64,000 bases of DNA from Malacoraja senta. Its lineage: Eukaryota. The stretch lies in NCBI GenBank assembly GCA_038087875.1, contig JAXLNO010001219.1:1-64000 (forward strand), in the 5' to 3' direction. Made by a program: the position numbers and the translations under genes. How positions within the stretch are numbered: position 1 is the first letter of the stretch; the number at the start of each line of letters is the position of its first letter. This document shows, in pieces, positions 1 through 64,000 of this stretch. The notes under the pieces are model-generated. The model was not told where the DNA came from and searched no databases. It saw only the letters and a list, made by a program, of their open reading frames with translations.

Positions 1-836
1 CAACGGGATGCCACAACTAGTCACATCTTTCCATCTCCTTCGCTTTTTGCGTTCCCTCCGCAACTCCCTGGTCAACACGTCCTCTCCCCCCCCCCTCCCC
101 TCGTCCCCAGGTACCTTCCCCTACAACTGCAGGAGATGCAACACCAGTCACTATATATCCCCCCCTTTACTCCGTCCATGGGCCTCAACAGTCTTTTCGG
201 GTGAGGCAGAGGGTGGCTTGCATCTCCTCTAACCTCATCTACTCTATCCGCTGTTCCAGGTGTGAACAAGCGGATATAGTAGATGGGAGACCAAGCGCAG
301 ACTCGGCGATCGTTTCGCTGAACAACTCCGCTCAGTCTGCCTCGGCCTACGCTACATCCCGATTGCTAAACACTTTTATTCCCCCTCCCATTCCCAAACT
401 GATCTTTCCGTCCTGGACCTCCTCCAGTGTCAGAGTGAGGCCAAAGGCAAATTGGAAAAACAGCGCCTCATATTTCGCTTGGGCAGCTTACAACCCAGCG
501 CTTTGAATATTGACATCTCTAACTTCAAGTAACCCTTGCTTTACTCCTTTCCATCCCGCCCCCATCCGAAACCTCCAATTAGATTCACCTGATAATATTT
601 TACTGATTGTACGCCTCGTTGTCACCTTCCCTTCAGCTGACAATGATTCAATCTACATTTCCCTTTAACATTGTCACCTTTGATCACTTGTTTTAACATC
701 TTATCCTTCCATTTCTCTTCTGTCACCCAGAACATGACTGTCAGGCTGGAGAAGGGTCTCGATCCGAAACTTCACCCACTCCTTCTCTCGAGAGATGCTG
801 CCGGCTCCGCTGAGTTCCCCCAGCATTTTGTGTCTC
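1..836 (+). mobile_element. Penelope-like retroelement 3' fragment (GIY-YIG endonuclease end plus pLTR-like tail)
   Basis: A frame not in the ORF track reads [17 protein letters not shown]...[12 protein letters not shown]...[21 protein letters not shown] (stop at about 530-532). A degenerate ctggagaagggtctcgatccgaaac motif follows at about 746. Near-identical copy at 28632-29467. Confidence 0.8.
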
Positions 837-1774
837 TCTTAAAGCGATCGTAATTAGTTTTCGCGATTAAATTACAAGGCATTGAATTGTGTTTTTGGCA
901 CGCTGGTCTTCATCAGTGAGAACATTCAGAATATAATTTGAGATAATATGCTTCAGACGTGCAGATGTTCAGTCCACACTTTGGGAATTGTGTTCAGCTT
1001 CAGTCACTCAGCTCCAAGAAAAGTTGAGATGGACAGCGTGCAGAAAGGTTTTAGGGCGACGTTGCCTGGACAGGATGGGATTGACGCAGGGAGCGATTGG
1101 ACAAACTCAGACTTCATTCCTTAGTGTGGAAATGATTGAGAGAGGAACTTATAGAAATGAATCAATCACGAGAAGCATGTTCATTTTCCCACGATGTGTG
1201 GAATCAAAAAGTGGAGGACAGAGGTAATGGGAACTATTTAAAGAGGGAGGAATAGTAAGGTGCCATTGACCGTAATGGCATGTTTTGTACAGATGAGTGG
1301 CCGAAGCTGAACACAATTCGCACAAGTTCGACCTCAATAACATATGTACAACTGAAACATAACATCCCAACATATGTTCTGAGGGACAACATTTTCCACA
1401 CATTGGGTAATATGTACATGGAACCTGCTGCCAGGGGAAGTTGTTGAGGCAGAATAGCAGCATTTAAAATAAATTTTGGATATTTGCGTAGATTGGGATC
1501 ATTGCGAGTGATAAATGAGAAACGCGGACATATGGAAATGTCATAGAAAGACATGTTGGTCGGCATTAATGAGCTGTTGTGATGGGCATCTTTCGGTTCT
1601 CAATAACTCTAACCTTCTTCGGTTTCTGCGCTTCGCACACTCCCAGAGATGTAGATGAGCCGGTGAGGTATCAACCGGACGGTTCGGGCTGAGATAAAGT
1701 GCTGCTGAGATTTAGCAAGTGTTTGGTTTTTAACAATTCATACAGGTGACTGAATATTTGGTCCATTCCCACAG

Positions 1775-2095
1775 AACCCATGTCTGCTCCTGTGCTCAGT
1801 TATCTGTCAGCAGCAAATGCCTCACGTCTTGGAGGCTCAGTGTCAGTGTCCTGTGAGTCTCTCCGTGGATCCCTTCCCATCCATTACACATGGTTTGAGA
1901 AGAACGAGCATTGGGTTTCAACGATCTTGCAAGGCAATCAACTGGATCTGAGTTGTGAAATCCTCAGAGGTGAACACCTTCGATATTACTGCACAGCCGC
2001 AAATAATCGTGCGACAAAATCCAGTGAAATAGTCAAGGTGAAAGTCTTCAAAGGAGCAGGAACGTGCAGTTATGTGACAGAAATGAACAATGCAG
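1775..2095 (+). CDS. Gene A exon: C2-type Ig domain (C2a), FcR-like/PECAM-like
   Basis: Acceptor cccacag|AA, donor GCAG|gtgagt, 321 nt, phase 1-1. Encodes EPMSAPVL...[16 protein letters not shown]...YYCTAAN. Confidence 0.9.
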
Positions 2096-3343
2096 GTGAG
2101 TGTTCCTCTCGTGTCCCTGAACCTGCTGCTATTCACCTTGTGGTGATGTTCATGTATTTCTTGTTATTTGCAGACGGCATCATTGCAGCCACCGTGAGCT
2201 CATGGTGTAAAATGCGAGAGTTTGTTTGGGGGACTGGCAAATAATTGCCCGTAGCTTCCACCATGGAGGTGTTGAGCAATTTCAGCAAAGGAGAGAAAGA
2301 CATGCACTTGTCATAAAGCGTTGAGTGCACTCCATCAAATTTCTGCCTTCTGCCTTAAAAATGCCGCTTGGCTGCCGCTTAAGGTCTCACAGTCACTTTG
2401 AGACATTGAAAGCAACCAAATGCATTCTGTTTGGATCCGCCATCATTTACAATCAAGGATGTACAATTTCATGATCATGTTCATGATTTTAACTGTTAAT
2501 TTGTGTTAAACTCCAGTAATATCACTAAATTAAATTGTAATCTACTTGGCCGTCACTCCATCAAGTATAACCCTTACTTTTGTCAAAGAGAATTTTGAAA
2601 TGAACTCCCAGTAGGTGTGGAGACGTTCAGATTGGAAGTCCAGAATAGAGTGTGAATGGTTTACATCAGAGACACCAAGCTTATACAATGCCAGCGTTTC
2701 TTAAACTATTTCAGTGCCATTCACCCTTGAGTCTTTATTACAAGATTTAATTCACCCTCCACTAAATATTCTTATGTTTTTTTGGTTATTATCATCTTAT
2801 TTTCACTTGTGCATAATTTTATATATAATTTATTTTGTCACATGAGCAAAAAACATGAATTAACTCATTCACCCCAAAATAATTTCATTCGCCCTTGGGT
2901 AAACCATTCATCAGTTTAAGAAGCACTGGCCGAGGCTACAATTTCGCCGAACACTTGTGTTTGGTCTGTCATGACCCAGAGTCGTACTTGATAGACACCC
3001 CGTTGATGTAGAGCAGCAGCAGTTTGCACCATCTGCACGATGCACTGCAGCAACTCACCAAGACTCCCAAGACATTACCTTCCAATTGCAACAGGCTCCG
3101 TGTTCAATGCATCATTCTTCACCATTCACACCCACATTAGCTGGGAAGCGCTTTGGAACGACGTGCAGATGGTGAGGGACGGTGTACAGTATCTGTCTCA
3201 TCGCAATCTAGGTGGAATTCAACAGAGTTAAGAAAATCATTGGGCGGACGCCCCTGTATACATTGATGTATACTATAATGTATATGTTTGTGAAAGGCTA
3301 ATTTTGCTCTTCAATCTATGAAAGAATTTTCCTTCAGTTTCAG

Positions 3344-3655
3344 GTGCACTGTGGGCAGAGAGCGAAGTACGAGGGGTTGTGGGAAGAGCGATCTCAATCG
3401 ATTGTCACTATGCAGCAGTGTACCGCTCACACACAAAATACTGGTGCCCTGGGACAAGTCGCCAGTGTACACATATAGTGGAAACAAATGGGAAACAAGG
3501 ACAGAGCGGAAGAGTGTCAATCACAGATAACCCGGCACGAGGAATATTTACTGTGACTGTGGAGGATCTTCACTCTGGAGATACAGGATGGTACAGATGT
3601 GGAATTATTACACCTGGCGAACCAACATTTAAAGTACATCTCCAAGTATCTGAAG
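3344..3655 (+). CDS. Gene A exon: CD300/pIgR-like V-type Ig domain (V4)
   Basis: Acceptor tttcag|GT, donor GAAG|gtaggt, 312 nt, phase 1-1. Motifs IDCHY, KYWC-x6-[24 protein letters not shown]. Confidence 0.93.
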
Positions 3656-4229
3656 GTAGGTTTCTCAGTGAGTGACTTCATGTCTCGACTTTGGCATCTG
3701 CATAAAACATTTGTTGGGTCACATATGGGAGCCTGGTGCACAGTTCTGGTCCCCGCTTTATAAAACAAAAGATGTGAAAGGTTTGGAGAGGTTACAGAAA
3801 AATGTCACCGGGATATTTAGTTGGAGGTTACAAATGCAACATGGAAACGGATCCTTCGGCCCACCGAGTCCACACCGACTAGCGATCACCGGTCGCACTA
3901 GTTCTATGTTATTCTACTTTCCCATTCGCTCCCTACACATAATTCTACAATACCGCCATTCTCACACCTCATTAGTGCAACATTATCACTATCAACAAGT
4001 TTATACAAGGAAATTTGAGAGTTGTTGATATTGATACTGTTGCACTAATGAAGTGTTTGAATGTTGGTATTGTAGAATTGTGGCAGAGTTTCAGATTAAA
4101 AGAAGATTAACTGCAGATGCTGGAAATATAAAACAAAGACAGATGGTGCTGCTGTGTATTGGTACAGTGGCAGACATGGTAGTTCTGCCAGCTGGGTGGA
4201 TGGAGAGACACAGAGATGTTCAAATCTGT

Positions 4230-4715
4230 TAAGTTGTGAGGAGAAGGTACAGGGAAGACTTACAAGGATGTTGCGATGACTTGACACTCAGGGAGGGATT
4301 GAGCAGATTAGGACTTTATTTCTTGGAGCGCAGGAGGATGAGGGATGATCTTATGGCAGGTAAAAAATCATGCGAGGAATAGATCGAGTTAATACACAGC
4401 CTTTTGCTCAGAGTAGGGGAATCGAGAACCGGAGGACATGGTTTTAATATGAGGGGGGAATGATTTAACAGGAACCTGGTGAGTCACGTTTTTACACAAA
4501 GGTTGGTAGGCACATGAAACGAACTGCCGACAGAAGTAGTTATGGCAGGTACTATCGTAACATTTAATAAAATATTGGACATGTACATGAATATGATATG
4601 TTTAGTGGGTTAAGGGCCAAGAAAGGGCAGGTGGAACTCGTGTAGATTGGGCGTGTTGGTCTGCGCGGGCAAGTTAGACCGAAGGGCCTGTTTCTACGCT
4701 GTATGACTCTATGAT
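4230..4715 (+). mobile_element. Degenerate CR1 LINE 3' fragment
   Basis: Decayed match to the 3' end of the CR1 ORF2 and UTR seen at 18650-19140. Paralogous copy at about 32860-33345. Confidence 0.65.
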
Positions 4716-4844
4716 TCTATGTAGATGGATGGGTCCGATTCCAAAATGGCGGCTCTGGCTAAGATACAGAGATGGTGGATATTGGCGAGTGTTTGATTTT
4801 CAGATGTTCACTCAGTTGTCTGACTGTTTGCTCCTTTCCCACAG

Positions 4845-5165
4845 ACCCCGTGTCTGTTCCTGTGCTTGGATTTCTGTCACCAGCCAATGTCTCCTGTGTC
4901 GGGGGCTCAATGACAGTGTCCTGTGAGTCGGTCAGTGGATCACCGCCCATTAGCTACAGCTGGTATGAAAAGACCCCATCTGTGGATTCAAAGATCTCAG
5001 ACCAAAATGCCCTGGATCTGCATTGTCAATCATTCAAACACCAGCACCATCAATATTATTGCACAGCCTCCAATAATAATGGAACAAAATCCAGTGAAAT
5101 GGTCAACGTGTCCATCTCCAACAGTGACGTGCCCTGCAGTTTTCTAGTGAAAATCAACGGCACTG
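4845..5165 (+). CDS. Gene A exon: C2-type Ig domain (C2b)
   Basis: Acceptor tcccacag|AC, donor ACTG|gtaagt, 321 nt, phase 1-1. Encodes DPVSVPVL...[16 protein letters not shown]...YYCTASN. Confidence 0.9.
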
Positions 5166-5931
5166 GTAAGTAGTGGGGGGGAATGAGGAGAAGAAGGGGA
5201 AGTGCGGGTGGGGGGTTCATCAGATTACAAGTGATAGAAGCAGAAATAGACCATTCAATCATGGCTGATCTATCTTCCCTTCTTCACCCCATTCTCCTGC
5301 TTTCTCCTCATAACCTCCGTCACCCTGAAATCCCTGCACGTTATTTAAGTAATTTATCAAGATTAATATGATGGAATTATGGCTCATTTGTCAGTACTTG
5401 GTTGTTGGGCTCCAGAAATAGAATTCGTAGTGCTGGTGTAGGCTAGCATCCTGTATAGAATTGCCTCTTGCATTTACACAGCTTTGAACTAGGTTTGCAG
5501 TGACATCAGTCCAAGCACATTCACTTTCCCACCACATGATCCACACACAGATATGGTAAGGGATCAGACATTATCAGTAAATGTGGCCACAGTTAAATCC
5601 TTGACGACGGTATCCCATTTACCAGCACCTCGTCCATTGCAGCAATTCAGGTACCTCCACCTTCTGGGTTTAAAAATATTTCTTGATACCCTTGAAACAT
5701 CCTGCTCCTTAACTTAACCATGTGTTCTCCATATTTACACATATCTATCGTGCAACATTTCCCAAAAATCCACTGTCTATGCAGCTCAGAGTTTTTGTGC
5801 ACCTGTAATTGGTTTCCCCTTCCTCACCTGTCCTGCATGGAATATTATAAAAACCTTATCGAACCCCTCCCCATAACTGCAATGTTTCATCCCAAGCAAC
5901 ACTTCTCTCAAGTCTCAAGTCAAATTGCAAC

Positions 5932-6260
5932 CTTTAGATTAGTTTATGGATACAGCGTGGAAACAGGCTCTTCGACCCACTCGGTGCACACCGTCCAGTC
6001 TTCACCAGTACACTAGTTCCATGGGGACCATTTACAAAGCCAATGAACCGGCAAACTTGCACTACTTTGTAATGCGGGGGGGGGGGAGGGGGGGAGGGGG
6101 GGAGGGGGGGAGGGGGGAGGGGGGAGGGGGGGACAGGAGCACTTGGAGAAAACCCACACGGTCACAGGGAGGTGGTAAAAATTCCGTACATCCGTAGTCA
6201 GGATCGAACCCGGGTCTCTGGCGTTGTAAGGCAGCAACTCTACCGCTGCGCCACTGTGCC
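5932..6260 (-). mobile_element. tRNA-derived SINE
   Basis: The minus strand starts gtggcgcagcggtagagttgctgccttac...ggttcgatcc (A and B boxes), like the other SINE copies in the window. Confidence 0.75.
6076..6132 (+). repeat. G-rich tract, (G6-8 A)n
   Basis: Directly visible runs of G separated by single A residues, inside the SINE. Confidence 0.9.
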
Positions 6261-6452
6261 GTCTACATCTGGCGCCAGAGTTGTTACCAGCACGCCTGCT
6301 TGTCGTAACATCTCCCATTTAATCAACTCACACTGAAGAAACATTATCCTGTCTGTTAAGCCTATCAACTACTTACATCGGAAAACCATACTCCTTTGTT
6401 CAACTGCAAGTGAAAAGCAGTGAAACTGACTTTTATTTCCTTGTTCCAACAG

Positions 6453-6501
6453 GTCATGAATATTCTTGTGAAAATTCGATAACATCCAATAACTCTGCAA
6501 G
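6453..6501 (+). CDS. Gene A exon: 49-nt stalk exon (GHEYSCENSITSNNSA)
   Basis: Acceptor ttccaacag|GT, donor AAG|gtaaac, phase 1-2. Paralogous exon of the same length and phase at 35101-35149. Confidence 0.8.
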
Positions 6502-8833
6502 GTAAACCACTCTGTTTCCAATGGAAGTTACAATATAGTAATTGCTGGTGTTTTGGTTGGGAATGCTTTATTTGGGAGAAATTTGTGCCTGCCTTTCACT
6601 GGCATTAAATGCCCTGAGAGTATTGATCTGAATGCACAGTGGCACAGCCGATAGAATCACAGCCTCACAACGCCACGACCCTGGTTCATTAGGTGCTGTC
6701 TGTGCGTGGTCTGCATGTTTTGCCTTGTATTGTGTTGGTTTAATTTAAGTGCTCCAGTTTCCTCCCAGCTCCCAAAGATGTGCCAGTTGTAAATTGCCCC
6801 GTGTGTACAGGACAGCGGTTGAATCTGTGCATAGGGGATGGGGCGGGGAGGGAGGGAGGGTGTTGGACGGTAGTGGTAGTTGATCAGAAAGTGGGGAAAA
6901 TAAAAATGGGATTGACAGAGGATCCGTGTGAATGTAGTTGACTGTCGGCACAGACCAGAAGGGCCAAATGGCCTGTTTCTATACTGTGTTTCTCCATGGG
7001 TCTTTGATCCAATGAAACCAAATATCGAAGCATAATCAAATTTTGTACGTCCAGCCATGATCACATTGAATGGCGGTGCTGGCTCAAAGGGCCGAATGGC
7101 CTACCCCTGCACCTCTTGTCTATTGTCTATTGTCTATTGTTTCAAGCCTGACACCAAATATAAATGTATCTCTTAAATATTCGTTAATAATATGTATTTA
7201 ACTTGCAAACCAATTATTAGTTAACTCTTCAGAAGGGGGATTACACTGGGTTTACATCTCATTGTGTTGTGTACATGCTTGGATGATAAGAACAAGTTCC
7301 TCCATTTGCTGCTTTTCAGAGAGCGCTTCCTGCAGTATTCACCATGACTTCTCCATCACTAACCTCATCCCATGCTGTGAGATGAATATAGTTGCCAAAC
7401 CCAAGTCTTGCAGTTTAGCTTGGTTGAGACTTGCTCTGGTGTGGTGCTGATAGGTAAATGCATTATGAATTATGGGCTAAGACACCCCACTTGATATCAC
7501 TTGTGGCAACACCTTGCCATTGATGGGGGTCACGCACCAACAATTCGCTGGCGCAGAATGTGAGAAAAGTCTTGAATCAGACCGAATACAGCGAACTGAG
7601 TTAACTCAATCAATCAATCAATCAATCAACCGTTATCGTCATCTTAAACATTTCACACATAAATAAAAACAATAAAAACACTGAAAAAATAAAAAAATAA
7701 AAATAAAAATAAAAAAAAATGAAACAATCCAGTCCCTGATAAAAACAATACGAATAGTTAAAAAGTGCAGGTAAAAAAACAGCAACATTAAAATACAAGT
7801 AAAAACAGTCATAAATAACTGACGCTCCCTTACACATTGAACCTTGAAAACATTGTTTTTTAAATTATCCCTGAATATTCCATCATAATACAGTCATGAA
7901 AGTGGGAACACTTTGTTATTTATCTTGTTACAATTGAAATAGATCTTGCTTTCTATCCCACTCAAGTGTTATGCTTGCGTTAGGAAATAAGAATATTAAT
8001 AAAAGGCACGTCGTTATGAGCGAACCTTTAATCGATTTTTCGAACACACACATACACACACCTACCGCGTTAATCCAAGTAATATCCAGGGGGTGAGATT
8101 AAGCATTATCATTTTTAATTTATTTTATTACTTGGCCTCATCTGTTTCCATATTTATTGTCCCACCTCCCTTCCAACATTAGAATGGATCCCTTTTAATT
8201 ATTCCTCTCTATCCATATGGATTTTATTATAATCTCCTTGCAGCTGCATATTCTTTCTTCCAGGGTATTACACTGTTCTTTGTATCTTTCACACATCCAC
8301 ATTTTCCCTTTCCCGTGACTCCCAGTCTGAAGAAGGGTCTCGACCCGAAACGTCACACATGGGGTCAGGCAGCAAAGATTCGGTGGCGCAGAAAGTGAGA
8401 AAACAGCCTTGAATCAGACCGAATACAGCGAACTGTGTTAATTGATGCTCCCTTACACATTGAACCTTGGAACCTCTCCCGCTGTGTTTCTCCAGCATTG
8501 CGTGTCTATCTACTCTGTAGTCACTGAATTCACTGCTCCATCTAATGACTTATTTCTCTGTCTTCTCCGAATCCATTTAACCGTGTAATCTCTGATACCC
8601 AGTCTTGTAGATATGCTCCAGCAAAGAGGTCAGTAATTGGTGATCATAGGTTGTCCCCCCACCCCCCACCCCCAGTCCAACACCCGTTCTTTCTCCAAGA
8701 TGATCTCCATTGGCTCTGCTGCTTCGCCCCGCTCCACTTCACCAAGATTATGAAGCAAATAACAGGTAAATGTTTCAAAGATAAACCGTCTCGTTTCCTC
8801 CCAGTGATTCTGTATCTCTTGCCCTTTGCCTAG

Positions 8834-8924
8834 TTACATCGCATGGAATGTGGGGCGCTGGTTGTTCTTTCTCCTGCTTGTGATCTGGAGTATCTCAACC
8901 GCGGTGTTCACAAGAGGCTCTAAG
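8834..8924 (+). CDS. Gene A exon: transmembrane segment with Arg (SYIAWNVGRWLFFLLLVIWSISTAVFTRGSK), activating type
   Basis: Acceptor ctttgcctag|T in phase 2, matching the stalk exon; donor AAG|gtaggt in phase 0. Hydrophobic stretch of about 25 aa; CGC (Arg) at 8856-8858. Confidence 0.75.
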
Positions 8925-9316
8925 GTAGGTTCTATTACCATCATGTTCATAAATTATAGGAGCAGAATTGGTCCATTCAACCCATTATACATAATCCGCC
9001 CCCAATCACGACTAATCTAGCCTTCGCTCCCGATCCATCCTCCTGCCTTCTCCGCATATCCCTTGACATCCTTATTTATGAAGAATATGAAAATCTCCGG
9101 CTTAAAAATATCAATTGATTTGGATAGGTACAAAAATACTGGAGTAACTCAGCGGGACAGGCAGCATCTCCGGAGTGAATTGATTTGGCCTCCACAGCCT
9201 CCTATGGTAATGTAATCCATTGATTCACCACCCTCTGCGCAAAACAATCCATTCTCTTCGCCGAATGTATCCAAACGGTTTCCATTAATGCTTTCAAATA
9301 TCCTGTCCATTGATAG

Positions 9317-9343
9317 AAACAAAAATCGTGCGCGTTTTCATAA
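9317..9343 (+). CDS. Gene A putative terminal coding exon (KQKSCAFS*), short tail with no Tyr motif
   Basis: Acceptor ccattgatag|AAA in phase 0 fits the TM donor. Downstream AATAAA at 9965 and 9982. The acceptor is weak, so the call is tentative. Confidence 0.45.
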   Translation, partial: KQKSCAFS

Positions 9344-9964
9344 CCTGAAGTTAAACCAAATCACTATGTAGATGATATCATGTGGTTTTGTCAGGTTGTA
9401 CGTGTGCTGGGTGGATTTCTGTGCGCGGTGTGGATTCGTTGGGGTCCATCCTCCAGACAGCCATGTGTTGGGGGTGGTCGGGTCAAATAAAGCGTGGTTC
9501 CCACTGTCAGTGAGTCTAATGACTTCATATTGTCTTTTGGAGAGACGCGATGAATCAGAACCTCGCCACTCGACACACGAATTACAATGAAGACTCCTAG
9601 CTTGCACCAACAGTGAGGGAATTCTGCACCGCGATGAAATATTTATGCATCATCCTGCTTTGTCAACTGATACCAATTGGACAGAATATATGTCTCTTGC
9701 AATTCAACGAATGGTTTCATGAAAGTAATGTTCCAAACTTTCCAAACCATATCTGTTTCTAAAACTCATTTACCGCACTGGTCTTAATGTTTGTCACCTC
9801 TTCCAAGGTTTCTTTCATCACCTTCGAACCATTGTTTTAACCTCTGCGTGGTTTGTGCTGCTCCAACGTCTTATACTCTGTTAAAATATATTATATGCAT
9901 TCAACTTCCTGGAAAAAAAATGTTTTCGCTGATAAATGAATAATTATGCATCAGGATGCTTCTT

Positions 9965-9987
9965 AATAAATTTTTGTTGTCAATAAA
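9965..9987 (+). terminator. Candidate polyadenylation signals of gene A
   Basis: AATAAA at 9965-9970 and 9982-9987, followed by a T/GT-rich stretch. Confidence 0.4.
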
Positions 9988-10352
9988 TGGTTTGTCTAAT
10001 TTGTTTTGTTTAGACTGTAACTTTAGTGTTGACGAACAGACTGAAATCAGACTGCTGGAGATTCCTCCTGTTGCCAAACGTTAAATGCGTTAAGGAATGG
10101 CAATGATTAATCTTTCAGACCATGCTATCCCATCAGAACAAAACTCCAGATGCTGGTTTAAACTGAAGAGAGACATAGATTCCTGGAGTAACTCAGAGTG
10201 ACAGGCGGCATCTGTGGATATATCGGGTAGGCTTAGGCGCACTCAGCGGCGGTGTTCAACGAATTGATCGCCGATCCTGCGCTTGTACTCGCTTGTAGGC
10301 GATCGTTTCGCTGAACAGCTCCGCTCAATCCGCCTAAACCTACCTGACATCC

Positions 10353-11636
10353 CGGTCAATAGACAATAGACAATAGACAATAGGTGCAGGAGTAGGCCAT
10401 TTGGCCCTTCGAGCCAGCACCGCCATTCAATGTGATCATGGCTGATCATCCCAAATCAGATCAGATCAGATCAGATCAGATCAGATCAGATTCAGATCAG
10501 ATTCAACGTTATTGTCATTGTGCAGTGTACAGTACAGAGACAACGAAATGCAGTTAGCATCTCCCTAGAAGAGCGACATAAATATGAGCAATAAATAAAT
10601 CTAATAAATCCTGGTGGGAGGAGTGTCGGGGGGGTTGATTGGCAGTCACCGAGGTACAGTGTTGAGTAATGTAACAGCAGCAGGGAAGAAGCTGTTCCTG
10701 GACCTGCTGGTCCGACAACGGAGAGACCTGTAGCTCCTCCCGGATGGTAGGAGGGTAAACAGTCTGTGGTTGGGGTGAGAGCAGTCCTTGGCGATGCTGA
10801 ACGCCCTTCGCAGACAACGCTTGCTTTGGACAGACTCAATGGAGGGGAGTGAGGAACCGACGATGCGTTGGGCAATTTTCACCACCCTCTGCAGTGCTTT
10901 CCGGTCGGAGACAGAGCAGTTGCCATACCATACTGTGATGCAGTTGGTAAGGATGCTCTCGATGGTGCAGCGGTAGAAGTTCACCAGAATCTGAGGAGAT
11001 AGATGGACCTTCTTTAGTTTCCTCAGGAAGAAGAGACGCTGGTGAGCCTTCTTGACCAGAGTTGAGGTATTGTGGGCCCAAGAGAGGTCATCGGAGATGT
11101 TGCCCCCCAGGAACCTTAAGCTGGAAACACGTTCCACCTCCGTCCCGTTAATGTGGATGGGGGGTGTGCGTGCCGCCCCTAGACGTCCTGAAGTCTACAA
11201 CGAGCTCCTTGGTCTTCTTGGAGTTAAGGGCCAGGTTGTTGTCAGCGCACCATGCTGCTAGGAGCTGGACCTCCTCCCTATAGGCCGACTCATCGTTGTT
11301 GCTGATGAGGCCAATCACCGTTGTATCATCTGCATACCTGATGATGGTGTTAGTACCATGTACAGGTGTGCAGTCGTAGGTGAAGAGGTGAAATCAGTAC
11401 CCCGTTCCAGCCTTCTCCCCATATCCCCTGACTCCGCAATTTTTAAAAGCCCTATCTATCTCTCTCTTGAAGGCATCCAGAGCACCTGCCTCCACCGCCC
11501 TCTGAGGCATAGAATTCCACAGACTCACCACTCTCTGTGAGAAAAAGTGTTTCCTCGTCTCCGTTCTAAATGGCTTACTCCTTATTCTTAAACTATGGAT
11601 CCTGGTTCTGAACTCCCCGAACATCGGGAACACGTT
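10353..11636 (-). mobile_element. CR1 LINE 3' fragment, split by the Rex1 insertion
   Basis: (AATAGAC)n tail and CR1 3'UTR at 10353-10452. Minus-strand ORF 11394-11633 reads MFPMFGEFRTRIHSLRI...[13 protein letters not shown], the CR1 ORF2 C-terminus. Confidence 0.8.
10453..11397 (-). mobile_element. Rex1/Babar-type non-LTR retrotransposon 3' fragment
   Basis: ORF 10646-11137 (FLG..ISDDLSW...KAHQRLFFLRKLK...FYRCTIESILT..ITVWYG...NSFFPAAV). (ATCAG)n tail at 10455-10502. Flanked by the direct repeat aaatcag at 10453 and 11391. Confidence 0.8.
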
Positions 11637-12332
11637 TCGCTAAACACTTTAACTCCCCCTCCCACTCCCACACTGACATTTCTATCCTGGGCATTCTCCA
11701 TTGTCAGAGTGAGTCCCAGCGCAAATAGGATGAACAGCACCTCATATTTCGCTAGGGCAGCTTACACCCCAGCGGTGTGAACATTGACTTCTCTAACTTC
11801 AAGTAACCCTTGCTTTCCCTCTCAATCCAGCCCCCCACTTACCAGCTCTCCGATCAGTCTGACAGTCTCCGACTACATTTTACCACTAATTGCTTTGTTG
11901 TTACCTTCTCCCAGCTAACAATGATCTATTCTACATTTTCCTTGAGCTTCACCCCCTTTGTCCCGTTTTCACACCTTACAATTCCTAATCTAATTATTTC
12001 CACCTCCCTTGACTTCAGTCTGAATAAGGGTCTCGACCCGAAACGTCACCCATTCCTTTCATCCATAGATGCTACCTGTCCCAATGAGATACTCCAGCAT
12101 GTTGTACAACAATATTTTTTTGATTAAATGATTGAAAGAAACAGCATCGATACTGACCATTTGGCCCACCGAGCCCACGTCAACCAGCAATCAACCCTTT
12201 CACACTGGTTCTATATCACCCCACGTTCGCGTCTTTTGAGTACAGTAATGTTGATAAACATGTTATTGCTGCAACGAGTTATTCATTTTGTCCACCGTAC
12301 AAAAGAGTTAATGGACTATAAATAATGGCCAA

Positions 12333-12646
12333 GGTGGCGCAACGGTAGAGTTGCTGCCTTACAACGCTTGCAGTGCGGGAGACCCAGGTTCGATCCCGAC
12401 TACGGGAGCTGTGTGTACGGAGTTTGTACGCTCTACCGTGCCCGCGTGATTTTTCTCCCAGATCTTCGATTTCCTCCCACACTACAAAGACGTACAGGTA
12501 TGTAGGTTAATTGGCTTGCTATAAATGTAAATTGTCCACAGTGTGTGTGGGATAGCGTTATTGTGCGGGGATCGCTGGTCAGTGTGGCCTCGGTGAGCCG
12601 AAGGGCCTGTTTCCGCGCTGTATCTCCAAACTAAACTAAACTAAAC
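12333..12646 (+). mobile_element. tRNA-derived SINE with (AAACT)n tail
   Basis: Head ggtggcgcaacggtagagttgctgcc...ggttcgatccc, tail ctgtatctccaaactaaactaaac. Paralog at about 56417-56625. Confidence 0.8.
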
Positions 12647-14518
12647 CAAATTAGTGGAAAGTCTATTCTTGTGCCGAACAAAATGGTTGAGTTGCAGCTT
12701 GCAAAGCGTGGGGTGTGAAACTGCAAATACATTGTGTTCCTTTCTTCAGTCTGACTTGTGACTGTAACCCCGCCCATGAAAGAACTATGAAAGATGTTGT
12801 TTGAATATAAGAAATGGTGACCTGCAATAACGGAGTAACCGCCATAAAGTTCGGAAAGATTCAAGGATTGCTTTGGGTAAAATGTCCCACTTACAAAGAT
12901 AAATATTATCCACACAGTAAGCGGGGAGACGAGGAAATGAGACCTGAGGCTGCTTTGAACTCATAAACCCCCATGTTAGGGATATCCGAGGAGTGCTGAA
13001 TAGCCAGAGATACTTGCAGATTCTGTGGTCGCATTGATGCTGCCTGGCCCCTTTCAACTCGAGCTTGTTTATGGTCTAATGGGAGGAATGAACTTGAATT
13101 GGATCTTTACCCCACTGCAGGACATCCCAAAGTGCCTCATAGATAGTGAGAGGTAAACAGTCTGAGATGCGACAGATAGACACAAAATACTGGAACAACT
13201 CAGCGGGATAGGCAGCATCACAACAGGGAAAGAACGGGTGACATTTCGGGTCGATGCCACTATTGTGTTTAGTGATGGGTACTGGCTTGCAATGTACTTT
13301 AATCTAATATGTTGCTGTGCTGACACTTTGCTCGCGCTGCTGAAACAATGGTGTGTAGATTCGTAACTCTGAACGGCATCTTGCGAGCAGCTCGCTGTAA
13401 AACTGTTTGCTGAGAAGGGTCAAAGGCGAATGTAGACAGAATTCAATTGTTTTGCTGCATCGTCCGTTCCTCTCTGCAGTGTTTTTAGGTGGGCAAGTAT
13501 ACAGGAAATAGCTCCTAACAAAAGATCCTTTACTGAGGGTCGCCAACGCTCAGCTAACACCAGTGGCGGACTCATCAGTGTGTTACACCCATACTACGTG
13601 ATACATAACATTGCCACAGATGTACACAACCAGAATAAACGGCACTGTTCCACTAAAAGTGACACAACGGAACGATAGACGGCAGCAGATATTAGGTTAT
13701 ATTATAATGCAACTAGTTGCCTACAGAATGAAATTGTTGCAAGCAGATGTACAAAGTCAGCCAATGGAATGTACATGAACACAACTCTGATAATGTATTC
13801 GCTCTGCATTGTAAAGAAGACAAGTTAATAATTCAATTCGCCGTGCATATTCTACCTTGCTTTAACTTCACTAAGTGTATCACTTCGCCCTTGTTGAGTT
13901 ACATTACACATGTCAGTTACATTCCACATCCCGCTTTCCCAGCTGATCCCCATCCTGTGGTAATTCTAGACAAACTTCTTCACAGTCCTCCAGACCGTTA
14001 ATTTTCTATTTTCAAAACGTGAATACCATGACAATAGTGTATCAAATTTGAATTGAAGAGTTGAAGCAGAGAGGAGAGGGTCAAACTCCAATTAACCTCA
14101 GCTGATTTCAGATGAAAACCCCCTACTTCCTAACGCCAGCTTCCTGTTTTGCCCCTTGTCAACAGTAATAAGCAAAAACAAAAGTTCCAATTATTATATT
14201 TTTGATCTGCCGGTCCACTTACAAAATCATCAAGAGGGAATGATCCGGAAGTGTACACATCTTAGACGTTTCTACAATTCTAAATCATGTCATATTTTAT
14301 CCAATGTATCATTGTTTACATGAAGGGGCCCGACCCGAAACGTCACCTAACCATTTTCTCCAGAGGTGCTGCCTGGCCCGCAGAGTTCCTTATGCATGTT
14401 TTTGTCTATCATTATTTCCACCACTGTTCAGTGTTAACAGAGATAATCGCCGCTGCCTCCTAACGGATACATCATACTTGACGAAGTGGTTGAAGCAGCT
14501 GCAATAACAACATGTAAC

Positions 14519-14826
14519 GAGGCCCGAGAGCCGTTGGAGAGGTCGCAGGGGGAGGAGCAACACCCGAGCGGTAGGAGATAAAGAGGAGCGCGGGGCTTGC
14601 TTCTACAGAGGCCCGAGAGCCGTTGGAGAGGTCGCAGAGGGAGGAGCTACACCAGAGCGGTAGAAGTTAAAGAGGAGCGCGGGGCTTGCTTCTACAGAGG
14701 CCCGAGAGCCGTTGGAGAGGTCGCAGAGGGAGGAGCTACACTCGAGCGGTAGGAGTTAAAGAGGAGCGCGGGGCTTGCTTCTACAGAGGCCCGAGAGCCG
14801 TTGGAGCGGTCGCAGAGGGAGGAGGA
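14519..14826 (+). repeat. 89-bp tandem repeat, about 3.4 units, in the CR1 5'UTR
   Basis: ggcccgagagcc recurs at 14521, 14610, 14699 and 14788. Confidence 0.9.
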
Positions 14827-14993
14827 ACCCAAATCTGTAACGTTCCAAGTTCCACTTCAAAAACAAGTGGGTTTAAGGAAGCCGCTGATTGGTGGAAGCA
14901 GACAAGAGGGAGCAGCTGATTGGGAGTCAGATCCCTGCTGATTGTACTGTATTATTTCATTTTGTTTTGTATTCTAACCAGGGTAAGGGGAAT

Positions 14994-15928
14994 ATGAGGG
15001 CCAGGGCAGTTTACTGTTCTGGATCTCAGATGTGGGAAGTCATGGAGTCTGATAGCCCTCCAGACGTCCACATCTGCGCCAGGTGTATCGAGATGGGCTC
15101 CTAATGGACCGTATTAGGAACCTGGATCAGCAGCTCGATGACCTCCATCTGGTCAGGGAGAGCGAGGAAGTCATTGAGAGGAGTTACAGGGATGTGGTCA
15201 CTCCAACACCACAGGAGGCAGGCAAGTGGATCACGGTTGGGAGAGGCAAGGGGCACAGGCAGGGACTAGAGAGTACCCCGGTGGCTGTACACCTTGACAA
15301 TAAGTACTCCTGTTTGAGCACTGTTGGGGTGGACAGCCTACCTGGGGTTAGCGACAGCGGCCGGGCCTCCGGTATAGAGACCGGCCCTGTTGCTCAGAAG
15401 GGAAAGGAAAAGAAGAGGAGGGCAATACTAATAGGGGACTCTATAGTTAGGTGGTCAGACAGGCGATTCTGTGGACGCAGTCGGGAGACCTGGATGGTAG
15501 TTTGCCTCCCTGGTGCCAGGGTCTGTGATGTGTCTCAACGTGTCCAAGATATCCTGAAAGGGCAGGGAGAGGAGCCCGAGGTCGTGGTACATAGAGGTAC
15601 CAATGACATAGGTAAAAAAAGAGAAGAGGTCCTGAAAGGAGAATTTAGGGAGTTAGGAGGGGACTTAAAGAGAAGGACAGAAAAGGTAACAATCTCGGGA
15701 TTACTGCCTGTGCCACGCGACAGTGAGAGTAGGAATGGAGCGAGGTGGAGGATAAATGCGTGGCTGAAGGACTGGTGCAGAGGGCAGGGATTCAAATTTG
15801 TGGATCATTGGGACCTCTTTTGAGGAAGGTGCGACCTGTACAAAAAGGATGGGTTGCACTTAAACCTGAGGGGGACCGATATCCTGGCGGGGAGATCTGC
15901 AAAGGCTACTGGGGAGACTTTAAACTAG
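14994..15928 (+). pseudogene. CR1 ORF1 (Cys-rich N-terminus plus SGNH esterase), disrupted
   Basis: MRARAVYC...CARC, then a frameshift near 15098 into ORF 15083-15823 with GDS and GTNDIG motifs. Premature TGA at 15821, followed by DGLHLN. Confidence 0.8.
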
Positions 15929-16015
15929 AATGGTTGGGGGGAGGGACTCAAATAGAGAATGCTATTAGACAGTGTGTGAGGCAGGAGGCAGAGAAGGAAA
16001 GCACTCAGACCCAAC

Positions 16016-19000
16016 ATGTGGGGGGGGGGAGAAGAAAACAATAATAAACAGAGAATAAGAGGTGGTGGGGTTCTTAAATGGGTGAGCAGAGAAACAGAGG
16101 GGTGTAAAATGCGGGCGGAAGCAATAGGTAGCAAGGTGAAACGTAAAAGTGGCAGGCAGACAAATCCAGGGCAAAAATCAAAAAGAGCCACTTTTCAACA
16201 TAATTGTATAAGGGGTAAGAGCGTTGTAAAAACAAGCCTGAAGGCTTTGTGTCTCAATGCAAGGAGCATTCTTAATAAGGTGGATGAGTTGAACGTGCAG
16301 ATAGCAATTAATGATTATGATATAGTTGGGATCACGGAGACATGGCGCCAGGGTGACCAAGGCTGGGAGCTGAACATCCAGGGATATTCAATATTCAGGA
16401 GGGATAGAGAGAAAGGAAAAGGAGGTGGGGTAGCGTTGCTGGTTAGAGAGGAGATTAACGCAGTGGAAAGGAAGGACATTAGCTTGGAGGATGTGGAATC
16501 GGTATGGGTAGAGCTGCGAAACACTAAGGGGCAGAAAACGCTGGTGGGTGTTGTGTTCAGGCCACCTAGCAGTAGTAGTGAAGTTGGGGATGGCATCAAA
16601 CAGGAAATTAGAAATGCGTGCAACAAAGGCAAAACAGTTATAATGGGTGACTTCAATCTACATATAGATTGGGTGAATCAAATTGGCAGGGGTGCTGAGG
16701 AAGATGATTTCTTGGAATGTATGCGGGATAGTTATCTAAACCAACATGTAGAGGAACCAACGAGAGAGCAGGCTATTCTAGACTGGGTATTGAGTAATGA
16801 GGAAGGGTTAGTTAGCAGTCTTGTTGTGCGTGCCCCCTTGGGCAAGAGTGACCATAATATGGTTGAGTTCTTCATTAGGATGGAGAGTGACATTGTTAAT
16901 TCAGAAACAACGGTTCTGAACTTAAAGAAAGGTAACTTTGAGGGTATGAGACGTGAATTGGCCAAGATTGACTGGCAATTAGTTCTAAAAAGGTTGACGG
17001 TGGATATGCAATGGAAGGCATTTAAAGACTGCATGGATGAACTACAAAAATTGTTCATCCCAGTTTGGCAAAAGAATAAATCAGGGAAGGTAGTGCATCC
17101 GTGGATAACAAGGGAAATCAGGGATAGTATCAAAGCAAAAGATGATGCGTACAAATTAGCCAGAAAAAGCAGCATACCTGAGGACTGGGAGAAATTCAGA
17201 GACCGGCAGAGGAGGACAAAGGGCTTAATTAGGAAAGGGAAAATAAATTATGAAAGGAAACTGGCAGGGAACATAAAAACTGACTGCAAAAGTTTTTATA
17301 GATATGTGAAGAGAAAGAGATTAGTTAAAACAAATGTAGGTCCCTTGCAGTCAGAAACAGGTGAATTGATCATGGGGAACAAGGATATGGCGGATCAATT
17401 GAATATCTACGTTGGTTCCGTCTTCACTAAGGAAGACATAAATAATCTGCCGGAAATAGCAGGGGGCCGCGGGTCAAAGGAGATGGAGGAACTGAGTGAA
17501 ATCCAGGTTAGGTGGGAAGTGGTGTTGGGTAAATTGAATGAATTAAAGGCCGATAAATCACTAGGGCCAGATAGGTTGCATCCCAGAGTACTTAAGGAAG
17601 TAGCTCCAGAAATAGTGGATGCATTAGTGATAATTTTTCAAAAGTCTTTAGATTCTGGAGTAGTTCCTGAGGATTGGAGGGTAGCAAACGTAACCCCACT
17701 TTTTAAGAGGGAGAGAGAAAACGGGGAATTACAGACCAGTTAGTCTAACATCGGTAGTGGGGAAAGTGCTAGAGTCAGTTACTAAAGATGGGATAGCAGC
17801 ACATTTGGAAAGTGGTGAAATCATTGGACAAACTCAGCATGGATTTACGAAAGGTAAATCGTGTCTGACGAATCTTATAGAATTTTTCGAGGATGTAACT
17901 AGTAGAGTGGATAGGGGAGAACCAGTGGATGTGTTGTATCTGGACTTTCAGAAGGCTTTCGACAAGGTACCACATAAGAGATTAGGATACAAACTTAAAT
18001 CACACGGTATTGGGGGTTCAGTATTGATGTGGATAGAGAACTGGCTGGCAAACAGGAAGCAAAGAGTAGGAGTAAACGGGTCCTTTTCACAATGGCAGGC
18101 AGTGACTAGTGGGGTACTGCAAGGCTCAGTGCTGGGACCCCAGCTATTTACAATTTATATTAATGATCTGGACGAGGGAATTGAAAGCAACATCTCCAGG
18201 TTTGCGGATGACACTAAGCTGGGGGGCAGTGTTAGCTGTGAGGAGGATGCTATGAGACTGCAAGGTGATTTGGATAGGCTGGGTGAGTGGGCAAATGTTT
18301 GGCAGATGCAGTATAATGTGGATAAATGTGAGGTTATCCACTTTGGTGGCAAAAACGGGAAGGCAGACTATTATCTAAATGGTGGCCGATTAGGAAATGG
18401 GGAGATGCAGCGAGACCTGGGTGTCATGGTACACCAGTCATTGAAAGTAGGCATGCAGGTGCAGCAGGCAGTGAAGAAAGCGAATGGTATGTTGGCCTTC
18501 ATAGCAAGAGGATTTGAGTATAGGAGCAGCGAGGTTCTACTGCAGTTGTACGGGGTCTTGGTGAGACCACACCTGGAGTATTGCGTACAGTTTTGGTCTC
18601 CAAATCTGAGGAAGGACATTATAGCCATAGAGGGAGTGCAGAAAAGGTTCACCAGACTGATTCCTGGGATGTCAGGACTTTCATATGAAGAAAGACTGGA
18701 TAGACTTGGCTTATACTCGCTAGAATTTAGGAGTTTGAGAGGGGATCTTATAGAAACGTACAAAATTCTCATGGGGTTGGACAGGCTAGATGCAGGAAGA
18801 TTGTTCCCGATGTTGGGGAAGTCCAGGACAAGGGGTCACAGCTTAAGGATAAGGGGGAAATCCTTTAAGACCGAGATGAGTAAAAACGTTTTCACACAGA
18901 GAGTGGTGAATCTCTGGAACTCTCTGCCACAGAGCGTAGTTGAGGCCAGTTCATTGGCTATATTTAAGAGGGAGTTAGATGTGGCCCTTGTGGCTAAGGG

Positions 19001-19040
19001 GATCAGGGGGTATGGAGAGAAGGCAGGTACGGGATACTGA
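16016..19040 (+). pseudogene. CR1 ORF2 (AP endonuclease plus reverse transcriptase), one frameshift
   Basis: Motifs [36 protein letters not shown] 5-nt deletion near 17705 relative to the copy at 42-45 kb splits the ORF. Confidence 0.92.
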
Positions 19041-19479
19041 GTTGGATGATCAGCCATGATCATATTGAATGGCGGTGCAGGCTCGAAGGGCCGAATGGCC
19101 TACTCCTGCACCTATTTTCTATGTATCTATGTATCTATGAGCACTTGGACAGGTCCACGTATGGGGAAGGTTTGGGGAGTTTCGGGTTGAACGTGGGAAG
19201 ATCTGACTAACTTGGATGAGCACATTGGTCTAACGCGTTGGGGAGAAGGGCCTGTTTCCGTGACGTATGACTGTGATCATCTGACCCAACCATTTGTTAA
19301 ATATAACCCTGATCCTTTCACACTGTAACGTGTCGAGCTGCTGCTGGCTCGCTGTGGTTCACGATCTCAAGTCCTGTTCCCTTCTTCGTCGTTGCTATTT
19401 GAGAGATGCGGTTGTATCTGAGAGCTACGAGCTGAGCGACAGACTGACAAGTGCTGACCTCGTCACTGTGGATAAAACA

Positions 19480-19516
19480 ATGTGGATTCCCATTCTTCTC
19501 ATCTCCTCGCTGCCGG
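19480..19516 (+). CDS. Gene B leader exon ([12 protein letters not shown])
   Basis: aaacaATG, hydrophobic signal-peptide start, donor CCGG|gtgagt in phase 1. Identical coding copy at 58209. Confidence 0.85.
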
Positions 19517-22500
19517 GTGAGTCAAAGCCAGATCCTGATATTCCAATGATCAATGTTATTTGGGGTCCCATGCACCCTTTTCACAGCAGAGATAGTTAAG
19601 TATGTGTTGACATGTAATGGGGGAGATGCAACTCAGTGCATTGTGGTGATGGATCTGAAATCACATTTGAATATCTAGACTATGTTCGTAGTTTAACCAC
19701 TGTTGACACTTGGTCTAATTGCATCCTGATGATAGTTTACAAGCATAAAATAAAAAATGAATTTGGAGCAGATACTCCAAGATACCTGGACCGAAGGACA
19801 GAGGTTGCAGCATCACCAGGAAGTTAATTCTACACTTTTAAAATGTGTTTACAACTGAGGGGGGGATTCGGGATTGTGGACTCATTATGTCAGTTCAAAT
19901 ATTCCCTGCATTTCTCCAACTCAAATCTGTCGCAAACCCAACAATTCCCCGGAGTCTGAGACTGAACCACTGTCCTCGCTCTATCCATCTACCCCCAACT
20001 CTCTCTCTATCCACTTTCCAATCCGCAGCCCAGTCCTAGGGTCACCAAAGAGGTAGATAGTTCAGCACTGCTCTCTGGTTGTGGTAGGATGATTCCGATG
20101 TCTGATAACAGCTGGGAAGGAACTGTCCCCGAATCTGGCGGTGTGCCTGTTCACGTTAGTAACGCTCTCCGGTAATGGACCCGCTTTATTGTAACTCGTC
20201 CGTCCTCTGTGTCCTCAGTCAGGGCTTTGTAAAGGCAGTGGCGGCGGTGAATGTCTAAACACGGGTCCGGCTTTCCGCGTCCGGGTGGGACTAGAGGGGT
20301 ACCAGGCGCTGTCCGCGGGCACCTGGGGGATTTCCGGGACATCTGGGCACCGCCTGGGGTTGAATACATCCTTGACAAGTATTGTAACATAGTTGTATAG
20401 TAGTTTATTTCGTTTATTTGTTTGTCTTGTATTATGGCGGTGGGTTCTGTTTTGTTTTATTGTATTGTAAATATTATTTTTAATAATTGAATAAATTATT
20501 TGATAATTTAAAAAAAAACACGCGTCCGGCCCAGTGTCGATTGAGAGATGAATGTTGGTAGCGCAGCCGGCGGCACCGCCAATTACATAGCAAAGTGGGG
20601 TCTTTCTGTAGGGTGAGAGGCCGGGCACCGCCTGGGATTGTTGGAAGGCAGCTCCTGCAAAATTGCCGCGCTCCCTCAGAACCGCACTGCGCTCCCAGCC
20701 CAGTTTCTGCTCAGGGATCTGGGGTGCGAAGTGAACCCTAATTGTACTGACCCGGGGACAGAACACTGACACAACTGGTACAATAACAGCACTGCCTGCA
20801 CTTCAGACCGGAGACATTGGCCGAGAAGCAATACGACACATTATGGAACGTTTTACGTTTTCTTTCATGTAATCTTCAAAATGTATCTATTTCCATTAAA
20901 CGGTTAATTTGTTCTCGATCTGAAAGTTTCTCCGCTCAGTTTCAGATACAGTGTGGGCAAAGTGGGATGTAAGAGGAGCTGTGGGAACAGCGATCACAAT
21001 CGATTGTCACTATGCAGCAGAGTACCGCTCACACACAAAATACTGGTGCCGTGGGAGGAGTCGACCGTGCAGAGATTTAGTGGAAACTAATGGGCAACAC
21101 GGACGGAATGGAAGAGTGTCAATCTCAGATAACCCGGCACGAGGAATATTGACTGTGACTGTGGAGGATCTTCACTCTGAAGATACAGGATGGTACAGAT
21201 GTGGAATTACTACATCTGCCGACCATCCAATATTTAACGTTTTACTCGAAGTATCTGACGGTACGTTTCGCAGCGAATGACTTGACGTCTCCAGTAGAAA
21301 GACAATACAGGATTACAATCGATCCTCTTACAGTGCATAGATACATGAAAAGGAAATTACGTTTAGTGTAAGGCAAATCCAGCAAAGTCCGATTAAGGGT
21401 AGTCCGGGGTCATCAAAGACGTACATAGTTCCACACTACTCTCTGGATGTGGTAGGATGATTCAGATGCCTGACAACAGCTGTGAAGAAATTGTCCCCGA
21501 ATCTGGCGGTGTGCGTGTTCACGCTAGTAACGCTCTCCGGTAAGGGACCTGGAGGTGGGTGGTGAGTGGGCGAGTGGTGAGTGGGTGAGTGATTGGGTGA
21601 GTGGGCAGATGCGTGGCAGATGAAGTTTAATGTGGATAAATGTGAGGTTATCCACTTTAGCAGCAAAATCATGTAGGCAGATTATTATCTGAATGGTGTC
21701 AGTTTAGGAAAAGGGGAAGTACAAAGAGATCTGGGGGTCCTTGTTCATCACTCACTGAAAGTAAGCATGCAGGTACAGCAGGCAGTGAAGGACGCTAGTG
21801 GCATGTTGACCTTAATAACAAGCGGAGTTGTTTACAGGAGCAAAGAGGTCCTTCTGCATTTGTACATGGCACTAGTGAGACCACTCCTGGATTATTGTGT
21901 ACAGTTTTGATCTCCAAATTTGACGAAGGATCTTCTTGCTATTGAGGCAGTGCAGCGTAGGATCACAGGGTTAATTCCCGGGATGGCGGGACTGTCATAT
22001 GTTGATAGAATGGAGCGGCTGCGCTTGTATACTCTGGAATTTAGAAGGATAAGATGGGATCTTATTGAAACATATAAGATTATTAAGGGATTGGATACGC
22101 GAGAGGCAGGAAACATTTTCCCGATATTAAGAATAATGGATAGGCCATTTAAAACGGAGATTAGGAAAAACATTTTCACCCAGAGTGTTGTGAATCTGTG
22201 GAATTATCTGCCTCAGAAGGCAGTGGAGGCCGATTCACTGGATGCATTCAAAAGAGGGTTAGATAGAGCGCTTTGGGCTAGCGGAATCAAGGGGTATGGG
22301 GAAAGGCAGGAACGGGTTACTGATTCTGGATGATCAGCCATGAACACATTGAATGGCGGTGCTGGCTTGAAGGGCTGAATGGCCTACTCCTGCACCTATT
22401 GCCTATGTATATATGTATCTATTTATCTATGTATGTATCTACAGTTCCTTGTGTCTCCACCTCTCATATTGAAAAGCAAGACCAATCAAAAATTGAGCAA

Positions 22501-25500
22501 GAGAACACTATACCCGTTAGAGTAACTGGGCGCAGTGGTTTCCTGATGATTGTTATCGGGTGTTACATTTGTATTTGAAGTGAACCCTACTGATGTTAAC
22601 GAATCACGAATAGATTTAGGTTCTGTTGAGATAAGGAAATAAAAGACAATTAAAGATAGACAAAAAATGCTGGATTAACTCAGCGATTCAGGCAGCATCT
22701 CTGGAGAGAAGAAATAGGTAACGTTTCGGGTCTGAGCATGGGTCTCGACCCGAAACGTCAGAGCGAGAGAGTTAGATGGAGCTCTAAAAGATAGCGGCGC
22801 TATGGGAAATGGTGAGAAGGTATGAACGAGGTACTGGTTGTGGATGATCAGCCATGATCATAGTGAATGTCGGTGCTGGCTCGAAGGGCCGAATGGCCTA
22901 CTCCTACACCTATTGTCTCTTATTTCTTGACCCGCTTTATTGTAACCCGTCCGTCCTCTGTTCTCAGTCAGGGCTATGTAAAAGCAGTGGCGGCGGTGAA
23001 TGCCTAAACACGGGTCCGGCCCAGTGTCGGTTGAGAGATGAATGTTGGCAGCGTAGCCGGCGGCACCGCCAATGAAATAGCAAAGTGAGGTCTTTCTGCA
23101 GGGTGAGAGGCCGGGCACCGCCTGGGATTGTTGAAAGGCAGCTCCTGCAACACTGCCGCGCTCCCTCAGTACCGCACTGCGATCCCAGCCCAGTTTCTGC
23201 TCAGGGATCTGGAGTGGGAAGTGAACCCTAATTGTACTGACCCGGGGACAGAACACTGACACAACAGGTACAATAACAGCACTGCCTGCACTTCAGACCG
23301 GAGACATTGGCCGTGAAGCAATATGACACATCGTGGAACGATTTAAGTTTTCTTGCATGTTTTCTTCAAAATGTATCTATTTCCATTAAACAGTTCATTT
23401 TCTCTCCATCTGAAAGTTTCTCCCCTTCATTTCAGCTGCAGTGTGGGGAGAGACGTATGTAACAGGAGATGTGGGAAGAGCGATCACAATCGATTGTCAC
23501 TATGCAGCAGAGTACCGCTCACACCCAAAATACTGGTGCCGTGTGCAGAGTCGCCAATGTACAGATATGGTGGAAACAAATGGGCTACACGGACGGAGTG
23601 GAAGAGTGTCAATCACAGATAACCCGGCACGAGGAATATTTACTTTGACTGTGGAGGATCTTCACTCTGGAGATACAGGATGGTACAGGTGTGGAATTAC
23701 AGCATCTAACGGCCGTCCAATGTTAAACGTAGAACTCCAAGTATCTGACGGTACGTTTCGCAGCGATTGACTTGATGTCTCCACTGAAATGCCTGATCCA
23801 TGTTTTCTCTGGGAAGGGGCAGGGCAGCACCGATATCCCGAGACTCCGCAGCAGTGCAGAGACCTGCGGGGAGCGGGCAGGGGCCGGGAAACCGCACTCA
23901 TTTTGCTCTCACCCTGTGCGGGGTCTGCCCCATTGAGCGGCCACCCACTTAGAAACATAGAAACATAGAAAATAGGTGCAGGAGGAGGCCATTCGGCCCT
24001 TCGAGCCAGCACCGACATTCATTGCGATCATGGCTGATCGTCCCCAATCAATAACCTGTGCCTGCCTTCTCCCCATATCCCTTGATTCCACTAGACCCTG
24101 GAGCTCTATCTGACTCTGTTAAATCCATCCAGGGATTTGGCGTCCACTGTCCTCTGTGGCAGGGAATGCCACAAATTCACAACTCTCTGGGTGAAAACGT
24201 TTTTTCTCACCTCAGTCTTAAATGGCCTCCCCTTTATTCTAAGACTGTGGCCCCTGGTTCTGGACTCGCCCAACATTGGGAACATTTTTCCTGCATCTAG
24301 CTTGTCTAGTCCTTTTACAATTTTATGTGTTTCTATAAGATATCCCCTCATCCTTCTAAACTCCAGTGAATACAAGCCTAGTCTTTTCAATCTTTCCTCA
24401 TAAGACAGACCCGCCATCCCAGGGATCAATCTCGTGAACCTATGCTGCACTGCCTCAATCACAAGGATGTCCTTCCACAAATTAGGAGACCAAAAACTGT
24501 ACGCAATACTCCAGATGTGGTCTTTCCAGAGCCCTATACAACTGCAGAAGAACCTCTCTACTCCTATACTGAAATTCTCTTGTTATGAAGGCCAACATTC
24601 CATTAGCTTTCTTCACTGCCTGCTGTACCTGCAAGCCAACTTTCAATGACCGGTGTACAAGGACACCCAGGTCTCGCTGTTCCTCCCCCTTACCTAACCT
24701 AACCCGGTTGTGATAATAATCTGCCCCCTTGTTGTTGCCACCAAAGTGGATAACCTCACATTTATCTATATTATACTGCCACGCATCTGCCCACTCGGTC
24801 AACCTGTCCTGCAACCTCCTAACGTCCTCTTCACAGTTCACACTGCCATCCAGCTTTGTGTCATCCGCAAACTTGCTAGTGTTGCTCCTAATTCCCTCTT
24901 CCAAATCATTAATATATATGGTAAACAGTTGCGGCCCCAACACCACCCACGTCAACACCCTACCCCCAACACCAATCGCTCTAATTTTAGTCACCAGTCC
25001 CTCGGGCGGGTCCTTATCAAAGGCTTTCTGAAAGTCTAGTTACACTACATCCACTGGCTCCCCTACATCCATTTTACTTGTCACATCCTCAAAAAAATCC
25101 AGAAGATTAGTCAAACATGATTTTCATAAATCCATGCTGACTTGGACTAATCCTTTTACTGCTATCGAAATGCCCCATTATTACCTCTTTAATAATTGAC
25201 ACCAGCATCTTTCCCACCACCGAAGTCAGGCTAACTGGTCTATAATTCCCCGTTTTTTCTATCGCTCCTTTTTTGAAAAGTGGAATTTAACTTCTCATTC
25301 ACTTCACTTTTCACTTCAAGTGGAATGCTCAGCACATTTCCCTTCCTCTGAACTGTATGAAATGTCACCCTGTCAGAAGTTTGCATTTCGACTCAAACTA
25401 ATAATCCGACAGATCAGTGAGAAACAAGTGTTGCTCACGGTCTGAATACCACGAGAGTTTAAAAAAATCAGTCCCCAGAGCTCAATAGACTGCGATCAGT

Positions 25501-28500
25501 CCTCCCGGGGTAGGCCATCCCGCTTCCCGCCCTCACCTCGGGGATCAGCCATTCCCTCCCAAACCCCGCGCTCTCTCTCTCTCCCTCTGCCCCGTCAATG
25601 CGCCCCCATCTCCAGCAGCAACTGTCCACCCACCGCCCGGCAGTCAGCCAACCTCTCCACCCGGACATTTCCCCGGTGGTAAGCAGAATAAACTCATCTT
25701 TCACCCCATCAGCCGTCGCACACAACACATAATCCTCCAACATTTTCGCCACCTCCAACGCGATCCCACAACTAGCCACATCTTTCCATCTCCACCGCTT
25801 TCTGCTTTCCGAAGAGACCGTTCCTTCCGTAACTCCCTGGTCAACGTCCATCCTCCCCCCCCCAAAAAAAACCCATCCCCTCCCCAAGTACCTTCCCCGA
25901 CAACTGCAGGAGATAGATCACCTGTCTCGATACCTCCTTCCTCTGCTCCCTCCAAGGTCTCCAACAATCTTTCCGGGTGAGGATTCACTTGCATCTCCTC
26001 CTTGCTCACCTAGTACATCCGCTGTTCCAGATGTGAACTACTATATATCGGCGAGACCAAGCGCAGACTCGGCGATCGTTTCGCTGAATAACTCCGCTCA
26101 GTCTGCTTCGGCCTACGCTACTTCCCGATTGCTAAACACTTTAATTCCCCCTCCCATATCCAAACTCAACTTTCCGTCCTGGACCTCCTCCACTGTCCAA
26201 CGTAAATAGGAGGAAAATCACCTCATATTTCGCTTGGGCAGCTTACAACCCATCGGTTTGAATATTGACTTCTCTAACTTCAAGGAACCCTTACTTTACT
26301 CCTGTCCCCATCCCGCCACCATCCTAGCTCTCCAGTTAGTTGCACTGTCATCCTAATTTTCTTTTACTTATTGTATGCCTCGTTGTCACCTTCCCTTCAG
26401 CTCACAATGATCCATTGTCCATTTTATTTTCACCTTTGATCACTTGTTTTCACACATTACCTGTCCATTTATCTTCTGCCTCCCTGTCCCACGATTCTCA
26501 GGCTGAAGATTGGTCTCGACCGGAAACGTCACCCATTCCTTCTTTCGAGAGATGCTGCCTGCTCCGTTGCGTTACTCCAGCATTTTGTGTCTATCTTAAA
26601 GGGATCGTAATGGGGGAAATGGAACTCAGTGCATTGTGGTGCTGGATCTGAAATCACACTTGAATATCTACACAATGTTCGTAGTTTAACCACTGTTGAC
26701 ACATGGTCGAATTAAATCCTGACGATAAATGAAAGGCTTAAAATAGCGAATAAATTTGAAGCAGATACTGCAAGACACCTGGACCGAAGGCGAGAGGTTC
26801 CAACGTCATCTGGAAGTTAATTCTACACTCTCAAAATGTGTTTATCAAGGAGGTGGAAGTTAGGATTGTGGACTCATTGTGTCAGTTCAAACATTCCCTG
26901 CATTTGTCCGGCTCAACTCTGTCGCAAACCCAACAATTCCCCGGAGTCTCAGACTGAACCACTGTCCACGCTCTATCCACCCACCCCCAACTCTCTCTCC
27001 ATCCTCTCTCGGTTCCGTGGCCCAGTCGTGCTGAATTGTCCAGGGTGAGCCGGGGTCATTGGGAATAAAACCTGTCCCAGATGAGCAGCGGGACATTGGG
27101 CTCACAATTCAGTTTAGTTTATTGTCACGAGTACCGAGGTACAGTGAATCTGGCGGTGTGCGTTTTCACGCTAGTAGCGCTCTCCAGCAAGGGACCCGCT
27201 TTATTGTAACCGGTCCGTACTCTGTCCTCAGTCAGGGCGTTGTAAAGACAGTGGCTGCGGTGAATTTCTAAACACGGGTCCGGCCCAGTGTCGGTTGAGA
27301 GATGAATGCTGGCAGCGCCGACACTGAAATAGCAAAGTGGGGTATTTCTGTGGGTTGAGAGGCCGGGCACCGCCTGGGATTGTTGAAAGGCAGCTCCTGC
27401 AACGCTGCCGCGCTCCCTCAGTACCGCACTGCGATCCCAGCCCAGTTTCTGCGCAGGGATCTGGAGTGGGAAGTGAACCCTAATTGTACTGACCCGGGGA
27501 CAGAACACTGACACAACTTGTACAATAACAGCACTGCCTGCACTTCAGACCCGAGACATTGGCCGTGAAGCAAAATGACACATCATGGAACGATTATGTT
27601 TTTCATGTAATCTTCAAAATGTATATATTTCCATTAAACAGTTCATTTGCTCTCCATCTGAAAGTTTTTCCCCTCCCTTTCAGCTGCAGTGTGGGGAGAG
27701 AGGAATTTAACAGGAGTTGTGGGAAGAGCCATCACAATCGATTGTCACTATGCAGCAGAGTACCGCTCACAGGCTAAATACTGGTGCCGTGGGCAGAGTC
27801 GCCAGTGTACAGATATGGTGGAAACAAATGGGCAACACGGACGGAGTGGAAGGGTGTCAATCACCGACATACCGGCACTAAGAATATTTACTATGACTGT
27901 GGAAGATCTTCACTCTGGAGATACAGGATGGTACAGCTGTGGAATCACAGCACCTGCCGACCATTCAATATTTAACGTATATCTCCAAGTATCTGACGGT
28001 ACGTTTCGCAGCGATTGACTTAATGTCTCCACTGAGAAGCTGTTTTCTTCGGGAAGGGTCAGGGCAGCACCGATATCTCGAGGCTCCGCAGCAGTGCAGA
28101 GGCCTGCGGGGAGCGGGCGAGGGTCGGGAAACCCCACTCATGTTTGCTCTCACCCAGTTCGGGCTCTGTCCCATTGAGCGGCCACCCACTTCAAGACACT
28201 CAACACATTACCCTGCCTCTGAATTGTATGAAATATCACCCTGTCAGAGGTTTGCATTCCGACTCAAACTAATAATCCGACAGATCAGTGAGAAACAAGT
28301 GTTGCTCGCCGTCTGAATACCCGGAGAATCATAAACAGGGAATCAGTCCCCAGAGCTCCACCGACTGCGTTCAGTCCTCCCGGGGCAGGCCAGTCCGCTT
28401 CCCGCCCCCACCTCAGGAATCAGTCACCCCCTCCCCACCCCGCGCACTCTCTCTCTCTCCCTCTGTCCAGTAAATGCGCCCCCACTGCCAGCAGCCATTG

Positions 28501-31500
28501 TCCACCCACCGCCCGGCAGCCAGCCAGCCTCTCCTCCCGGACATTTCCCCGTTCGTAAGCAGAATAAACTCATCTTTCGCCCCATCAGCCGTCGCACACA
28601 GCATATATTCCTCCGACATTTGCGCCACCTACAACGGGATGCCACAACTAGTCACATCTTTCCATCTCCTTCGCTTTTTGCGTTCCCTCCGCAACTCCCT
28701 GGTCAACACGTCCTCTCCCCCCCCCCCTCCCCTCGTCCCCAGGTACCTTCCCCTACAACTGCAGGAGATGCAACACCAGTCACTATATATCCCCCCTTTA
28801 CTCCGTCCATGGGCCTCAACAGTCTTTTCGGGTGAGGCAGAGGGTGGCTTGCATCTCCTCTAACCTCATCTACTCTATCCGCTGTTCCAGGTGTGAACAA
28901 GCGGATATAGTAGATGGGAGACCAAGCGCAGACTCGGCGATCGTTTCGCTGAACAACTCCGCTCAGTCTGCCTCGGCCTACGCTACATCCCGATTGCTAA
29001 ACACTTTTATTCCCCCTCCCATTCCCAAACTGATCTTTCCGTCCTGGACCTCCTCCAGTGTCAGAGTGAGGCCAAAGGCAAATTGGAAAAACAGCGCCTC
29101 ATATTTCGCTTGGGCAGCTTACAACCCAGCGCTTTGAATATTGACATCTCTAACTTCAAGTAACCCTTGCTTTACTCCTTTCCATCCCGCCCCCATCCGA
29201 AACCTCCAATTAGATTCACCTGATAATATTTTACTGATTGTACGCCTCGTTGTCACCTTCCCTTCAGCTGACAATGATTCAATCTACATTTCCCTTTAAC
29301 ATTGTCACCTTTGATCACTTGTTTTAACATCTTATCCTTCCATTTCTCTTCTGTCACCCAGAACATGACTGTCAGGCTGGAGAAGGGTCTCGATCCGAAA
29401 CTTCACCCACTCCTTCTCTCGAGAGATGCTGCCGGCTCCGCTGAGTTCCCCCAGCATTTTGTGTCTCTCTTAAAGCGATCGTAATTAGTTTTCGCGATTA
29501 AATTACAAGGCATTGAATTGTGTTTTTGGCACGCTGGTCTTCATCAGTGAGAACATTCAGAATATAATTTGTGATAATATGCTTCAGACGTGCAGATGTT
29601 CAGTCCACACTTTGGGAATTGTGTTCAGCTTCAGTCACTCAGCTCCAAGAAAAGTTGAGATGGACAGCGTGCAGAAAGGTTTTAGGGCGACGTTGCCTGG
29701 ACAGGATGGGATTGACGCAGGGAGCGATTGGACAAACTCAGACTTCATTCCTTGGTGTGGAAATGATTGAGAGAGGAACTTATAGAAATGAATCAATCAC
29801 GAGAAGCATGTTCATTTTCCCACGATGTGTGGAATCAAAAAGTGGAGGACAGAGGTAATGGGAACTATTTAAAGAGGGAGGAATAGTAAGGTGCCATTGA
29901 CCGTAATGGCATGTTTTGTACAGATGAGTGGCCGAAGCTGAACACAATTCGCACAAGTTCGACCTCAATAACATATGTACAACTGAAACATAACATCCCA
30001 ACATATGTTCTGAGGGACAACATTTTCCACACATTGGGTAATATGTACATGGAACCTGCTGCCAGGGAAAGTTGTTGAGGCAGAATAGCAGCATTTAAAA
30101 TAAATTTTGGATATTTGCGTAGATTGGGATCATTGCGAGTGATAAATGAGAAACGCGGACATATGGAAATGTCATAGAAAGACATGTTGGTCGGCATTAA
30201 TGAGCTGTTGTGATGGGCATCTTTCGGTTCTCAATAACTCTAACCTTCTTCGGTTTCTGCGCTTCGCACACTCCCAGAGATGTAGATGAGCCGGTGAGGT
30301 ATCAACCGGACGGTTCGGGCTGAGATAAAGTGCTGCTGAGATTTAGCAAGTGTTTGGTTTTTAACAATTCATACAGGTGACTGAATATTTGGTCCATTCC
30401 CACAGAACCCATGTCTGCTCCTGTGCTCAGTTATCTGTCAGCAGCAAATGCCTCACGTCTTGGAGGCTCAGTGTCAGTGTCCTGTGAGTCTCTCCGTGGA
30501 TCCCTTCCCATCCATTACACATGGTTTGAGAAGAACGAGCATTGGGTTTCAACGATCTTGCAAGGCAATCAACTGGATCTGAGTTGTGAAATCCTCAGAG
30601 GTGATCACCTTCGATATTACTGCACAGCCGCAAATAATCGTGCGACAAAATCCAGTGAAATAGTCAAGGTGAAAGTCTTCAAAGGAGCAGGAACGTGCAG
30701 TTATGTGACAGAAATGAACAATGCAGGTGAGTGTTCCTCTCGTGTCCCTGAACCTGCTGCTATTCACCTTGTGGTGATGTTCATGTATTTCTTGTTATTT
30801 GCAGACGGCATCATTGCAGCCACCGTGAGCTCATGGTGTAAAATGCGAGAGTTTGTTTGGGGGACTGGCAAATAATTGCCCGTAGCTTCCACCATGGAGG
30901 TGTTGAGCAATTTCAGCAAAGGAGAGAAAGACATGCACTTGTCATAAAGCGTTGAGTGCACTCCATCAAATTTCTGCCTTCTGCCTTAAAAATGCCGCTT
31001 GGCTGCCGCTTAAGGTCTCACAGTCACTTTGAGACATTGAAAGCAACCAAATGCATTCTGTTTGGATCCGCCATCATTTACAATCAAGGATGTACAATTT
31101 CATGATCATGTTCATGATTTTAACTGTTAATTTGTGTTAAACTCCAGTAATATCACTAAATTAAATTGTAATCTACTTGGCCGTCACTCCATCAAGTATA
31201 ACCCTTACTTTTGTCAAAGAGAATTTTGAAATGAACTCCCAGTAGGTGTGGAGACGTTCAGATTGGAAGTCCAGAATAGAGTGTGAATGGTTTACATCAG
31301 AGACACCAAGCTTATACAATGCCAGCGTTTCTTAAACTATTTCAGTGCCATTCACCCTTGAGTCTTTATTACAAGATTTAATTCACCCTCCACTAAATAT
31401 TCTTATGTTTTTTTGGTTATTATCATCTTATTTTCACTTGTGCATAATTTTATATATAATTTATTTTGTCACATGAGCAAAAAACATGAATTAACTCATT

Positions 31501-34500
31501 CACCCCAAAATAATTTCATTCGCCCTTGGGTAAACCATTCATCAGTTTAAGAAGCACTGGCCGAGGCTACAATTTCGCCGAACACTTGTGTTTGGTCTGT
31601 CATGACCCAGAGTCGTACTTGATAGACACCCCGTTGATGTAGAGCAGCAGCAGTTTGCACCATCTGCACGATGCACTGCAGCAACTCACCAAGACTCCCA
31701 AGACATTACCTTCCAATTGCAACAGGCTCCGTGTTCAATGCATCATTCTTCACCATTCACACCCACATTAGCTGGGAAGCGCTTTGGAACGACGTGCAGA
31801 TGGTGAGGGACGGTGTACAGTATCTGTCTCATCGCAATCTAGGTGGAATTCAACAGAGTTAAGAAAATCATTGGGCGGACGCCCCTGTATACATTGATGT
31901 ATACTATAATGTATATGTTTGTGAAAGGCTAATTTTGCTCTTCAATCTATGAAAGAATTTTCCTTCAGTTTCAGGTGCACTGTGGGCAGAGAGCGAAGTA
32001 CGAGGGGTTGTGGGAAGAGCGATCTCAATCGATTGTCACTATGCAGCAGTGTACCGCTCACACACAAAATACTGGTGCCCTGGGACAAGTCGCCAGTGTA
32101 CACATATAGTGGAAACAAATGGGAAACAAGGACAGAGCGGAAGAGTGTCAATCACAGATAACCCGGCACGAGGAATATTTACTGTGACTGTGGAGGATCT
32201 TCACTCTGGAGATACAGGATGGTACAGATGTGGAATTATTACACCTGGCGAACCAACATTTAAAGTACATCTCCAAGTATCTGAAGGTAGGTTTCTCAGT
32301 GAGTGACTTCATGTCTCGACTTTGGCATCTGCATAAAACATTTGTTGGGTCACATATGGGAGCCTGGTGCACAGTTCTGGTCCCCGCTTTATAAAACAAA
32401 AGATGTGAAAGGTTTGGAGAGGTTACAGAAAAATGTCACCGGGATATTTAGTTGGAGGTTACAAATGCAACATGGAAACGGATCCTTCGGCCCACCGAGT
32501 CCACACCGACTAGCGATCACCGGTCGCACTAGTTCTATGTTATTCCACTTTCCCATTCGCTCCCTACACATAATTCTACAATACCGCCATTCTCACACCT
32601 CATTAGTGCAACATTATCACTATCAACAATTTTATACAAGGAAATTTAAAAGTTGTTGATAATGATACTGTTGCACTAATGAAGTGTTTGAATTTTGGTA
32701 TTGTAGATTTGTGGCAGAGTTTCAGATTAAAAGAAGATTAACTGCAGATGCTGGAAATATAAAACAAAGATAGATGGTGCTGCTGTGTATTGGTACAGTG
32801 GCAGACATGGTAGTTCTGGCAGCTGGGAGGATGGAGAGACACAGAGATGTTCAAATCTGATAAATTGTGAGGAGAAGGAGCAGAGAAGACTTACAAGGAT
32901 GTTGTGATGACTTGAGGGCCTGACATACAGGGAGGGATTGAGCAGATTAGGACTTTATTTCTTGGAGCGCAGGAGGATGAGGGATGATCTCATGGCAGGT
33001 AAAAAATCATGCGAGGAATAGATCGAGTTAATACACAGAGTCTTTTGCTCAGAGTAGGGGAATCGAGAACCGGAGGACATGGTTTTAATATGAGGAGGGA
33101 ATGATTTAACAGGAACCTGGGGAGTAACGTATTTTACACAAAGGTTGGTAGGCACATGAAACGAACTGCCGACAGAAGTAGTTATGGCAGGTACTATCGT
33201 AACATTTAATAAAATATTGGACAGGTACATGAATATGATATGTTTAGTGGGTTAAGGGCCAAGAAAGGGCAGGTGGAACTCGTGTAGATTGGGCGTGGTG
33301 GTCAGCGCAGGCAAGTTAGACCGAAGGGCCTGTTTCTATGCTGTATGACTATGATTCTATGTAGATGGATGGGTCAGATTCCAACCTGGCGGCTCTGGCT
33401 AAGATACAGAGATGGTGGATATTGGCGAGTGGTTGATTTTCAGATGTTCAACCAGTGTCTGACAGTTTGCTCCTTACCCACAGAACTCGTGTCTGTTCCT
33501 GTGCTTGGATTCCTGTCACCAGTCAATGACTCCTGTCTCGGGGGCTCAGTGACAGTGTCCTGTGAGGCGGTCAGTGGATCACCGCCCATTAGCTACAGCT
33601 GGTATGAAAAGACCCTATCTGTGGATTCAAAGATCTCAGACCAAAATGCCTTGGATCTACATTGTCAATCCTTCAAACACCAGCACCATCAATATTACTG
33701 CACAGCCTCCAATATTAATGGAACAAAATCCAGTGAAATGGTCAACGTGTCCATCTCCAGCAGTGACGTGCCCTGTAGTTTTCTAGTGAAAATCAACGGC
33801 ACTGGTAAGTAGTGGAGGGAATGAGGAGAAGAAGGGGAAGTGGGGTGGGGCGGTTTATATGATCACAAGTGATAGAAGCAGAAATAGACCATTCAATCAT
33901 GGCTGATCTATCTTCACCTCTTCATCCCATTCTCCTGTCTTCTCCACATAATCCCCGACACCCTGAAATCCATGCACGTTAATTAATGAACATCAATATT
34001 AAAATGATAGAATAATGGCCCATTTGTCAATACTTGGTTGCTGGGCTCCAGGAATAGATTCCCCAGTGCTGGTGTAGGGCAGATTCCTGGCTAGAACCTC
34101 CTCTTATGTTTACACAGTTTTAAACTAGGTTTGCAGTTACATCATTCCAAGCACTTTCACTTTCCTGCCATCATCTCCACATGACCGACACTCAAACATG
34201 GGAAGGGAACAGAAATTATCCGTAAATGTGGCCGCAGTTAACTCCTAGACTATATCAGCTTTGGTCCACTGTGTTAATGTTGACCATTCAGCACCATCGA
34301 TACTAATCCCATTTACCATCCCCTCACCCACAGTCTTCTCAGACTTGACAATTCATGTGTCTTCGCCATCTAGGTTTAAAAATATTCCTTGCTCAGATAC
34401 CCTCCAAATATTCTACTCCTTAACCCAACCCTATGTTCTCCACTTCTACACACATCTGCTGTGCTGATTTCCCACAAAGTACCCTATCTATGTTCCTCAT

Positions 34501-37500
34501 AGCTTTACACACCTGTAATAGGTTCCCCCTTCTTTACCTGTGTGGATTAAAATCTCCGACTATCCAGCCTCTCCTTCGAACTGTAATGTTTCATCCCAGG
34601 CACTACCCCTCGCATGAAATAACCTCCTTCAGTTTAATTTAGAAATCCAGCGTGGAAGCAGCTGCCTTTCACCTGTGCACTAATTCTATCCTACTCACTA
34701 GGGGCAATTTACAGAAGGCAATTAACCTAAAAACCTGCACGTCTTTAGAATATGGGAGACAACCGCAGCACTTGAATAAAACCCACGCGGTCACATGGAG
34801 AACATAAACACTCCGTGCAGACAGTACCCGAAGTCAGGATTGAACTCGGTCTCGGTCTCAGGTTGCTGTAAGGCAGCAACTCAACTGGTGGGCCACTGTG
34901 CCGCCCTAATGTAGGCAACCTGAGTTGGAACCAGCACTACAGCTTATCACGATAACATCTCCCATTTGCTGCAAATTACACTGAAGAAACATTGCCCTGT
35001 CAATTAAACCTATAAACTCCTTATATCGGACAAACATGCTCTCTTGTTCAACTGCAAGTGAAAAGCAGTGAAACTGATTTTTATTTCCTTGTTCCAACAG
35101 GACTTGAATATTCTTGTGAAACTTCGAAAAGAACCAATTATTCTTCAAGGTAAACTACTCTGTTTCCAATGAAAGGTGCCATGTACTAATTGCTGGTGTT
35201 TTGATTGGGATTGCTTCAATTTGGAGAAAGTTGTGTCTTCCGTTTACTGGCATTAAAGGCCCTTGGGAGTATTGATCTGAATGCACAGTGACACAGCCAG
35301 TGGAACCACAGCCTCACAATGCCAAGAACCTGAACTTAGGCGCCGTCTATGTGTGTTCTGCAAATTTCGCCTTTCATTGTGTTGGAAGGAACTGCAGATG
35401 CTGGATTAAACTGAATATAGGCACAAAAAACTGAGTATATCGGCGGGTCTGACAGCACCTTTGGAGAAAAGGCATAGGTGACGTTTCGGGTTGAGTCCCT
35501 TCTTCAGAGTGAGAGGCAGGGGAAAGGGAAACGAGAGCGATATCGACGGTGATATAGAAAGGTATAAAACATTGAATGAAAGATATGCGACAAAAGTAAC
35601 GATGATGAATGAAACGATCCATTGTTAGCTGTGCGCTCGGTGAAAACGAGTTGTACGGACAATGAGACACTACAAGACAGTCAAATTCGTACAATGACTA
35701 GGGTGGGGGAGGGACGGGGAGAGAGGGGATGCAAGGGTTATTTGAAGTTATAGAAATCAATATTAATATCGCTTGGCTGTAAGATGCCCAAGCGAAATAT
35801 ATGGCACTGTTCCTCCAATTTACATTTGGCCTCACTCTGGCAATGGAGAAAGCACAGAATAGAACGGTCAGTGTGGGAATGGGAGGGGGAGTTAAAGTGT
35901 TTAGCAACTGGAAGATCATATAGTCCCAGGCGGATTGAGCGTATGTGTTCAATGAAACGATTGTCCAGTCAACGTTTGGTCTTGCTGATGTATAAGAGTC
36001 CACACCTGATACAATAGATGAGGTTCGAGGCGGTTCAAATGAACTCTGCCGAACCTCAAATGACTGTTGAGTTCCTTGGACAGAGTCGAGGGGGGAGTTA
36101 TAGGGACAGATTTTGCATTTCCTGCAGTTGAACGGGAAGGAATCTGGGGAGAGGTTTGTTTGGATGGGAAAGGATGAGATAACCAGGGAGGTATAGGTCA
36201 TAAGGTCATAAGGGATAGGAGTAGAATTGGGCATTCAACAGGATTGCACAGGGAACGGTTTCCTGCACTCCACCTGGCACTCAAATGCACTTGGACCATC
36301 TCCAAAACCTCCCTCCGCTTTCTCGATCACACAATCTCCATCACAGGAGATAGACTATCGATGGATGTCTATTATAAACTGACTGACTCCCACAACTATC
36401 TAGATCGCACTTCTTCTCACAGGATTTGTGTAAATGTGGTTGATGGTCAGCGCAGACCTGAAGGGCCAAATGGCCTATTTCCATACTGCGTCTCTCTATG
36501 GATCCTATGAGCCCAAATATCAGGAAACATAAGCAATGCTTTTGCATGTGTTTCAAGACTGACACTGAAAGATAAATTTATCTCTTAAACATTCTTCTAA
36601 ACAAGAATTTAGAAGAATGAGGGGGGACCTCATTGAGACATACATAACAGTGAAAGGCTTGGATAGAGTGAATGTGGAGAGGGTGTTTCCACCAGTGGGA
36701 GAGTCTAGGATTAGAGGAAGTAGCCTCAGAATTAGATGTTCTTTTTAGGAAGGAGATGAGAAATGTCTTCAGTTAAAGGGTGGTGAATCTGTGGAATAAT
36801 TTGCCACAGAATGATGTGGAGGCCAAGTCAGTGGATACATTTAAGGCAGAGATAGATAGATTCTTCTTTAGTACGGGTGTTGGAGGTTATGAGGAAAAGG
36901 CAGGAAATGGGGTTAGGTGGGAGAGAAAAATCAGTCATGATTGTATGGCGGAGTAGACTTGATGGGCCGATTGGCCTAATTCTGCTCCTATTCCTTATGA
37001 CCTTATGACCGAATTCTATAATAATATACGTATATAATTTGCAAACCAGATATTAGCTAATTAATCAGAAGGGAAATTGCTTACATCTCATTGTGTTGTG
37101 TATATGCTTGGGTTATAAGAACAGGATCCTCCATTTGTTGCCATTCATATGCACTACGGGCTGAAAAGATGAAGTACGAGGGGAAGCTGGCCAGGAATAT
37201 AAATAAGGATAGTAAAAGCTTCTTTAGAAAATGTTAAGGGAAAAAGAGTAGCAAAATTTGATGTGGGTCCCTTGAAACCAGACATGGGTGAAATTATTAT
37301 GGGGAACAAGGAAATGACAGAGGAGTTGAACAGGTACTATGGATCTGGCGTCACTAAGGAAGACACAAACAATCTCCCAGAAGTACTGGAGGACAGAGGA
37401 TCAAAGGGGGTAGAGGAACTGAAAGAAATTATCATTAGGCGAGAAATAGTATTGGGTGGGCTAATGGGACTGAAGGATGATAAATCCCCTGGGCCTGATG

Positions 37501-40500
37501 GTCTGCATACCAGGGTCCTCAGGGAGGTGGCTCTAGAAATAGTGGACGCATTGGTGATCATTTTCGAATGTTCAATAGATTCAGGATCAGTTCCTGTGGA
37601 TTGGATGATAGCTAATGTTATCCCACTTTTCAAGAAAGGAGCGAGCGGGAAAACGGGGAATTACCGACCAGTTAGCCTGACTTTGGTGGTGGGAAAGATG
37701 TTGGAGTCAATCATTAAAGAGGTAATAATGGGGCATTTGGATAGCAGTAAAATGATTAGTCCAAGTCAGCATGGATTTATGAAAGGAAAATCACGCTTGA
37801 CTAATCTTCTGGAATGGTTTGAGGATGTGACAAGTAAAATGGATGAAGGGCAGCCAGTGGATGTAGTGTCACTCGACTTTCAGAAAGCCTTTGATAGGTC
37901 TCGCATGGGAGACTGGTGACTAAAATTAGAGCACATGGTACTGGTAGGGTGTTGACGTGGATAGAAAATTGATTGGCAGACACGAATCAAAGCGTAGGAG
38001 TGAACGGGTCCTTTTCAGAATGGCATGCAGTGGCGAATGGAGTGCCGCAAGGCTCGGTGTTGGGGCCGCAACTGTTTACCATATATATTAATGATTTGGA
38101 AGAGGGAATTAGGAGCAACGCTAGCAAGTTTGCGGATGACACAAAGCTGGGTGGCAGTGTGAACTGTGAAGAGGATGTTAGGAGGTTGCAGGGTGACCTG
38201 GACAGGTTGAGTGTGTGGGCAGATGCGTGGCAGATGCAGTATAATATAGATAAATGTGAGGTTATCCACTTTGGTGGCAAAAAAAAGGGGGCAGATTATT
38301 ATCTCAATGGGGTTAGGTTAGGTAAGGGGGAGGAACAGCGAGACCTGTGTGTCCTTGTACACCGGTTACTGAAAGTTGGCGTCCAGGTACAGCAGGCAGT
38401 GAAGAAAGCTAACAAGAGGATTTCAGTACAGGAGTAGAGTGGTTCTTCTGCAGTTGTATAGGGCTCTGTTAAGACCACATCTGGAGTATTGTGTACAGTT
38501 TTGGTCTCCTAATTTGCGAAAGGACATCCTTGTGATTGAGGCAGTCCAGCGTAGGTTCACGAGATTGATCCCTGGGATGGCGGGACTGTCTTATGAGGAA
38601 AGATTGAAAAGACTAGGCTTGTATTCACTGGAGTTTAGAAGGATGAGGGGGTATCTTATAGAAACATATAACATGCTTTTTATTTTTTAAAGACTGGACA
38701 AGCTAGATGCAGGTAAAATGTTCCCAATGTTGGGCGAGTCCAGAACCAGGGGCCACAGTCTTAGAATAAAGCGGAGGCCATTTAAGACTGAGGTGAGAAA
38801 AAACGTTTTCACCCAGTGAGTTGTGAATTTGTGGAATTTCCTGCACAGAGGACAGTGGAGGCCAAATCACTGGATGGATTTAAGAGAGAGTTAGATAGAG
38901 CTCTAGGGGCTAGTGGAACCAAGGGATATGGGGAGAAGGCAGGCATGGGTTATTGAGTGGGGGCGTTCAGCCATGATCACAATGAATGGCGGTGCAATGA
39001 TAGGGCCGAATGGCCTCCTCCTGCACCTATTTTCTATGTTTCTATGTTTCCATGTTTCCATGTTTCTATAGGGCGTTCCCTGCGGTATTCACCATGACTT
39101 CTCCATCACTAACCTCACCCCATGGTGTGAGATGAGTATAGTTGCCAAACACAACTACTGCTGCTTTGCCTTGCAGTGACCTGCTCTAGTGTGGTACTGA
39201 TAGGAAAATGCATAGTGAATTATGGGCTAAATCACCAACTTGCGGAGTTGGTCAAATTCTCAATGTCAGGCATTCCAACAGCAGGAAGTGTCTCCACCTA
39301 GAACGTGACCCTGTGTGGTAGGCACGTTAAGTCACACTGCTGACCTTGAGATGGTCATGGTGAGCTGCCTTCTGAAGATGTTCCATATTGCAGACAGCTC
39401 TAAACGAACAGTCAATGTCCAAACCAATGTTGGTGGATGTGGAGATGGAGTTGTGAATGGCATTGGGGTGAGATTTGTGGAATGAAGTGCATTGTTTTCT
39501 CTTTGGCATGGTGTTCTCTCCACCGAGGTTGGAACAGGGTTGTAGAACCGCGCTCACAACGTGGTGGTTTCAAGGATAGCTGCAAATATTTGGGTAAATC
39601 CCTCAGATACCACACCACTGCAGTACTGAGGGAGGGCAGCGTGCTAGCTGTAAGATATGAAAACTCCAATAACAGTGGCATGGTGGGACAGCGATATAGT
39701 TGCTGCCTTATTGCCCCAGAGACTTATGTTCGATCCTGACTCCTGTTGCTGTCTGTTCGGAGTTTGTTCCTTCTCTCAGAGACCACGTGGGTGTTCTCCA
39801 GGTGTTCCAGTTTTCTCCCACATTCCAAAGACGTGCAGGTTTGTAGGTTAATTGGCTTCTGTAAATTGTCTCTAGTGTGTAGGGTAGATCTAATATATGG
39901 TGATTACTGGTCGACGCAGATTTGGTGGGCCGAAAGTCCTGTTTACATGCTGTATCTCTAAAATAAATTAAATTAACAACAATACAATTTATTTGTCTTT
40001 TTTGTCTTTTGGACAAATTTTTCATTTGGACCCCGTTGAGGTCCAAACGAAATGTCGTTTCTGCAGCCATACATTACAAAACGAAGAAGACCCGAGACAC
40101 AACACAATTTACACATACATCCATCACAGCGCTGTGATGGAAGGCAAAAAAACGTATCTCTCCACTGCACTCCCCCCCCCCCCCCCCGCCCACCATGTCA
40201 GAGTCAAAGTCAAAGCCCCCGGCGGGCGATTATCCCGCGGCCATTAAAGCCACGCCGCTTAATGCAAGGTCGCGCACCGGGTCTTGGTGTTAGAGCCCCG
40301 GCGCGCGCTCGCAAAGTCCGGCGGCCATTCCAAGCCGTGCGGGGCGACGATGTAAAGCCCCGCTCCAGGTGCTCTTCAACCCCGCAACTCGGGCGGGAGA
40401 AGTCGCCGCTGCGGAAGCCCCGAAAAGCGGTCTCCCACCAGGGGACCCGCGGGCTTCCGGTGTTGCCGTCCGCCAGACCCGCGGTTGTAGCCTCCGAATC

Positions 40501-43500
40501 TCCGGGGGTCTGGAAGCAGCAGCGATTGTCTCCACCACAGCTCCACCCGCTCCGGACTCGGCTAGCCCCGCGACGGTGAGTAGTCCGCAGCTCCGCAACT
40601 GGAGCCCCAGGTCGTTCCTGCTGGAGGCCGCTCCACGTTGCCCAGCCCCAACGACAACGGAGACCCGACAAAGAAAAGGTCGGGTCTCCCGTGCAGGGGA
40701 AAGATTTTAAAGTCCCCCCCCCACCCCCACCGCCACCCTCCCACACACATACCCCGACAAAAAAAAAAAAAAAAAACTACATAAAAACGAGACAAAAATA
40801 ATAAAGAGACAGACGGACTGCAGAGGCCGCTGCAAACGAGTCGCGCCGCCCACCGTTGGATGATAAACTAAACTAAACTAAACCAAACTCAGCTGAACTA
40901 AACTAAAGTAATCATTGCTATTAATGTGTAACAGTTCCCATGCATTGTTTGTGAAGGAGGAGGGAGGGTTCCTTAATGTTTGGGCGCAATTGCTCTTGAA
41001 CCAGTTTCATGATCGTTGGTCAATGTCACCTTACTGTGAGCAGATTAGCTGCTGCGTTACTCACCGAAACAGACTCTACACCTCATCTCCTTTGCTGCAT
41101 ACTTCAAAAAAATCATGAAAGGTGCCATATAAATTGTTGACTTTTGTTCTTTACTGAAGGCCAAGAATCAATGATGAGCCATATCTCACCCTTCCCTATT
41201 CTCTGTCCGACAGGATCACTTACATAGTTGCGTCTGGTGTCGCTGTGCTTCTCCTGATTCTCATCATTGCCTTCTTTTGGTACCAAAAGCGTAAAACCAA
41301 GGGTGAGTTTCTGATTTCCATTAAATAATTTCACAATACTTGTCTCAGTTCCCTCCAGAATGTCAAGAGATTTAATTCTGATCTAATCAACAAATGCCCT
41401 GCATTAAAGTAATACAGTGTTGGAGGAAGCATGGATGATCAATAATGCTATCACGTTTGATGCTATAATGGTGACTCGGTGACAAAAACTATTCTTTTAA
41501 CATCATTGTACTTAAACTGTCTGAGTGTGAAATGGCAGAGATGCGTGAGAACTAAGAGGCTAGGTAGAAGTAAGATTTACATCGATACTCTCATCCTCTC
41601 AGCTGTTAGAATATGCTTCGTGTGATTAGCTGTTGTATTTCAAATCAGATTAAGTCGTGTTTATTGTCACATGCACAAGCATGATGAAGCACTGTTACAA
41701 TGAAGATCACACCTGCAGCCTTACAGGGACATAAACAACGTACAACATACCTGCCTCACACAGAGGGCGGTGGGTATATGACAGGAGCTGCCAGAGGAGG
41801 TAGTTGAGGCAGGGCAGGTCTAGCCTGGACAGGTAATCCAAGATGTGAACACCCATGAACTTGAAGCTGCCAACTATCTTCACTGCCGATGAAAATGTGA
41901 AAGTTCACTGAGCTGTTCCTCAGTCAGAGAGCATTAGTGGAAAGTAAAACAGTAAACATTTCACATCCAAGACCCATTACAACAGGGAAAGAGGGAAAAG
42001 AGGGGGGAACCTCATTGAAAGATCAAATAGTGAAAGGCCTAGATACAGTAGATGTAGAATGGATGTAGAAGGGACTCAAATAGAGAATGCTATTAGACAG
42101 TGTGTGAGGCAGGAGGCAGAGAAGGAAAGCACTCAGACCCAACATGTAGGGGGGAAAGAAGAAAATAATAATAAAAAGAGAATAAGAGGTGGTGGGGTTC
42201 TTAAATGTGTGAGCAGAGAAACAGAGGGGTGTCAAATGCGGGCGGAAGCAATAGGTAGCAAGGTGAAAAGTAAAAGTGGCAGGCAGACAAATCCAGGGCA
42301 AAAATCAAAAAGAGCCACTTTTCAACATAATTGTATAAGGGGTAAGAGCGTTGTAAAAACAAGCCTGAAGACTTTGTGTCTCAATGCAAGGAGCATTCGT
42401 AATAAGGTGGATGAGTTGAACATGCAGATAGCAATTAATGATTATGATAGTTGGGATAACGGAGACATGACTCCAGGGTGACCAAGGCTGGGAGCTGAAC
42501 ATCCAGGGATATTCAATATTCAGGAGGGATAGAGAGAAAGGAAAAGGAGGTGGGGTAGTGTTGCTGGTTAGAGAGGAGATTAACGCAGTGGAAAGGAAGG
42601 ACATTAGCTTGGAGGATGTGGAATCGGTATGGGTAGAGCTGCGAAACACTAAGGGGCAGAAAACGCTGGTGGGTGTTGTGTACAGGCCACCTAGCAGTAG
42701 TAGTGAAGTTGGGGATGGCATCAAACAGGAAATTAGAAATGCGTGCAACAAAGGCAAAACAGTTATAATGGGGGACTTCAATCTACATATAGATTGGGTG
42801 AATCAAATTGGCAGGGGTGCTGAGGAAGAGGATTTCTTGGAATGTATGAGGGATAGTTATCTAAACCAACATGTAGAGGAACCAACGAGAGAGCAGGCTA
42901 TTCTAGACTGGGTATTGAGTAATGAGGAAGGGTTAGTTAGCAGACTTGTTGTGCGTGCCCCCTTGGGCAAGAGTGACCATAATATGGTTGAGTTCTTCAT
43001 TAGGATGGAGAGTGACATTGTTAATTCAGAAACAACGGTTCTGAACTTAAAGAAAGGTAACTTTGAGGGTATGAGACGTGAATTGGCCAAGATTGACTGG
43101 CAATTAGTTCTAAAAGGGTTGACGGTGGATATGCAATGGAAGGCATTTAAAGACCGCATGGATGAACTACAAAAATTGTTCATCCCAGTTTGGCAAAAGA
43201 ATAAATCAGGGAAGGTAGTGCATCCGTGGATATCAAGGGAAATCAGGGATAGTATCAAAGCAAAAGATGATGCGTACAAATTAGCCAGAAAAAGCAGCAT
43301 ACCAGAGGACTGGGAGAAATTCAGAGACCAGCAGAGGAGGACAAAGGGCTTAATTAGGAAAGGGAAAATAGATTATGAAAGGAAACTGGCAGGGAACATA
43401 AAAACTGACTGCAAAAGTTTTTATAGATATGTGAAGAGAAAGAGATTAGTTAAAACAAATGTAGGTCCCTTGCAGTCAGAAACAGGTGAATTGATGATGG

Positions 43501-46500
43501 GGAACAAGGATATGGCGGACCAATTGAATAACTACTTTGGTTCCGTCTTCACTAAGGAAGACATAAATAATCTGCCGGAAATAGCAGGGGGCCGCGGGTC
43601 AAAGGAGATGGAGGAACTGAGTGAAATCCAGGTTAGTCGGGAAGTGGTGTTGGGTAAATTGAATGGACTAAAGGCCGATAAATCACCAGGGCCAGATAGG
43701 CTGCATCCCAGAGTACTTAAGGAAGTATCTCCAGAAATAGTGGATGCATTAGTGCTAATTTTTCAAAACTCTTTAGATTCTGGAGTAGTTCCTGAGGATT
43801 GGAGGGTAGCAAACGTAACCCCACTTTTTAAGAAGGGAGGGAGAGAGAAAACGGTGAATTACAGACCAGTTAGTCTAACATCGGTAGTGGGGAAACTGCT
43901 AGAGTCAGTTATTAAAGATGGGATAGCAGCACATTTGGAAAGTGGTGAAATCATTGGACAAAGTCAGCATGGATTTACGAAAGGTAAATCGTGTCTGACG
44001 AATCTTATAGAATTTTTCGAGGATGTAACTAGTAGAGTGGATAGGGGAGAACCAGTGGATGTGTTGTATCTGGACTTTCAGAAGGCTTTCGACAAGGTAC
44101 CACATAAGAGATTAGGATACAAACTTAAATCTCACGGTATTGGGGGTTCAGTATTGATGTGGATAGAGAACTGGCTGGCAAACAGGAAGCAAAGAGTAGG
44201 AGTAAACGGGTCCTTTTCACAATGGCAAGCAGTGACTAGTGGGGTACCGCAAGACTCAGTGCTGGGACCCCAGCTATTTACAATTTATATTAATGATCTG
44301 GACGAGGGAATTGAAAGCAACATCTCCAAGTTTGCGGATGACACTAAGCTGGGGGGCAGTGTTAGCTGTGAGGAGGATGCCAGGAGACTGCAAGGTGACT
44401 TGGATAGGCTGGGTGAGTGGGCAAATGTTTGGCAGATGCAGTATAATGTGGATAAATGTGAGGTTATCCACTTTGGTGGCAAAAACGGGAAGGCAGACTA
44501 TTATCTAAATGGTGGCCGATTAGGAAATGGGGAGATGCAGCGAGACCTGGGTGTCATGGTACACCAGTCATTGAAAGTAGTCATGCAGGTGCAGCAGGCA
44601 GTGAAGAAAGCGAATGGTATGTTGGCCTTCATAGCAAGAGGATTTGAGTATAGGAGCAGGGAGGTTCTACTGCAGTTGTACAGGGTCTTGGTGAGACCAC
44701 ACCTGGAGTATTGCGTACAGTTTTGGTCTCCAAATCTGAGGAAGGACATTATAGCCATAGAGGGAGTGCAGAGAAGGTTCACCAGACTGATTCCTGGGAT
44801 GTCAGGACTTTCATATGAAGAAAGACTGGATAGACTTGGCTTATACTCGCTAGAATTTAGGAGATTGAGAGGGGATCTTATAGAAACGTACAAAATTCTT
44901 ATGGGGTTGGCCAGGCTAGATGCAGGAAGATTGTTCCCGATGTTGGGGAAGCCCAGGACAAGGGGTCACAGCTCAAGGATAAGGGGGAAATCCTTTAAGA
45001 CCGAGATGAGGAAAAACGTTTTCACACAGAGAGTGGTGAATCTCTGGAACTCTCTGCCACAGAGGGTAGTTGAGGCCAGTTCATTGGCTATATTTAAGAG
45101 GGAGTTAGATGTGGCCCTTGTGGCTAAGGGGATCAGGGGGTATGGAGAGAAGGCAGGTACGGGATACTGAGTTGGATGATCAGCCATGATCATATTGAAT
45201 GGCGGTGCAGGCTCGAAGGGCCGAATGGCCTACTCCTGCACCTATTTTCTATGTTTCTATGTTTCTATTAGTGGGATAGTCTAGGACCAGAGATCATAAC
45301 TTCAGAATTAAAGGACATTCCTTTATGATGGACATGAGGAATAATTTAGTTCGTCAGAGGGTGATGAATCTGTGGAATTCTTTGCCACATAAGGCTGTGG
45401 AGCCCGTCAATAGATATTTTAAGGCATAGATAGATTCTTGATTCGTACAGGTGCCCTGGATTATGGAGGGAAGGCAGGAGAAAGAGGTTAGGAGGGAGAG
45501 ATAGATCAGCCATGGTTAAATGGCGGAGTAGATGGATGGGCTGCATAGCTTAATTCTACTCTTATCACTCATGAACTTATGAAAACCTTTTTAAGCAGAT
45601 TAGGTTAGGGTGATGGACACAAAATGCTGGAGTAACTGAGCGAAACAAGCAGCATCTCTGGAGAGAAGTAATGTGTGATGTTTTAGGTCGAAACTCTTTT
45701 TCAGACTGATGTCAGGCGAGTGGCAGTACTGACATAAAGTATAGTCGGACACAGTAAGACTGGTCAGAGAACTTCGAAGGGGGAGTGGATGGAGGGAGGG
45801 AAAGCAAGGGCTACTTGAAGTTAGAGAAGTCAATGTTCATACCGCTGGGGTGTAACCAGCCCAAGGAAATATGAGGTGCTGTTTCTCCAATTTGTGCTGG
45901 GCCTCACTCTGAGAATGGATGAGGCCCAGGACAGAATGGTTAGTGTGGGAATGGGAGTAGGAGTTAAAGTGTTGATCAACCGGGAGATCAGGTAGGTTTA
46001 GGCAGCTTCAGTGTGAGATGGGGTAGAGTACGGGGAATATGATCCATTCTGAACATTACGTACAGTAACCAAAACAACAGGGCAGATTCTTACTCCATAC
46101 GTGCAAATATACTGCAGTGCCTTTGGGGTTCTCCTAAATATAAGGTCGTGGCAACAACACGTAGATGTTTGTGTGTTGGAAGGAACTGCAGATGGTGGTT
46201 TACACTGAAGGTAAACATAAAATGCTCTAGAAATTAGCGGGTCAGGGGCGACATTTTGCCAGCAGCGCAACAGAAAATCATCAAATATAGTAGTTCTCAG
46301 CTTAGCTGGATAAAAGAAACAGATTGAGTATGTGTGTATGTGTATATATACACACTGAACTTATTTTTCTCTCCCGTTATGTACTATGTCTACATATTCT
46401 GTTGTGCTGCAGCAAGTAAGATTGTCATTGTTCTATCTGGGACATATGACAATAAAACACTCTATACTCTTGAAAAGGAACAGTTGACGTTTCAAGGCGA

Positions 46501-47379
46501 GACCCTTCTTCAGACTGAGAGTCAGGTGAAAGGGAAACAAGAGATATAGAAGGTACATGGAACAAATGAATGAAATATATGAATGAATGATGTTTAAACC
46601 TGTTCATAATATGGCTCTATCGACAACATATTTTCCAGAATTCAAGTGCAATACATCACACGGTGAAGACAACAATGAAATCCAGGTAAAAATGTGAAAT
46701 ATAAATTCTCTGAGTGATGAAAAATATATAATATTGAATTATCTGTGTTTACACAGGCCATTTAGCAACACCAGTCCACTCCAGTTAAGAGAACCAGCAC
46801 AGAAACTGGCCCTTTGGCCCACCGAGTCCACGCCGACCGGTGACCCACGCACACAAAAACTATCCTACGCACACTAGGGACAATTTGCAATTATGCCAAA
46901 CCAATTAACCTACAAACATGTTGTAGGCACTGTCAGGCAACAACTCTACCGCTGCTCCACCATGCTGCGCTATCTTTGTGTTGTAAACAGCAGCAATGGC
47001 CTGTTCTGTACACTGAACAGTTTGAGACCTACTTTGTAATAGACATCTGTTGAGGACCTTTCAAATCTATTAGGTTGTAAAATTGGATTTTGTTATATTT
47101 TAGGAAATGGCAGTGTTGGAAGGGAACCACGTTGATGCAAATCTGCAGCAAATTGGAAACAACAGGGCAGCTGACCATTTGGATAACAATGAAGGTGGAA
47201 TCACGTATGCAGTGGTGAAATGTCAAAGGAAGTCGAGATCAAGGCACCCTGAGACTCACAACACTGTTCTCTACGCAGATGTTAATTTTCATCGCAACTG
47301 CCCAAAGGGCAATCGGAAACCCCACTCTACTAGGGCTCCAGAGAACTCTGAAACAATTTATGCCTCTGTTGTTTCTTAG
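19480..47379 (+). CDS. Gene B: complete 11-exon inhibitory CD300/pIgR-like (MDIR-like) receptor, L-V-V-V-C2-V-C2-stalk-TM-ITIM/ITIM/ITSM, 798 aa
   Basis: Exons of 37+315+315+315+321+312+321+49+89+47+276 = 2397 nt join in frame with canonical AG/GT sites and consistent phases, with no internal stop. Confidence 0.85.
20946..21260 (+). CDS. Gene B exon V1 (CD300/pIgR-like V domain)
   Basis: Acceptor tttcag|AT, donor GACG|gtacgt, 315 nt, phase 1-1. Motifs IDCHY, KYWC-x6-C, DTGWYRCG. Confidence 0.93.
21585..22440 (+). mobile_element. CR1 LINE 3' fragment
   Basis: Decayed RT C-terminus (ORF 21920-22333) plus 3'UTR. Paralogous insertion at 60465-61320. Confidence 0.8.
23436..23750 (+). CDS. Gene B exon V2
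   Basis: Acceptor atttcag|CT, donor GACG|gtacgt, 315 nt, phase 1-1, same V motifs. Confidence 0.93.
23950..25285 (-). mobile_element. CR1 LINE 3' fragment
   Basis: Minus-strand ORFs 24106-24480 and 24482-24994 (FADD motif) and a (ctatgttt)n tail at 23950. Paralogous insertion at 62836-64000. Confidence 0.85.
25480..26600 (+). mobile_element. Penelope-like fragment
   Basis: [15 protein letters not shown] at about 26043 and ctgaagattggtctcgaccggaaacgtc at 26503. Paralog of 28350-29467. Confidence 0.75.
27684..27998 (+). CDS. Gene B exon V3
   Basis: Acceptor ccctttcag|CT, donor GACG|gtacgt, 315 nt, phase 1-1. Confidence 0.93.
28350..29467 (+). mobile_element. Penelope-like fragment
   Basis: Same sequence as 1-836 at offset 28631, extended further 5'. 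Confidence 0.78.
30406..30726 (+). CDS. Gene B exon C2a
   Basis: Same splice sites as 1775-2095. One amino-acid difference (GEHLR versus GDHLR). Confidence 0.9.
31975..32286 (+). CDS. Gene B exon V4
   Basis: Same splice sites and identical translation to 3344-3655. Confidence 0.93.
33484..33804 (+). CDS. Gene B exon C2b
   Basis: Acceptor ttacccacag|AA, donor ACTG|gtaagt, 321 nt, phase 1-1. About 10 amino-acid differences from the gene A C2b. Confidence 0.9.
34636..34906 (-). mobile_element. tRNA-derived SINE
   Basis: Occupies the position equivalent to the SINE at 5932-6260. Confidence 0.65.
35101..35149 (+). CDS. Gene B stalk exon ([16 protein letters not shown])
   Basis: Acceptor ttccaacag|GA, donor AAG|gtaaac, 49 nt, phase 1-2. 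Confidence 0.82.
35395..36420. mobile_element. Penelope-like element with inverted RT and endonuclease parts
   Basis: Minus-strand GIY-YIG/pLTR part at about 35395-36190. Plus-strand RT piece ([29 protein letters not shown]) at 36244-36420. Confidence 0.7.
37150..39065 (+). mobile_element. CR1 LINE, 5'-truncated and frameshifted
   Basis: ORFs 37263-37919, 37973-38437 (FADD) and 38439-38690, with a (ctatgttt)n tail at about 39030-39069. An older CR1 3' piece lies at about 36600-37010. Confidence 0.88.
39675..39975 (+). mobile_element. tRNA-derived SINE whose tail is interrupted by a 0.9-kb insert
   Basis: SINE body ends at ctgtatctctaaa. An (AAACT)n tail reappears at about 40865. Confidence 0.65.
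39976..40860. other. Unclassified GC/CpG-rich 0.9-kb insertion
   Basis: Sharp GC-rich core at about 40190-40740 with an A-run at 40758-40776, absent from the gene A intron. Confidence 0.5.
41214..41302 (+). CDS. Gene B transmembrane exon ([30 protein letters not shown]), uncharged
   Basis: Acceptor gtccgacag|G in phase 2, donor AAGG|gtgagt in phase 1. Hydrophobic core followed by a basic stop-transfer stretch, KRKTK. Confidence 0.88.
42071..45268 (+). mobile_element. Young 5'-truncated CR1 LINE with an 870-aa open ORF2 segment, nested in an older CR1 3' fragment
   Basis: Highly similar to 15943-19138. 2-nt deletion near 42450, ORF 42558-45170. Older CR1 sequence flanks it at 42000-42070 and 45268-45590. 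Confidence 0.92.
45617..45990 (-). mobile_element. Penelope-like 3' fragment
   Basis: Reverse complement of [19 protein letters not shown] plus the pLTR tail. Confidence 0.65.
46639..46685 (+). CDS. Gene B cytoplasmic exon 1 ([16 protein letters not shown])
   Basis: Acceptor attttccag|AA, donor CAG|gtaaaa, 47 nt, phase 1-0. It exactly bridges the TM exon and the terminal exon. Confidence 0.75.
47104..47379 (+). CDS. Gene B terminal exon with ITIM (ITYAVV), ITIM (VLYADV) and ITSM (TIYASV)
   Basis: Acceptor atattttag|GAA in phase 0. Motifs at 47200, 47266 and 47353; stop TAG at 47377-47379. Confidence 0.88.
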   Translation, partial: EMAVLEGNHVDANLQQIGNNRAADHLDNNEGGITYAVVKCQRKSRSRHPETHNTVLYADVNFHRNCPKGNRKPHSTRAPENSETIYASVVS

Positions 47380-50110
47380 GAGAGATCTTTAATTCGGTGT
47401 GAGTTTTTAGCAATACTTGCTTTACCACTCTATTTAGATTACACTGCTTTAATCTGTCCTATACGTTGTGAAAGATGGACACAAAATGCTGGAGTAACTC
47501 AACAGGTCAGACAGCATCTCTGGAGAAAATAGACAGTTGATGTTTGACATTGGGACCCATATTCAGATGGTCTGTAGAAAGGTCCTGACCCAAAATGTTA
47601 CCCATTAATTTTCACCAGAGATATTTCATGACCATCTGAGTTACTCCAGCATTTTGGGTTCGTCTTTGGATAAACCGGCATCTTTTTATAGCTATACTTT
47701 GTCAAGCTCCTTCTGAGCTGGTTCGTTCAATTCATCAGGTGTAAGGGGTGATGGGGAGAAGGCAGGAGAGTGATGTTAGGAGGGAGAGGTAGATCAGCGA
47801 TGATTCAATGGTGGAGTAGCTTTCATGGGCAAAATTGTCTGCCCCTATCACTGATGACCTTACGAATTACACCCACTTCTACGATCTCTTTCATCCGCCA
47901 GTATAATGAATGACTCTAGATCACGAATACAAATGATAAAACGCCACTGGTTCCCATTCTTGTCATACCCACCCTCATTCCCTCCACCCACAAATTCCCC
48001 AACCCTCCCATCATAATTCCTTGCAAGGGTCAGCCTAAGCACACCTCAACCCATTGTCTCTGGGCCAAAATATTGTGCGTTCGTCAATAAAGGGGCAATG
48101 GACCAAGCAAGAAAATGGGTTCAAGTGGATAGTGGGCTAAGGCAGAGAAGCCCAAGATGCAGCAGAAGTAAGTTCAATTGGAAATGCTGATCTTAGCAGC
48201 ATTTCTACAGGACCTCTTCTAAACTCTAGAGGTACTCTGTTCGAAATATACAAAGTTCTTACAGAGCAGGAGAGTGCAGGTGAAGGGATTAGGTTTTCCA
48301 TGGCTCGTAGTGAGGAGGGGTTAGTTGGGCCAAAGGGTCTGTTTCTTCGTTGTATGAATCTATGACTCGAATAAACTCTAGCCTGGGAACAATTTTTTCT
48401 TCAATATTGAAGGATTCACGGAAATAGAACTAGTACTGGATATTGAGATGATAAAGGATAAGGTATGATTTTAATGCATGGTGTAGGACCTAGTGCGGAC
48501 CTAGTGCGGACCTAGTGCGGACTGACATATTTGTTCATTAATTTGTTCGCCCTACAATACACTTTTTTTTAACACATTTCCAGTCAATGTACAAACACAT
48601 CAAAGGCCATCGTGCGATGGAAATAGATATTGGGTTCTGAGTCAAATGTGTGAGCTGCATCTTTCTGTAGTCAACGAGCTTCCTGTTAATATGTGCAGTT
48701 GAGTAAACACAAAACAACACTTCAGTGGGTCAAGCAGCATCTCTGACAGGAAATGGGCACATGACATTTCAGGTCAAGACCCTACTTCAGACTGGTGTTA
48801 CTTTTCTCCGAATATGACTGCCGCAGAAACCCACAAACATACAATGTGCATAGGTTAGTACGTTTTTAGTGCAGAATTAGGCATCTCGGCCATTCAAGTC
48901 TACTCCACACTTCAATCATGGCTGATGTATTTTCCCCTCCCAACCCCATTCTCCTGCCTTCTCCTTATAATCCCTGAAGCCCACACTGATCAGGAATCTT
49001 TCAATCTCTGCCTCCGAAATATCCATTGACTTGGCTTCCACAACCGTCTGTTAAAATAAATTCCACAGATTCACCACCCTCTGACTAAGGAAATTTGGCC
49101 CATATCTCTCTAAACCTATCATGTCAAGGTACCCTCAGGTTCCTATTAAATCTTTCCCCCCTCCCCCCCTCACCCCCTCAACCCCCCCCCCCACCTCACC
49201 CCCCCTCACCCCCCCCCCACCTCACCCCCCCCTCTCACCCCCCCCTCTCTCCCCTTAAACCTATGTCCTCTGGTCCTCAAGTGTTCAGCAAGAACATGTA
49301 GAGTGTAAGAATGTTCGCTCAGGGAGAGCACCTTGTCCTGGCAGGTTAGTGGGTTTCAGGTAGAACACAGTGGCACAGCGGTAGAGTTGCTGCATTACCA
49401 CGGCTGAGATCCTGGTACGATGCTGACTTCGGGTGCTGTCTCTATGGAGTATGTACGTTCTCCCTGTGTCCGCATGGGTTTTCTCTGGGTACTCCAATTT
49501 CCTCCCACACTCCAAATACATACAGGTTTGTAGGTTAATTTGCTCAATAAATTGTATATGGGGTGAACACTGATTGGCGCGGTGTCGATGGGCCGAAGAC
49601 CCTGTTCCCACGCTGTATCTATAACGTTTTCTTGTCAATTGCGCACACCGGAAGGAGCTGGATACCAGTCTTGTCCAGAGCACAGCTGCCTTGTGTACCT
49701 CGGACGTTGTGCAACACAACGCAACGATAAAATGGTCTGACTGGGGAGCCCTTCCCACCAACTTGATAGGGCTCTTAAAGATAGCAGAGTCAGGGGATAT
49801 GGGGAGAAGGCAGGAACATGGTACTGATTGTGGATGATCAGCAATGATCGCATTAAATGGCGGTGCTGGCTCGTAGGGCCGAATGGCCTTCTCCTACACC
49901 TATTGTCTATTGTCTATTGTCTATAACACCCAAGGAAGGATGTTCACTGTCGGCTTCCAAAACCATCAGGGAGGAAGTACCATAGACTTAACTCTGCAGT
50001 TTGCTTGCTGGTTTGCAAGCATGTGTCGAGGAGGATGGTGGCTTAAGAGTTAATGTGTACATGACAGATTGCTTGTTGCACGTGGTGAGCCTGCTTTACT
50101 TACTTAGGAT

Positions 50111-50451
50111 TGTTAACTAATGAATGGTTTTGCAGAACTAAAAAAGGTATTGTGACTAAAAAGGGAAGAGGCCCGATACCAAGTAGTACTGCAGTTAAAA
50201 CACATCTGTTCTAAACAATAAGAACCAGTGCAGAAATGTGCTGATTGTGTGATTAGCTGGACACATGACCACTCATGTATAAATATACTGCCTGTGCACA
50301 GAAAAATTGAGTGGGACCGTGAGGGGCAACGATTATGTAACCATACTCATGTATGCTCTCCAACTCCCGCGTGCGTAATAAAGAGGAATTGTTACATTCT
50401 TAAAGTGACTAATTTGGTTTGTTGTTTGATAGCGCGGTTTGAAATTTAACA
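50111..50451 (+). mobile_element. LTR of a truncated LTR retroelement or ERV
   Basis: Termini TGTTAA...TTAACA form an inverted repeat. TATAAA at 50278 and AATAAA at 50377; a PBS follows immediately. Confidence 0.72.
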
Positions 50452-50452
50452 T

Positions 50453-50470
50453 TGGCATAGTCGGCAGGAT
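50453..50470 (+). promoter_or_regulatory. Primer-binding site complementary to tRNA-Ser
   Basis: TGGCATAGTCGGCAGGAT matches 17 of 18 nt of TGGCGTAGTCGGCAGGAT, the complement of the vertebrate tRNA-Ser 3' end as recalled from memory. Confidence 0.78.
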
Positions 50471-52854
50471 ATCGCTGGGACCATCCCCGACGACTGCGTA
50501 AGCAGCTGTTATCTGGCCGGGACCTCGAGGTGGTAAAAAGTGTACTATCGGATCCATTGAGTCTGAACTCCCGAACGAGTTCTCGGGAAACCGTGGTCCC
50601 TCGTCTGAGGTTGATCTGGTTCCCTGCCGAGATTCACAAGAGTCAGAGGTAAGAGAAACATCGTTATAATAGTCAAAAGGTGGGTTAATTGAACATTCAA
50701 ACTGAGAAGAGTGGGGTCTGTGTAAATTAAGATAATAATTGAACATTCCCATCGTAATTCCTTGCAAAGGTCAGCCTAAGCACACCACAACCCATTCTCT
50801 CTGGGCCAAAATATTGTGGGTTCAAGTCCGTAAAGGGGCAATAGATCAAGCAAGAACATGGGTTCAAGTGGATTGTGGTCTAAAGCAGATATGCCCAAGA
50901 TGTAAAATAATCCTCAAGCCTGGGTAAGGGGCCTCACTGAAACTTGGTCAAGACTGGATTTTACCTGCCTCAGTGACCAGTTGCAAATAAACTGATCTTA
51001 AGTGAGCCCATCCCTAGATACGACCTAGCAGAGGGGAAATGGGGAGGGATGTGAGTAATTTAGCGTGGAACTGCAGAAATATTCATAGATTTTCTAATTT
51101 GTTAGAATGCAAGAAGTGCGACAAGAGTGTTTTATTGTCATAGAGTATGTACTTGCAGCTGCACAATAGAGCAATATACATGAATTCCTTTATCTTTTGT
51201 ACTAACTGAGAATGCAAGGTGGAGGAAGGGGAGGAAGGCAATGTAGATGTGGTTGTGTAAAAGGCAATGAATGCTTTGTATCTGAGGGCATCTGCCCCAG
51301 GACATGTGTAACTAAAGTTGGCCAATGTGTAATAAAAATAATTTGTTCTGAAAATAAGCCCCCGAGTCCACGTGAAATGTTCCCGTCTACAACGTCCTTC
51401 CCCAGTAAATGAGCACACGACGTACGAGCACTTCAGTGCCAACTGTAGAGTACATCATTGCCTGAACTGCAAACTTCTGAGTGAGATTCGAAACCAAGAA
51501 GATTCAACTGTCATGACCACAGAACCTCCAACCCCTCTCCAAAAAAAGGCAATTTCTGTAGCAGAAGAAAGTTCGATTGGAAATTCCGGTCTTAGCAGCA
51601 TTGCTAAAGGACCTCTTCTCAACTCTGGAGGTACTCTGTTCGAAATATACAAAGTTCTTACAGAGCAGGAGAGTGCAGGGATGAGGCCTATCTTTGCTCA
51701 ATTATCCAGACGCAGTGAGGAGGGGTAAGTTGGGCCAAATGGCCTGTTTCTGCGTTGTATGACTCAATGACTCCAATACAATCTAGCCTGGGAACAATTG
51801 TTTCTTTGATATTAAGGGATCTATGGAAATAGAACTAGTACTGGAAACTGACATGATAAAGGATAAGCTACGATTTTAATGCATGGTGTAGTTATGAAGG
51901 ACCGAATGGGGCCTGATATACTTGTTCATTAAATTGTTCACCCAACAATACACATTTATTTGTTTTGAACACATTTCCAGTCAATGTACAAACACATCAA
52001 AGGCCAACGTGCGATGGAAAGAAATATTGGGTTCTGAGCCAAATGTGTGAGCTGCATCTTGCTGTGGTCAACGTGCTTCCTGTTAATATGAGCAGTTGAG
52101 CAAAACACAAAAAAACACTACAGTGGTTCAAGCAGCATATGTGAAAGGAGATGGGCAAGTGACATTTCAAGTCAGGACCCTACTTCAGACTGGTGTTACT
52201 TTTCTCAGAATATGATTGCAGCAGAAACCCACAAACAAACAATGGTCATAGGTTCATAAGTCCTAAGTGCAGAATTAGGCCTTTCGGCCCATCAAGTCTA
52301 CTCCGCCATTCAATCATGGCTGATCTATCTTCCCCTCTCAACTCCATTCACCTGCCTTCTCCCCATAACCCCTGACTCCCACACTAATCAGGTATCTGTC
52401 AATCTCTGCCTAAAAAATATCCATCGAATTGGCTTCCACAGTTGACTGTTGAAAAAATTCCACAAATTCACCAACCTCTGACTAAAGAAATTTGGCCCAT
52501 ATCTCTCTAAACCTATCCTGTCCAGCTTCCCTCAGGTTCCTATTAAATCTTTCCCCAACCTTAAACCTATGACCACTGCTTCTCAAATTATGTCCTCTGG
52601 TTCTCAAGTATTCAGCAATAACATGTAGAGTATAACAATGTTATCTTAGGGAGAGCACATTGCCCTGGCAGGTCAGTGGGTGGAACACAGTGGCACAGCC
52701 GGTAGAGTCGCTGCCTTGCAGCGCCTGAGACCCAGGTTCGATGCTGACTTCGGGTGCTGTCTGTATGGAGTTTGTACGTTCTCCTTGTGTACACATGTTT
52801 CTCGGGGTGCTCCGGTTTCCTCCCACACTCCAAAGACATATAGGTTTGTAGGTT

Positions 52855-53077
52855 GTTAAAGAAGGAACTGCAGATGCTGGAAAATCGTAGGTACACAAAA
52901 ATGCTGGAGAAACTCAGCGGGTGCAGCAGCATCTATGGAGCGAAGGAAATAGGCAACGTTTCGGGCCGAAACCCTTCTTCAGACTGAAGAAGGGTTTCGG
53001 CCCGAAACGTTGCCTATTTCCTTCGCTCCATAGATGCTGCTGCACCCGCTGAGTTTCTCCAGCATTTTTGTGTACCT
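52855..53077. mobile_element. 223-bp Penelope-pLTR-derived insertion containing a perfect palindrome, within a SINE
   Basis: Arms 52889-52982 and 52984-53077. 14-bp direct repeat taggtttgtaggtt at 52841-52854 and 53078-53091. Confidence 0.85.
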
Positions 53078-54240
53078 TAGGTTTGTAGGTTAATGTGCAC
53101 AGTAAATTGTATATGGGGTGAACACTGGTTGGCGCGGTCTCAGTGGGCCGAAGAGCCTGTTTCCACGCTGTATCTATAAAGTTTTCTTGCCAATTGCACA
53201 CTCCAGAAGTAGATGGATAACAGTTTTGTCCAGAGCACGGCTGCCTTGTGCAGATCTGTGGTTGTGCAACACAACGCAACGCAAAAAGGATCTGACTTTG
53301 GAGCCCTTCCCACCACCACCCAACGTAGGATGTTCACAGTCGGCTTGCAAAACCGTCGAGGGGGAAGTACCATAGACTTAATTCTGCAGTTTGCTTGCCG
53401 GTTTGCAAGCATGCAGCTCCCATGTTGCTACCCAGGGTTCAATCCTTGTTCTTGCCTGCAAGGTAAGTTGAAATATATGTCGGACAATCACACATTGGCA
53501 CAGCAGGTAGAGCCGCTGCCGCACAGCATCCGAGTCCCAGGTTCGATACTGACCTCGAGTGCTGTCTGGAAATCATTTGTAACCAATGATGTAGAATTTC
53601 ATGATCACGGCAGGATTAAAAACGTATTAATTTGTGTGAATCTCTGGAGGAACTCCAGTAATCGCACAACATTAAAGTGAATCTGCTTGGCCGTCACTCC
53701 ATATTTTCCTTACTTTTGTCAAAATTATTTTGAAATGTATCTCCCAGTCGGTGTGGAGACGCTCAGGAGGGAAGTCCAGAAGAGAGTGTGAATGGTTTAC
53801 ATCAGCGTGGCCAAGCAAAACCTGGGCCACAGTTTCGCTGAACACTTGTGCTTGGTCTGTCATGACCCAGAATCGCGCTTGATAGACACCCCATCCTCAA
53901 CCTCCCCCGCTGATGCAGAGCAGCAGCAGTTTAGCACGATGCACTGCAGCAACTCACCAAGACTCCCTCGACAGCGCCTTGCAATTGCAAAAGGCTCCGT
54001 GTTCAAGGCATTATTCTTCACCATTCCCACCAACACTGGCTGGGAAGTGCTTTGGAACGACCTGTGCAGGTGGTGAGGGACGGTGTACAGTATCTGTCTC
54101 TCATCGCAATCTAGGTGGAATTCAACACAGTTACGAAAATGATTGGGCGGTCTCCCCTGTACACAGTGATGTATATTATAATGTATCTGTTTGTGAAAGG
54201 CTAATTTTCCTCTTCAAATTATGAAATATTTAACCTTCAG

Positions 54241-54815
54241 TTTCATGTGCACTGTGGGCAGAGAGCGCAGAAAGAGGGGTTGTAGGTAAAGCGATCACAA
54301 TCGTATGTCACTATGCAGCAGCGTACCACTCACACACAAAATACTGGTGCCGTGGGACAAGTCGCCAACGTACACATGTGGTGGAAACAAATGGCAAACA
54401 TGGACAGAGCGGAAGAGTGTCAATCACAGATAACCCGGCACGAGGAACATTTACTGTGACTGTGGAGGATCTTCGCTCTGGAGATACAGGATGGTACAAA
54501 TGTGGAATTATTACATCTGGCGAACCAACATTTAAAGTACACAACAAAAACCGTGCAGGTTTTCATATCCTGAAGTTAAACCAAATCTCGATGTATATGA
54601 TATCACGAGGTATTGTCAGGTTGTACGTGTGCAGAATGGATTTCTGTGCCCGGTGTGGATTCATAGGGGTCCATCTTCCAGACAGCAATGTGTTGGGGGT
54701 GGTCGGGTCAAATAAAGCGTGGTTCCCACTGTCAATGAGTCTGATGACTTCACATTGTCTTTTGCAGAGACGCGATGAGTCAGAAGCTGGCCACTCGACC
54801 CACGAATTACAATGA
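54241..54815 (+). pseudogene. V4-like exon relic fused by deletion to the gene-A-type 3' end
   Basis: Normal acceptor changed from tttcag to tttcat at 54246; C' Cys replaced by Arg (CGT). The V exon stops about 16 nt short at about 54541 and continues in sequence homologous to 9317 onward. No leader, C2b or TM exon was found. Confidence 0.78.
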
Positions 54816-57800
54816 AGACACCTAGCTTGCACCAACAGTGAGGGAATTCTGCACCGCGATGAAATATTTATGCATCATCCTGCTTTGTCAACTGATATCA
54901 ATTCGACGGAATATACGTCTCTTGCAATTCAACTAATGAATTCATGAAAGTGACTTCAAAGCAATGTTCCAAAGTTTCCAAACCATATATGTTTCCAAAA
55001 CGCATTTCCGGCAATGATCTGATTGTTTGTCACCTCTTCCAAGGTTTCTTTCGTCACCTTCGAACTGTTGTTTTAACCTTTGCATGTTTTCCGTTGCTCC
55101 AACGTCTTATACTCTGTTAAACTATATTATATGCATTCAACTTCCTGGAAAAAAATGTTTTCGCTGATTATTGAATAATAATGCATCATAATGCTTCTTA
55201 ATAAATTGTTATTGTCGATAAATTGTTTGTCTGATTTGTTTTGTATATACTGCAACTTCAGTGATGAAGAACAGACTGCAATCAGACTGCTGCATATTCC
55301 TTCGGTTGCCAAACGTTAAAGGCGTTTAGGAAAGGCAATCAATTAATCTTTCAGACCATGCTATTCTATCAGAACAAAATTATGCAACGACATTGTTTTG
55401 ACTATTAGCCTTATTTTTTATCTCCACAGATGTTGACTGACGCGCTAAGCACATCTAGCATCTGCACATTTAATTTCCGATATGCAACTAATTTTTAGGT
55501 TGGAAGGAACTCCAGATGCTGTTTTGAACTGAAGATAGACATAAATTGCTGGGGTAACTCAGCGTGATAGGCAGCATCTGTGGATCGATCAGGTAGGTTT
55601 AGGCGGACTGAGCGGCGGTGAGACGATCGCCGAGCCTGCGCTTGTTCTCGCTTCTCGGCGATCGTTTCGCTGAACACCGCCGCTCAGTCCGCCTAAATCT
55701 ACCTGATATCCCGGTCGCTAAACACTTTAACACCCCCCTCCCATTCACACACTGACATTTCAATCCTCGGCATCCTCCATTGTCATAGTGAGTCCCAGCG
55801 TAAATTGGAGGAACAGCACCTCATATTTCGCTTGGGCAGCTTCCACCCCAGCCGTGTGAACAATTACTTCGCTAACTTCAAGTAACCCTTGCTTTCCCTC
55901 TCAATCCACCCGCCCCCCCTCCCCCACCTTCCCAGTACTCCGATCAGTCTGACAGTCCCCGATTATATTTTATCTCTAATTGCGTTGTTGTCACCTTCTC
56001 CCAGCTAACAATAATCTATTCTACATTTTCCTTGATCCACATCACCTTTGGCTTCACGCCTTACAGTTCCTTATCCAAGTATCTCCCTCTCCCCTGACTT
56101 CAGTCTGAAGAAGGGTCTCGACCCGAAACGTCACCCATTCCTTTCATTCATAGATGCTGCCTGTCCCGCTGAGTTACTCCAGCATGTTGTACAACAATAT
56201 TTTTTGATTAAGTGATTGAATGATACAGCATGGATACAGACCATTTGGCCCACCGAGTCCACGTAAACCAGCAATCAACCCTTTCACACTAATTCTATAT
56301 CACCCCACTTTCGCGTCTTTTGAGTACAGTAATATTGATATACATTTTAATGCTGCAACGAGTTATTCATTTTGTCTACCGTACAAATGAGTTAAAGGAC
56401 AAAAATAAAGGCCACGATGGCGCAACGGTAGAGTTGCTGCCGCACAGCGCTTGCATCGCCGGAGACCCGGGTTGGACGTGTACGGAGTTTGTACGTTCTC
56501 CCCGTGATCGCATGGGTTTTCTTCGAGATCTTCCGCCTCCTCCCACACTCCAAAGACGTACAGGTATGTATGTTAATTGGCTTGCTATTAATGAAAATTG
56601 TCCCCAGTGTGTATGCGGTCAGTGTGGACTCGCTGCTGACACTTTGCTCGCGCTGCTGCAACAAGGGTGTGTAGATTCGTATCTCTGAACCGCATCTTGC
56701 GAGCAACTCGTTGTAACACTGTTTGCTGAACAGTGTTTGCAGAAGTCATGGGTCAATGGCGAATGAAGACAGAATTAAATTGTTTGGTGCATCGTCGGTT
56801 CCTCTTTGCAGTATGTTTAGTTGGGCAAGTAAACATGAAATAGCTCCTAACAAAAGATCCTTTACAGAGGGCCGTCAACGCTCATCTAACATCAGTGGCG
56901 GACACATCAATGTGTTACACCGATGCCACGTGATACACAACATTGACACTGATGTACACAACCCGAATAAACTGCACTCTTCCCCTGAAAGTAACACACC
57001 CAGAACGATAGCCCGCTGCAGATATTAGGTTATATTATAATGCAACTATTTGCCTACAGATTGAAATGAATCGATGCAAGCAGATGTAAAAAGTCAGCAA
57101 CTGACATATACATGAACAGAACACTGATAATATATGAGCTCTGTATTGCAATGAAGACAATTAACAATTCTATTCAACGTGCATATTTTACCTTGCTTTA
57201 ACTTCACTAAGTGTATCACTTCGCCCTTGTTTGAGTTACATTACACATGTCAGTTACATTCCACATCCCGCTTTCCCACCTGATCTCCATCCTGTGGTAA
57301 TTCTAGACAAACTTATTCACAGTCCACTACACCATTAATTGTCATTTTCAAAACGTGAATAGCATGACAATAGTGTTTCAAAGTTTGAATTAAAGAGTTG
57401 AAGCAGAGAGGAGAAGGTCAAATTCCAATTAACCTCAGCTGATTTCAGGTGAAAAGCCCCTACTTCCTCACGCCAGCTTCCTGTTTTGCCCCTTGTCCCC
57501 AGTAATATGCCACAACAAAAGTTCCAATTATTATATTTTTAATCTGCCGGTCCACTTACAAAATCAACGAGAGGAAATGATCCGAAGTTTACACATCTTA
57601 GACGTTTCTACTCTTCTAAATGTCATATTTTATCCAATGTATCATTGTTTACAAGAAGGGTCCCGACCCGAAACATCACCTATCGATTTTCTCCAGAGAT
57701 GCTGCCTGGCCCGCAGAGTTCCTCCTGCATTTTTTTTGTCTAGCATTATTTCCACCACTGTTCAGTGTTAACAGACTCTGAGTACAGAGATAATCACAGC

Positions 57801-57870
57801 TCCATCCTTACGGATACATCACACTTGACGAAGTGGTTGAAGCAGCAGCAATAACAACATCTAACGAGCA
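54541..57870 (+). repeat. Segmental duplication of 9317-14520 (gene A 3' end and intergenic spacer)
   Basis: Collinear sequence lacking the CR1/Rex1 nest, an internal segment of about 0.7 kb, and the full-length CR1. Confidence 0.85.
55503..56190 (+). mobile_element. Penelope-like fragment (uninterrupted paralog of 10145-12110)
   Basis: GIY-YIG C-terminal sequence, with a perfect ctgaagaagggtctcgacccgaaacgtc motif at 56105-56132. Confidence 0.75.
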
Positions 57871-58208
57871 TTGGACAGGTCCATGTAAGGGGAAGGTTTG
57901 GGGAGTTTCGGGTTTAAATGTGGGAAAATCTAACTAACTTAGATATGCACATTGGTCTAACGCGTTGGGGAGAAGGGCCTGTTTCCGTGACGTATGACTC
58001 TGTGATCATCTGACCCAACCATTTGTTAAATATAACCCTGATCCTTTCACACTGTAACGTGTGGAGCTGCTGCTGGCTCGCTGTGGTTCAGGATCTGAAG
58101 TCCTGTTCCCTTCTTCGTCATTGCTATTTGAGAGATGCGGTTGTATCTGAGAGCTACGAGCTGAGCGACAGACAGACAAGTGCTGGCCTCGTCACTGTGG
58201 ATAAAACA

Positions 58209-58245
58209 ATGTGGATTCCCATTCTTCTCATCTCCTCGCTGCCGG
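58209..58245 (+). CDS. Gene C leader exon ([12 protein letters not shown])
   Basis: Same coding sequence and donor (CCGG|gtgagt) as 19480-19516. Confidence 0.85.
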
Positions 58246-59819
58246 GTGAGTGAAAGCCAGATCCGGATATTCCAATGATCAATGTTATTTGGGGTCTCAT
58301 GCACCCTTTCCACAGCAGAGATAGTTAAGTATGTGTAGACATGTAATGGGGGAGATGCAACTCAGTGCATTGTGGTGATGGATCTGAAATCACATTTGAA
58401 TATCTAGACTATGTTCGTAGTTTAACCACTGTTGACACGGTCTAATTGCATCCTGGTGATAGTTTATAGGCATAAAATAGCAAATGAATTTGGAGCAGAT
58501 ACTCCAAGATACCTGGACCGAAGGACAGAGGTTACAACATCACCAGGAAGTTAATTCTACACCTTTTAAATGTGTTTACAACTGAGGGGGGGGGGTGGTC
58601 GGGATTGTGGACTCATTGTATCAGTTCAAATATTCCCTGCATTTGTCCAACTCAACTCTGTCGCAAACCCAACAATTCCCCGCAGTCTGAGACTGAACCA
58701 CTGTTCTCGCTCTATCCACCCACCCCCAACTCTCTCTCCATCCTCTTTCCAATCCGCAACCCAGTCGCGCTAAAATGCAAGTTCAGGTTATTGTCACGTG
58801 TACCGAGGTACAGTGAAAAGCTTTTTGTTGCGTGCTAATCAGACAGATACATGATTATAATCGATCCTCTTACAGTGCATAGATACATGAAAGGGAAATA
58901 AAGTGTAAGGTAAAGCCAGCGAAGTCCGATCAAGGGTATTCCGAGGGTCACCAAAGAGGTAGATAGTTCAGCACTGCTCTCTGGTTGTGGTAGGATGATA
59001 CTGATGTGTGAGTGCAACTGGAAAGGAACTGTCCCCGAATCTGGCGGTGTGCGTTTTCACGCTAGTAACGCTCTCCGGTAATATACCCGCATTATTGTAA
59101 CTCGTCCGTCCTCAGTGTCCTCAGTCAGGGCTTTATAAAGGCAGTGGCGGCGGTGAATGTCTAAACACGGGTCCGGCCCAGTGTCGGTTGAGAGATAAAT
59201 GTTTCCGGGACATCTGGGCACCGCCTGGGGTTGAATACATCCTTGACAAGTATTGTAACATAGTTGTATAGTTGTTTATTTCGTTTATTTGTTTGTCTTG
59301 TATTATGGTGGTGGGTTCTGTTTTGTTTTATTGTATCGTCAATATTATTTTCAATAATTAAATAAATTATTTGATAATATTTTTTTTTTAAACACGTGTC
59401 CGGCCCAGTGTCGGTTGAGAGATGAATGTTGGCAGCGCAGCCGGCGGCACCGCCAATTAAATAGCAAAGTGGGGTCTTTCTTTAGGGTGAGAGGCCGGGC
59501 ACCGCCTGGGATTGTTGGAAGGCAGCTCCTGCAACACTGCCGCGCTCCCTCAGAACCGCACTGCGATCCCAGCCCAGTTTCTGCTCAGGGATCTGGAGTG
59601 GGAAGTGAACCCAAATTGTACTGAGCCGCGGACAGAACATTGACACAACTGGTACAATAACAGCACTGTCTGCACTTCAGACCGGAGACATTGGTCGTGA
59701 AGCAATATGACACATTATGGAACGTTTTACGTTTTCTTTCATGTAATCTTCAAAATGTATCAATTACCATTAAACAGTTAATTTGCTCTCCATCTGAAAG
59801 TTTCTCCGCTCAGTTTCAG

Positions 59820-60134
59820 GTGCAGTGTGGGCAGAGTGGGAAGTAAAAGGAGTTGTGGGAAGAGAGATCACAATCGATTGTCACTATGCAGCAGAGTACC
59901 GCTCACACACAAAATACTGGTGCCGTGGGAGGAGTCGATCGTGTAGAGTTTTAGTGGAAACAAATGGGCAACACGGACGGAGTGGAAGAGTGTCAATCAC
60001 AGATAACCCGGCACGAGGAATATTTATTGTGACTGTGGAGGATCTTCACTCGGAAGATACAGGATGGTACAGCTGTGGAATTTCAACATCAGCCGACCAT
60101 CCAATATTTAACGTTTTACTCGAAGTATCTGACG
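59820..60134 (+). CDS. Gene C exon V1'
   Basis: Acceptor tttcag|GT, donor GACG|gtatgt, 315 nt, phase 1-1. Confidence 0.93.
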
Positions 60135-60464
60135 GTATGTTTCGCAGCGAATGACTTGACGTCTCCAGCAGAAAGACAATACAGGATTACAATCGATCCT
60201 CTTACAGTGCATAGATACATGAAAAGGAAATTACGTTTAGTGTAAGGCGAATCCAGCAAAGTCCGATCAAGGGTAGTCCGAGGGTCATCAAAGAGATAGA
60301 TAGTTCCGCACTACTCTCTGGATGTGGTAGGATGATTCAGATGCCTGACAACAGCTGTGAAGAAATTGTCCCCGAATCTGGCGGTGTGCGTGTTCACGCT
60401 AGTAACGCTCTCCGGTAAGGGACCTGGAGGTGGGTGGTGAGTGGGCGAGTGGTGAGTGGGTGAG

Positions 60465-61320
60465 TGGTTGGGTGAGTGGGCAGATGCATGGCAGATGAAG
60501 TTTAATGTGGATAAATGTGAGTTTATCCACTTTAGTAGCAAAATCAGGAAGGCAGATTATTATCTGAATGTTGTCAGGTTGGGAAAAGGGGAAGTACAAA
60601 GAGATCTGGGGGTCCTTGTTCATCACTCACTGAAAGTAAGCATGCAGGTACAGCAGGCAGTGAAGAAAGCTAGTGGCATGTTGACCTTAATAACAAGAGG
60701 AGTTGAGTACAGGAGCAAAGAAGTCCTTCTGCAGTTGTACATGGCACCAGTGAGACCACACCTGGATTATTGTTTGCAGTTTTGATCTCCAAATTTGAGG
60801 AAGGACCTTCTTGCTATCGAGGGAGTGCAGTGTATGTTGAGGGAGTGCAACAAGGTTAATTCCCGGGATGGCGGGACTGTCATCTGTTGATTGAATGGTG
60901 CGGGTGCGCTTGTATACTCAGGAATTTAGAAGGATGAGATGGGATCTTATTGAAAAATATAAGATTATTAAGGGATTGGACACGCGAGAGGCAGGAAACT
61001 TTTTCCCGATATTAAGAATAATGGATAGGCCATTTAGAACGGAGATGAGGAAAAACGTTTTCACCCAGAGAGTTGTGAATCTGTGGAATCATCTGCCTCA
61101 GAAGGCAGTGGGGGCCGATTCACTGGATGCATTCAAAAGAGAGTTAGATAGAGCGCTTTGGGCTAGCGGAATCAAGGGGTATGGGGAAAGGCAGGAACGG
61201 GGTACTGATTGTGGATGATCAGCCATGAACACATTGAATAGCGGTGCTGGCTCGAAGGGCTGTATGGCCTACACCTGCACCTATTGCCTATGTATCTATG
61301 TATCTCTTTATCTATGTCTG
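60465..61320 (+). mobile_element. CR1 LINE 3' fragment
   Basis: ORFs 60456-60785 and 60895-61218. Paralog of 21585-22440. Confidence 0.8.
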
Positions 61321-62321
61321 TATCTACAGTTCCTTGTGTCTCCACCTCTGATATTGAAAAGCAAGACCAATCAAATATTCAGCAAGAGAACACTATACCC
61401 GTTAGAGTAACTGGGCGCAGTGGTTTCCTGCTGATTGTTATCGGGTGTTACATTTGTATTTGAAGTGAACCCTACTGATGTTAACGACTCACGAATAGAT
61501 TTAGGTTCTGTTGAGATAAGGAAATAAAAGACAATTAAAGATAGACAAAAAAATGCTGGATTAACTCAGCGAGACAGGCAGCATCGCTGGAGAGAATGAA
61601 TGGGTAACGTTTCGGGTCTGAGCATGGGTCTCGACCCGAAACGTCAGAGCGAGAGAGTTAGATGGAGCTCTAAAAGATAGCGGCGCTATGGGATATGGTG
61701 AGAAGGTAGGAACGGGGTACTGATTGTGGATAATCAGCCATGATCATAGTGAATGTCGGTGCTGGCTCGAAGGGCCGAATGGCCTACTCCTACCACTGTT
61801 GTCTCTTATCTCTTGACCAGCTTTATTGTAACCCGTCTGTCCTCCGTTCTCAGTCAGGGCTATGTAAAAGCAGTGGCGGCGGTGAATGCCTAAACACGGG
61901 TCCGGCCCAGTGTCTGTTGAGAGATGAATGTTGGCAGCGTAGCCGGCGGCACCGCCAATGAAATAGCAAAGTGAGGTATTTCTGCAGGGTGAGAGGCCGG
62001 GCACCGCCTGGGATTGTTGAAAGGCAGCTCCTGCAACACTGCCGCGCTCCCTCAGTACCGCACTGCGATCCCAGCCCAGTTTCTGTTCAGGGATCTGGAG
62101 TAGGAAGTGAACCCTAATTGTACTGACCCGGCGACAGAACACTGACACAACAGGTACAATAACAGCACTGGCTGCACTTCAGACCGGAGACATTGGCCGT
62201 GAAGCAATATGACACATCGTGGAACGATTTAAGTTTTCTTTCATGTAATCTTCAAAATGTATCTATTTCCATTAAACAGTTCATTTGCTCTCCATCTGAA
62301 AGTTTCTCCCCTCCATTTCAG

Positions 62322-62636
62322 CTGCAGTGTGGGGAGAGACGTATGTAAGAGGAGTTGTGGCAAGAGCGATCACAATCGATTGCCACTATGCAGCAGAGTA
62401 CCGCTCACACACAAAATACTGGTGCCGTGTGCAGAGTCGCCAATGTACGGATGTGGTGGACACAAATGGGCAACACGGACGGAGTGGAAGAATGTCAATC
62501 ACCGATAACCCGGCACGAGGAATATTTACTTTGACTGTGGAGGATCTTCACTCTGGAGATACAGGATGGTACAGGTGTGGAATTACTACATCTAACGGCC
62601 GTCCAATGTTAAACGTAGAACTCCAAGTATCTGACG
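62322..62636 (+). CDS. Gene C exon V2'
   Basis: Acceptor atttcag|CT, donor GACG|gtacgt, 315 nt, phase 1-1. Confidence 0.93.
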
Positions 62637-62835
62637 GTACGTTTCGCAGCGATTGACTTGTCGTCTCCACTGAAGTGCCTGATCAATGTTTTCTCCGGGA
62701 AGGGTCAGGGCAGCACCGATATCCCGAGGCTCGGCAGCAGTGCAGAGACCTGTGGGGAGCGGGCGGGGGTCGGGAAACCGCACTCATTTTGCTCTCACCC
62801 TGTGCGGGGTCTGCCCCATTGAGCGGCCACCCACT

Positions 62836-64000
62836 TAGAAACATAGAAACATAGAAAATAGGTGCAGGAGGAGGCCATTCGGCCCTTCGAGCCAGCACCG
62901 CCATTCATTGCCATCATGGCTGATCGTCCCCAATCAATAACCTATGCCTGCCTTCTCCCCATATCCCTTGATTACACTACACCCTGGAGCTCTATCTGAC
63001 TCTCTCTTAAATCCATCCAGTGATTTGGCCTCCACTGTCCTCTGTGGTAGTGAATGCCACAAATTCACAACTCTCTGGGTGAAAACGTTTTTTCTCACCT
63101 CTGCCTTAAATGGCCTCCCCTTTATTCTAAGACTGTGGCCCCTGGTTCTGGACTCGCCCAACATTGGGAACACTTTTCCTGCATCTAGCTTGTCTAGTTC
63201 TTTTATAATTGTATGTCTTTCTATAAGATCCCCTCTCATCCTTCTAAACTCCAGTGAATACAAGCCTAGTCTTTTCAATCTCTCCTCATAAGACAGACCC
63301 GCCATCCCAGGGATCAATCTCGTGAACCTATGCTGCACTGCCTCAATCACAAGGATGTCCTTCCACAATTAGGAGACCAAAACTGTACGCAATACTCCAG
63401 ATGTGGTCTTTCCAGAGCCCTATACAACTGCAGAAGAACCTCTCTACTATATTGAAATCCTCTTGTTATGAAGGCCAAAATTCCATTAGCTTTCTTCACT
63501 GCCTGCTGTACCTGCAAGCCAACTTTCAGTGACCAGTGCACAAGGAAACCCAGGTCTCGCTGCGCCACCCCCTTACCTAACCTAACCCCGTTGTGATAAT
63601 AATCTGCCGCCTTGTTTTTGCCACCAAAGTGGATAACCTCACATTTATCTATATTATACTTCCACGCATCTGCCCACTCACTCAACCTGTCCTGGTCACC
63701 CTGCAACCTCCTAACATCCTCTTCACAGTTCACACTGCCATCCAGCTTTGTGTCATCCGCAAACTTGCTAGTGTTGCTCCTAATTCCCTCTTCCAAATCA
63801 TTAATATATATGGTAAACAGTTGCGGCCCCAACACCGAGCCTTGCGGCACTCCACTCGCCACTGCCTGCCATTCTGAAAAGGACCCGTTCACTCCTACTC
63901 TTTACTTCCTGTCTGCCAACCAATTTTCTATCCACGTCAACACCCTACTCCCAATACCAATCGCTCTAATTTAAGTCACCAGTCTCTCGGGCGGGTCCTT
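62836..64000 (-). mobile_element. CR1 LINE 3' fragment (runs off the window)
   Basis: ORFs 62934-63368 and 63347-63892 ([14 protein letters not shown]). Paralog of 23950-25285. Confidence 0.87.

Follow-up and report, generated by a model that had tools for sequence, protein, structure and literature searches.

Two neighbouring immunoglobulin (Ig) receptor genes in a skate carry almost the same membrane-proximal ectodomain on two different transmembrane (TM) and cytoplasmic ends. The locus raises the question of which receptor family these genes belong to, and whether they work as an activating and inhibitory pair. The window analysed is a stretch of 64,000 nucleotides from Malacoraja senta (GCA_038087875.1 JAXLNO010001219.1:1-64000). 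Its plus strand holds the 3' two-thirds of one gene (gene A), a complete second gene (gene B), a relic and a third gene (gene C), of which only the 5' part is included. A preliminary description had proposed three receptor genes and one relic on this strand, and we recovered the exons where it placed them, with AG/GT sites and matching phases. The range described there, 1775-62636, starts at the first base of the gene A C2a exon and ends at the last base of the second gene C V exon. We conclude that the window is very probably part of the modular domain immune-type receptor (MDIR) multigene cluster, with its exons as modelled.

Of the 11 intact Ig exons of the window, seven are V exons of 312 or 315 nt and the other four are C2 exons of 321 nt; all have AG/GT borders, lengths that are multiples of three and phase 1-1. 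V exons match Pfam V-set with E values of 1e-12 to 1e-14, and C2 exons match Pfam Ig_3/Ig_2. In an eighth V exon, at 54247, the acceptor AG has become AT and the 3' end is lost. The V1 and V4 exons have a second acceptor 6 nt upstream that is apparently used in related MDIR sequences (a 'VSG' insert), so the predicted protein may be two to four residues longer. The two sequencing runs that contain window sequence behaved like genomic DNA, and no exon-exon joints were found in them.

Gene A begins upstream of the window, and hence its N-terminal exons lie outside. The part within consists of C2a-V4-C2b, a stalk, a TM segment with an Arg near its outer end and a 20-residue tail that lacks tyrosine. 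All six in-window exons are open with AG/GT sites, and the splice product is 379 residues long, ending in NVGRWLFFLLLVIWSISTAVFTRGSKRRDESEPRHSTHELQ before the stop. The features are listed below, with identities to MDIR5 of the clearnose skate.

1775-2095, plus strand: gene A C2a exon, 321 nt, phase 1-1, AG/GT, open frame; Pfam Ig_C17orf99/Ig_3/Ig_2; 73% identity to MDIR5 117-225.
3344-3655, plus strand: gene A V4 exon, 312 nt; Pfam V-set, E 1.9e-13; 84% identity to MDIR5 226-331; the alternative acceptor at 3338, 6 nt upstream, would add 'VS'.
4845-5165, plus strand: gene A C2b exon, 321 nt; Pfam match; 86% identity to MDIR5 333-440; FCRL5-like.
6453-6501, plus strand: gene A stalk exon, 49 nt, AG/GT, GHEYSCENSITSNNSA; matches the MDIR5 stalk GHEYSCENPITSSYSA.
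8834-8924, plus strand: gene A TM exon, 91 nt, AG/GT, SYIAWNVGRWLFFLLLVIWSISTAVFTRGSK; 90% identity to MDIR5 456-486.
9543-9590, plus strand: gene A last exon, RRDESEPRHSTHELQ and stop; 81% identity to the MDIR5 C-terminus.

Gene B is complete. Its 11 exons, all open with AG/GT sites and matching phases, join into 2397 nt that encode 798 residues with a single, terminal stop, exactly the length of the model drawn up beforehand. The order is leader, V-V-V-C2a-V4-C2b (six Ig domains), stalk, uncharged TM and a motif-bearing tail. The leader sequence occurs only twice within the window, at 19480 and 58209, and a single leader exon serves all gene B exons.

19480-19516, plus strand: gene B leader exon, 12 residues, phase 1; identical to the MDIR5 N-terminus and to MDIR3 residues 5-16.
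20946-21260, plus strand: gene B V1 exon, 315 nt; Pfam match; alternative acceptor at 20940.
23436-23750, plus strand: gene B V2 exon, 315 nt; Pfam match.
27684-27998, plus strand: gene B V3 exon, 315 nt; Pfam match.
30406-30726, plus strand: gene B C2a exon, 321 nt; one residue different from gene A.
31975-32286, plus strand: gene B V4 exon, 312 nt; protein identical to gene A V4; alternative acceptor at 31969.
33484-33804, plus strand: gene B C2b exon, 321 nt; Pfam match; 83% identity to MDIR3 442-549.
35101-35149, plus strand: gene B stalk exon, 49 nt, 16 residues.
41214-41302, plus strand: gene B TM exon, 89 nt, 30 residues, uncharged helix; 87% identity to MDIR3 566-595.
46639-46685, plus strand: gene B small cytoplasmic exon, 47 nt, 16 residues.
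47104-47379, plus strand: gene B tail exon with ITYAVV, VLYADV, TIYASV and the stop; 79% identity to MDIR3 611-701.

Two of the three tail motifs, ITYAVV (740) and VLYADV (762), fit the ITIM consensus (S/I/V/L)xYxx(I/V/L), and TIYASV (791) is a putative ITSM-like motif. All three recur in MDIR3 (Rostroraja) and in Amblyraja and Leucoraja models, and the last two of them also in the Rhinoraja model P0003.

Downstream of gene B lies a third element. It is a second copy of the same two-gene unit, in which the MDIR5-type gene is now a relic and gene C is its MDIR3-type partner.

54247-54542, plus strand: relic V4-type exon, AT in place of the acceptor AG, lacking its 3' end and donor; flanks match 2934-3638 at 88%.
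54768-54815, plus strand: relic copy of the MDIR5-type last exon, RRDESEAGHSTHELQ and stop, CAG acceptor.
58209-58245, plus strand: gene C leader exon, the second copy of the leader sequence.
59820-60134, plus strand: gene C first V exon; Pfam match.
62322-62636, plus strand: gene C second V exon; Pfam match; gene C continues past the window end.

Between the two relic exons the C2b, stalk and TM exons have been deleted. The region 54543-55379 matches gene A 9318-10143 at 89%, and the gene C region 59202-63836 matches the gene B region 20331-24944 at 94.8%.

Kinship of the single domains was assessed against solved structures. The V domain scored 54.6 bits to pIgR D1 and 68-70 bits to CD300A, CD300F and CLM-6; pIgR D1 and CD300 are also the nearest structures for gene A V4. 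The C2 domain scored 18-33 bits per domain against the FCRL5 repeats, with a summed E of 4e-46. Judged by sequence, the V type here is pIgR/CD300-like and the C2 type FCRL5-like, as had been proposed for a CD300/pIgR-like V and an FcR-like C2. Mammalian CD300/CMRF35 and pIgR share with the window V domains a V-set fold with an extra disulphide, while FCMR and NKp44/TREM are more distant. CD300 leaders resemble the MWIPILL... leader of the window genes, and ITIM/charged-TM pairs also occur among CD300 proteins. However, CD300 proteins have a single V and no C2, whereas the window V domains are interleaved with FCRL-like C2 domains; the genes are thus related to CD300/CMRF35 through the V domain but are not members of it. 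Nor are they pIgR, which carries polymeric Ig across epithelia and has V-type domains only, since C2 domains and a tail with predicted ITIMs are present here. The C2 exons match the repeated domains of FCRL5 (PVSxPVL...CE..GSPPI.Y.WY...YYCTA.N), and the FCRL family has ITIM tails, as does gene B. The searches made found no homology between FCRL tails and the window tails, and we know of no FCRL with a CD300/pIgR-type V domain.

Full-length homology places both genes, TM segments and tails included, in the MDIR family, a relation that the preliminary description had held possible. The family is said to have been named from the clearnose skate in a 2006 paper, and its ectodomains reportedly consist of one to six Ig modules from a few distinct subfamilies, with V/I-type and C2-type modules combined. 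Aligned with MDIR5 over 381 positions with 2 gaps, the in-window portion of gene A shows 81.9% identity; for gene B residues 119-798 against MDIR3 the value is 77.3% over 684 positions, rising to 81.3% from C2a to the C-terminus. The database names of the matches, which for MDIR3 and MDIR5 are those of UniProt, are 'Modular domain immune-type receptor 3/5/2' from Rostroraja eglanteria. MDIR5 (P0188, 501 aa) shares with gene A the order C2a-V4-C2b, the stalk GHEYSCEN..., the TM ...VGRWL(L/F)FLLLVIWSISTAVFTRGSK and the tail (K/R)RDESEPRHS(A/T)HELQ. This comparison covers the in-window part, with any gene A V exons upstream of C2a outside the window; gene A also differs in the GAG acceptor ahead of its last exon. 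MDIR3 (Rostroraja (Raja) eglanteria, P0168, 701 aa) follows gene B through leader, V, C2a, V4, C2b, stalk, uncharged TM, small cytoplasmic exon and a tail with ITYAVV / V(V/L)YADV / (S/T)IYASV. It has two N-terminal V domains and five Ig domains, whereas gene B has three and six. MDIR3 is from another species and was compared as protein sequence only, while gene B was seen as genomic exons with its neighbours.

The locus also has the wider organisation of the family. V and C2 modules are mixed in variable number (six domains in gene B, at least C2a-V4-C2b in gene A), and a gene with predicted ITIMs stands beside a gene with an Arg in its TM, in a family whose members without ITIM tails have a basic TM residue or no motif. 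Three genes and one relic occupy 64 kb, and word depth points to further near-identical copies. MDIRs have been described as multigenic families, both activating and inhibitory (PMC3031540).

RefSeq models of Leucoraja erinacea, Amblyraja radiata, Rhinoraja longicauda, other rays, sharks and Callorhinchus share the domain types of the window genes and both of their kinds of C-terminus, at 70-93% identity per domain, with domain number varying from gene to gene. The closest homologues of the window proteins are from skates only. No database protein matched the window at more than 93% identity, and the window's own genome had no protein entry among the matches. Most relatives are named 'polymeric immunoglobulin receptor-like', others 'Fc receptor-like protein 5' or 'uncharacterized'. 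This naming conceals the family, as 'pIgR-like' reflects the V domain only. Several of the models are fusions, among them the TRIM69-like fusion P0025 of Rhinoraja and one from Leucoraja that extends across two genes. Leucoraja erinacea, the little skate, has an Arg-TM gene, an ITIM gene and a second ITIM gene in order on one strand. In Rhinoraja two Arg-TM genes adjoin, so strict alternation is not a rule.

The case for a paired receptor locus begins with the segment that genes A and B have in common.

1-7486, no strand assigned: segment common to gene A and gene B (against 28632-39236), colinear homology ending at 7486/39236.

Colinearity stops ahead of the differing TM exons, and DNA identity falls in steps, from 99.9% up to 3990 to about 95% up to 5250 and about 80% up to 6750. 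The near-identical tract (1-3990 against 28632-32621) carries 5 mismatches across some 3990 aligned bases, and its end is abrupt. The shared C2-V-C2-stalk ectodomain of the preliminary description is borne out by 91.5% protein identity over 351 residues, with a single residue different across C2a and V4. In run X2 word depth was about 70-78 over the shared part against about 19 over 34000-35300, roughly fourfold, which indicates that several near-identical copies exist.

Neighbouring genes with highly similar ectodomains, one with predicted cytoplasmic ITIMs, are the arrangement of the paired families LILR/PIR, KIR, SIRP and CD300. There, near-identical ectodomains are set either on a tail with ITIMs or on a basic TM residue followed by a short tail, the genes are in tandem and the ectodomain exons are homogenised, as in the A/B locus. 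The likeness is an analogy of organisation, not whole-gene homology, and adaptor coupling and shared ligands are putative in the skate. Of the earlier proposal of an activating/inhibitory locus, the near-identical ectodomains, the different signalling ends (an Arg-TM with a short tail and a neutral TM with ITIM/ITIM/ITSM) and, by sequence, the ITIM tail stand; the activating role of gene A we infer and consider slightly more likely than not. Gene A has a short tyrosine-free tail and a conserved Arg, but the Arg lies at the outer edge of the helix. The Arg-TM motif (G/A/S/N-R/K-W and then a hydrophobic run, mostly VGRW) was present in 28 of the 265 homologues fetched (23 of the 28 listed), from skates, stingrays, manta rays, sawfish and one sawshark.

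Gene A may instead be silent in signalling, acting as a decoy, co-receptor or ligand competitor of gene B, with the Arg only a juxtamembrane anchor, which we consider possible but doubtful. Within a hydrophobic run of 17 residues the Arg stands third or fourth from the outer end rather than mid-membrane, and the 2006 study reportedly placed MDIR5 with the forms that lack characteristic signalling motifs. The FcR-gamma-coupled receptors LILRA, NKp46, GPVI and FcalphaRI, however, also have their Arg in the outer third of the helix, and conservation of the motif and the short acidic tail from skates to sawshark exceeds the needs of a passive anchor. In the shark genomes that it covered, a 2014 survey reported no FcR gamma chain (PMC4016189), but little weight attaches to its negatives, since it also overlooked the pIgR-like and FCRL-like domains, which are plainly present.

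That gene A, perhaps along with others in the window, has recently been inactivated or goes unexpressed, in a locus made up mostly of the debris of a large, fast-turnover family, is improbable. One copy, the relic, is clearly dead, LINE insertions lie inside and between the genes, and gene A has a weakened last acceptor, GAG, against CAG in four related copies (compared in the relic, Leucoraja and Rhinoraja). Yet the six exons of gene A and the 11 of gene B are open with AG/GT sites, dN/dS between the two C2b exons is 0.43, and GAG acceptors can function; even read-through would leave a short tail behind the same TM. That the 99.9% tract is a collapsed or misplaced copy, and gene A or B as drawn a chimaera of family members, is very unlikely: its near-identity, its sharp end and a word depth implying copies difficult to assemble would fit such an artefact, but the stepwise decay and the colinearity across different repeat insertions are those of real paralogues, MDIR3 and MDIR5 of another skate pair ectodomain and tail the same way, and the gene order is identical in Leucoraja.

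The preliminary description had suggested that the architecture might be unannotated. In general terms this did not hold, as an identical exon order is on record for MDIR3 and MDIR5, and Leucoraja, Amblyraja and Rhinoraja have RefSeq models; the family and its architecture are already known, and the locus adds members. Because all Ig exons are of phase 1-1, domains could be gained, lost or skipped without a break in frame. C2a and V4 are probably kept identical between genes A and B by gene conversion, or by a segmental copy made very recently. With nearly the same membrane-proximal ectodomain, the two receptors could see the same ligand. On the model of ITIM receptors and of the charged-TM receptors LILRA/PIR-A, NKp46, GPVI and FcalphaRI, the gene B tail, once tyrosine-phosphorylated, would engage SHP-1/SHP-2/SHIP-type phosphatases and damp the cell, and the Arg of gene A may pair with an acidic residue of an ITAM adaptor to activate it.

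When the closest full-length homologue served as query, a word-indexed search led to 'Modular domain immune-type receptor 3' and '5' (MDIR3 and MDIR5) of the clearnose skate, Rostroraja eglanteria, and a second search added MDIR2 of the same species. Gene A, which encodes a transmembrane segment (TM) with an arginine, is 81.9% identical to MDIR5 over residues 121-501 of the latter with two gaps only (90% in the TM exon and 81% in the last exon). Residues 119-798 of gene B, the ITIM-tailed gene, are 77.3% identical to MDIR3 (81.3% from the C2a domain to the end; 87% in the TM and 79% in the tail). The suggestion in the preliminary description that the locus might belong to the MDIRs is borne out by this homology, which includes the TM segments and tails. 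Furthermore, the recorded clearnose skate sequences join the same exon kinds in the same order, and the possibility that the exons belong to unrelated genes is thereby answered across species. The architecture, proposed as perhaps unannotated, has already been described for MDIRs. The comparisons support the interpretation of the locus as a member of the known MDIR family from a further species, with an MDIR5-type and an MDIR3-type gene. PMC3031540 treats the MDIRs as multigenic families, both activating and inhibitory; the MDIR paper that it references is that of Cannon et al. (Immunogenetics 2006).

RefSeq models of the family occur in Leucoraja, Amblyraja, Rhinoraja, stingrays, mantas, sawfish, many sharks and Callorhinchus, usually named 'polymeric immunoglobulin receptor-like', 'Fc receptor-like protein 5' or 'uncharacterized'. 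Protein database searches gave no match identical to the window, and the Malacoraja senta copies therefore seem to be absent from these databases. Automatic models of the family are often chimaeric. The Leucoraja erinacea 'pIgR-like isoform X1' (P0155, 803 aa; 10001-43349 of L002, a stretch of CM054030.1) covers two complete genes of the MDIR3 type, which have separate leaders, TMs and ITIM tails, and draws exons from both. The Rhinoraja 'TRIM69-like' model P0025 combines an N-terminal TRIM part with C2a-V4-C2b-TM of the MDIR5 type.

The window, of vertebrate DNA, is internally duplicated in a complex pattern and interspersed with LINE copies. On its + strand, eight exons are of the CD300/pIgR V type and four of the C2 type, and the limits of the cluster, 1775 and 62636, coincide exactly with exon borders. 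When the V exons were aligned together with flanking sequence, the conserved block was delimited by a common acceptor, TTTCAG, and donor, GA(A/C)G|GTA. Seven of the eight are 312 or 315 nt long with AG/GT borders and phase 1-1; the eighth (54247) has AT in the acceptor AG position and loses homology 5' of the donor. The C2 exons are 321 nt each, phase 1-1, and fall into types C2a and C2b, which are ~70% alike. Pfam assigned the V exons to V-set (E 1e-12 to 1e-14) and the C2 exons to Ig_3, Ig_2 or Ig_C17orf99.

Against solved structures, V4 matched the single V domains of CD300A, CD300F and CLM-6 (68-70 bits) and pIgR domain 1 (54.6 bits), with lower scores for NKp44, TIM, TREM2 and FCMR. C2b hit the C2 repeats of FCRL5, at 18-33 bits per domain and a summed E of 4e-46, with few other convincing matches. 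Because of these matches, the two domain kinds were correctly described at the outset as CD300/pIgR-like V and FcR-like C2. A 2014 survey reported no pIgR/CD300-like or FCRL-like domains in cartilaginous fish (PMC4016189). Contrary to that survey, cartilaginous fish do possess both.

Searched exhaustively by HMMER, the V4 exon returned 2500 matches, the top ones being multi-domain proteins of skates and rays. Small exons were located by placing such skate and ray homologues on the window by tblastn; a first hydropathy scan for a charged TM had missed the gene A TM exon, which homology recovered.

Small exons of genes A and B (tblastn homology, AG/GT borders and compatible phase in each case) and leader exons (window scan).
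6453-6501, + strand, gene A stalk exon
8834-8924, + strand, gene A TM exon
9543-9590, + strand, gene A last exon
35101-35149, + strand, gene B stalk exon
41214-41302, + strand, gene B TM exon
46639-46685, + strand, gene B small cytoplasmic exon
47104-47379, + strand, gene B tail exon
19480 and 58209, + strand, two copies of a 37-nt leader exon

Splicing of the 11 gene B exons gave 2397 nt encoding 798 aa with a single terminal stop, reproducing exactly the length first predicted. The protein consists of a leader, V1-V2-V3-C2a-V4-C2b, a stalk, an uncharged TM and a 107-aa cytoplasmic part with the motifs ITYAVV, VLYADV and TIYASV. For gene A, the six in-window exons encode 379 aa: C2a-V4-C2b, the stalk, then ...NVGRWLFFLLLVIWSISTAVF TRGSKRRDESEPRHSTHELQ. 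A third copy of the leader exon was absent from the window even with three mismatches allowed, and the leader and N-terminal V exon(s) of gene A must lie upstream of the window. We also considered the C2a exon as the start of a separate gene, and rejected this since the interval from V3 to C2a lacks a leader. Exons, borders and frames thus agree in detail with the locus as initially observed, and its interpretation is supported.

Some V exons carry tandem acceptors 6 nt apart (CTCAG|TTTCAG|; 3338/3344, 20940/20946, 31969/31975 and 59814/59820). Only the downstream acceptor is present at V2, at V3 and at the second V exon of gene C, the downstream MDIR3-type gene. MDIR3 and MDIR5 read '...VSGALW...' at the joints concerned. 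Since this 'VSG' fits the upstream acceptor, V1 and V4 may use that site, and the actual proteins could exceed the models by 2-4 aa. Isoforms 2 aa apart are also possible.

Genes A and B share their ectodomain in a graded manner.

Colinear segments of gene A and gene B.
1-3990 (A) and 28632-32621 (B), 99.9% identity with 5 mismatches, C2a, V4 and their introns
4000-5250 (A) and the colinear part of B, about 95% identity, C2b
5250-6750 (A) and the colinear part of B, about 80% identity, stalk exon

The colinear blocks reach 7486 in A and 39236 in B, crossing a LINE insertion in B. No further match between A and B was found past these positions, and the two differing TM exons both lie beyond this breakpoint. 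On a larger scale, the segments 9318-10143, 11637-12546, 13318-14521, 19133-20035 and 20331-24944 recur in order at 54543-63836 with 86-95% identity. The relic within the repeated unit (54247-54815) is a broken V4 exon fused directly to the intron that precedes an MDIR5-type last exon, and is therefore the decayed partner, of the putative activating type, of gene C. Since the unit recurs downstream with a relic partner, the two-gene unit is older than its own tandem duplication, and the 99.9% tract would be a later conversion or copy. Paralogous V exon pairs gave dN/dS values of 0.66-1.24, from 13-45 substitutions, which are too few for a claim of diversifying selection.

The gene order of the window recurs in the little skate, where one strand carries the 3' end of an Arg-TM gene, a 3.6 kb spacer and two complete ITIM-tail genes. 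In Rhinoraja, two Arg-TM genes adjoin; gene order is therefore not fixed, and strict alternation of activating and inhibitory genes was rejected.

Several other elements lie among these genes. Two + strand LINE copies (15083-19138 and 42055-45268) are 97.6% identical. ORF1 encodes a GDSL-type esterase domain (15083-15823), and ORF2 encodes endonuclease and reverse-transcriptase domains. The second copy keeps ORF2 intact (870 aa, 42558-45170) and lies in sense direction in the gene B intron between the TM and cytoplasmic exons. Older LINE fragments are found on the + strand (37182-39054, 21593-22423 and 60466-61305) and the - strand (23944-25286 and 62836-63986). The gene B stalk-TM intron contains a GC-rich segment (40050-40800) with long overlapping Pro/Arg/Gly-rich open frames on both strands; these frames had no Pfam match, and the segment is possibly CpG-island-like or of low complexity. 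At 50841-50924 (+), in the interval separating gene B from the relic, a short stretch is a 79% match to residues 1-28 of the Amblyraja model P0005 ('pIgR-like') and may be the relic of an upstream or untranslated exon.

Two sequencing runs covered the introns of 30300-36299 and 4700-10699 evenly and contained no exon-exon joints over these intervals; both are therefore genomic-like. A run search confined to RNA-Seq libraries, with the gene B tail exon, gave no run. In one of them (X2), word depth was about 70-78 over the C2a-V4-C2b segment (30300-33900), about 19 over a B-specific intron (34000-35300) and about 64 over the gene A stalk region (4700-7500). The shared ectodomain thus stands at ~4x, and the gene A 3' part at ~3x, the B-intron value. 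This raised depth fits several more near-identical copies in the genome, and the assembly of the region warrants caution.

By its sequence marks, gene B is a predicted inhibitory receptor, whose tail would recruit SH2 phosphatases. Rostroraja, Amblyraja and Leucoraja keep all three motifs, of which the second and third are retained in the printed Rhinoraja model P0003. The 2006 account of the family is said to recognize receptors of one to six Ig domains in four subfamilies, with a charged TM residue in MDIR1 and ITIMs in MDIR2 and MDIR3; MDIR4 and MDIR5 reportedly lack characteristic motifs.

In the gene A module, W.VGRW precedes a hydrophobic run, then FTR..K, and the tail is short, acidic and free of tyrosine. 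Of 265 fetched homologues, 28 have a module of this type, and they range from skates to a sawshark. The hydrophobic run by itself is 17 residues, so the helix must take in the Arg near its outer end. FcR-gamma-coupled receptors such as LILRA, NKp46, GPVI and FcalphaRI likewise have an Arg near the outer helix end, and by this analogy gene A somewhat probably couples to an adaptor. Literature searches on ITAM adaptors of cartilaginous fish gave no usable result. That gene A is instead a signalling-silent or competing form seems less likely. For the MDIR5 type as a whole, we hold the 'VGRW' TM to be a true adaptor-coupled activating module only tentatively.

The acceptor of the gene A last exon (9541-9542) is GAG, with no alternative base reported in the two genomic-like runs; the same acceptor is CAG in the relic (54766-54767), in Leucoraja (L002:6401-6403) and at two sites in the Rhinoraja stretch L001 (L001:4880-4882 and L001:26802-26804). 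If GAG were read through, the same TM would still be followed by a short tail. Within this exon, position 9585 is C or G (Gln or Glu).

The window provides an exon-level genomic view of a family otherwise represented here by named proteins and inconsistently named predictions. One ectodomain is joined to two signalling ends at a breakpoint mappable to 7486/39236, and genes A and B have been kept identical over C2a and V4. The genomic detail added here (the breakpoint, the homogenised C2a/V4 tract, the duplicated two-gene unit with its relic and the conserved Arg-TM module) leaves the prior MDIR description unchanged and is useful for skate genome annotation and for the study of paired receptor evolution. 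If the activating reading of VGRW is true, cartilaginous fish would have an activating/inhibitory pair held alike by gene conversion, an ITAM adaptor partner would be implied where the FcR gamma chain was reported absent, and pIgR/CD300-type V and FCRL-type C2 domains would be linked in one ancestral kind of receptor.

What the first reader, a model, noticed from the sequence alone, without database searches (positions are those of the whole stretch)
8834..9343. Hidden activating tail: Arg near the outer end of the TM and an almost absent cytoplasmic domain
Seen in sequence: a phase 2-0 exon, SYIAWNVGRWLFFLLLVIWSISTAVFTRGSK, fits the stalk donor exactly, and a candidate 8-aa last exon follows. 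Established knowledge: an Arg near the extracellular end of the TM mediates pairing with the FcR-gamma ITAM adaptor in LILRA, PIR-A, FcalphaRI, GPVI and NKp46, whereas activating mammalian CD300 members mostly use a mid-TM Lys. Inference: gene A is an adaptor-coupled activating receptor carrying CD300-like domains.
Basis: partly seen in the sequence, partly recalled or inferred. Interest (0 to 1): 0.7.

Follow-up and report, generated by a model that had tools for sequence, protein, structure and literature searches.

The report
Arg-bearing membrane anchor of skate receptor

Summary
The transmembrane exon at 8834-8924 is confirmed. It has good splice sites and the reading phase required by the upstream stalk exon (6453-6501). 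No such exon arose in 300 shuffles under strict criteria. Its only relatives among 1.84 billion proteins are NCBI models from the skate Rhinoraja longicauda. These carry the same stalk|TM junction at 80% identity.

Five R. longicauda genomic copies keep the AG, the GT, the open frame and the Arg. The conserved last exon is 9543-9590 (RRDESEPRHSTHELQ*), followed by a conserved AATAAA. This gives a 20-residue tyrosine-free tail. In this gene its acceptor has an unusual G at -3, so RNA data are still needed.

The Arg sits about position 3 of the helix and is followed by 18 uncharged residues. That is the geometry described for FcR-gamma-coupled receptors. Adaptor coupling is plausible but untested.

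Gene A is the activating-type partner of the ITIM-bearing gene B. Another note of this scan reports a similar Arg-TM signature 12 kb beyond this window. Verdict: a new member of a known kind.

The parts
1775..2095 (+). Gene A exon C2a (Ig C2/I-type, phase 1-1). The gene's 5' part lies outside the window.
   Evidence: Pfam matches are Ig_C17orf99, Ig_3 and Ig_2. It is collinear with P0004.
3344..3655 (+). Gene A exon V4 (V-set domain of the pIgR/CD300 type).
   Evidence: Pfam V-set, E 2e-13. The best PDB sequence matches are pIgR chains by summed score over 3-4 domains; single-domain pIgR D1 and CD300/CMRF35 chains score alike (E about 1e-12 to 1e-18), followed by NKp44 and TREM2.
4845..5165 (+). 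Gene A exon C2b (FCRL-type Ig domain).
   Evidence: Pfam Ig_3 and Ig_2. The best PDB match is Fc receptor-like protein 5, E 5e-46 summed over 5 stretches.
6453..6501 (+). Stalk exon, G-HEYSCENSITSNNSA-(S). It is phase 1 to 2 and contains a membrane-proximal Cys.
   Evidence: The sequence was read directly. Its homologue in gene B lies at about 35101-35149 and ends in the same phase. R. longicauda homologues are listed.
8834..8924 (+). Transmembrane exon (phase 2 to 0): (S)YIAWNVGRWLFFLLLVIWSISTAVFTRGSK.
8856..8858 (+). CGC codon of the intramembrane Arg. It is followed by 18 uncharged residues.
   Evidence: The sequence is. The Arg is kept in all 5 R. longicauda copies. Its position in the helix was worked out.
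9317..9343 (+). It is not supported by conservation and lies inside the TM-to-last-exon intron.
   Evidence: The acceptor AG reads GG in both aligned R. longicauda copies. The acceptor scores weakly on a rough scale.
9543..9590 (+). Conserved last coding exon, RRDESEPRHSTHELQ*. In this gene its acceptor is ggAG, where 7 other copies have gcAG.
9965..9970 (+). AATAAA polyadenylation signal, 375 nt after the stop codon.
   Evidence: An AATAAA lies 375-387 nt after the stop in all 7 copies examined.
41214..41302 (+). Context: TM exon of the paired gene B, (R)[29 protein letters not shown]. It has no charged residue in the helix and is phase 2 to 1.
47114..47379 (+). Context: ITIM-bearing reading frame of gene B (ITYAVV, VLYADV, TIYASV).
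   Evidence: The frame needs the acceptor at 47113.

Best explanation
Exon 8834-8924 is the transmembrane exon of gene A. Gene A is a multi-Ig receptor of the skate MDIR type, combining pIgR/CD300-type V domains with FCRL-type C2 domains. Within the window the gene splices C2a-V4-C2b-stalk-TM-last exon into 379 in-frame residues.

The helix carries one Arg about three residues in from its outer end. The cytoplasmic tail is short and tyrosine-free, most likely the 20 residues TRGSKRRDESEPRHSTHELQ.

Gene A is the activating-type partner of gene B. Gene B has a 99.5-100% identical C2a-V4 region but an uncharged TM and an ITIM-bearing tail.

The exon, its junction with the stalk, the Arg and the short tail are shown. 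It is inferred that the Arg pairs in the membrane with the aspartate pair of a dimeric ITAM adaptor. The geometry best fits an FcR-gamma-like chain. On this reading the adaptor is needed for stable surface expression and supplies the signal.
For: Exon reality:
- The splice sites and phase fit.
- It is the only candidate in the 13.9 kb interval. Shuffles gave 0 of 300 (strict) and 2 of 300 (relaxed).
- phmmer of the 30 residues against 1.84e9 proteins found two R. longicauda models at 80% identity over the full length, placed at the C-terminus. Both have the same stalk|TM junction. Two more models turned up (sequences).
- Five genomic copies in R. longicauda are 90-91% identical. All keep the AG, the GT, the open frame and the Arg.
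- The exon has 10 of 91 variable columns and no gaps. The flanks have about 36% variable or gapped columns.

Gene model:
- The 379-residue splice product is collinear with P0004 residues 380-760 at 77% identity.
- The AATAAA is conserved.

Paired partner.

Mechanism, from established knowledge:
- All FcR-gamma partners with a basic TM residue carry an Arg in the N-terminal TM segment (position 3 in Fc-alpha-RI). DAP12 partners of type I topology carry a central Lys (PMC1440944).
- NxxR-type TMs with short tails associate with FcR-gamma in frog and mammals (PMC2413239).
- Here the Arg falls at position 3 of the best 19-21-residue window.
Against: - No transcript evidence was found. A 55-residue stalk-TM-tail query hit no short predicted protein. 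The R. longicauda proteins are automatic models of unknown RNA support, and one of them (P0004) is fused to a TRIM gene.
- Variable sites in the exon fall 5:3:2 over codon positions, so there is no classic signature of purifying selection.
- The Asn of the window's N-V-G-R is Thr in all five R. longicauda copies, so the NxxR motif is not conserved.
- With only 18 uncharged residues after it, the Arg could sit at the membrane interface rather than being buried.
- Gene A's last-exon acceptor has G at -3, and the gene's 5' end is outside the window, so its integrity is unproven.
- No adaptor gene was examined.
Confidence: 0.6

Rival explanations
1. The exon is real, but the Arg is only an interfacial flanking residue. 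The receptor would then be a non-signalling or decoy form, like the MDIR forms that lack motifs, and would need no adaptor.
For: Only 17-18 apolar residues follow the Arg, and the best 17-residue hydrophobic core excludes it. The Asn of the NxxR motif is not conserved. From my memory of the Cannon 2006 abstract, MDIR4 and MDIR5 lack signalling motifs.
Against: From my memory of their sequences, FcR-gamma partners such as Fc-alpha-RI and NKp46 have about 16-17 apolar residues after the Arg, and one search places the Fc-alpha-RI Arg at TM position 3. The Arg is invariant in 6 of 6 copies while 6 other residues of the exon change. An extracellular-side Arg next to I-A-W-x-V-G goes against the positive-inside rule unless it has a role.
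Confidence: 0.2
2. Gene A in this genome is decaying or mis-spliced. The C-to-G change at -3 of the conserved last-exon acceptor would divert splicing to 9317 (KQKSCAFS*) or 9545 (TR*), or the gene would be a pseudogene.
For: Seven other copies have gcAG, and gene A alone has ggAG. A neighbouring copy is clearly a deletion remnant.
Against: All six in-window exons are open and in frame. Every alternative acceptor still gives a short tyrosine-free tail, so the functional class would not change. The splice score is approximate and built from remembered frequencies.
Confidence: 0.12
3. The open segment is a chance ORF in an intron, and both this reading and the automatic R. longicauda models are wrong.
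For: There is no direct RNA evidence. Intron flanks are also fairly conserved, at 67-83%.
Against: Shuffles gave 0-2 of 300. Six copies keep the splice sites, the frame and the hydrophobic character with no indel. Without this exon the gene would have no membrane anchor, and no other candidate exists.
Confidence: 0.04

Closest known systems
Skate modular domain immune-type receptors (MDIR; Cannon et al. 2006, Immunogenetics 58:362, PMID 16738934)
   Same: It is a skate multigene cluster. The ectodomains mix pIgR/CD300-like V domains with FcR-like C2 domains in varying numbers. [quoted passage not shown] From my memory of the 2006 abstract, MDIR1 has a positively charged TM residue and MDIR2 and MDIR3 carry ITIMs.
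   Different: The published MDIR sequences could not be fetched, and the paper is not held. Identity with MDIR1, or even similarity of the TM segment, is therefore untested. No Raja eglanteria protein appeared among the matches to this TM module.
FcR-gamma-coupled receptors with an NxxR-type TM (LILRA2, PIR-A, NKp46, GPVI, OSCAR, Fc-alpha-RI; Xenopus XFL TM1)
   Same: [quoted passage not shown] The receptor is paired with inhibitory relatives. The window's copy even reads N-V-G-R.
   Different: There is no significant sequence similarity to those TMs (one search found only skate proteins). The Asn is replaced by Thr in all R. longicauda copies. The ectodomain family is different, and association with an adaptor is untested.
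Mammalian activating CD300 members (for example CD300b, CD300e)
   Same: The V domain belongs to the same pIgR/CD300/TREM group. The receptor has a charged TM residue and a short tail.
   Different: From my own knowledge, CD300 proteins have a single V domain and mostly a mid-TM Lys or Glu. Here there is a multi-domain V/C2 ectodomain and an outer Arg.
Teleost paired Ig receptors (LITR, NITR, DICP, PIGRL)
   Same: They are expanded clusters of activating and inhibitory forms with shuffled Ig domains and charged TM residues. This comparison rests on my own knowledge.
   Different: They have different domain families and belong to a different lineage. No sequence match to this TM module was found.

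Membership tests
Skate MDIR family | The ectodomain is assembled from pIgR/CD300-like V domains and FcR-like C2/I-type domains in variable number. | tested here: met
   V4 matches pIgR and CD300 chains. C2b matches FCRL5. R. longicauda relatives with the same TM module have V-V-C2, V-C2-C2 and C2-V-C2 layouts.
Skate MDIR family | It is a large multigene cluster in a skate with activating-type forms (charged TM) and inhibitory forms (ITIM). | tested here: met
   The window holds gene A (Arg TM), gene B (uncharged TM plus an ITIM reading frame), a remnant copy and the start of gene C. The nearest relatives lie in a cluster at 31.94-32.29 Mb of one R. longicauda chromosome.
Skate MDIR family | Sequence relatedness to the published MDIR1-5 cDNAs of Raja eglanteria. 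| not testable with these tools
   The paper is not held.
FcR-gamma-coupled Arg-TM (NxxR) receptors | [quoted passage not shown] | tested here: met
   The Arg falls at position 3 of the best 19-21-residue window and is followed by 18 uncharged residues. The criterion comes from PMC1440944.
FcR-gamma-coupled Arg-TM (NxxR) receptors | A conserved Asn three residues before the Arg. | tested here: inconclusive
   The window has N-V-G-R. All five R. longicauda copies have T-V-G-R.
FcR-gamma-coupled Arg-TM (NxxR) receptors | A short cytoplasmic tail without tyrosine motifs. | tested here: met
   The tail is 20 residues with no Tyr. The alternative acceptors give 13 or 7 residues, also without Tyr.
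FcR-gamma-coupled Arg-TM (NxxR) receptors | Physical, Arg-dependent association with FcR-gamma. | not testable with these tools
   This needs co-expression and co-immunoprecipitation.
CD300 family proper | A single V domain on a stalk, with a mid-TM Lys or Glu in activating members. | tested here: not met
   At least three Ig exons precede the stalk, two of them of the C2 type. The charged residue is an outer Arg.

The most novel reading that the evidence does not exclude
The skate Arg-TM plus short-tail cassette is the cartilaginous-fish homologue of the tetrapod NxxR exon that couples LRC, FCRL and SLAM-family receptors to FcR-gamma. That coupling module would then date to the jawed-vertebrate ancestor. 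It behaves as a portable cassette: at least five ectodomain layouts in R. longicauda share it at 93-100% identity.
Probability: 0.12. Interest if true: 0.6.

Novelty: new member of a known kind. Interest (0 to 1): 0.3.

Why it matters
The result fixes the 3' gene model of an unannotated activating-type receptor in a skate immune-receptor cluster. It also corrects the tail from 13 to a probable 20 residues. One TM/tail cassette turns out to be shared by receptors with different Ig-domain layouts. This gives a concrete construct for asking whether the pairing of an outer-leaflet Arg with an acidic adaptor already operated in cartilaginous fish. It does not reveal a new principle, because paired activating and inhibitory MDIR receptors were described in skates in 2006.

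Tried and rejected
- A word-based search with the 55-residue stalk-TM-tail peptide, looking for short transcript-derived fragments, found nothing.
- A look-up of earlier findings by sequence was blank.
- An Rfam scan of the window found nothing.
- Three of the five phmmer hits (P0001, P0002, P0005) are tandem-repeat proteins in which a weak partial match is multiplied over the repeats. I rejected them as irrelevant.
- The MDIR paper and a Cannon review are not held. Literature searches for adaptors in cartilaginous fish gave nothing useful.
I dropped this once the conserved exon at 9543 and the conserved AATAAA at 9965 were found.
- I considered the N-V-G-R motif as evidence of homology with the tetrapod NxxR TM. 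I downgraded it because the Asn is not conserved.
- Full-length searches with a spliced gene A protein were not run. The spliced sequence has no reference, and I did not type long sequences.

Full report
**What is in the window**

All genes lie on the + strand. The window holds a tandem cluster of Ig-receptor genes with large internal duplications.

Gene A runs off the 5' end of the window. Inside the window it has these exons:
- C2a, 1775-2095
- V4, 3344-3655
- C2b, 4845-5165
- a 49-base stalk exon, 6453-6501

Gene B has a leader near 19468, V exons at about 20924, 23414 and 27662, and then its own C2a, V4, C2b and stalk.

A and B are 99.5-100% identical over window positions 1-4000. They are 93-96% identical over 4000-5200 and about 75-80% around the stalk. 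After about 6740 no similarity is found.

**Checking the observation**

After cctttgcctag comes T TAC ATC GCA TGG AAT GTG GGG CGC TGG ... TCT AAG, followed by gtaggt. The stalk exon ends ...GCA AG|gtaaac, which is phase 2. The join therefore gives Ser and then YIAWNVGRWLFFLLLVIWSISTAVFTRGSK.

Gene B's stalk ends in the same phase. It joins an uncharged TM exon at 41214-41302 in the same way, which is an internal control for the phase logic.

The exon has no paralogue in the window. It lies outside the repeat that starts at 8945.

I ran a scan of the 13.9 kb after the stalk donor. It looked for phase-compatible open segments with usable splice sites and a hydrophobic span, and found only this exon. 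Dinucleotide-preserving shuffles produced such an exon in 2 of 300 trials (relaxed) and 0 of 300 (strict). Over the whole window, both strands and all three phases, one other candidate met the strict criteria, in the same phase on the + strand. The scan printed counts only, so I take it to be gene B's TM exon without having checked its coordinates. The splice weights in that scan are approximate and came from memory.

**Relatives elsewhere**

I ran phmmer with the 30 residues against 1.84 billion representative proteins. It gave two real hits, both at 80% identity over the full 30 residues. Three other hits were tandem-repeat proteins and are irrelevant.

The two real hits are NCBI models of the skate Rhinoraja longicauda, XP_078277018.1 and XP_078277019.1. 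Both end ...[16 protein letters not shown] | SYIAWTVGRWLLFLLLLIWSISIAFFTRASK | RRDKSEPGHSAHELQ.

Region searches added two more models with the same C-terminus. Their layouts are V-V-C2 and V-C2-C2, and the second is named 'Fc receptor-like protein 5'.

Their genomic loci (L001-L003) all lie within 31.94-32.29 Mb of one chromosome. Together they hold five copies of the exon. The copies are 90-91% identical to the window. Every copy keeps the AG, the GT, the open frame and the Arg.

Across the six copies the exon has 10 of 91 variable columns and no gap. The 200-base flanks have about 36% variable or gapped columns. The variable sites fall 5:3:2 over codon positions, and most changes swap one hydrophobic residue for another. 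The exon is therefore conserved as a hydrophobic, Arg-bearing open frame rather than residue by residue.

No transcript-level evidence was found. The RNA support behind the NCBI models is unknown.

**The last exon**

All homologues end with an exon that lies in the window at 9543-9590. It reads AGA CGC GAT ... CAA TGA, which is RRDESEPRHSTHELQ*.

With this exon the six in-window exons splice in frame to 379 residues. These are collinear with residues 380-760 of P0004 at 77% identity, end to end. An AATAAA lies 375-387 bases after the stop in all seven copies examined.

There is one caveat. Gene A's acceptor is ttttggAG, whereas seven other copies, including the remnant in this window, have ttttgcAG. 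On my rough scale the site drops from 6.2 to 0.2. Which site this particular gene uses therefore needs RNA data. Every option gives a short tail without tyrosine, of 20, 13 or 7 residues.

**How it most likely works**

Several things are shown directly. The protein is a type I membrane protein. One Arg sits at position 3 of the best 19-21-residue hydrophobic window, followed by 18 uncharged residues and then T-R-G-S-K-R-R. There is no signalling motif in the tail. A sister gene has an almost identical C2a-V4 region, an uncharged TM and a reading frame with three ITIM-like motifs.

Established knowledge supports the next step:
- Activating immune receptors assemble with dimeric ITAM adaptors through one basic TM residue and an aspartate pair.
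- FcR-gamma partners carry an Arg in the N-terminal TM segment, at position 3 in Fc-alpha-RI.
- Type I DAP12 partners carry a central Lys. Swapping Arg and Lys cuts assembly several-fold (Feng et al. 2006, PMC1440944).
- NxxR-type TMs with short tails bind FcR-gamma in Xenopus and mammals (Guselnikov et al. 2008, PMC2413239; PMC4536121).

It is inferred that gene A pairs through its Arg with an FcR-gamma-like (or CD3-zeta-like) dimer and signals through it. The window's N-V-G-R fits the NxxR motif, but the Asn is Thr in all five R. longicauda copies. I give the motif little weight.

**Comparison with known families**

The V exon matches pIgR chains best by summed multi-domain score; single-domain pIgR D1 and CD300 chains score alike, followed by NKp44 and TREM2. 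The C2 exon matches FCRL5.

An earlier follow-up note of this scan (s1-140164) gives this mix as the defining feature of the modular domain immune-type receptors (MDIR) of the clearnose skate. [quoted passage not shown] From my memory of the 2006 abstract, MDIR1 has a positively charged TM residue. That paper is not held, so I could not compare sequences.

The follow-up in s1-140164 independently filed a neighbouring gene as MDIR5-type. Another first-reader note (s1-141187) reports an Arg-TM with a tyrosine-free tail of about 20 residues 12 kb beyond this window. That agrees with the tail length found here, but I could not check it.

**Verdict**

The TM exon and its Arg are real. The proposed last exon is probably wrong. 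Adaptor coupling is a reasonable but untested inference. The object is a new, unannotated member of a known family, so interest is modest.

The most novel reading left open is that this cassette is homologous to the tetrapod FcR-gamma-coupling TM exon and is shuffled among ectodomains. I give that about 0.12.

Noticed in passing
window 53572-54825: This is a remnant of a second activating-type gene. A V4-like exon (54234-54541) is fused at 54541/54543 directly to the homologue of position 9318. The stretch 3639-9317, which holds C2b, the stalk and the TM exon, is deleted. The last exon (54768-54815, RRDESEAGHSTHELQ*) and its good gcAG acceptor survive.
   Followed up: partly
window 47100-47115: Gene B's TM exon ends in phase 1. 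The first AG before the ITIM exon (47103) puts the frame into an early stop. The ITIM frame needs the weaker acceptor 10 bases further on (47113), or an unseen small exon in between.
   Followed up: partly
window 9541-9543: Gene A alone has G at -3 of the conserved last-exon acceptor (ggAG). Seven other copies in two genomes have gcAG.
   Followed up: yes
window 15926-19141 and 42055-45271; L001 25552-27769 and 2871-5088: Two 97.6% identical copies of a LINE-like element with a reverse-transcriptase-like ORF (an 899-residue open frame at 42471-45167) lie in the window. One sits in gene B's intron after the TM exon. Fragments of the same element, 90% identical, sit in the TM-to-last-exon intron of the R. 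longicauda genes.
   Followed up: partly
P0004 (XP_078277019.1, R. longicauda): This NCBI model joins a TRIM69-like RING/B-box/coiled-coil/partial SPRY half to a C2-V-C2-stalk-TM(Arg)-tail half. It looks like a chimeric gene model.
   Followed up: no
window 1-4000 vs 28632-32631: The two stretches are 99.5-100% identical across 4 kb, introns included. Identity then steps down to 93-96% and lower. This could be recent gene conversion, or an assembly duplication that should be excluded.
   Followed up: partly
L001-L003 (R. longicauda CM130186.1, 31.94-32.29 Mb): The same TM/tail cassette, 93-100% identical at the protein level, ends genes with different Ig layouts, including a 938-residue product. 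Two copies end three residues early (…SAHE*).
   Followed up: partly

Follow-up and report, generated by a model that had tools for sequence, protein, structure and literature searches.

An apparently intact MDIR3-type inhibitory receptor gene with four V and two C2 exons in the skate Malacoraja senta

The polymeric immunoglobulin receptor (pIgR) contains five consecutive V-type domains in mammals and two to four such domains in other vertebrates. The CD300 receptors exist as pairs of activating and inhibitory members, with ITIM tails. The MDIRs, or modular domain immune-type receptors, reportedly consist of one to six domains. As far as they are described in PMC3031540, the MDIRs of skates form multigene families of activating and inhibitory receptors that resemble CD300, TREM, FCAR, and pIgR, and the defining feature of the family is its mixed Ig-domain design (Cannon et al. 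2006, Immunogenetics 58:362, as cited in PMC3031540). The sequence analyzed here, referred to below as the window, is a 64,000-nucleotide stretch of the Malacoraja senta genome (contig JAXLNO010001219.1 of the assembly GCA_038087875.1, positions 1 to 64,000). Judging from its exons, the window very probably contains an intact MDIR3-type member of the skate MDIR multigene family, predicted to encode a type I membrane glycoprotein. The gene is an added member of the MDIRs, a receptor design that is already known.

The gene occupies positions 19480 to 47379 on the plus strand of the window. An independent rebuild of the gene model reproduced the 11 exons of the original prediction, their total spliced length of 2,397 nt (798 amino acids plus the stop codon), and the canonical, phase-compatible junctions; there are no internal stops, all acceptors are AG, all donors are GT, and 20 of the 20 splice sites are canonical. 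The encoded domains follow the order leader-V-V-V-C2-V-C2-stalk-TM-short cytoplasmic exon-tail, in which every Ig domain corresponds to a single phase 1-1 exon. The claim that the gene is invisible to the open reading frame track has to be dropped, as the six Ig exons and the tail do appear there as open reading frames of 90 to 155 amino acids. The start codon and the signal peptide are encoded by exon 1 (positions 19480-19516, 37 nt), which ends in phase 1 at the donor G/GTGAGT, where the slash marks the exon boundary. In related skates, the protein starts four codons earlier (MDKTM); here, that codon is GTG. Within the window, leader peptides were found at positions 19480 and 58209 only.

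The ectodomain begins with three V-set exons of 315 nt each: V1 (exon 2, 20946-21260), a pIgR-D1/CD300-like domain with four Cys residues, V2 (exon 3, 23436-23750), and V3 (exon 4, 27684-27998), whose reading frame is intact. These are followed by the FCRL5-like C2/I-type Ig exon C2a (exon 5, 30406-30726, 321 nt), the V-set exon V4 (exon 6, 31975-32286, 312 nt), which lies between the two C2 domains, and the second FCRL5-like C2/I-type Ig exon, C2b (exon 7, 33484-33804, 321 nt). The stalk is encoded by exon 8 (35101-35149, 49 nt, phase 1 to 2), which matches GLEYSCVTSKRSKYSS of MDIR3. Exon 9 (41214-41302, 89 nt, phase 2 to 1) contains the TM segment recognized in a hydropathy scan, which has no charged residues and is directly followed by the stop-transfer sequence KRKTK. 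The short cytoplasmic exon 10 (46639-46685, 47 nt, phase 1 to 0) matches GSNCNTSHGEENNEIQ of MDIR3, and exon 11 (47104-47379, 276 nt including the stop codon) encodes the cytoplasmic tail with two ITIMs, ITYAVV and VLYADV, and one ITSM, TIYASV. The TM and tail exons are present in the window in one copy each. The expected structural Cys and Trp residues are all kept, as are the three tail tyrosine motifs, which are also conserved across skates, rays, sawfish, and sharks. The gene thus bears out the original prediction of a single inhibitory-type receptor: it has four V and two C2 exons, its TM segment is uncharged, and its tail carries two ITIMs along with one ITSM.

Of all open AG...GT candidates whose lengths add up to the 96 nt still needed, the two smallest exons after the leader, exons 8 and 10, scored best as a pair. 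Each of them has a matching segment at the corresponding place in skate MDIR3 and in other skate homologues, and an annotated gene of the little skate has a 49-nt stalk exon (donor AAG/gtaaac), a 47-nt cytoplasmic exon, and a terminal exon of identical size. An alternative stalk-like exon (“EYSCQT” followed by a hydrophobic run, 39134-39215) has a stop codon immediately before it and no usable acceptor; its homologue upstream, at position 7384, does not keep the frame, and this exon was rejected. Full-length protein searches found neither a protein annotated from the genome of M. senta itself nor a near-identical match, and the closest annotated exon matches in these searches were at 92.5%.

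The exact starts of two V exons may need a small correction. V1 and V4 are each preceded by a second in-frame AG located 6 nt upstream (CAG/TTTCAG/), which would move the exon starts to positions 20940 and 31969, respectively. Related skate proteins, including MDIR3 and the Leucoraja and Amblyraja models, read “VSG” at this V start, and since they carry the extra “VS” before each V domain, the upstream acceptors are the likelier ones. This comparison suggests that V1 and V4 use acceptors 20940 and 31969, in which case the coding sequence would be 2,409 nt and the protein would consist of 802 amino acids. In V2, the upstream tandem acceptor is lost, with CAT replacing CAG; V2 and V3 lack the “VS” dipeptide because of the loss of this upstream acceptor.

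The V exons were recognized by Pfam as V-set domains with E values of about 1e-13 (9.6e-13 for V1 and 1.9e-13 for V4), whereas the C2 exons matched the Ig_3, Ig_2, and Ig_C17orf99 families (C2b matched Ig_3 with an E value of 6.8e-8). In comparisons with the PDB, V1 matched pIgR (E value of 5e-49), with the best stretch on its D1 domain, and CD300 (about 1e-19); the V exons also match TREM2. C2a and C2b both matched human FCRL5, with E values of 4.9e-33 (structure 9loc) and 5.4e-40, respectively. These matches to solved structures of pIgR, CD300, and FCRL5 settle the types of the domains. V4 represents a separate V lineage, which forms a distinct clade (support 100/100), V2 clusters with the V2 exons of the thorny skate and of the downstream gene (support 99/93), and V1, V2, and V3 represent three distinct old V lineages.

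Assignment of the gene to the MDIR family is supported by its full-length similarity to the MDIR3 of the clearnose skate, Rostroraja (Raja) eglanteria (P0166). The two proteins share 556 identical residues of the 695 aligned (80%), collinearly from the leader to the C terminus, with 87% identity in the TM segment and 79% in the tail, and the lone large difference is a 101-amino-acid insertion that corresponds to one V domain, with V3 as the domain that MDIR3 lacks. MDIR3 and MDIR5 were found by name in a search with the homologue P0003, itself a match of the V1 exon search; the V-V-C2-V-C2 layout of MDIR3 comes from a domain scan of the UniRef entry “Modular domain immune-type receptor 3.” As in other MDIRs, which combine domains of different Ig subfamilies in variable numbers and orders, the ectodomain contains both pIgR/CD300/TREM2-like V domains and FCRL5-like C2 domains, and the multigene family includes ITIM-containing and charged-TM forms, represented in the window by this gene and by an upstream paralogue with an Arg in its TM segment. 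The alternation of V and C2 domains, initially regarded as unusual, turns out to be the very feature that defines the MDIRs. Mixed V/C2 chains are frequent among the 225 homologous proteins in the domain census (30 proteins with the VCVC order, 15 with VCVCVC, and 6 with VVCVC), which include many other domain orders, and the annotations of skates, rays, and sharks commonly contain chains that combine pIgR/CD300-like V domains with FCRL5-like C2 domains.

The C2a-V4-C2b block is duplicated upstream as a unit (positions 1777-5164). In that paralogue, C2a (1777-2094) is 99.7% identical at the nucleotide level and V4 (3346-3654) is 100% identical to its counterpart in the MDIR3-type gene, and the shared 6 kb as a whole show 94.75% identity. 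The TM exon of the upstream paralogue (8832-8924) is the one that contains Arg (SYIAWNVGRWLFFLLLV...); it is followed by a short tail and matches MDIR5 (P0186) at 90%. Because the gene adjoins activating-type paralogues in a tandem cluster, it has the appearance of the inhibitory partner in a system of paired receptors. Downstream of the gene, the window contains further V exons along with the second leader at position 58209. A decayed orphan V4-like exon is found nearby, at 54249-54542.

The thorny skate, Amblyraja radiata, has a collinear orthologous locus (L002), in which all 11 exons recur in unchanged order, with 89 to 91% nucleotide identity across both exons and introns; its protein product P0164, annotated as “polymeric immunoglobulin receptor-like,” is 84% identical to the M. 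senta protein over the aligned part. The orthologous V1 exon is 88% identical at the amino acid level, and the intact V3-type exon (positions 13091-13402 of L002) is 82.7% identical, has no indels, and retains identical splice contexts. A young, 3.2-kb, sense-oriented LINE in intron 9 is present in the M. senta gene but absent from the thorny skate locus. In conservation, the exons exceed the introns only slightly (∼90% identity each), and the dN/dS values for the individual Ig exons range from 0.4 to 1.7 against the orthologue and from 0.43 to 1.24 among the paralogues, comparisons that have too little power to show which exons are used. The values are near or above 1 for V2, C2a, and V4; V3 has the lowest value of the V exons, 0.51, from 11 synonymous and 20 nonsynonymous changes (one-sided P = 0.07). 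Given the similar conservation of exons and introns and this range of dN/dS values, selection is therefore no proof that each exon is used.

Since all Ig exons are symmetric (phase 1-1), any of them could be skipped without loss of the frame, so that the six-domain chain represents the maximal product of the gene, and a five-domain isoform similar to MDIR3 is plausible from the exon phases. Searches for transcripts provided the following picture. Two sequencing runs found with the region from 27850 to 33820 covered the introns continuously when aligned to positions 27650 to 33640 and had no exon-exon joints, which indicates that they come from genomic DNA. In a search restricted to RNA-Seq libraries, no run was listed that matched the tail exon and its 3′ flank, and a search with the V3 exon alone found no transcript-derived protein fragments (57 to 182 amino acids) spanning a V3 junction.

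The best-surviving alternative goes further and holds that the main mRNA encodes five Ig domains (V-V-C2-V-C2), with one N-terminal V exon, likeliest V3, usually skipped and the six-domain form being minor or never made. We consider this possible but somewhat doubtful. In addition to the frame neutrality of such skipping, it would agree with the five Ig domains seen in the scan of MDIR3, with the absence of an annotated V-V-V-C2-V-C2 protein in the domain census (0 of 225 homologues), and with the loss from both V2 and V3 of the upstream CAG acceptor that related skate proteins imply for V exons. The NCBI model P0164 of the thorny skate also leaves out the intact V3-type exon. However, P0164 is a poor model, since its N terminus is a spurious extension drawn from the C2b exon of the upstream gene and the 5′ flank, and another thorny skate model, P0167, does include a V3-type exon. 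Further, the acceptor of V3 itself is strong, with TTTCAG preceded by an extended polypyrimidine stretch, its donor does not differ from those of V1 and V2, and its reading frame is intact in two genera, without indels and with a dN/dS below that of any other V exon.

Another alternative, which we view as very unlikely, is that this copy has fallen silent or is in decay, and that its exons look intact only through recent duplication and the slow evolution of skate genomes. The nearly equal divergence of exons and introns from the thorny skate, the dN/dS values of V2, C2a, and V4, the loss of the upstream ATG, the young LINE within intron 9, and the presence of a decayed V4-like exon in the vicinity would all be compatible with decay. 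Nevertheless, 798 codons without a stop or a frameshift, the full set of canonical splice sites, retention of the structural Cys and Trp residues and of the three tail tyrosine motifs, and an intact orthologue in another genus speak for a preserved gene; ectodomains of immune receptors usually show high dN/dS. Finally, a split into two genes, a leader-V1-V2-V3 unit and a C2a-V4-C2b-stalk-TM-tail unit, can be dismissed as extremely improbable: despite the 2.4-kb intron between V3 and C2a and the upstream duplication of the C2a-V4-C2b block as a unit, the stretch from V3 to C2a contains no leader exon, V3 has a normal donor in phase 1, read-through from V3 meets a stop after six codons with no TM segment, V domains run directly into the same C2-V-C2-stalk-TM-tail in MDIR3 and in many annotated skate proteins, and the exon order is identical in the thorny skate.

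As a single MDIR3-type receptor, the protein would display an ectodomain of three N-terminal pIgR-D1/CD300-like V domains, an FCRL5-like C2 domain, a fourth V domain from a lineage of its own, and another C2 domain. The Cys-containing stalk and the uncharged TM segment would follow, and then a ∼110-amino-acid tail with the two ITIMs and the C-terminal ITSM. If the receptor works as ITIM receptors generally do, ligand binding by the ectodomain could be expected to result in phosphorylation of the tail tyrosines (Y742, Y764, and Y793 in the 798-amino-acid numbering) by Src-family kinases; the phosphotyrosines would then recruit SH2 phosphatases of the SHP-1/SHP-2/SHIP type and thereby damp activating signals in leukocytes. 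For this particular receptor, both the phosphatase recruitment and the ligand binding are predicted from its motifs. We know of no pIgR identified in cartilaginous fish. A more far-reaching proposal, that the six-domain chain is real and has been conserved at least since the split from Amblyraja, that its pIgR-D1-like V domains bind polymeric immunoglobulin (IgM or IgW), and that the MDIR3-type proteins are inhibitory Fc-like receptors of cartilaginous fish and the nearest living relatives of the pIgR ancestor, appears unlikely.

The locus allows an MDIR3-type inhibitory gene beside its activating paralogues to be mapped exon by exon, together with its splice phases and tandem acceptors, with a dated LINE insertion, and with an orthologue in collinear order. 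It also illustrates how V exons of symmetric phase, when gained or skipped, alter the number of domains in the MDIR family. In addition, it should help correct public annotations, which currently name such genes “pIgR-like” or “FCRL5-like” and include one or more chimeric models; the name “pIgR-like” in the NCBI annotations is due to the V-domain similarity alone.

The receptor design at this locus is not a new one, and the relation of the gene to the better-known families can be outlined as follows. The V domains are homologous to those of mammalian pIgR, among which D1 is the best match; the likeness extends to the H-T-x-KYWCR stretch and to the second disulfide pair. However, pIgR consists of five V-type domains, lacks C2 domains, and has a transcytosis tail without ITIMs, whereas the MDIR3-type gene interleaves its V domains with two FCRL5-like C2 domains and encodes an ITIM/ITSM tail, which places it outside pIgR. 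Similarly, the V domains of CD300 (CMRF35-like) proteins are homologous to those encoded here, but CD300 has only one V domain, borne on a stalk, compared to six Ig exons in this gene, so that the likeness is limited to the V domains. The FCRL proteins are also multi-Ig type I receptors with tyrosine-based tail motifs, and FCRL5 matches both C2 exons; however, they lack the pIgR/CD300-type V domains, which make up four of the six Ig domains here, and no similarity to FCRL is detectable beyond the C2 domains. In contrast, MDIR3 shares with this gene the leader, the V domains followed by C2-V-C2, the Cys-containing stalk, the uncharged TM segment with KRKTK, the short cytoplasmic segment, and the tail motifs ITYAVV, V(V/L)YADV, and (S/T)IYASVVS. 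The two differ in that the M. senta gene has three N-terminal V exons and a product of 802 or 798 amino acids, compared to two V domains and 701 amino acids in MDIR3, and in that the N-terminal V domains of MDIR3 are near-duplicates of one another, whereas V1, V2, and V3 belong to separate lineages.

The gene is real and was well mapped in the original prediction. All 11 exons lie on the forward strand between positions 19480 and 47379, with AG acceptors and GT donors. They comprise a leader exon (19480-19516, 37 nt), three V-set Ig exons of 315 nt each (V1, 20946-21260; V2, 23436-23750; V3, 27684-27998), an FCRL5-like C2 exon (C2a, 30406-30726, 321 nt), a fourth V exon (V4, 31975-32286, 312 nt), a second C2 exon (C2b, 33484-33804, 321 nt), and exons for the stalk (35101-35149, 49 nt), the transmembrane (TM) segment (41214-41302, 89 nt), a short cytoplasmic segment (cyt1, 46639-46685, 47 nt), and the tail (47104-47379, 276 nt including the stop codon). 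Every Ig exon is in phase 1 at both ends, and the phases of the last four exons are 1-2, 2-1, 1-0, and 0. The predicted total of 2397 nt, coding for 798 aa with no internal stops, was reproduced exactly, and the window has no runs of N. Small exons were sought by enumerating all open AG...GT intervals with the correct phase; 35101-35149 and 46639-46685 ranked top among the interval pairs totaling the missing 96 nt, and both are corroborated by homologues. Intron 9 harbors a young LINE-type retrotransposon in the sense orientation (42067-45258), whose intact forward-strand open reading frame (42558-45170, 870 aa) encodes an endonuclease and a reverse transcriptase; it is absent from the orthologous thorny skate intron, and a second copy, 97.6% identical, lies at 15926-19141.

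The product is likely to be 802 aa long (2409 nt), with the 798-aa model as the alternative. In clearnose skate MDIR3 (modular domain immune-type receptor 3, P0166) and annotated skate proteins, each V domain is preceded by VSG, which in the little and thorny skate loci comes from an AG located 6 nt upstream (CAG|TTTCAG|). In the window, this AG is retained for V1 and V4, where the exons would start at 20940 and 31969, and destroyed at V2 (CAT) and V3 (CCC). The thorny skate model P0167 keeps the VS dipeptide only with a non-AG acceptor.

The two kinds of domain originally proposed, CD300-like V and FcR-like C2, are borne out by Pfam and by solved structures. Pfam places the V exons in V-set, at E values of about 1e-13; for the C2 exons it finds Ig_3, Ig_2, and Ig_C17orf99. 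Among solved structures, V1 matches pIgR (E 5e-49), with its best stretch on D1, where the match takes in HT.KYWCR and the second pair of cysteines. V domains of the CD300 family follow at about 1e-19, and TREM2, NKp44, TIM, and FCMR are matched more weakly. FCRL5 (PDB 9loc) is matched by C2b (E 5e-40) and C2a (E 5e-33). Ig or lipid binding by this protein would be speculation drawn from the ligands of the pIgR D1, FCMR, CD300, TREM2, and TIM domains. An inhibitory role is supported by the TM segment, which has no charged residues, and by a tail with two ITIMs and one ITSM, whose tyrosines are conserved across skates, rays, sawfish, and sharks in the tail alignment. Rays and sharks have an additional tyrosine motif at the position where skates read HVDANL. 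Phosphorylation of the tail tyrosines would be expected to recruit SH2 phosphatases.

The possibility that V1-V3 and C2-V4-C2 are separate genes, named in the original prediction as its refutation, is very unlikely, given that the window has just two copies of the leader peptide, at 19480 and 58209, the TM and tail exons are each present in one copy, V3 closes with a regular phase-1 donor and lacks both a TM segment and a terminator, the thorny skate (Amblyraja radiata) locus is a collinear orthologue (89-91% nucleotide identity in exons and introns alike) with the same exon order from leader to tail, and the annotated little skate gene has the same 49-nt stalk, 47-nt cytoplasmic, and terminal exons in identical splice contexts.

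Omission of V3 is the stronger alternative: the thorny skate NCBI model P0164 passes from V2 to C2a over the V3-type exon. P0164 is a poor model, since its N terminus is drawn from the C2b exon and 5' flank of the upstream gene, and P0167 includes the exon. The thorny skate exon (L002:13091-13402) is intact: it matches V3 without indels, shares the V3 acceptor context and donor, and gives a dN/dS of 0.51 in comparison with the window (20 nonsynonymous and 11 synonymous changes; one-sided P = 0.07). Two sequencing runs matching the locus behave as genomic DNA, and a search limited to RNA-Seq libraries, made with the tail exon and its 3' flank, returned none. On balance, the six-domain mRNA is somewhat favored as a major product. 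In the V tree, V1, V2, and V3 form three old lineages, each with a thorny skate counterpart, and V4 is a separate clade (100/100 support); V1-V3 are not a recent internal duplication. Both P0164 and the little skate model P0153 look chimeric; the latter links exons flanking a second leader exon and spans two apparent tandem genes.

An upstream paralogue is homologous to this gene over 6 kb (1-5966 versus 28632-34661, 94.75% identity), with C2a and V4 exons 99.7% and 100% identical; weaker homologous pieces continue to near 7486. Its TM exon (8832-8924) contains an Arg, is 90% identical to that of clearnose skate MDIR5, and is followed by a short tail. This Arg and the near-identical exons fit a pair of receptors, one activating and one inhibitory, whose ectodomains have been homogenized, and the paralogue looks like the activating partner. 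A conserved intronic block of 167 nt (39070-39236 versus 7320-7486, 84% identity) includes a stalk-like EYSCQT and a hydrophobic stretch but lacks usable splice sites, and it may be what is left of an older stalk/TM exon. Downstream, an orphan V4-like exon (54249-54542) is decaying: its proximal acceptor reads TTTCAT, one second-disulfide cysteine is replaced by Arg, its 3' end and donor are missing, and there are no C2 or TM exons in its vicinity. Beyond it, the next member of the family opens with the identical leader peptide (58209-58244), has V1- and V2-type exons (59822-60133 and 62324-62635) that share 86-91% protein identity with those of the gene described here, and runs past the window end.

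An exhaustive protein search with V1 returned multidomain elasmobranch proteins. When the best full-length match was used as the next query, the clearnose skate entries "Modular domain immune-type receptor 3" and "5" appeared, together with dozens of NCBI models titled "polymeric immunoglobulin receptor-like" or "Fc receptor-like protein 5" that come from skates, rays, sawfish, sharks, and one chimaera. The gene belongs to a family that has been known since 2006 and is annotated widely, though anonymously. The 2006 MDIR paper reportedly described receptors with one to six Ig domains, of which MDIR2 and MDIR3 carry ITIMs and MDIR1 has a charged TM segment. In PMC3031540, skate MDIRs are presented as multigene families with activating and inhibitory members akin to CD300, TREM, FCAR, and pIgR. 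Mixed V/C2 chains are common among 225 homologues (VCVC, 30; VCVCVC, 15; VVCVC, 6), with only the exact order VVVCVC missing from that census. MDIR3 (701 aa) is identical to the window protein at 556 of 695 residues (80%) from the leader through the C terminus, sharing the stalk (GLEYSC.TSKR..YSS), a corresponding TM segment and short cytoplasmic exon (.CNTSHGE.NNEIQ), and the tail motifs ITYAVV, V.YADV, and.IYASVVS; the single large gap, of 101 residues, equals one V domain. What is new relative to this family is limited to the extra V exon, which a second genus also keeps, and the map at exon level.
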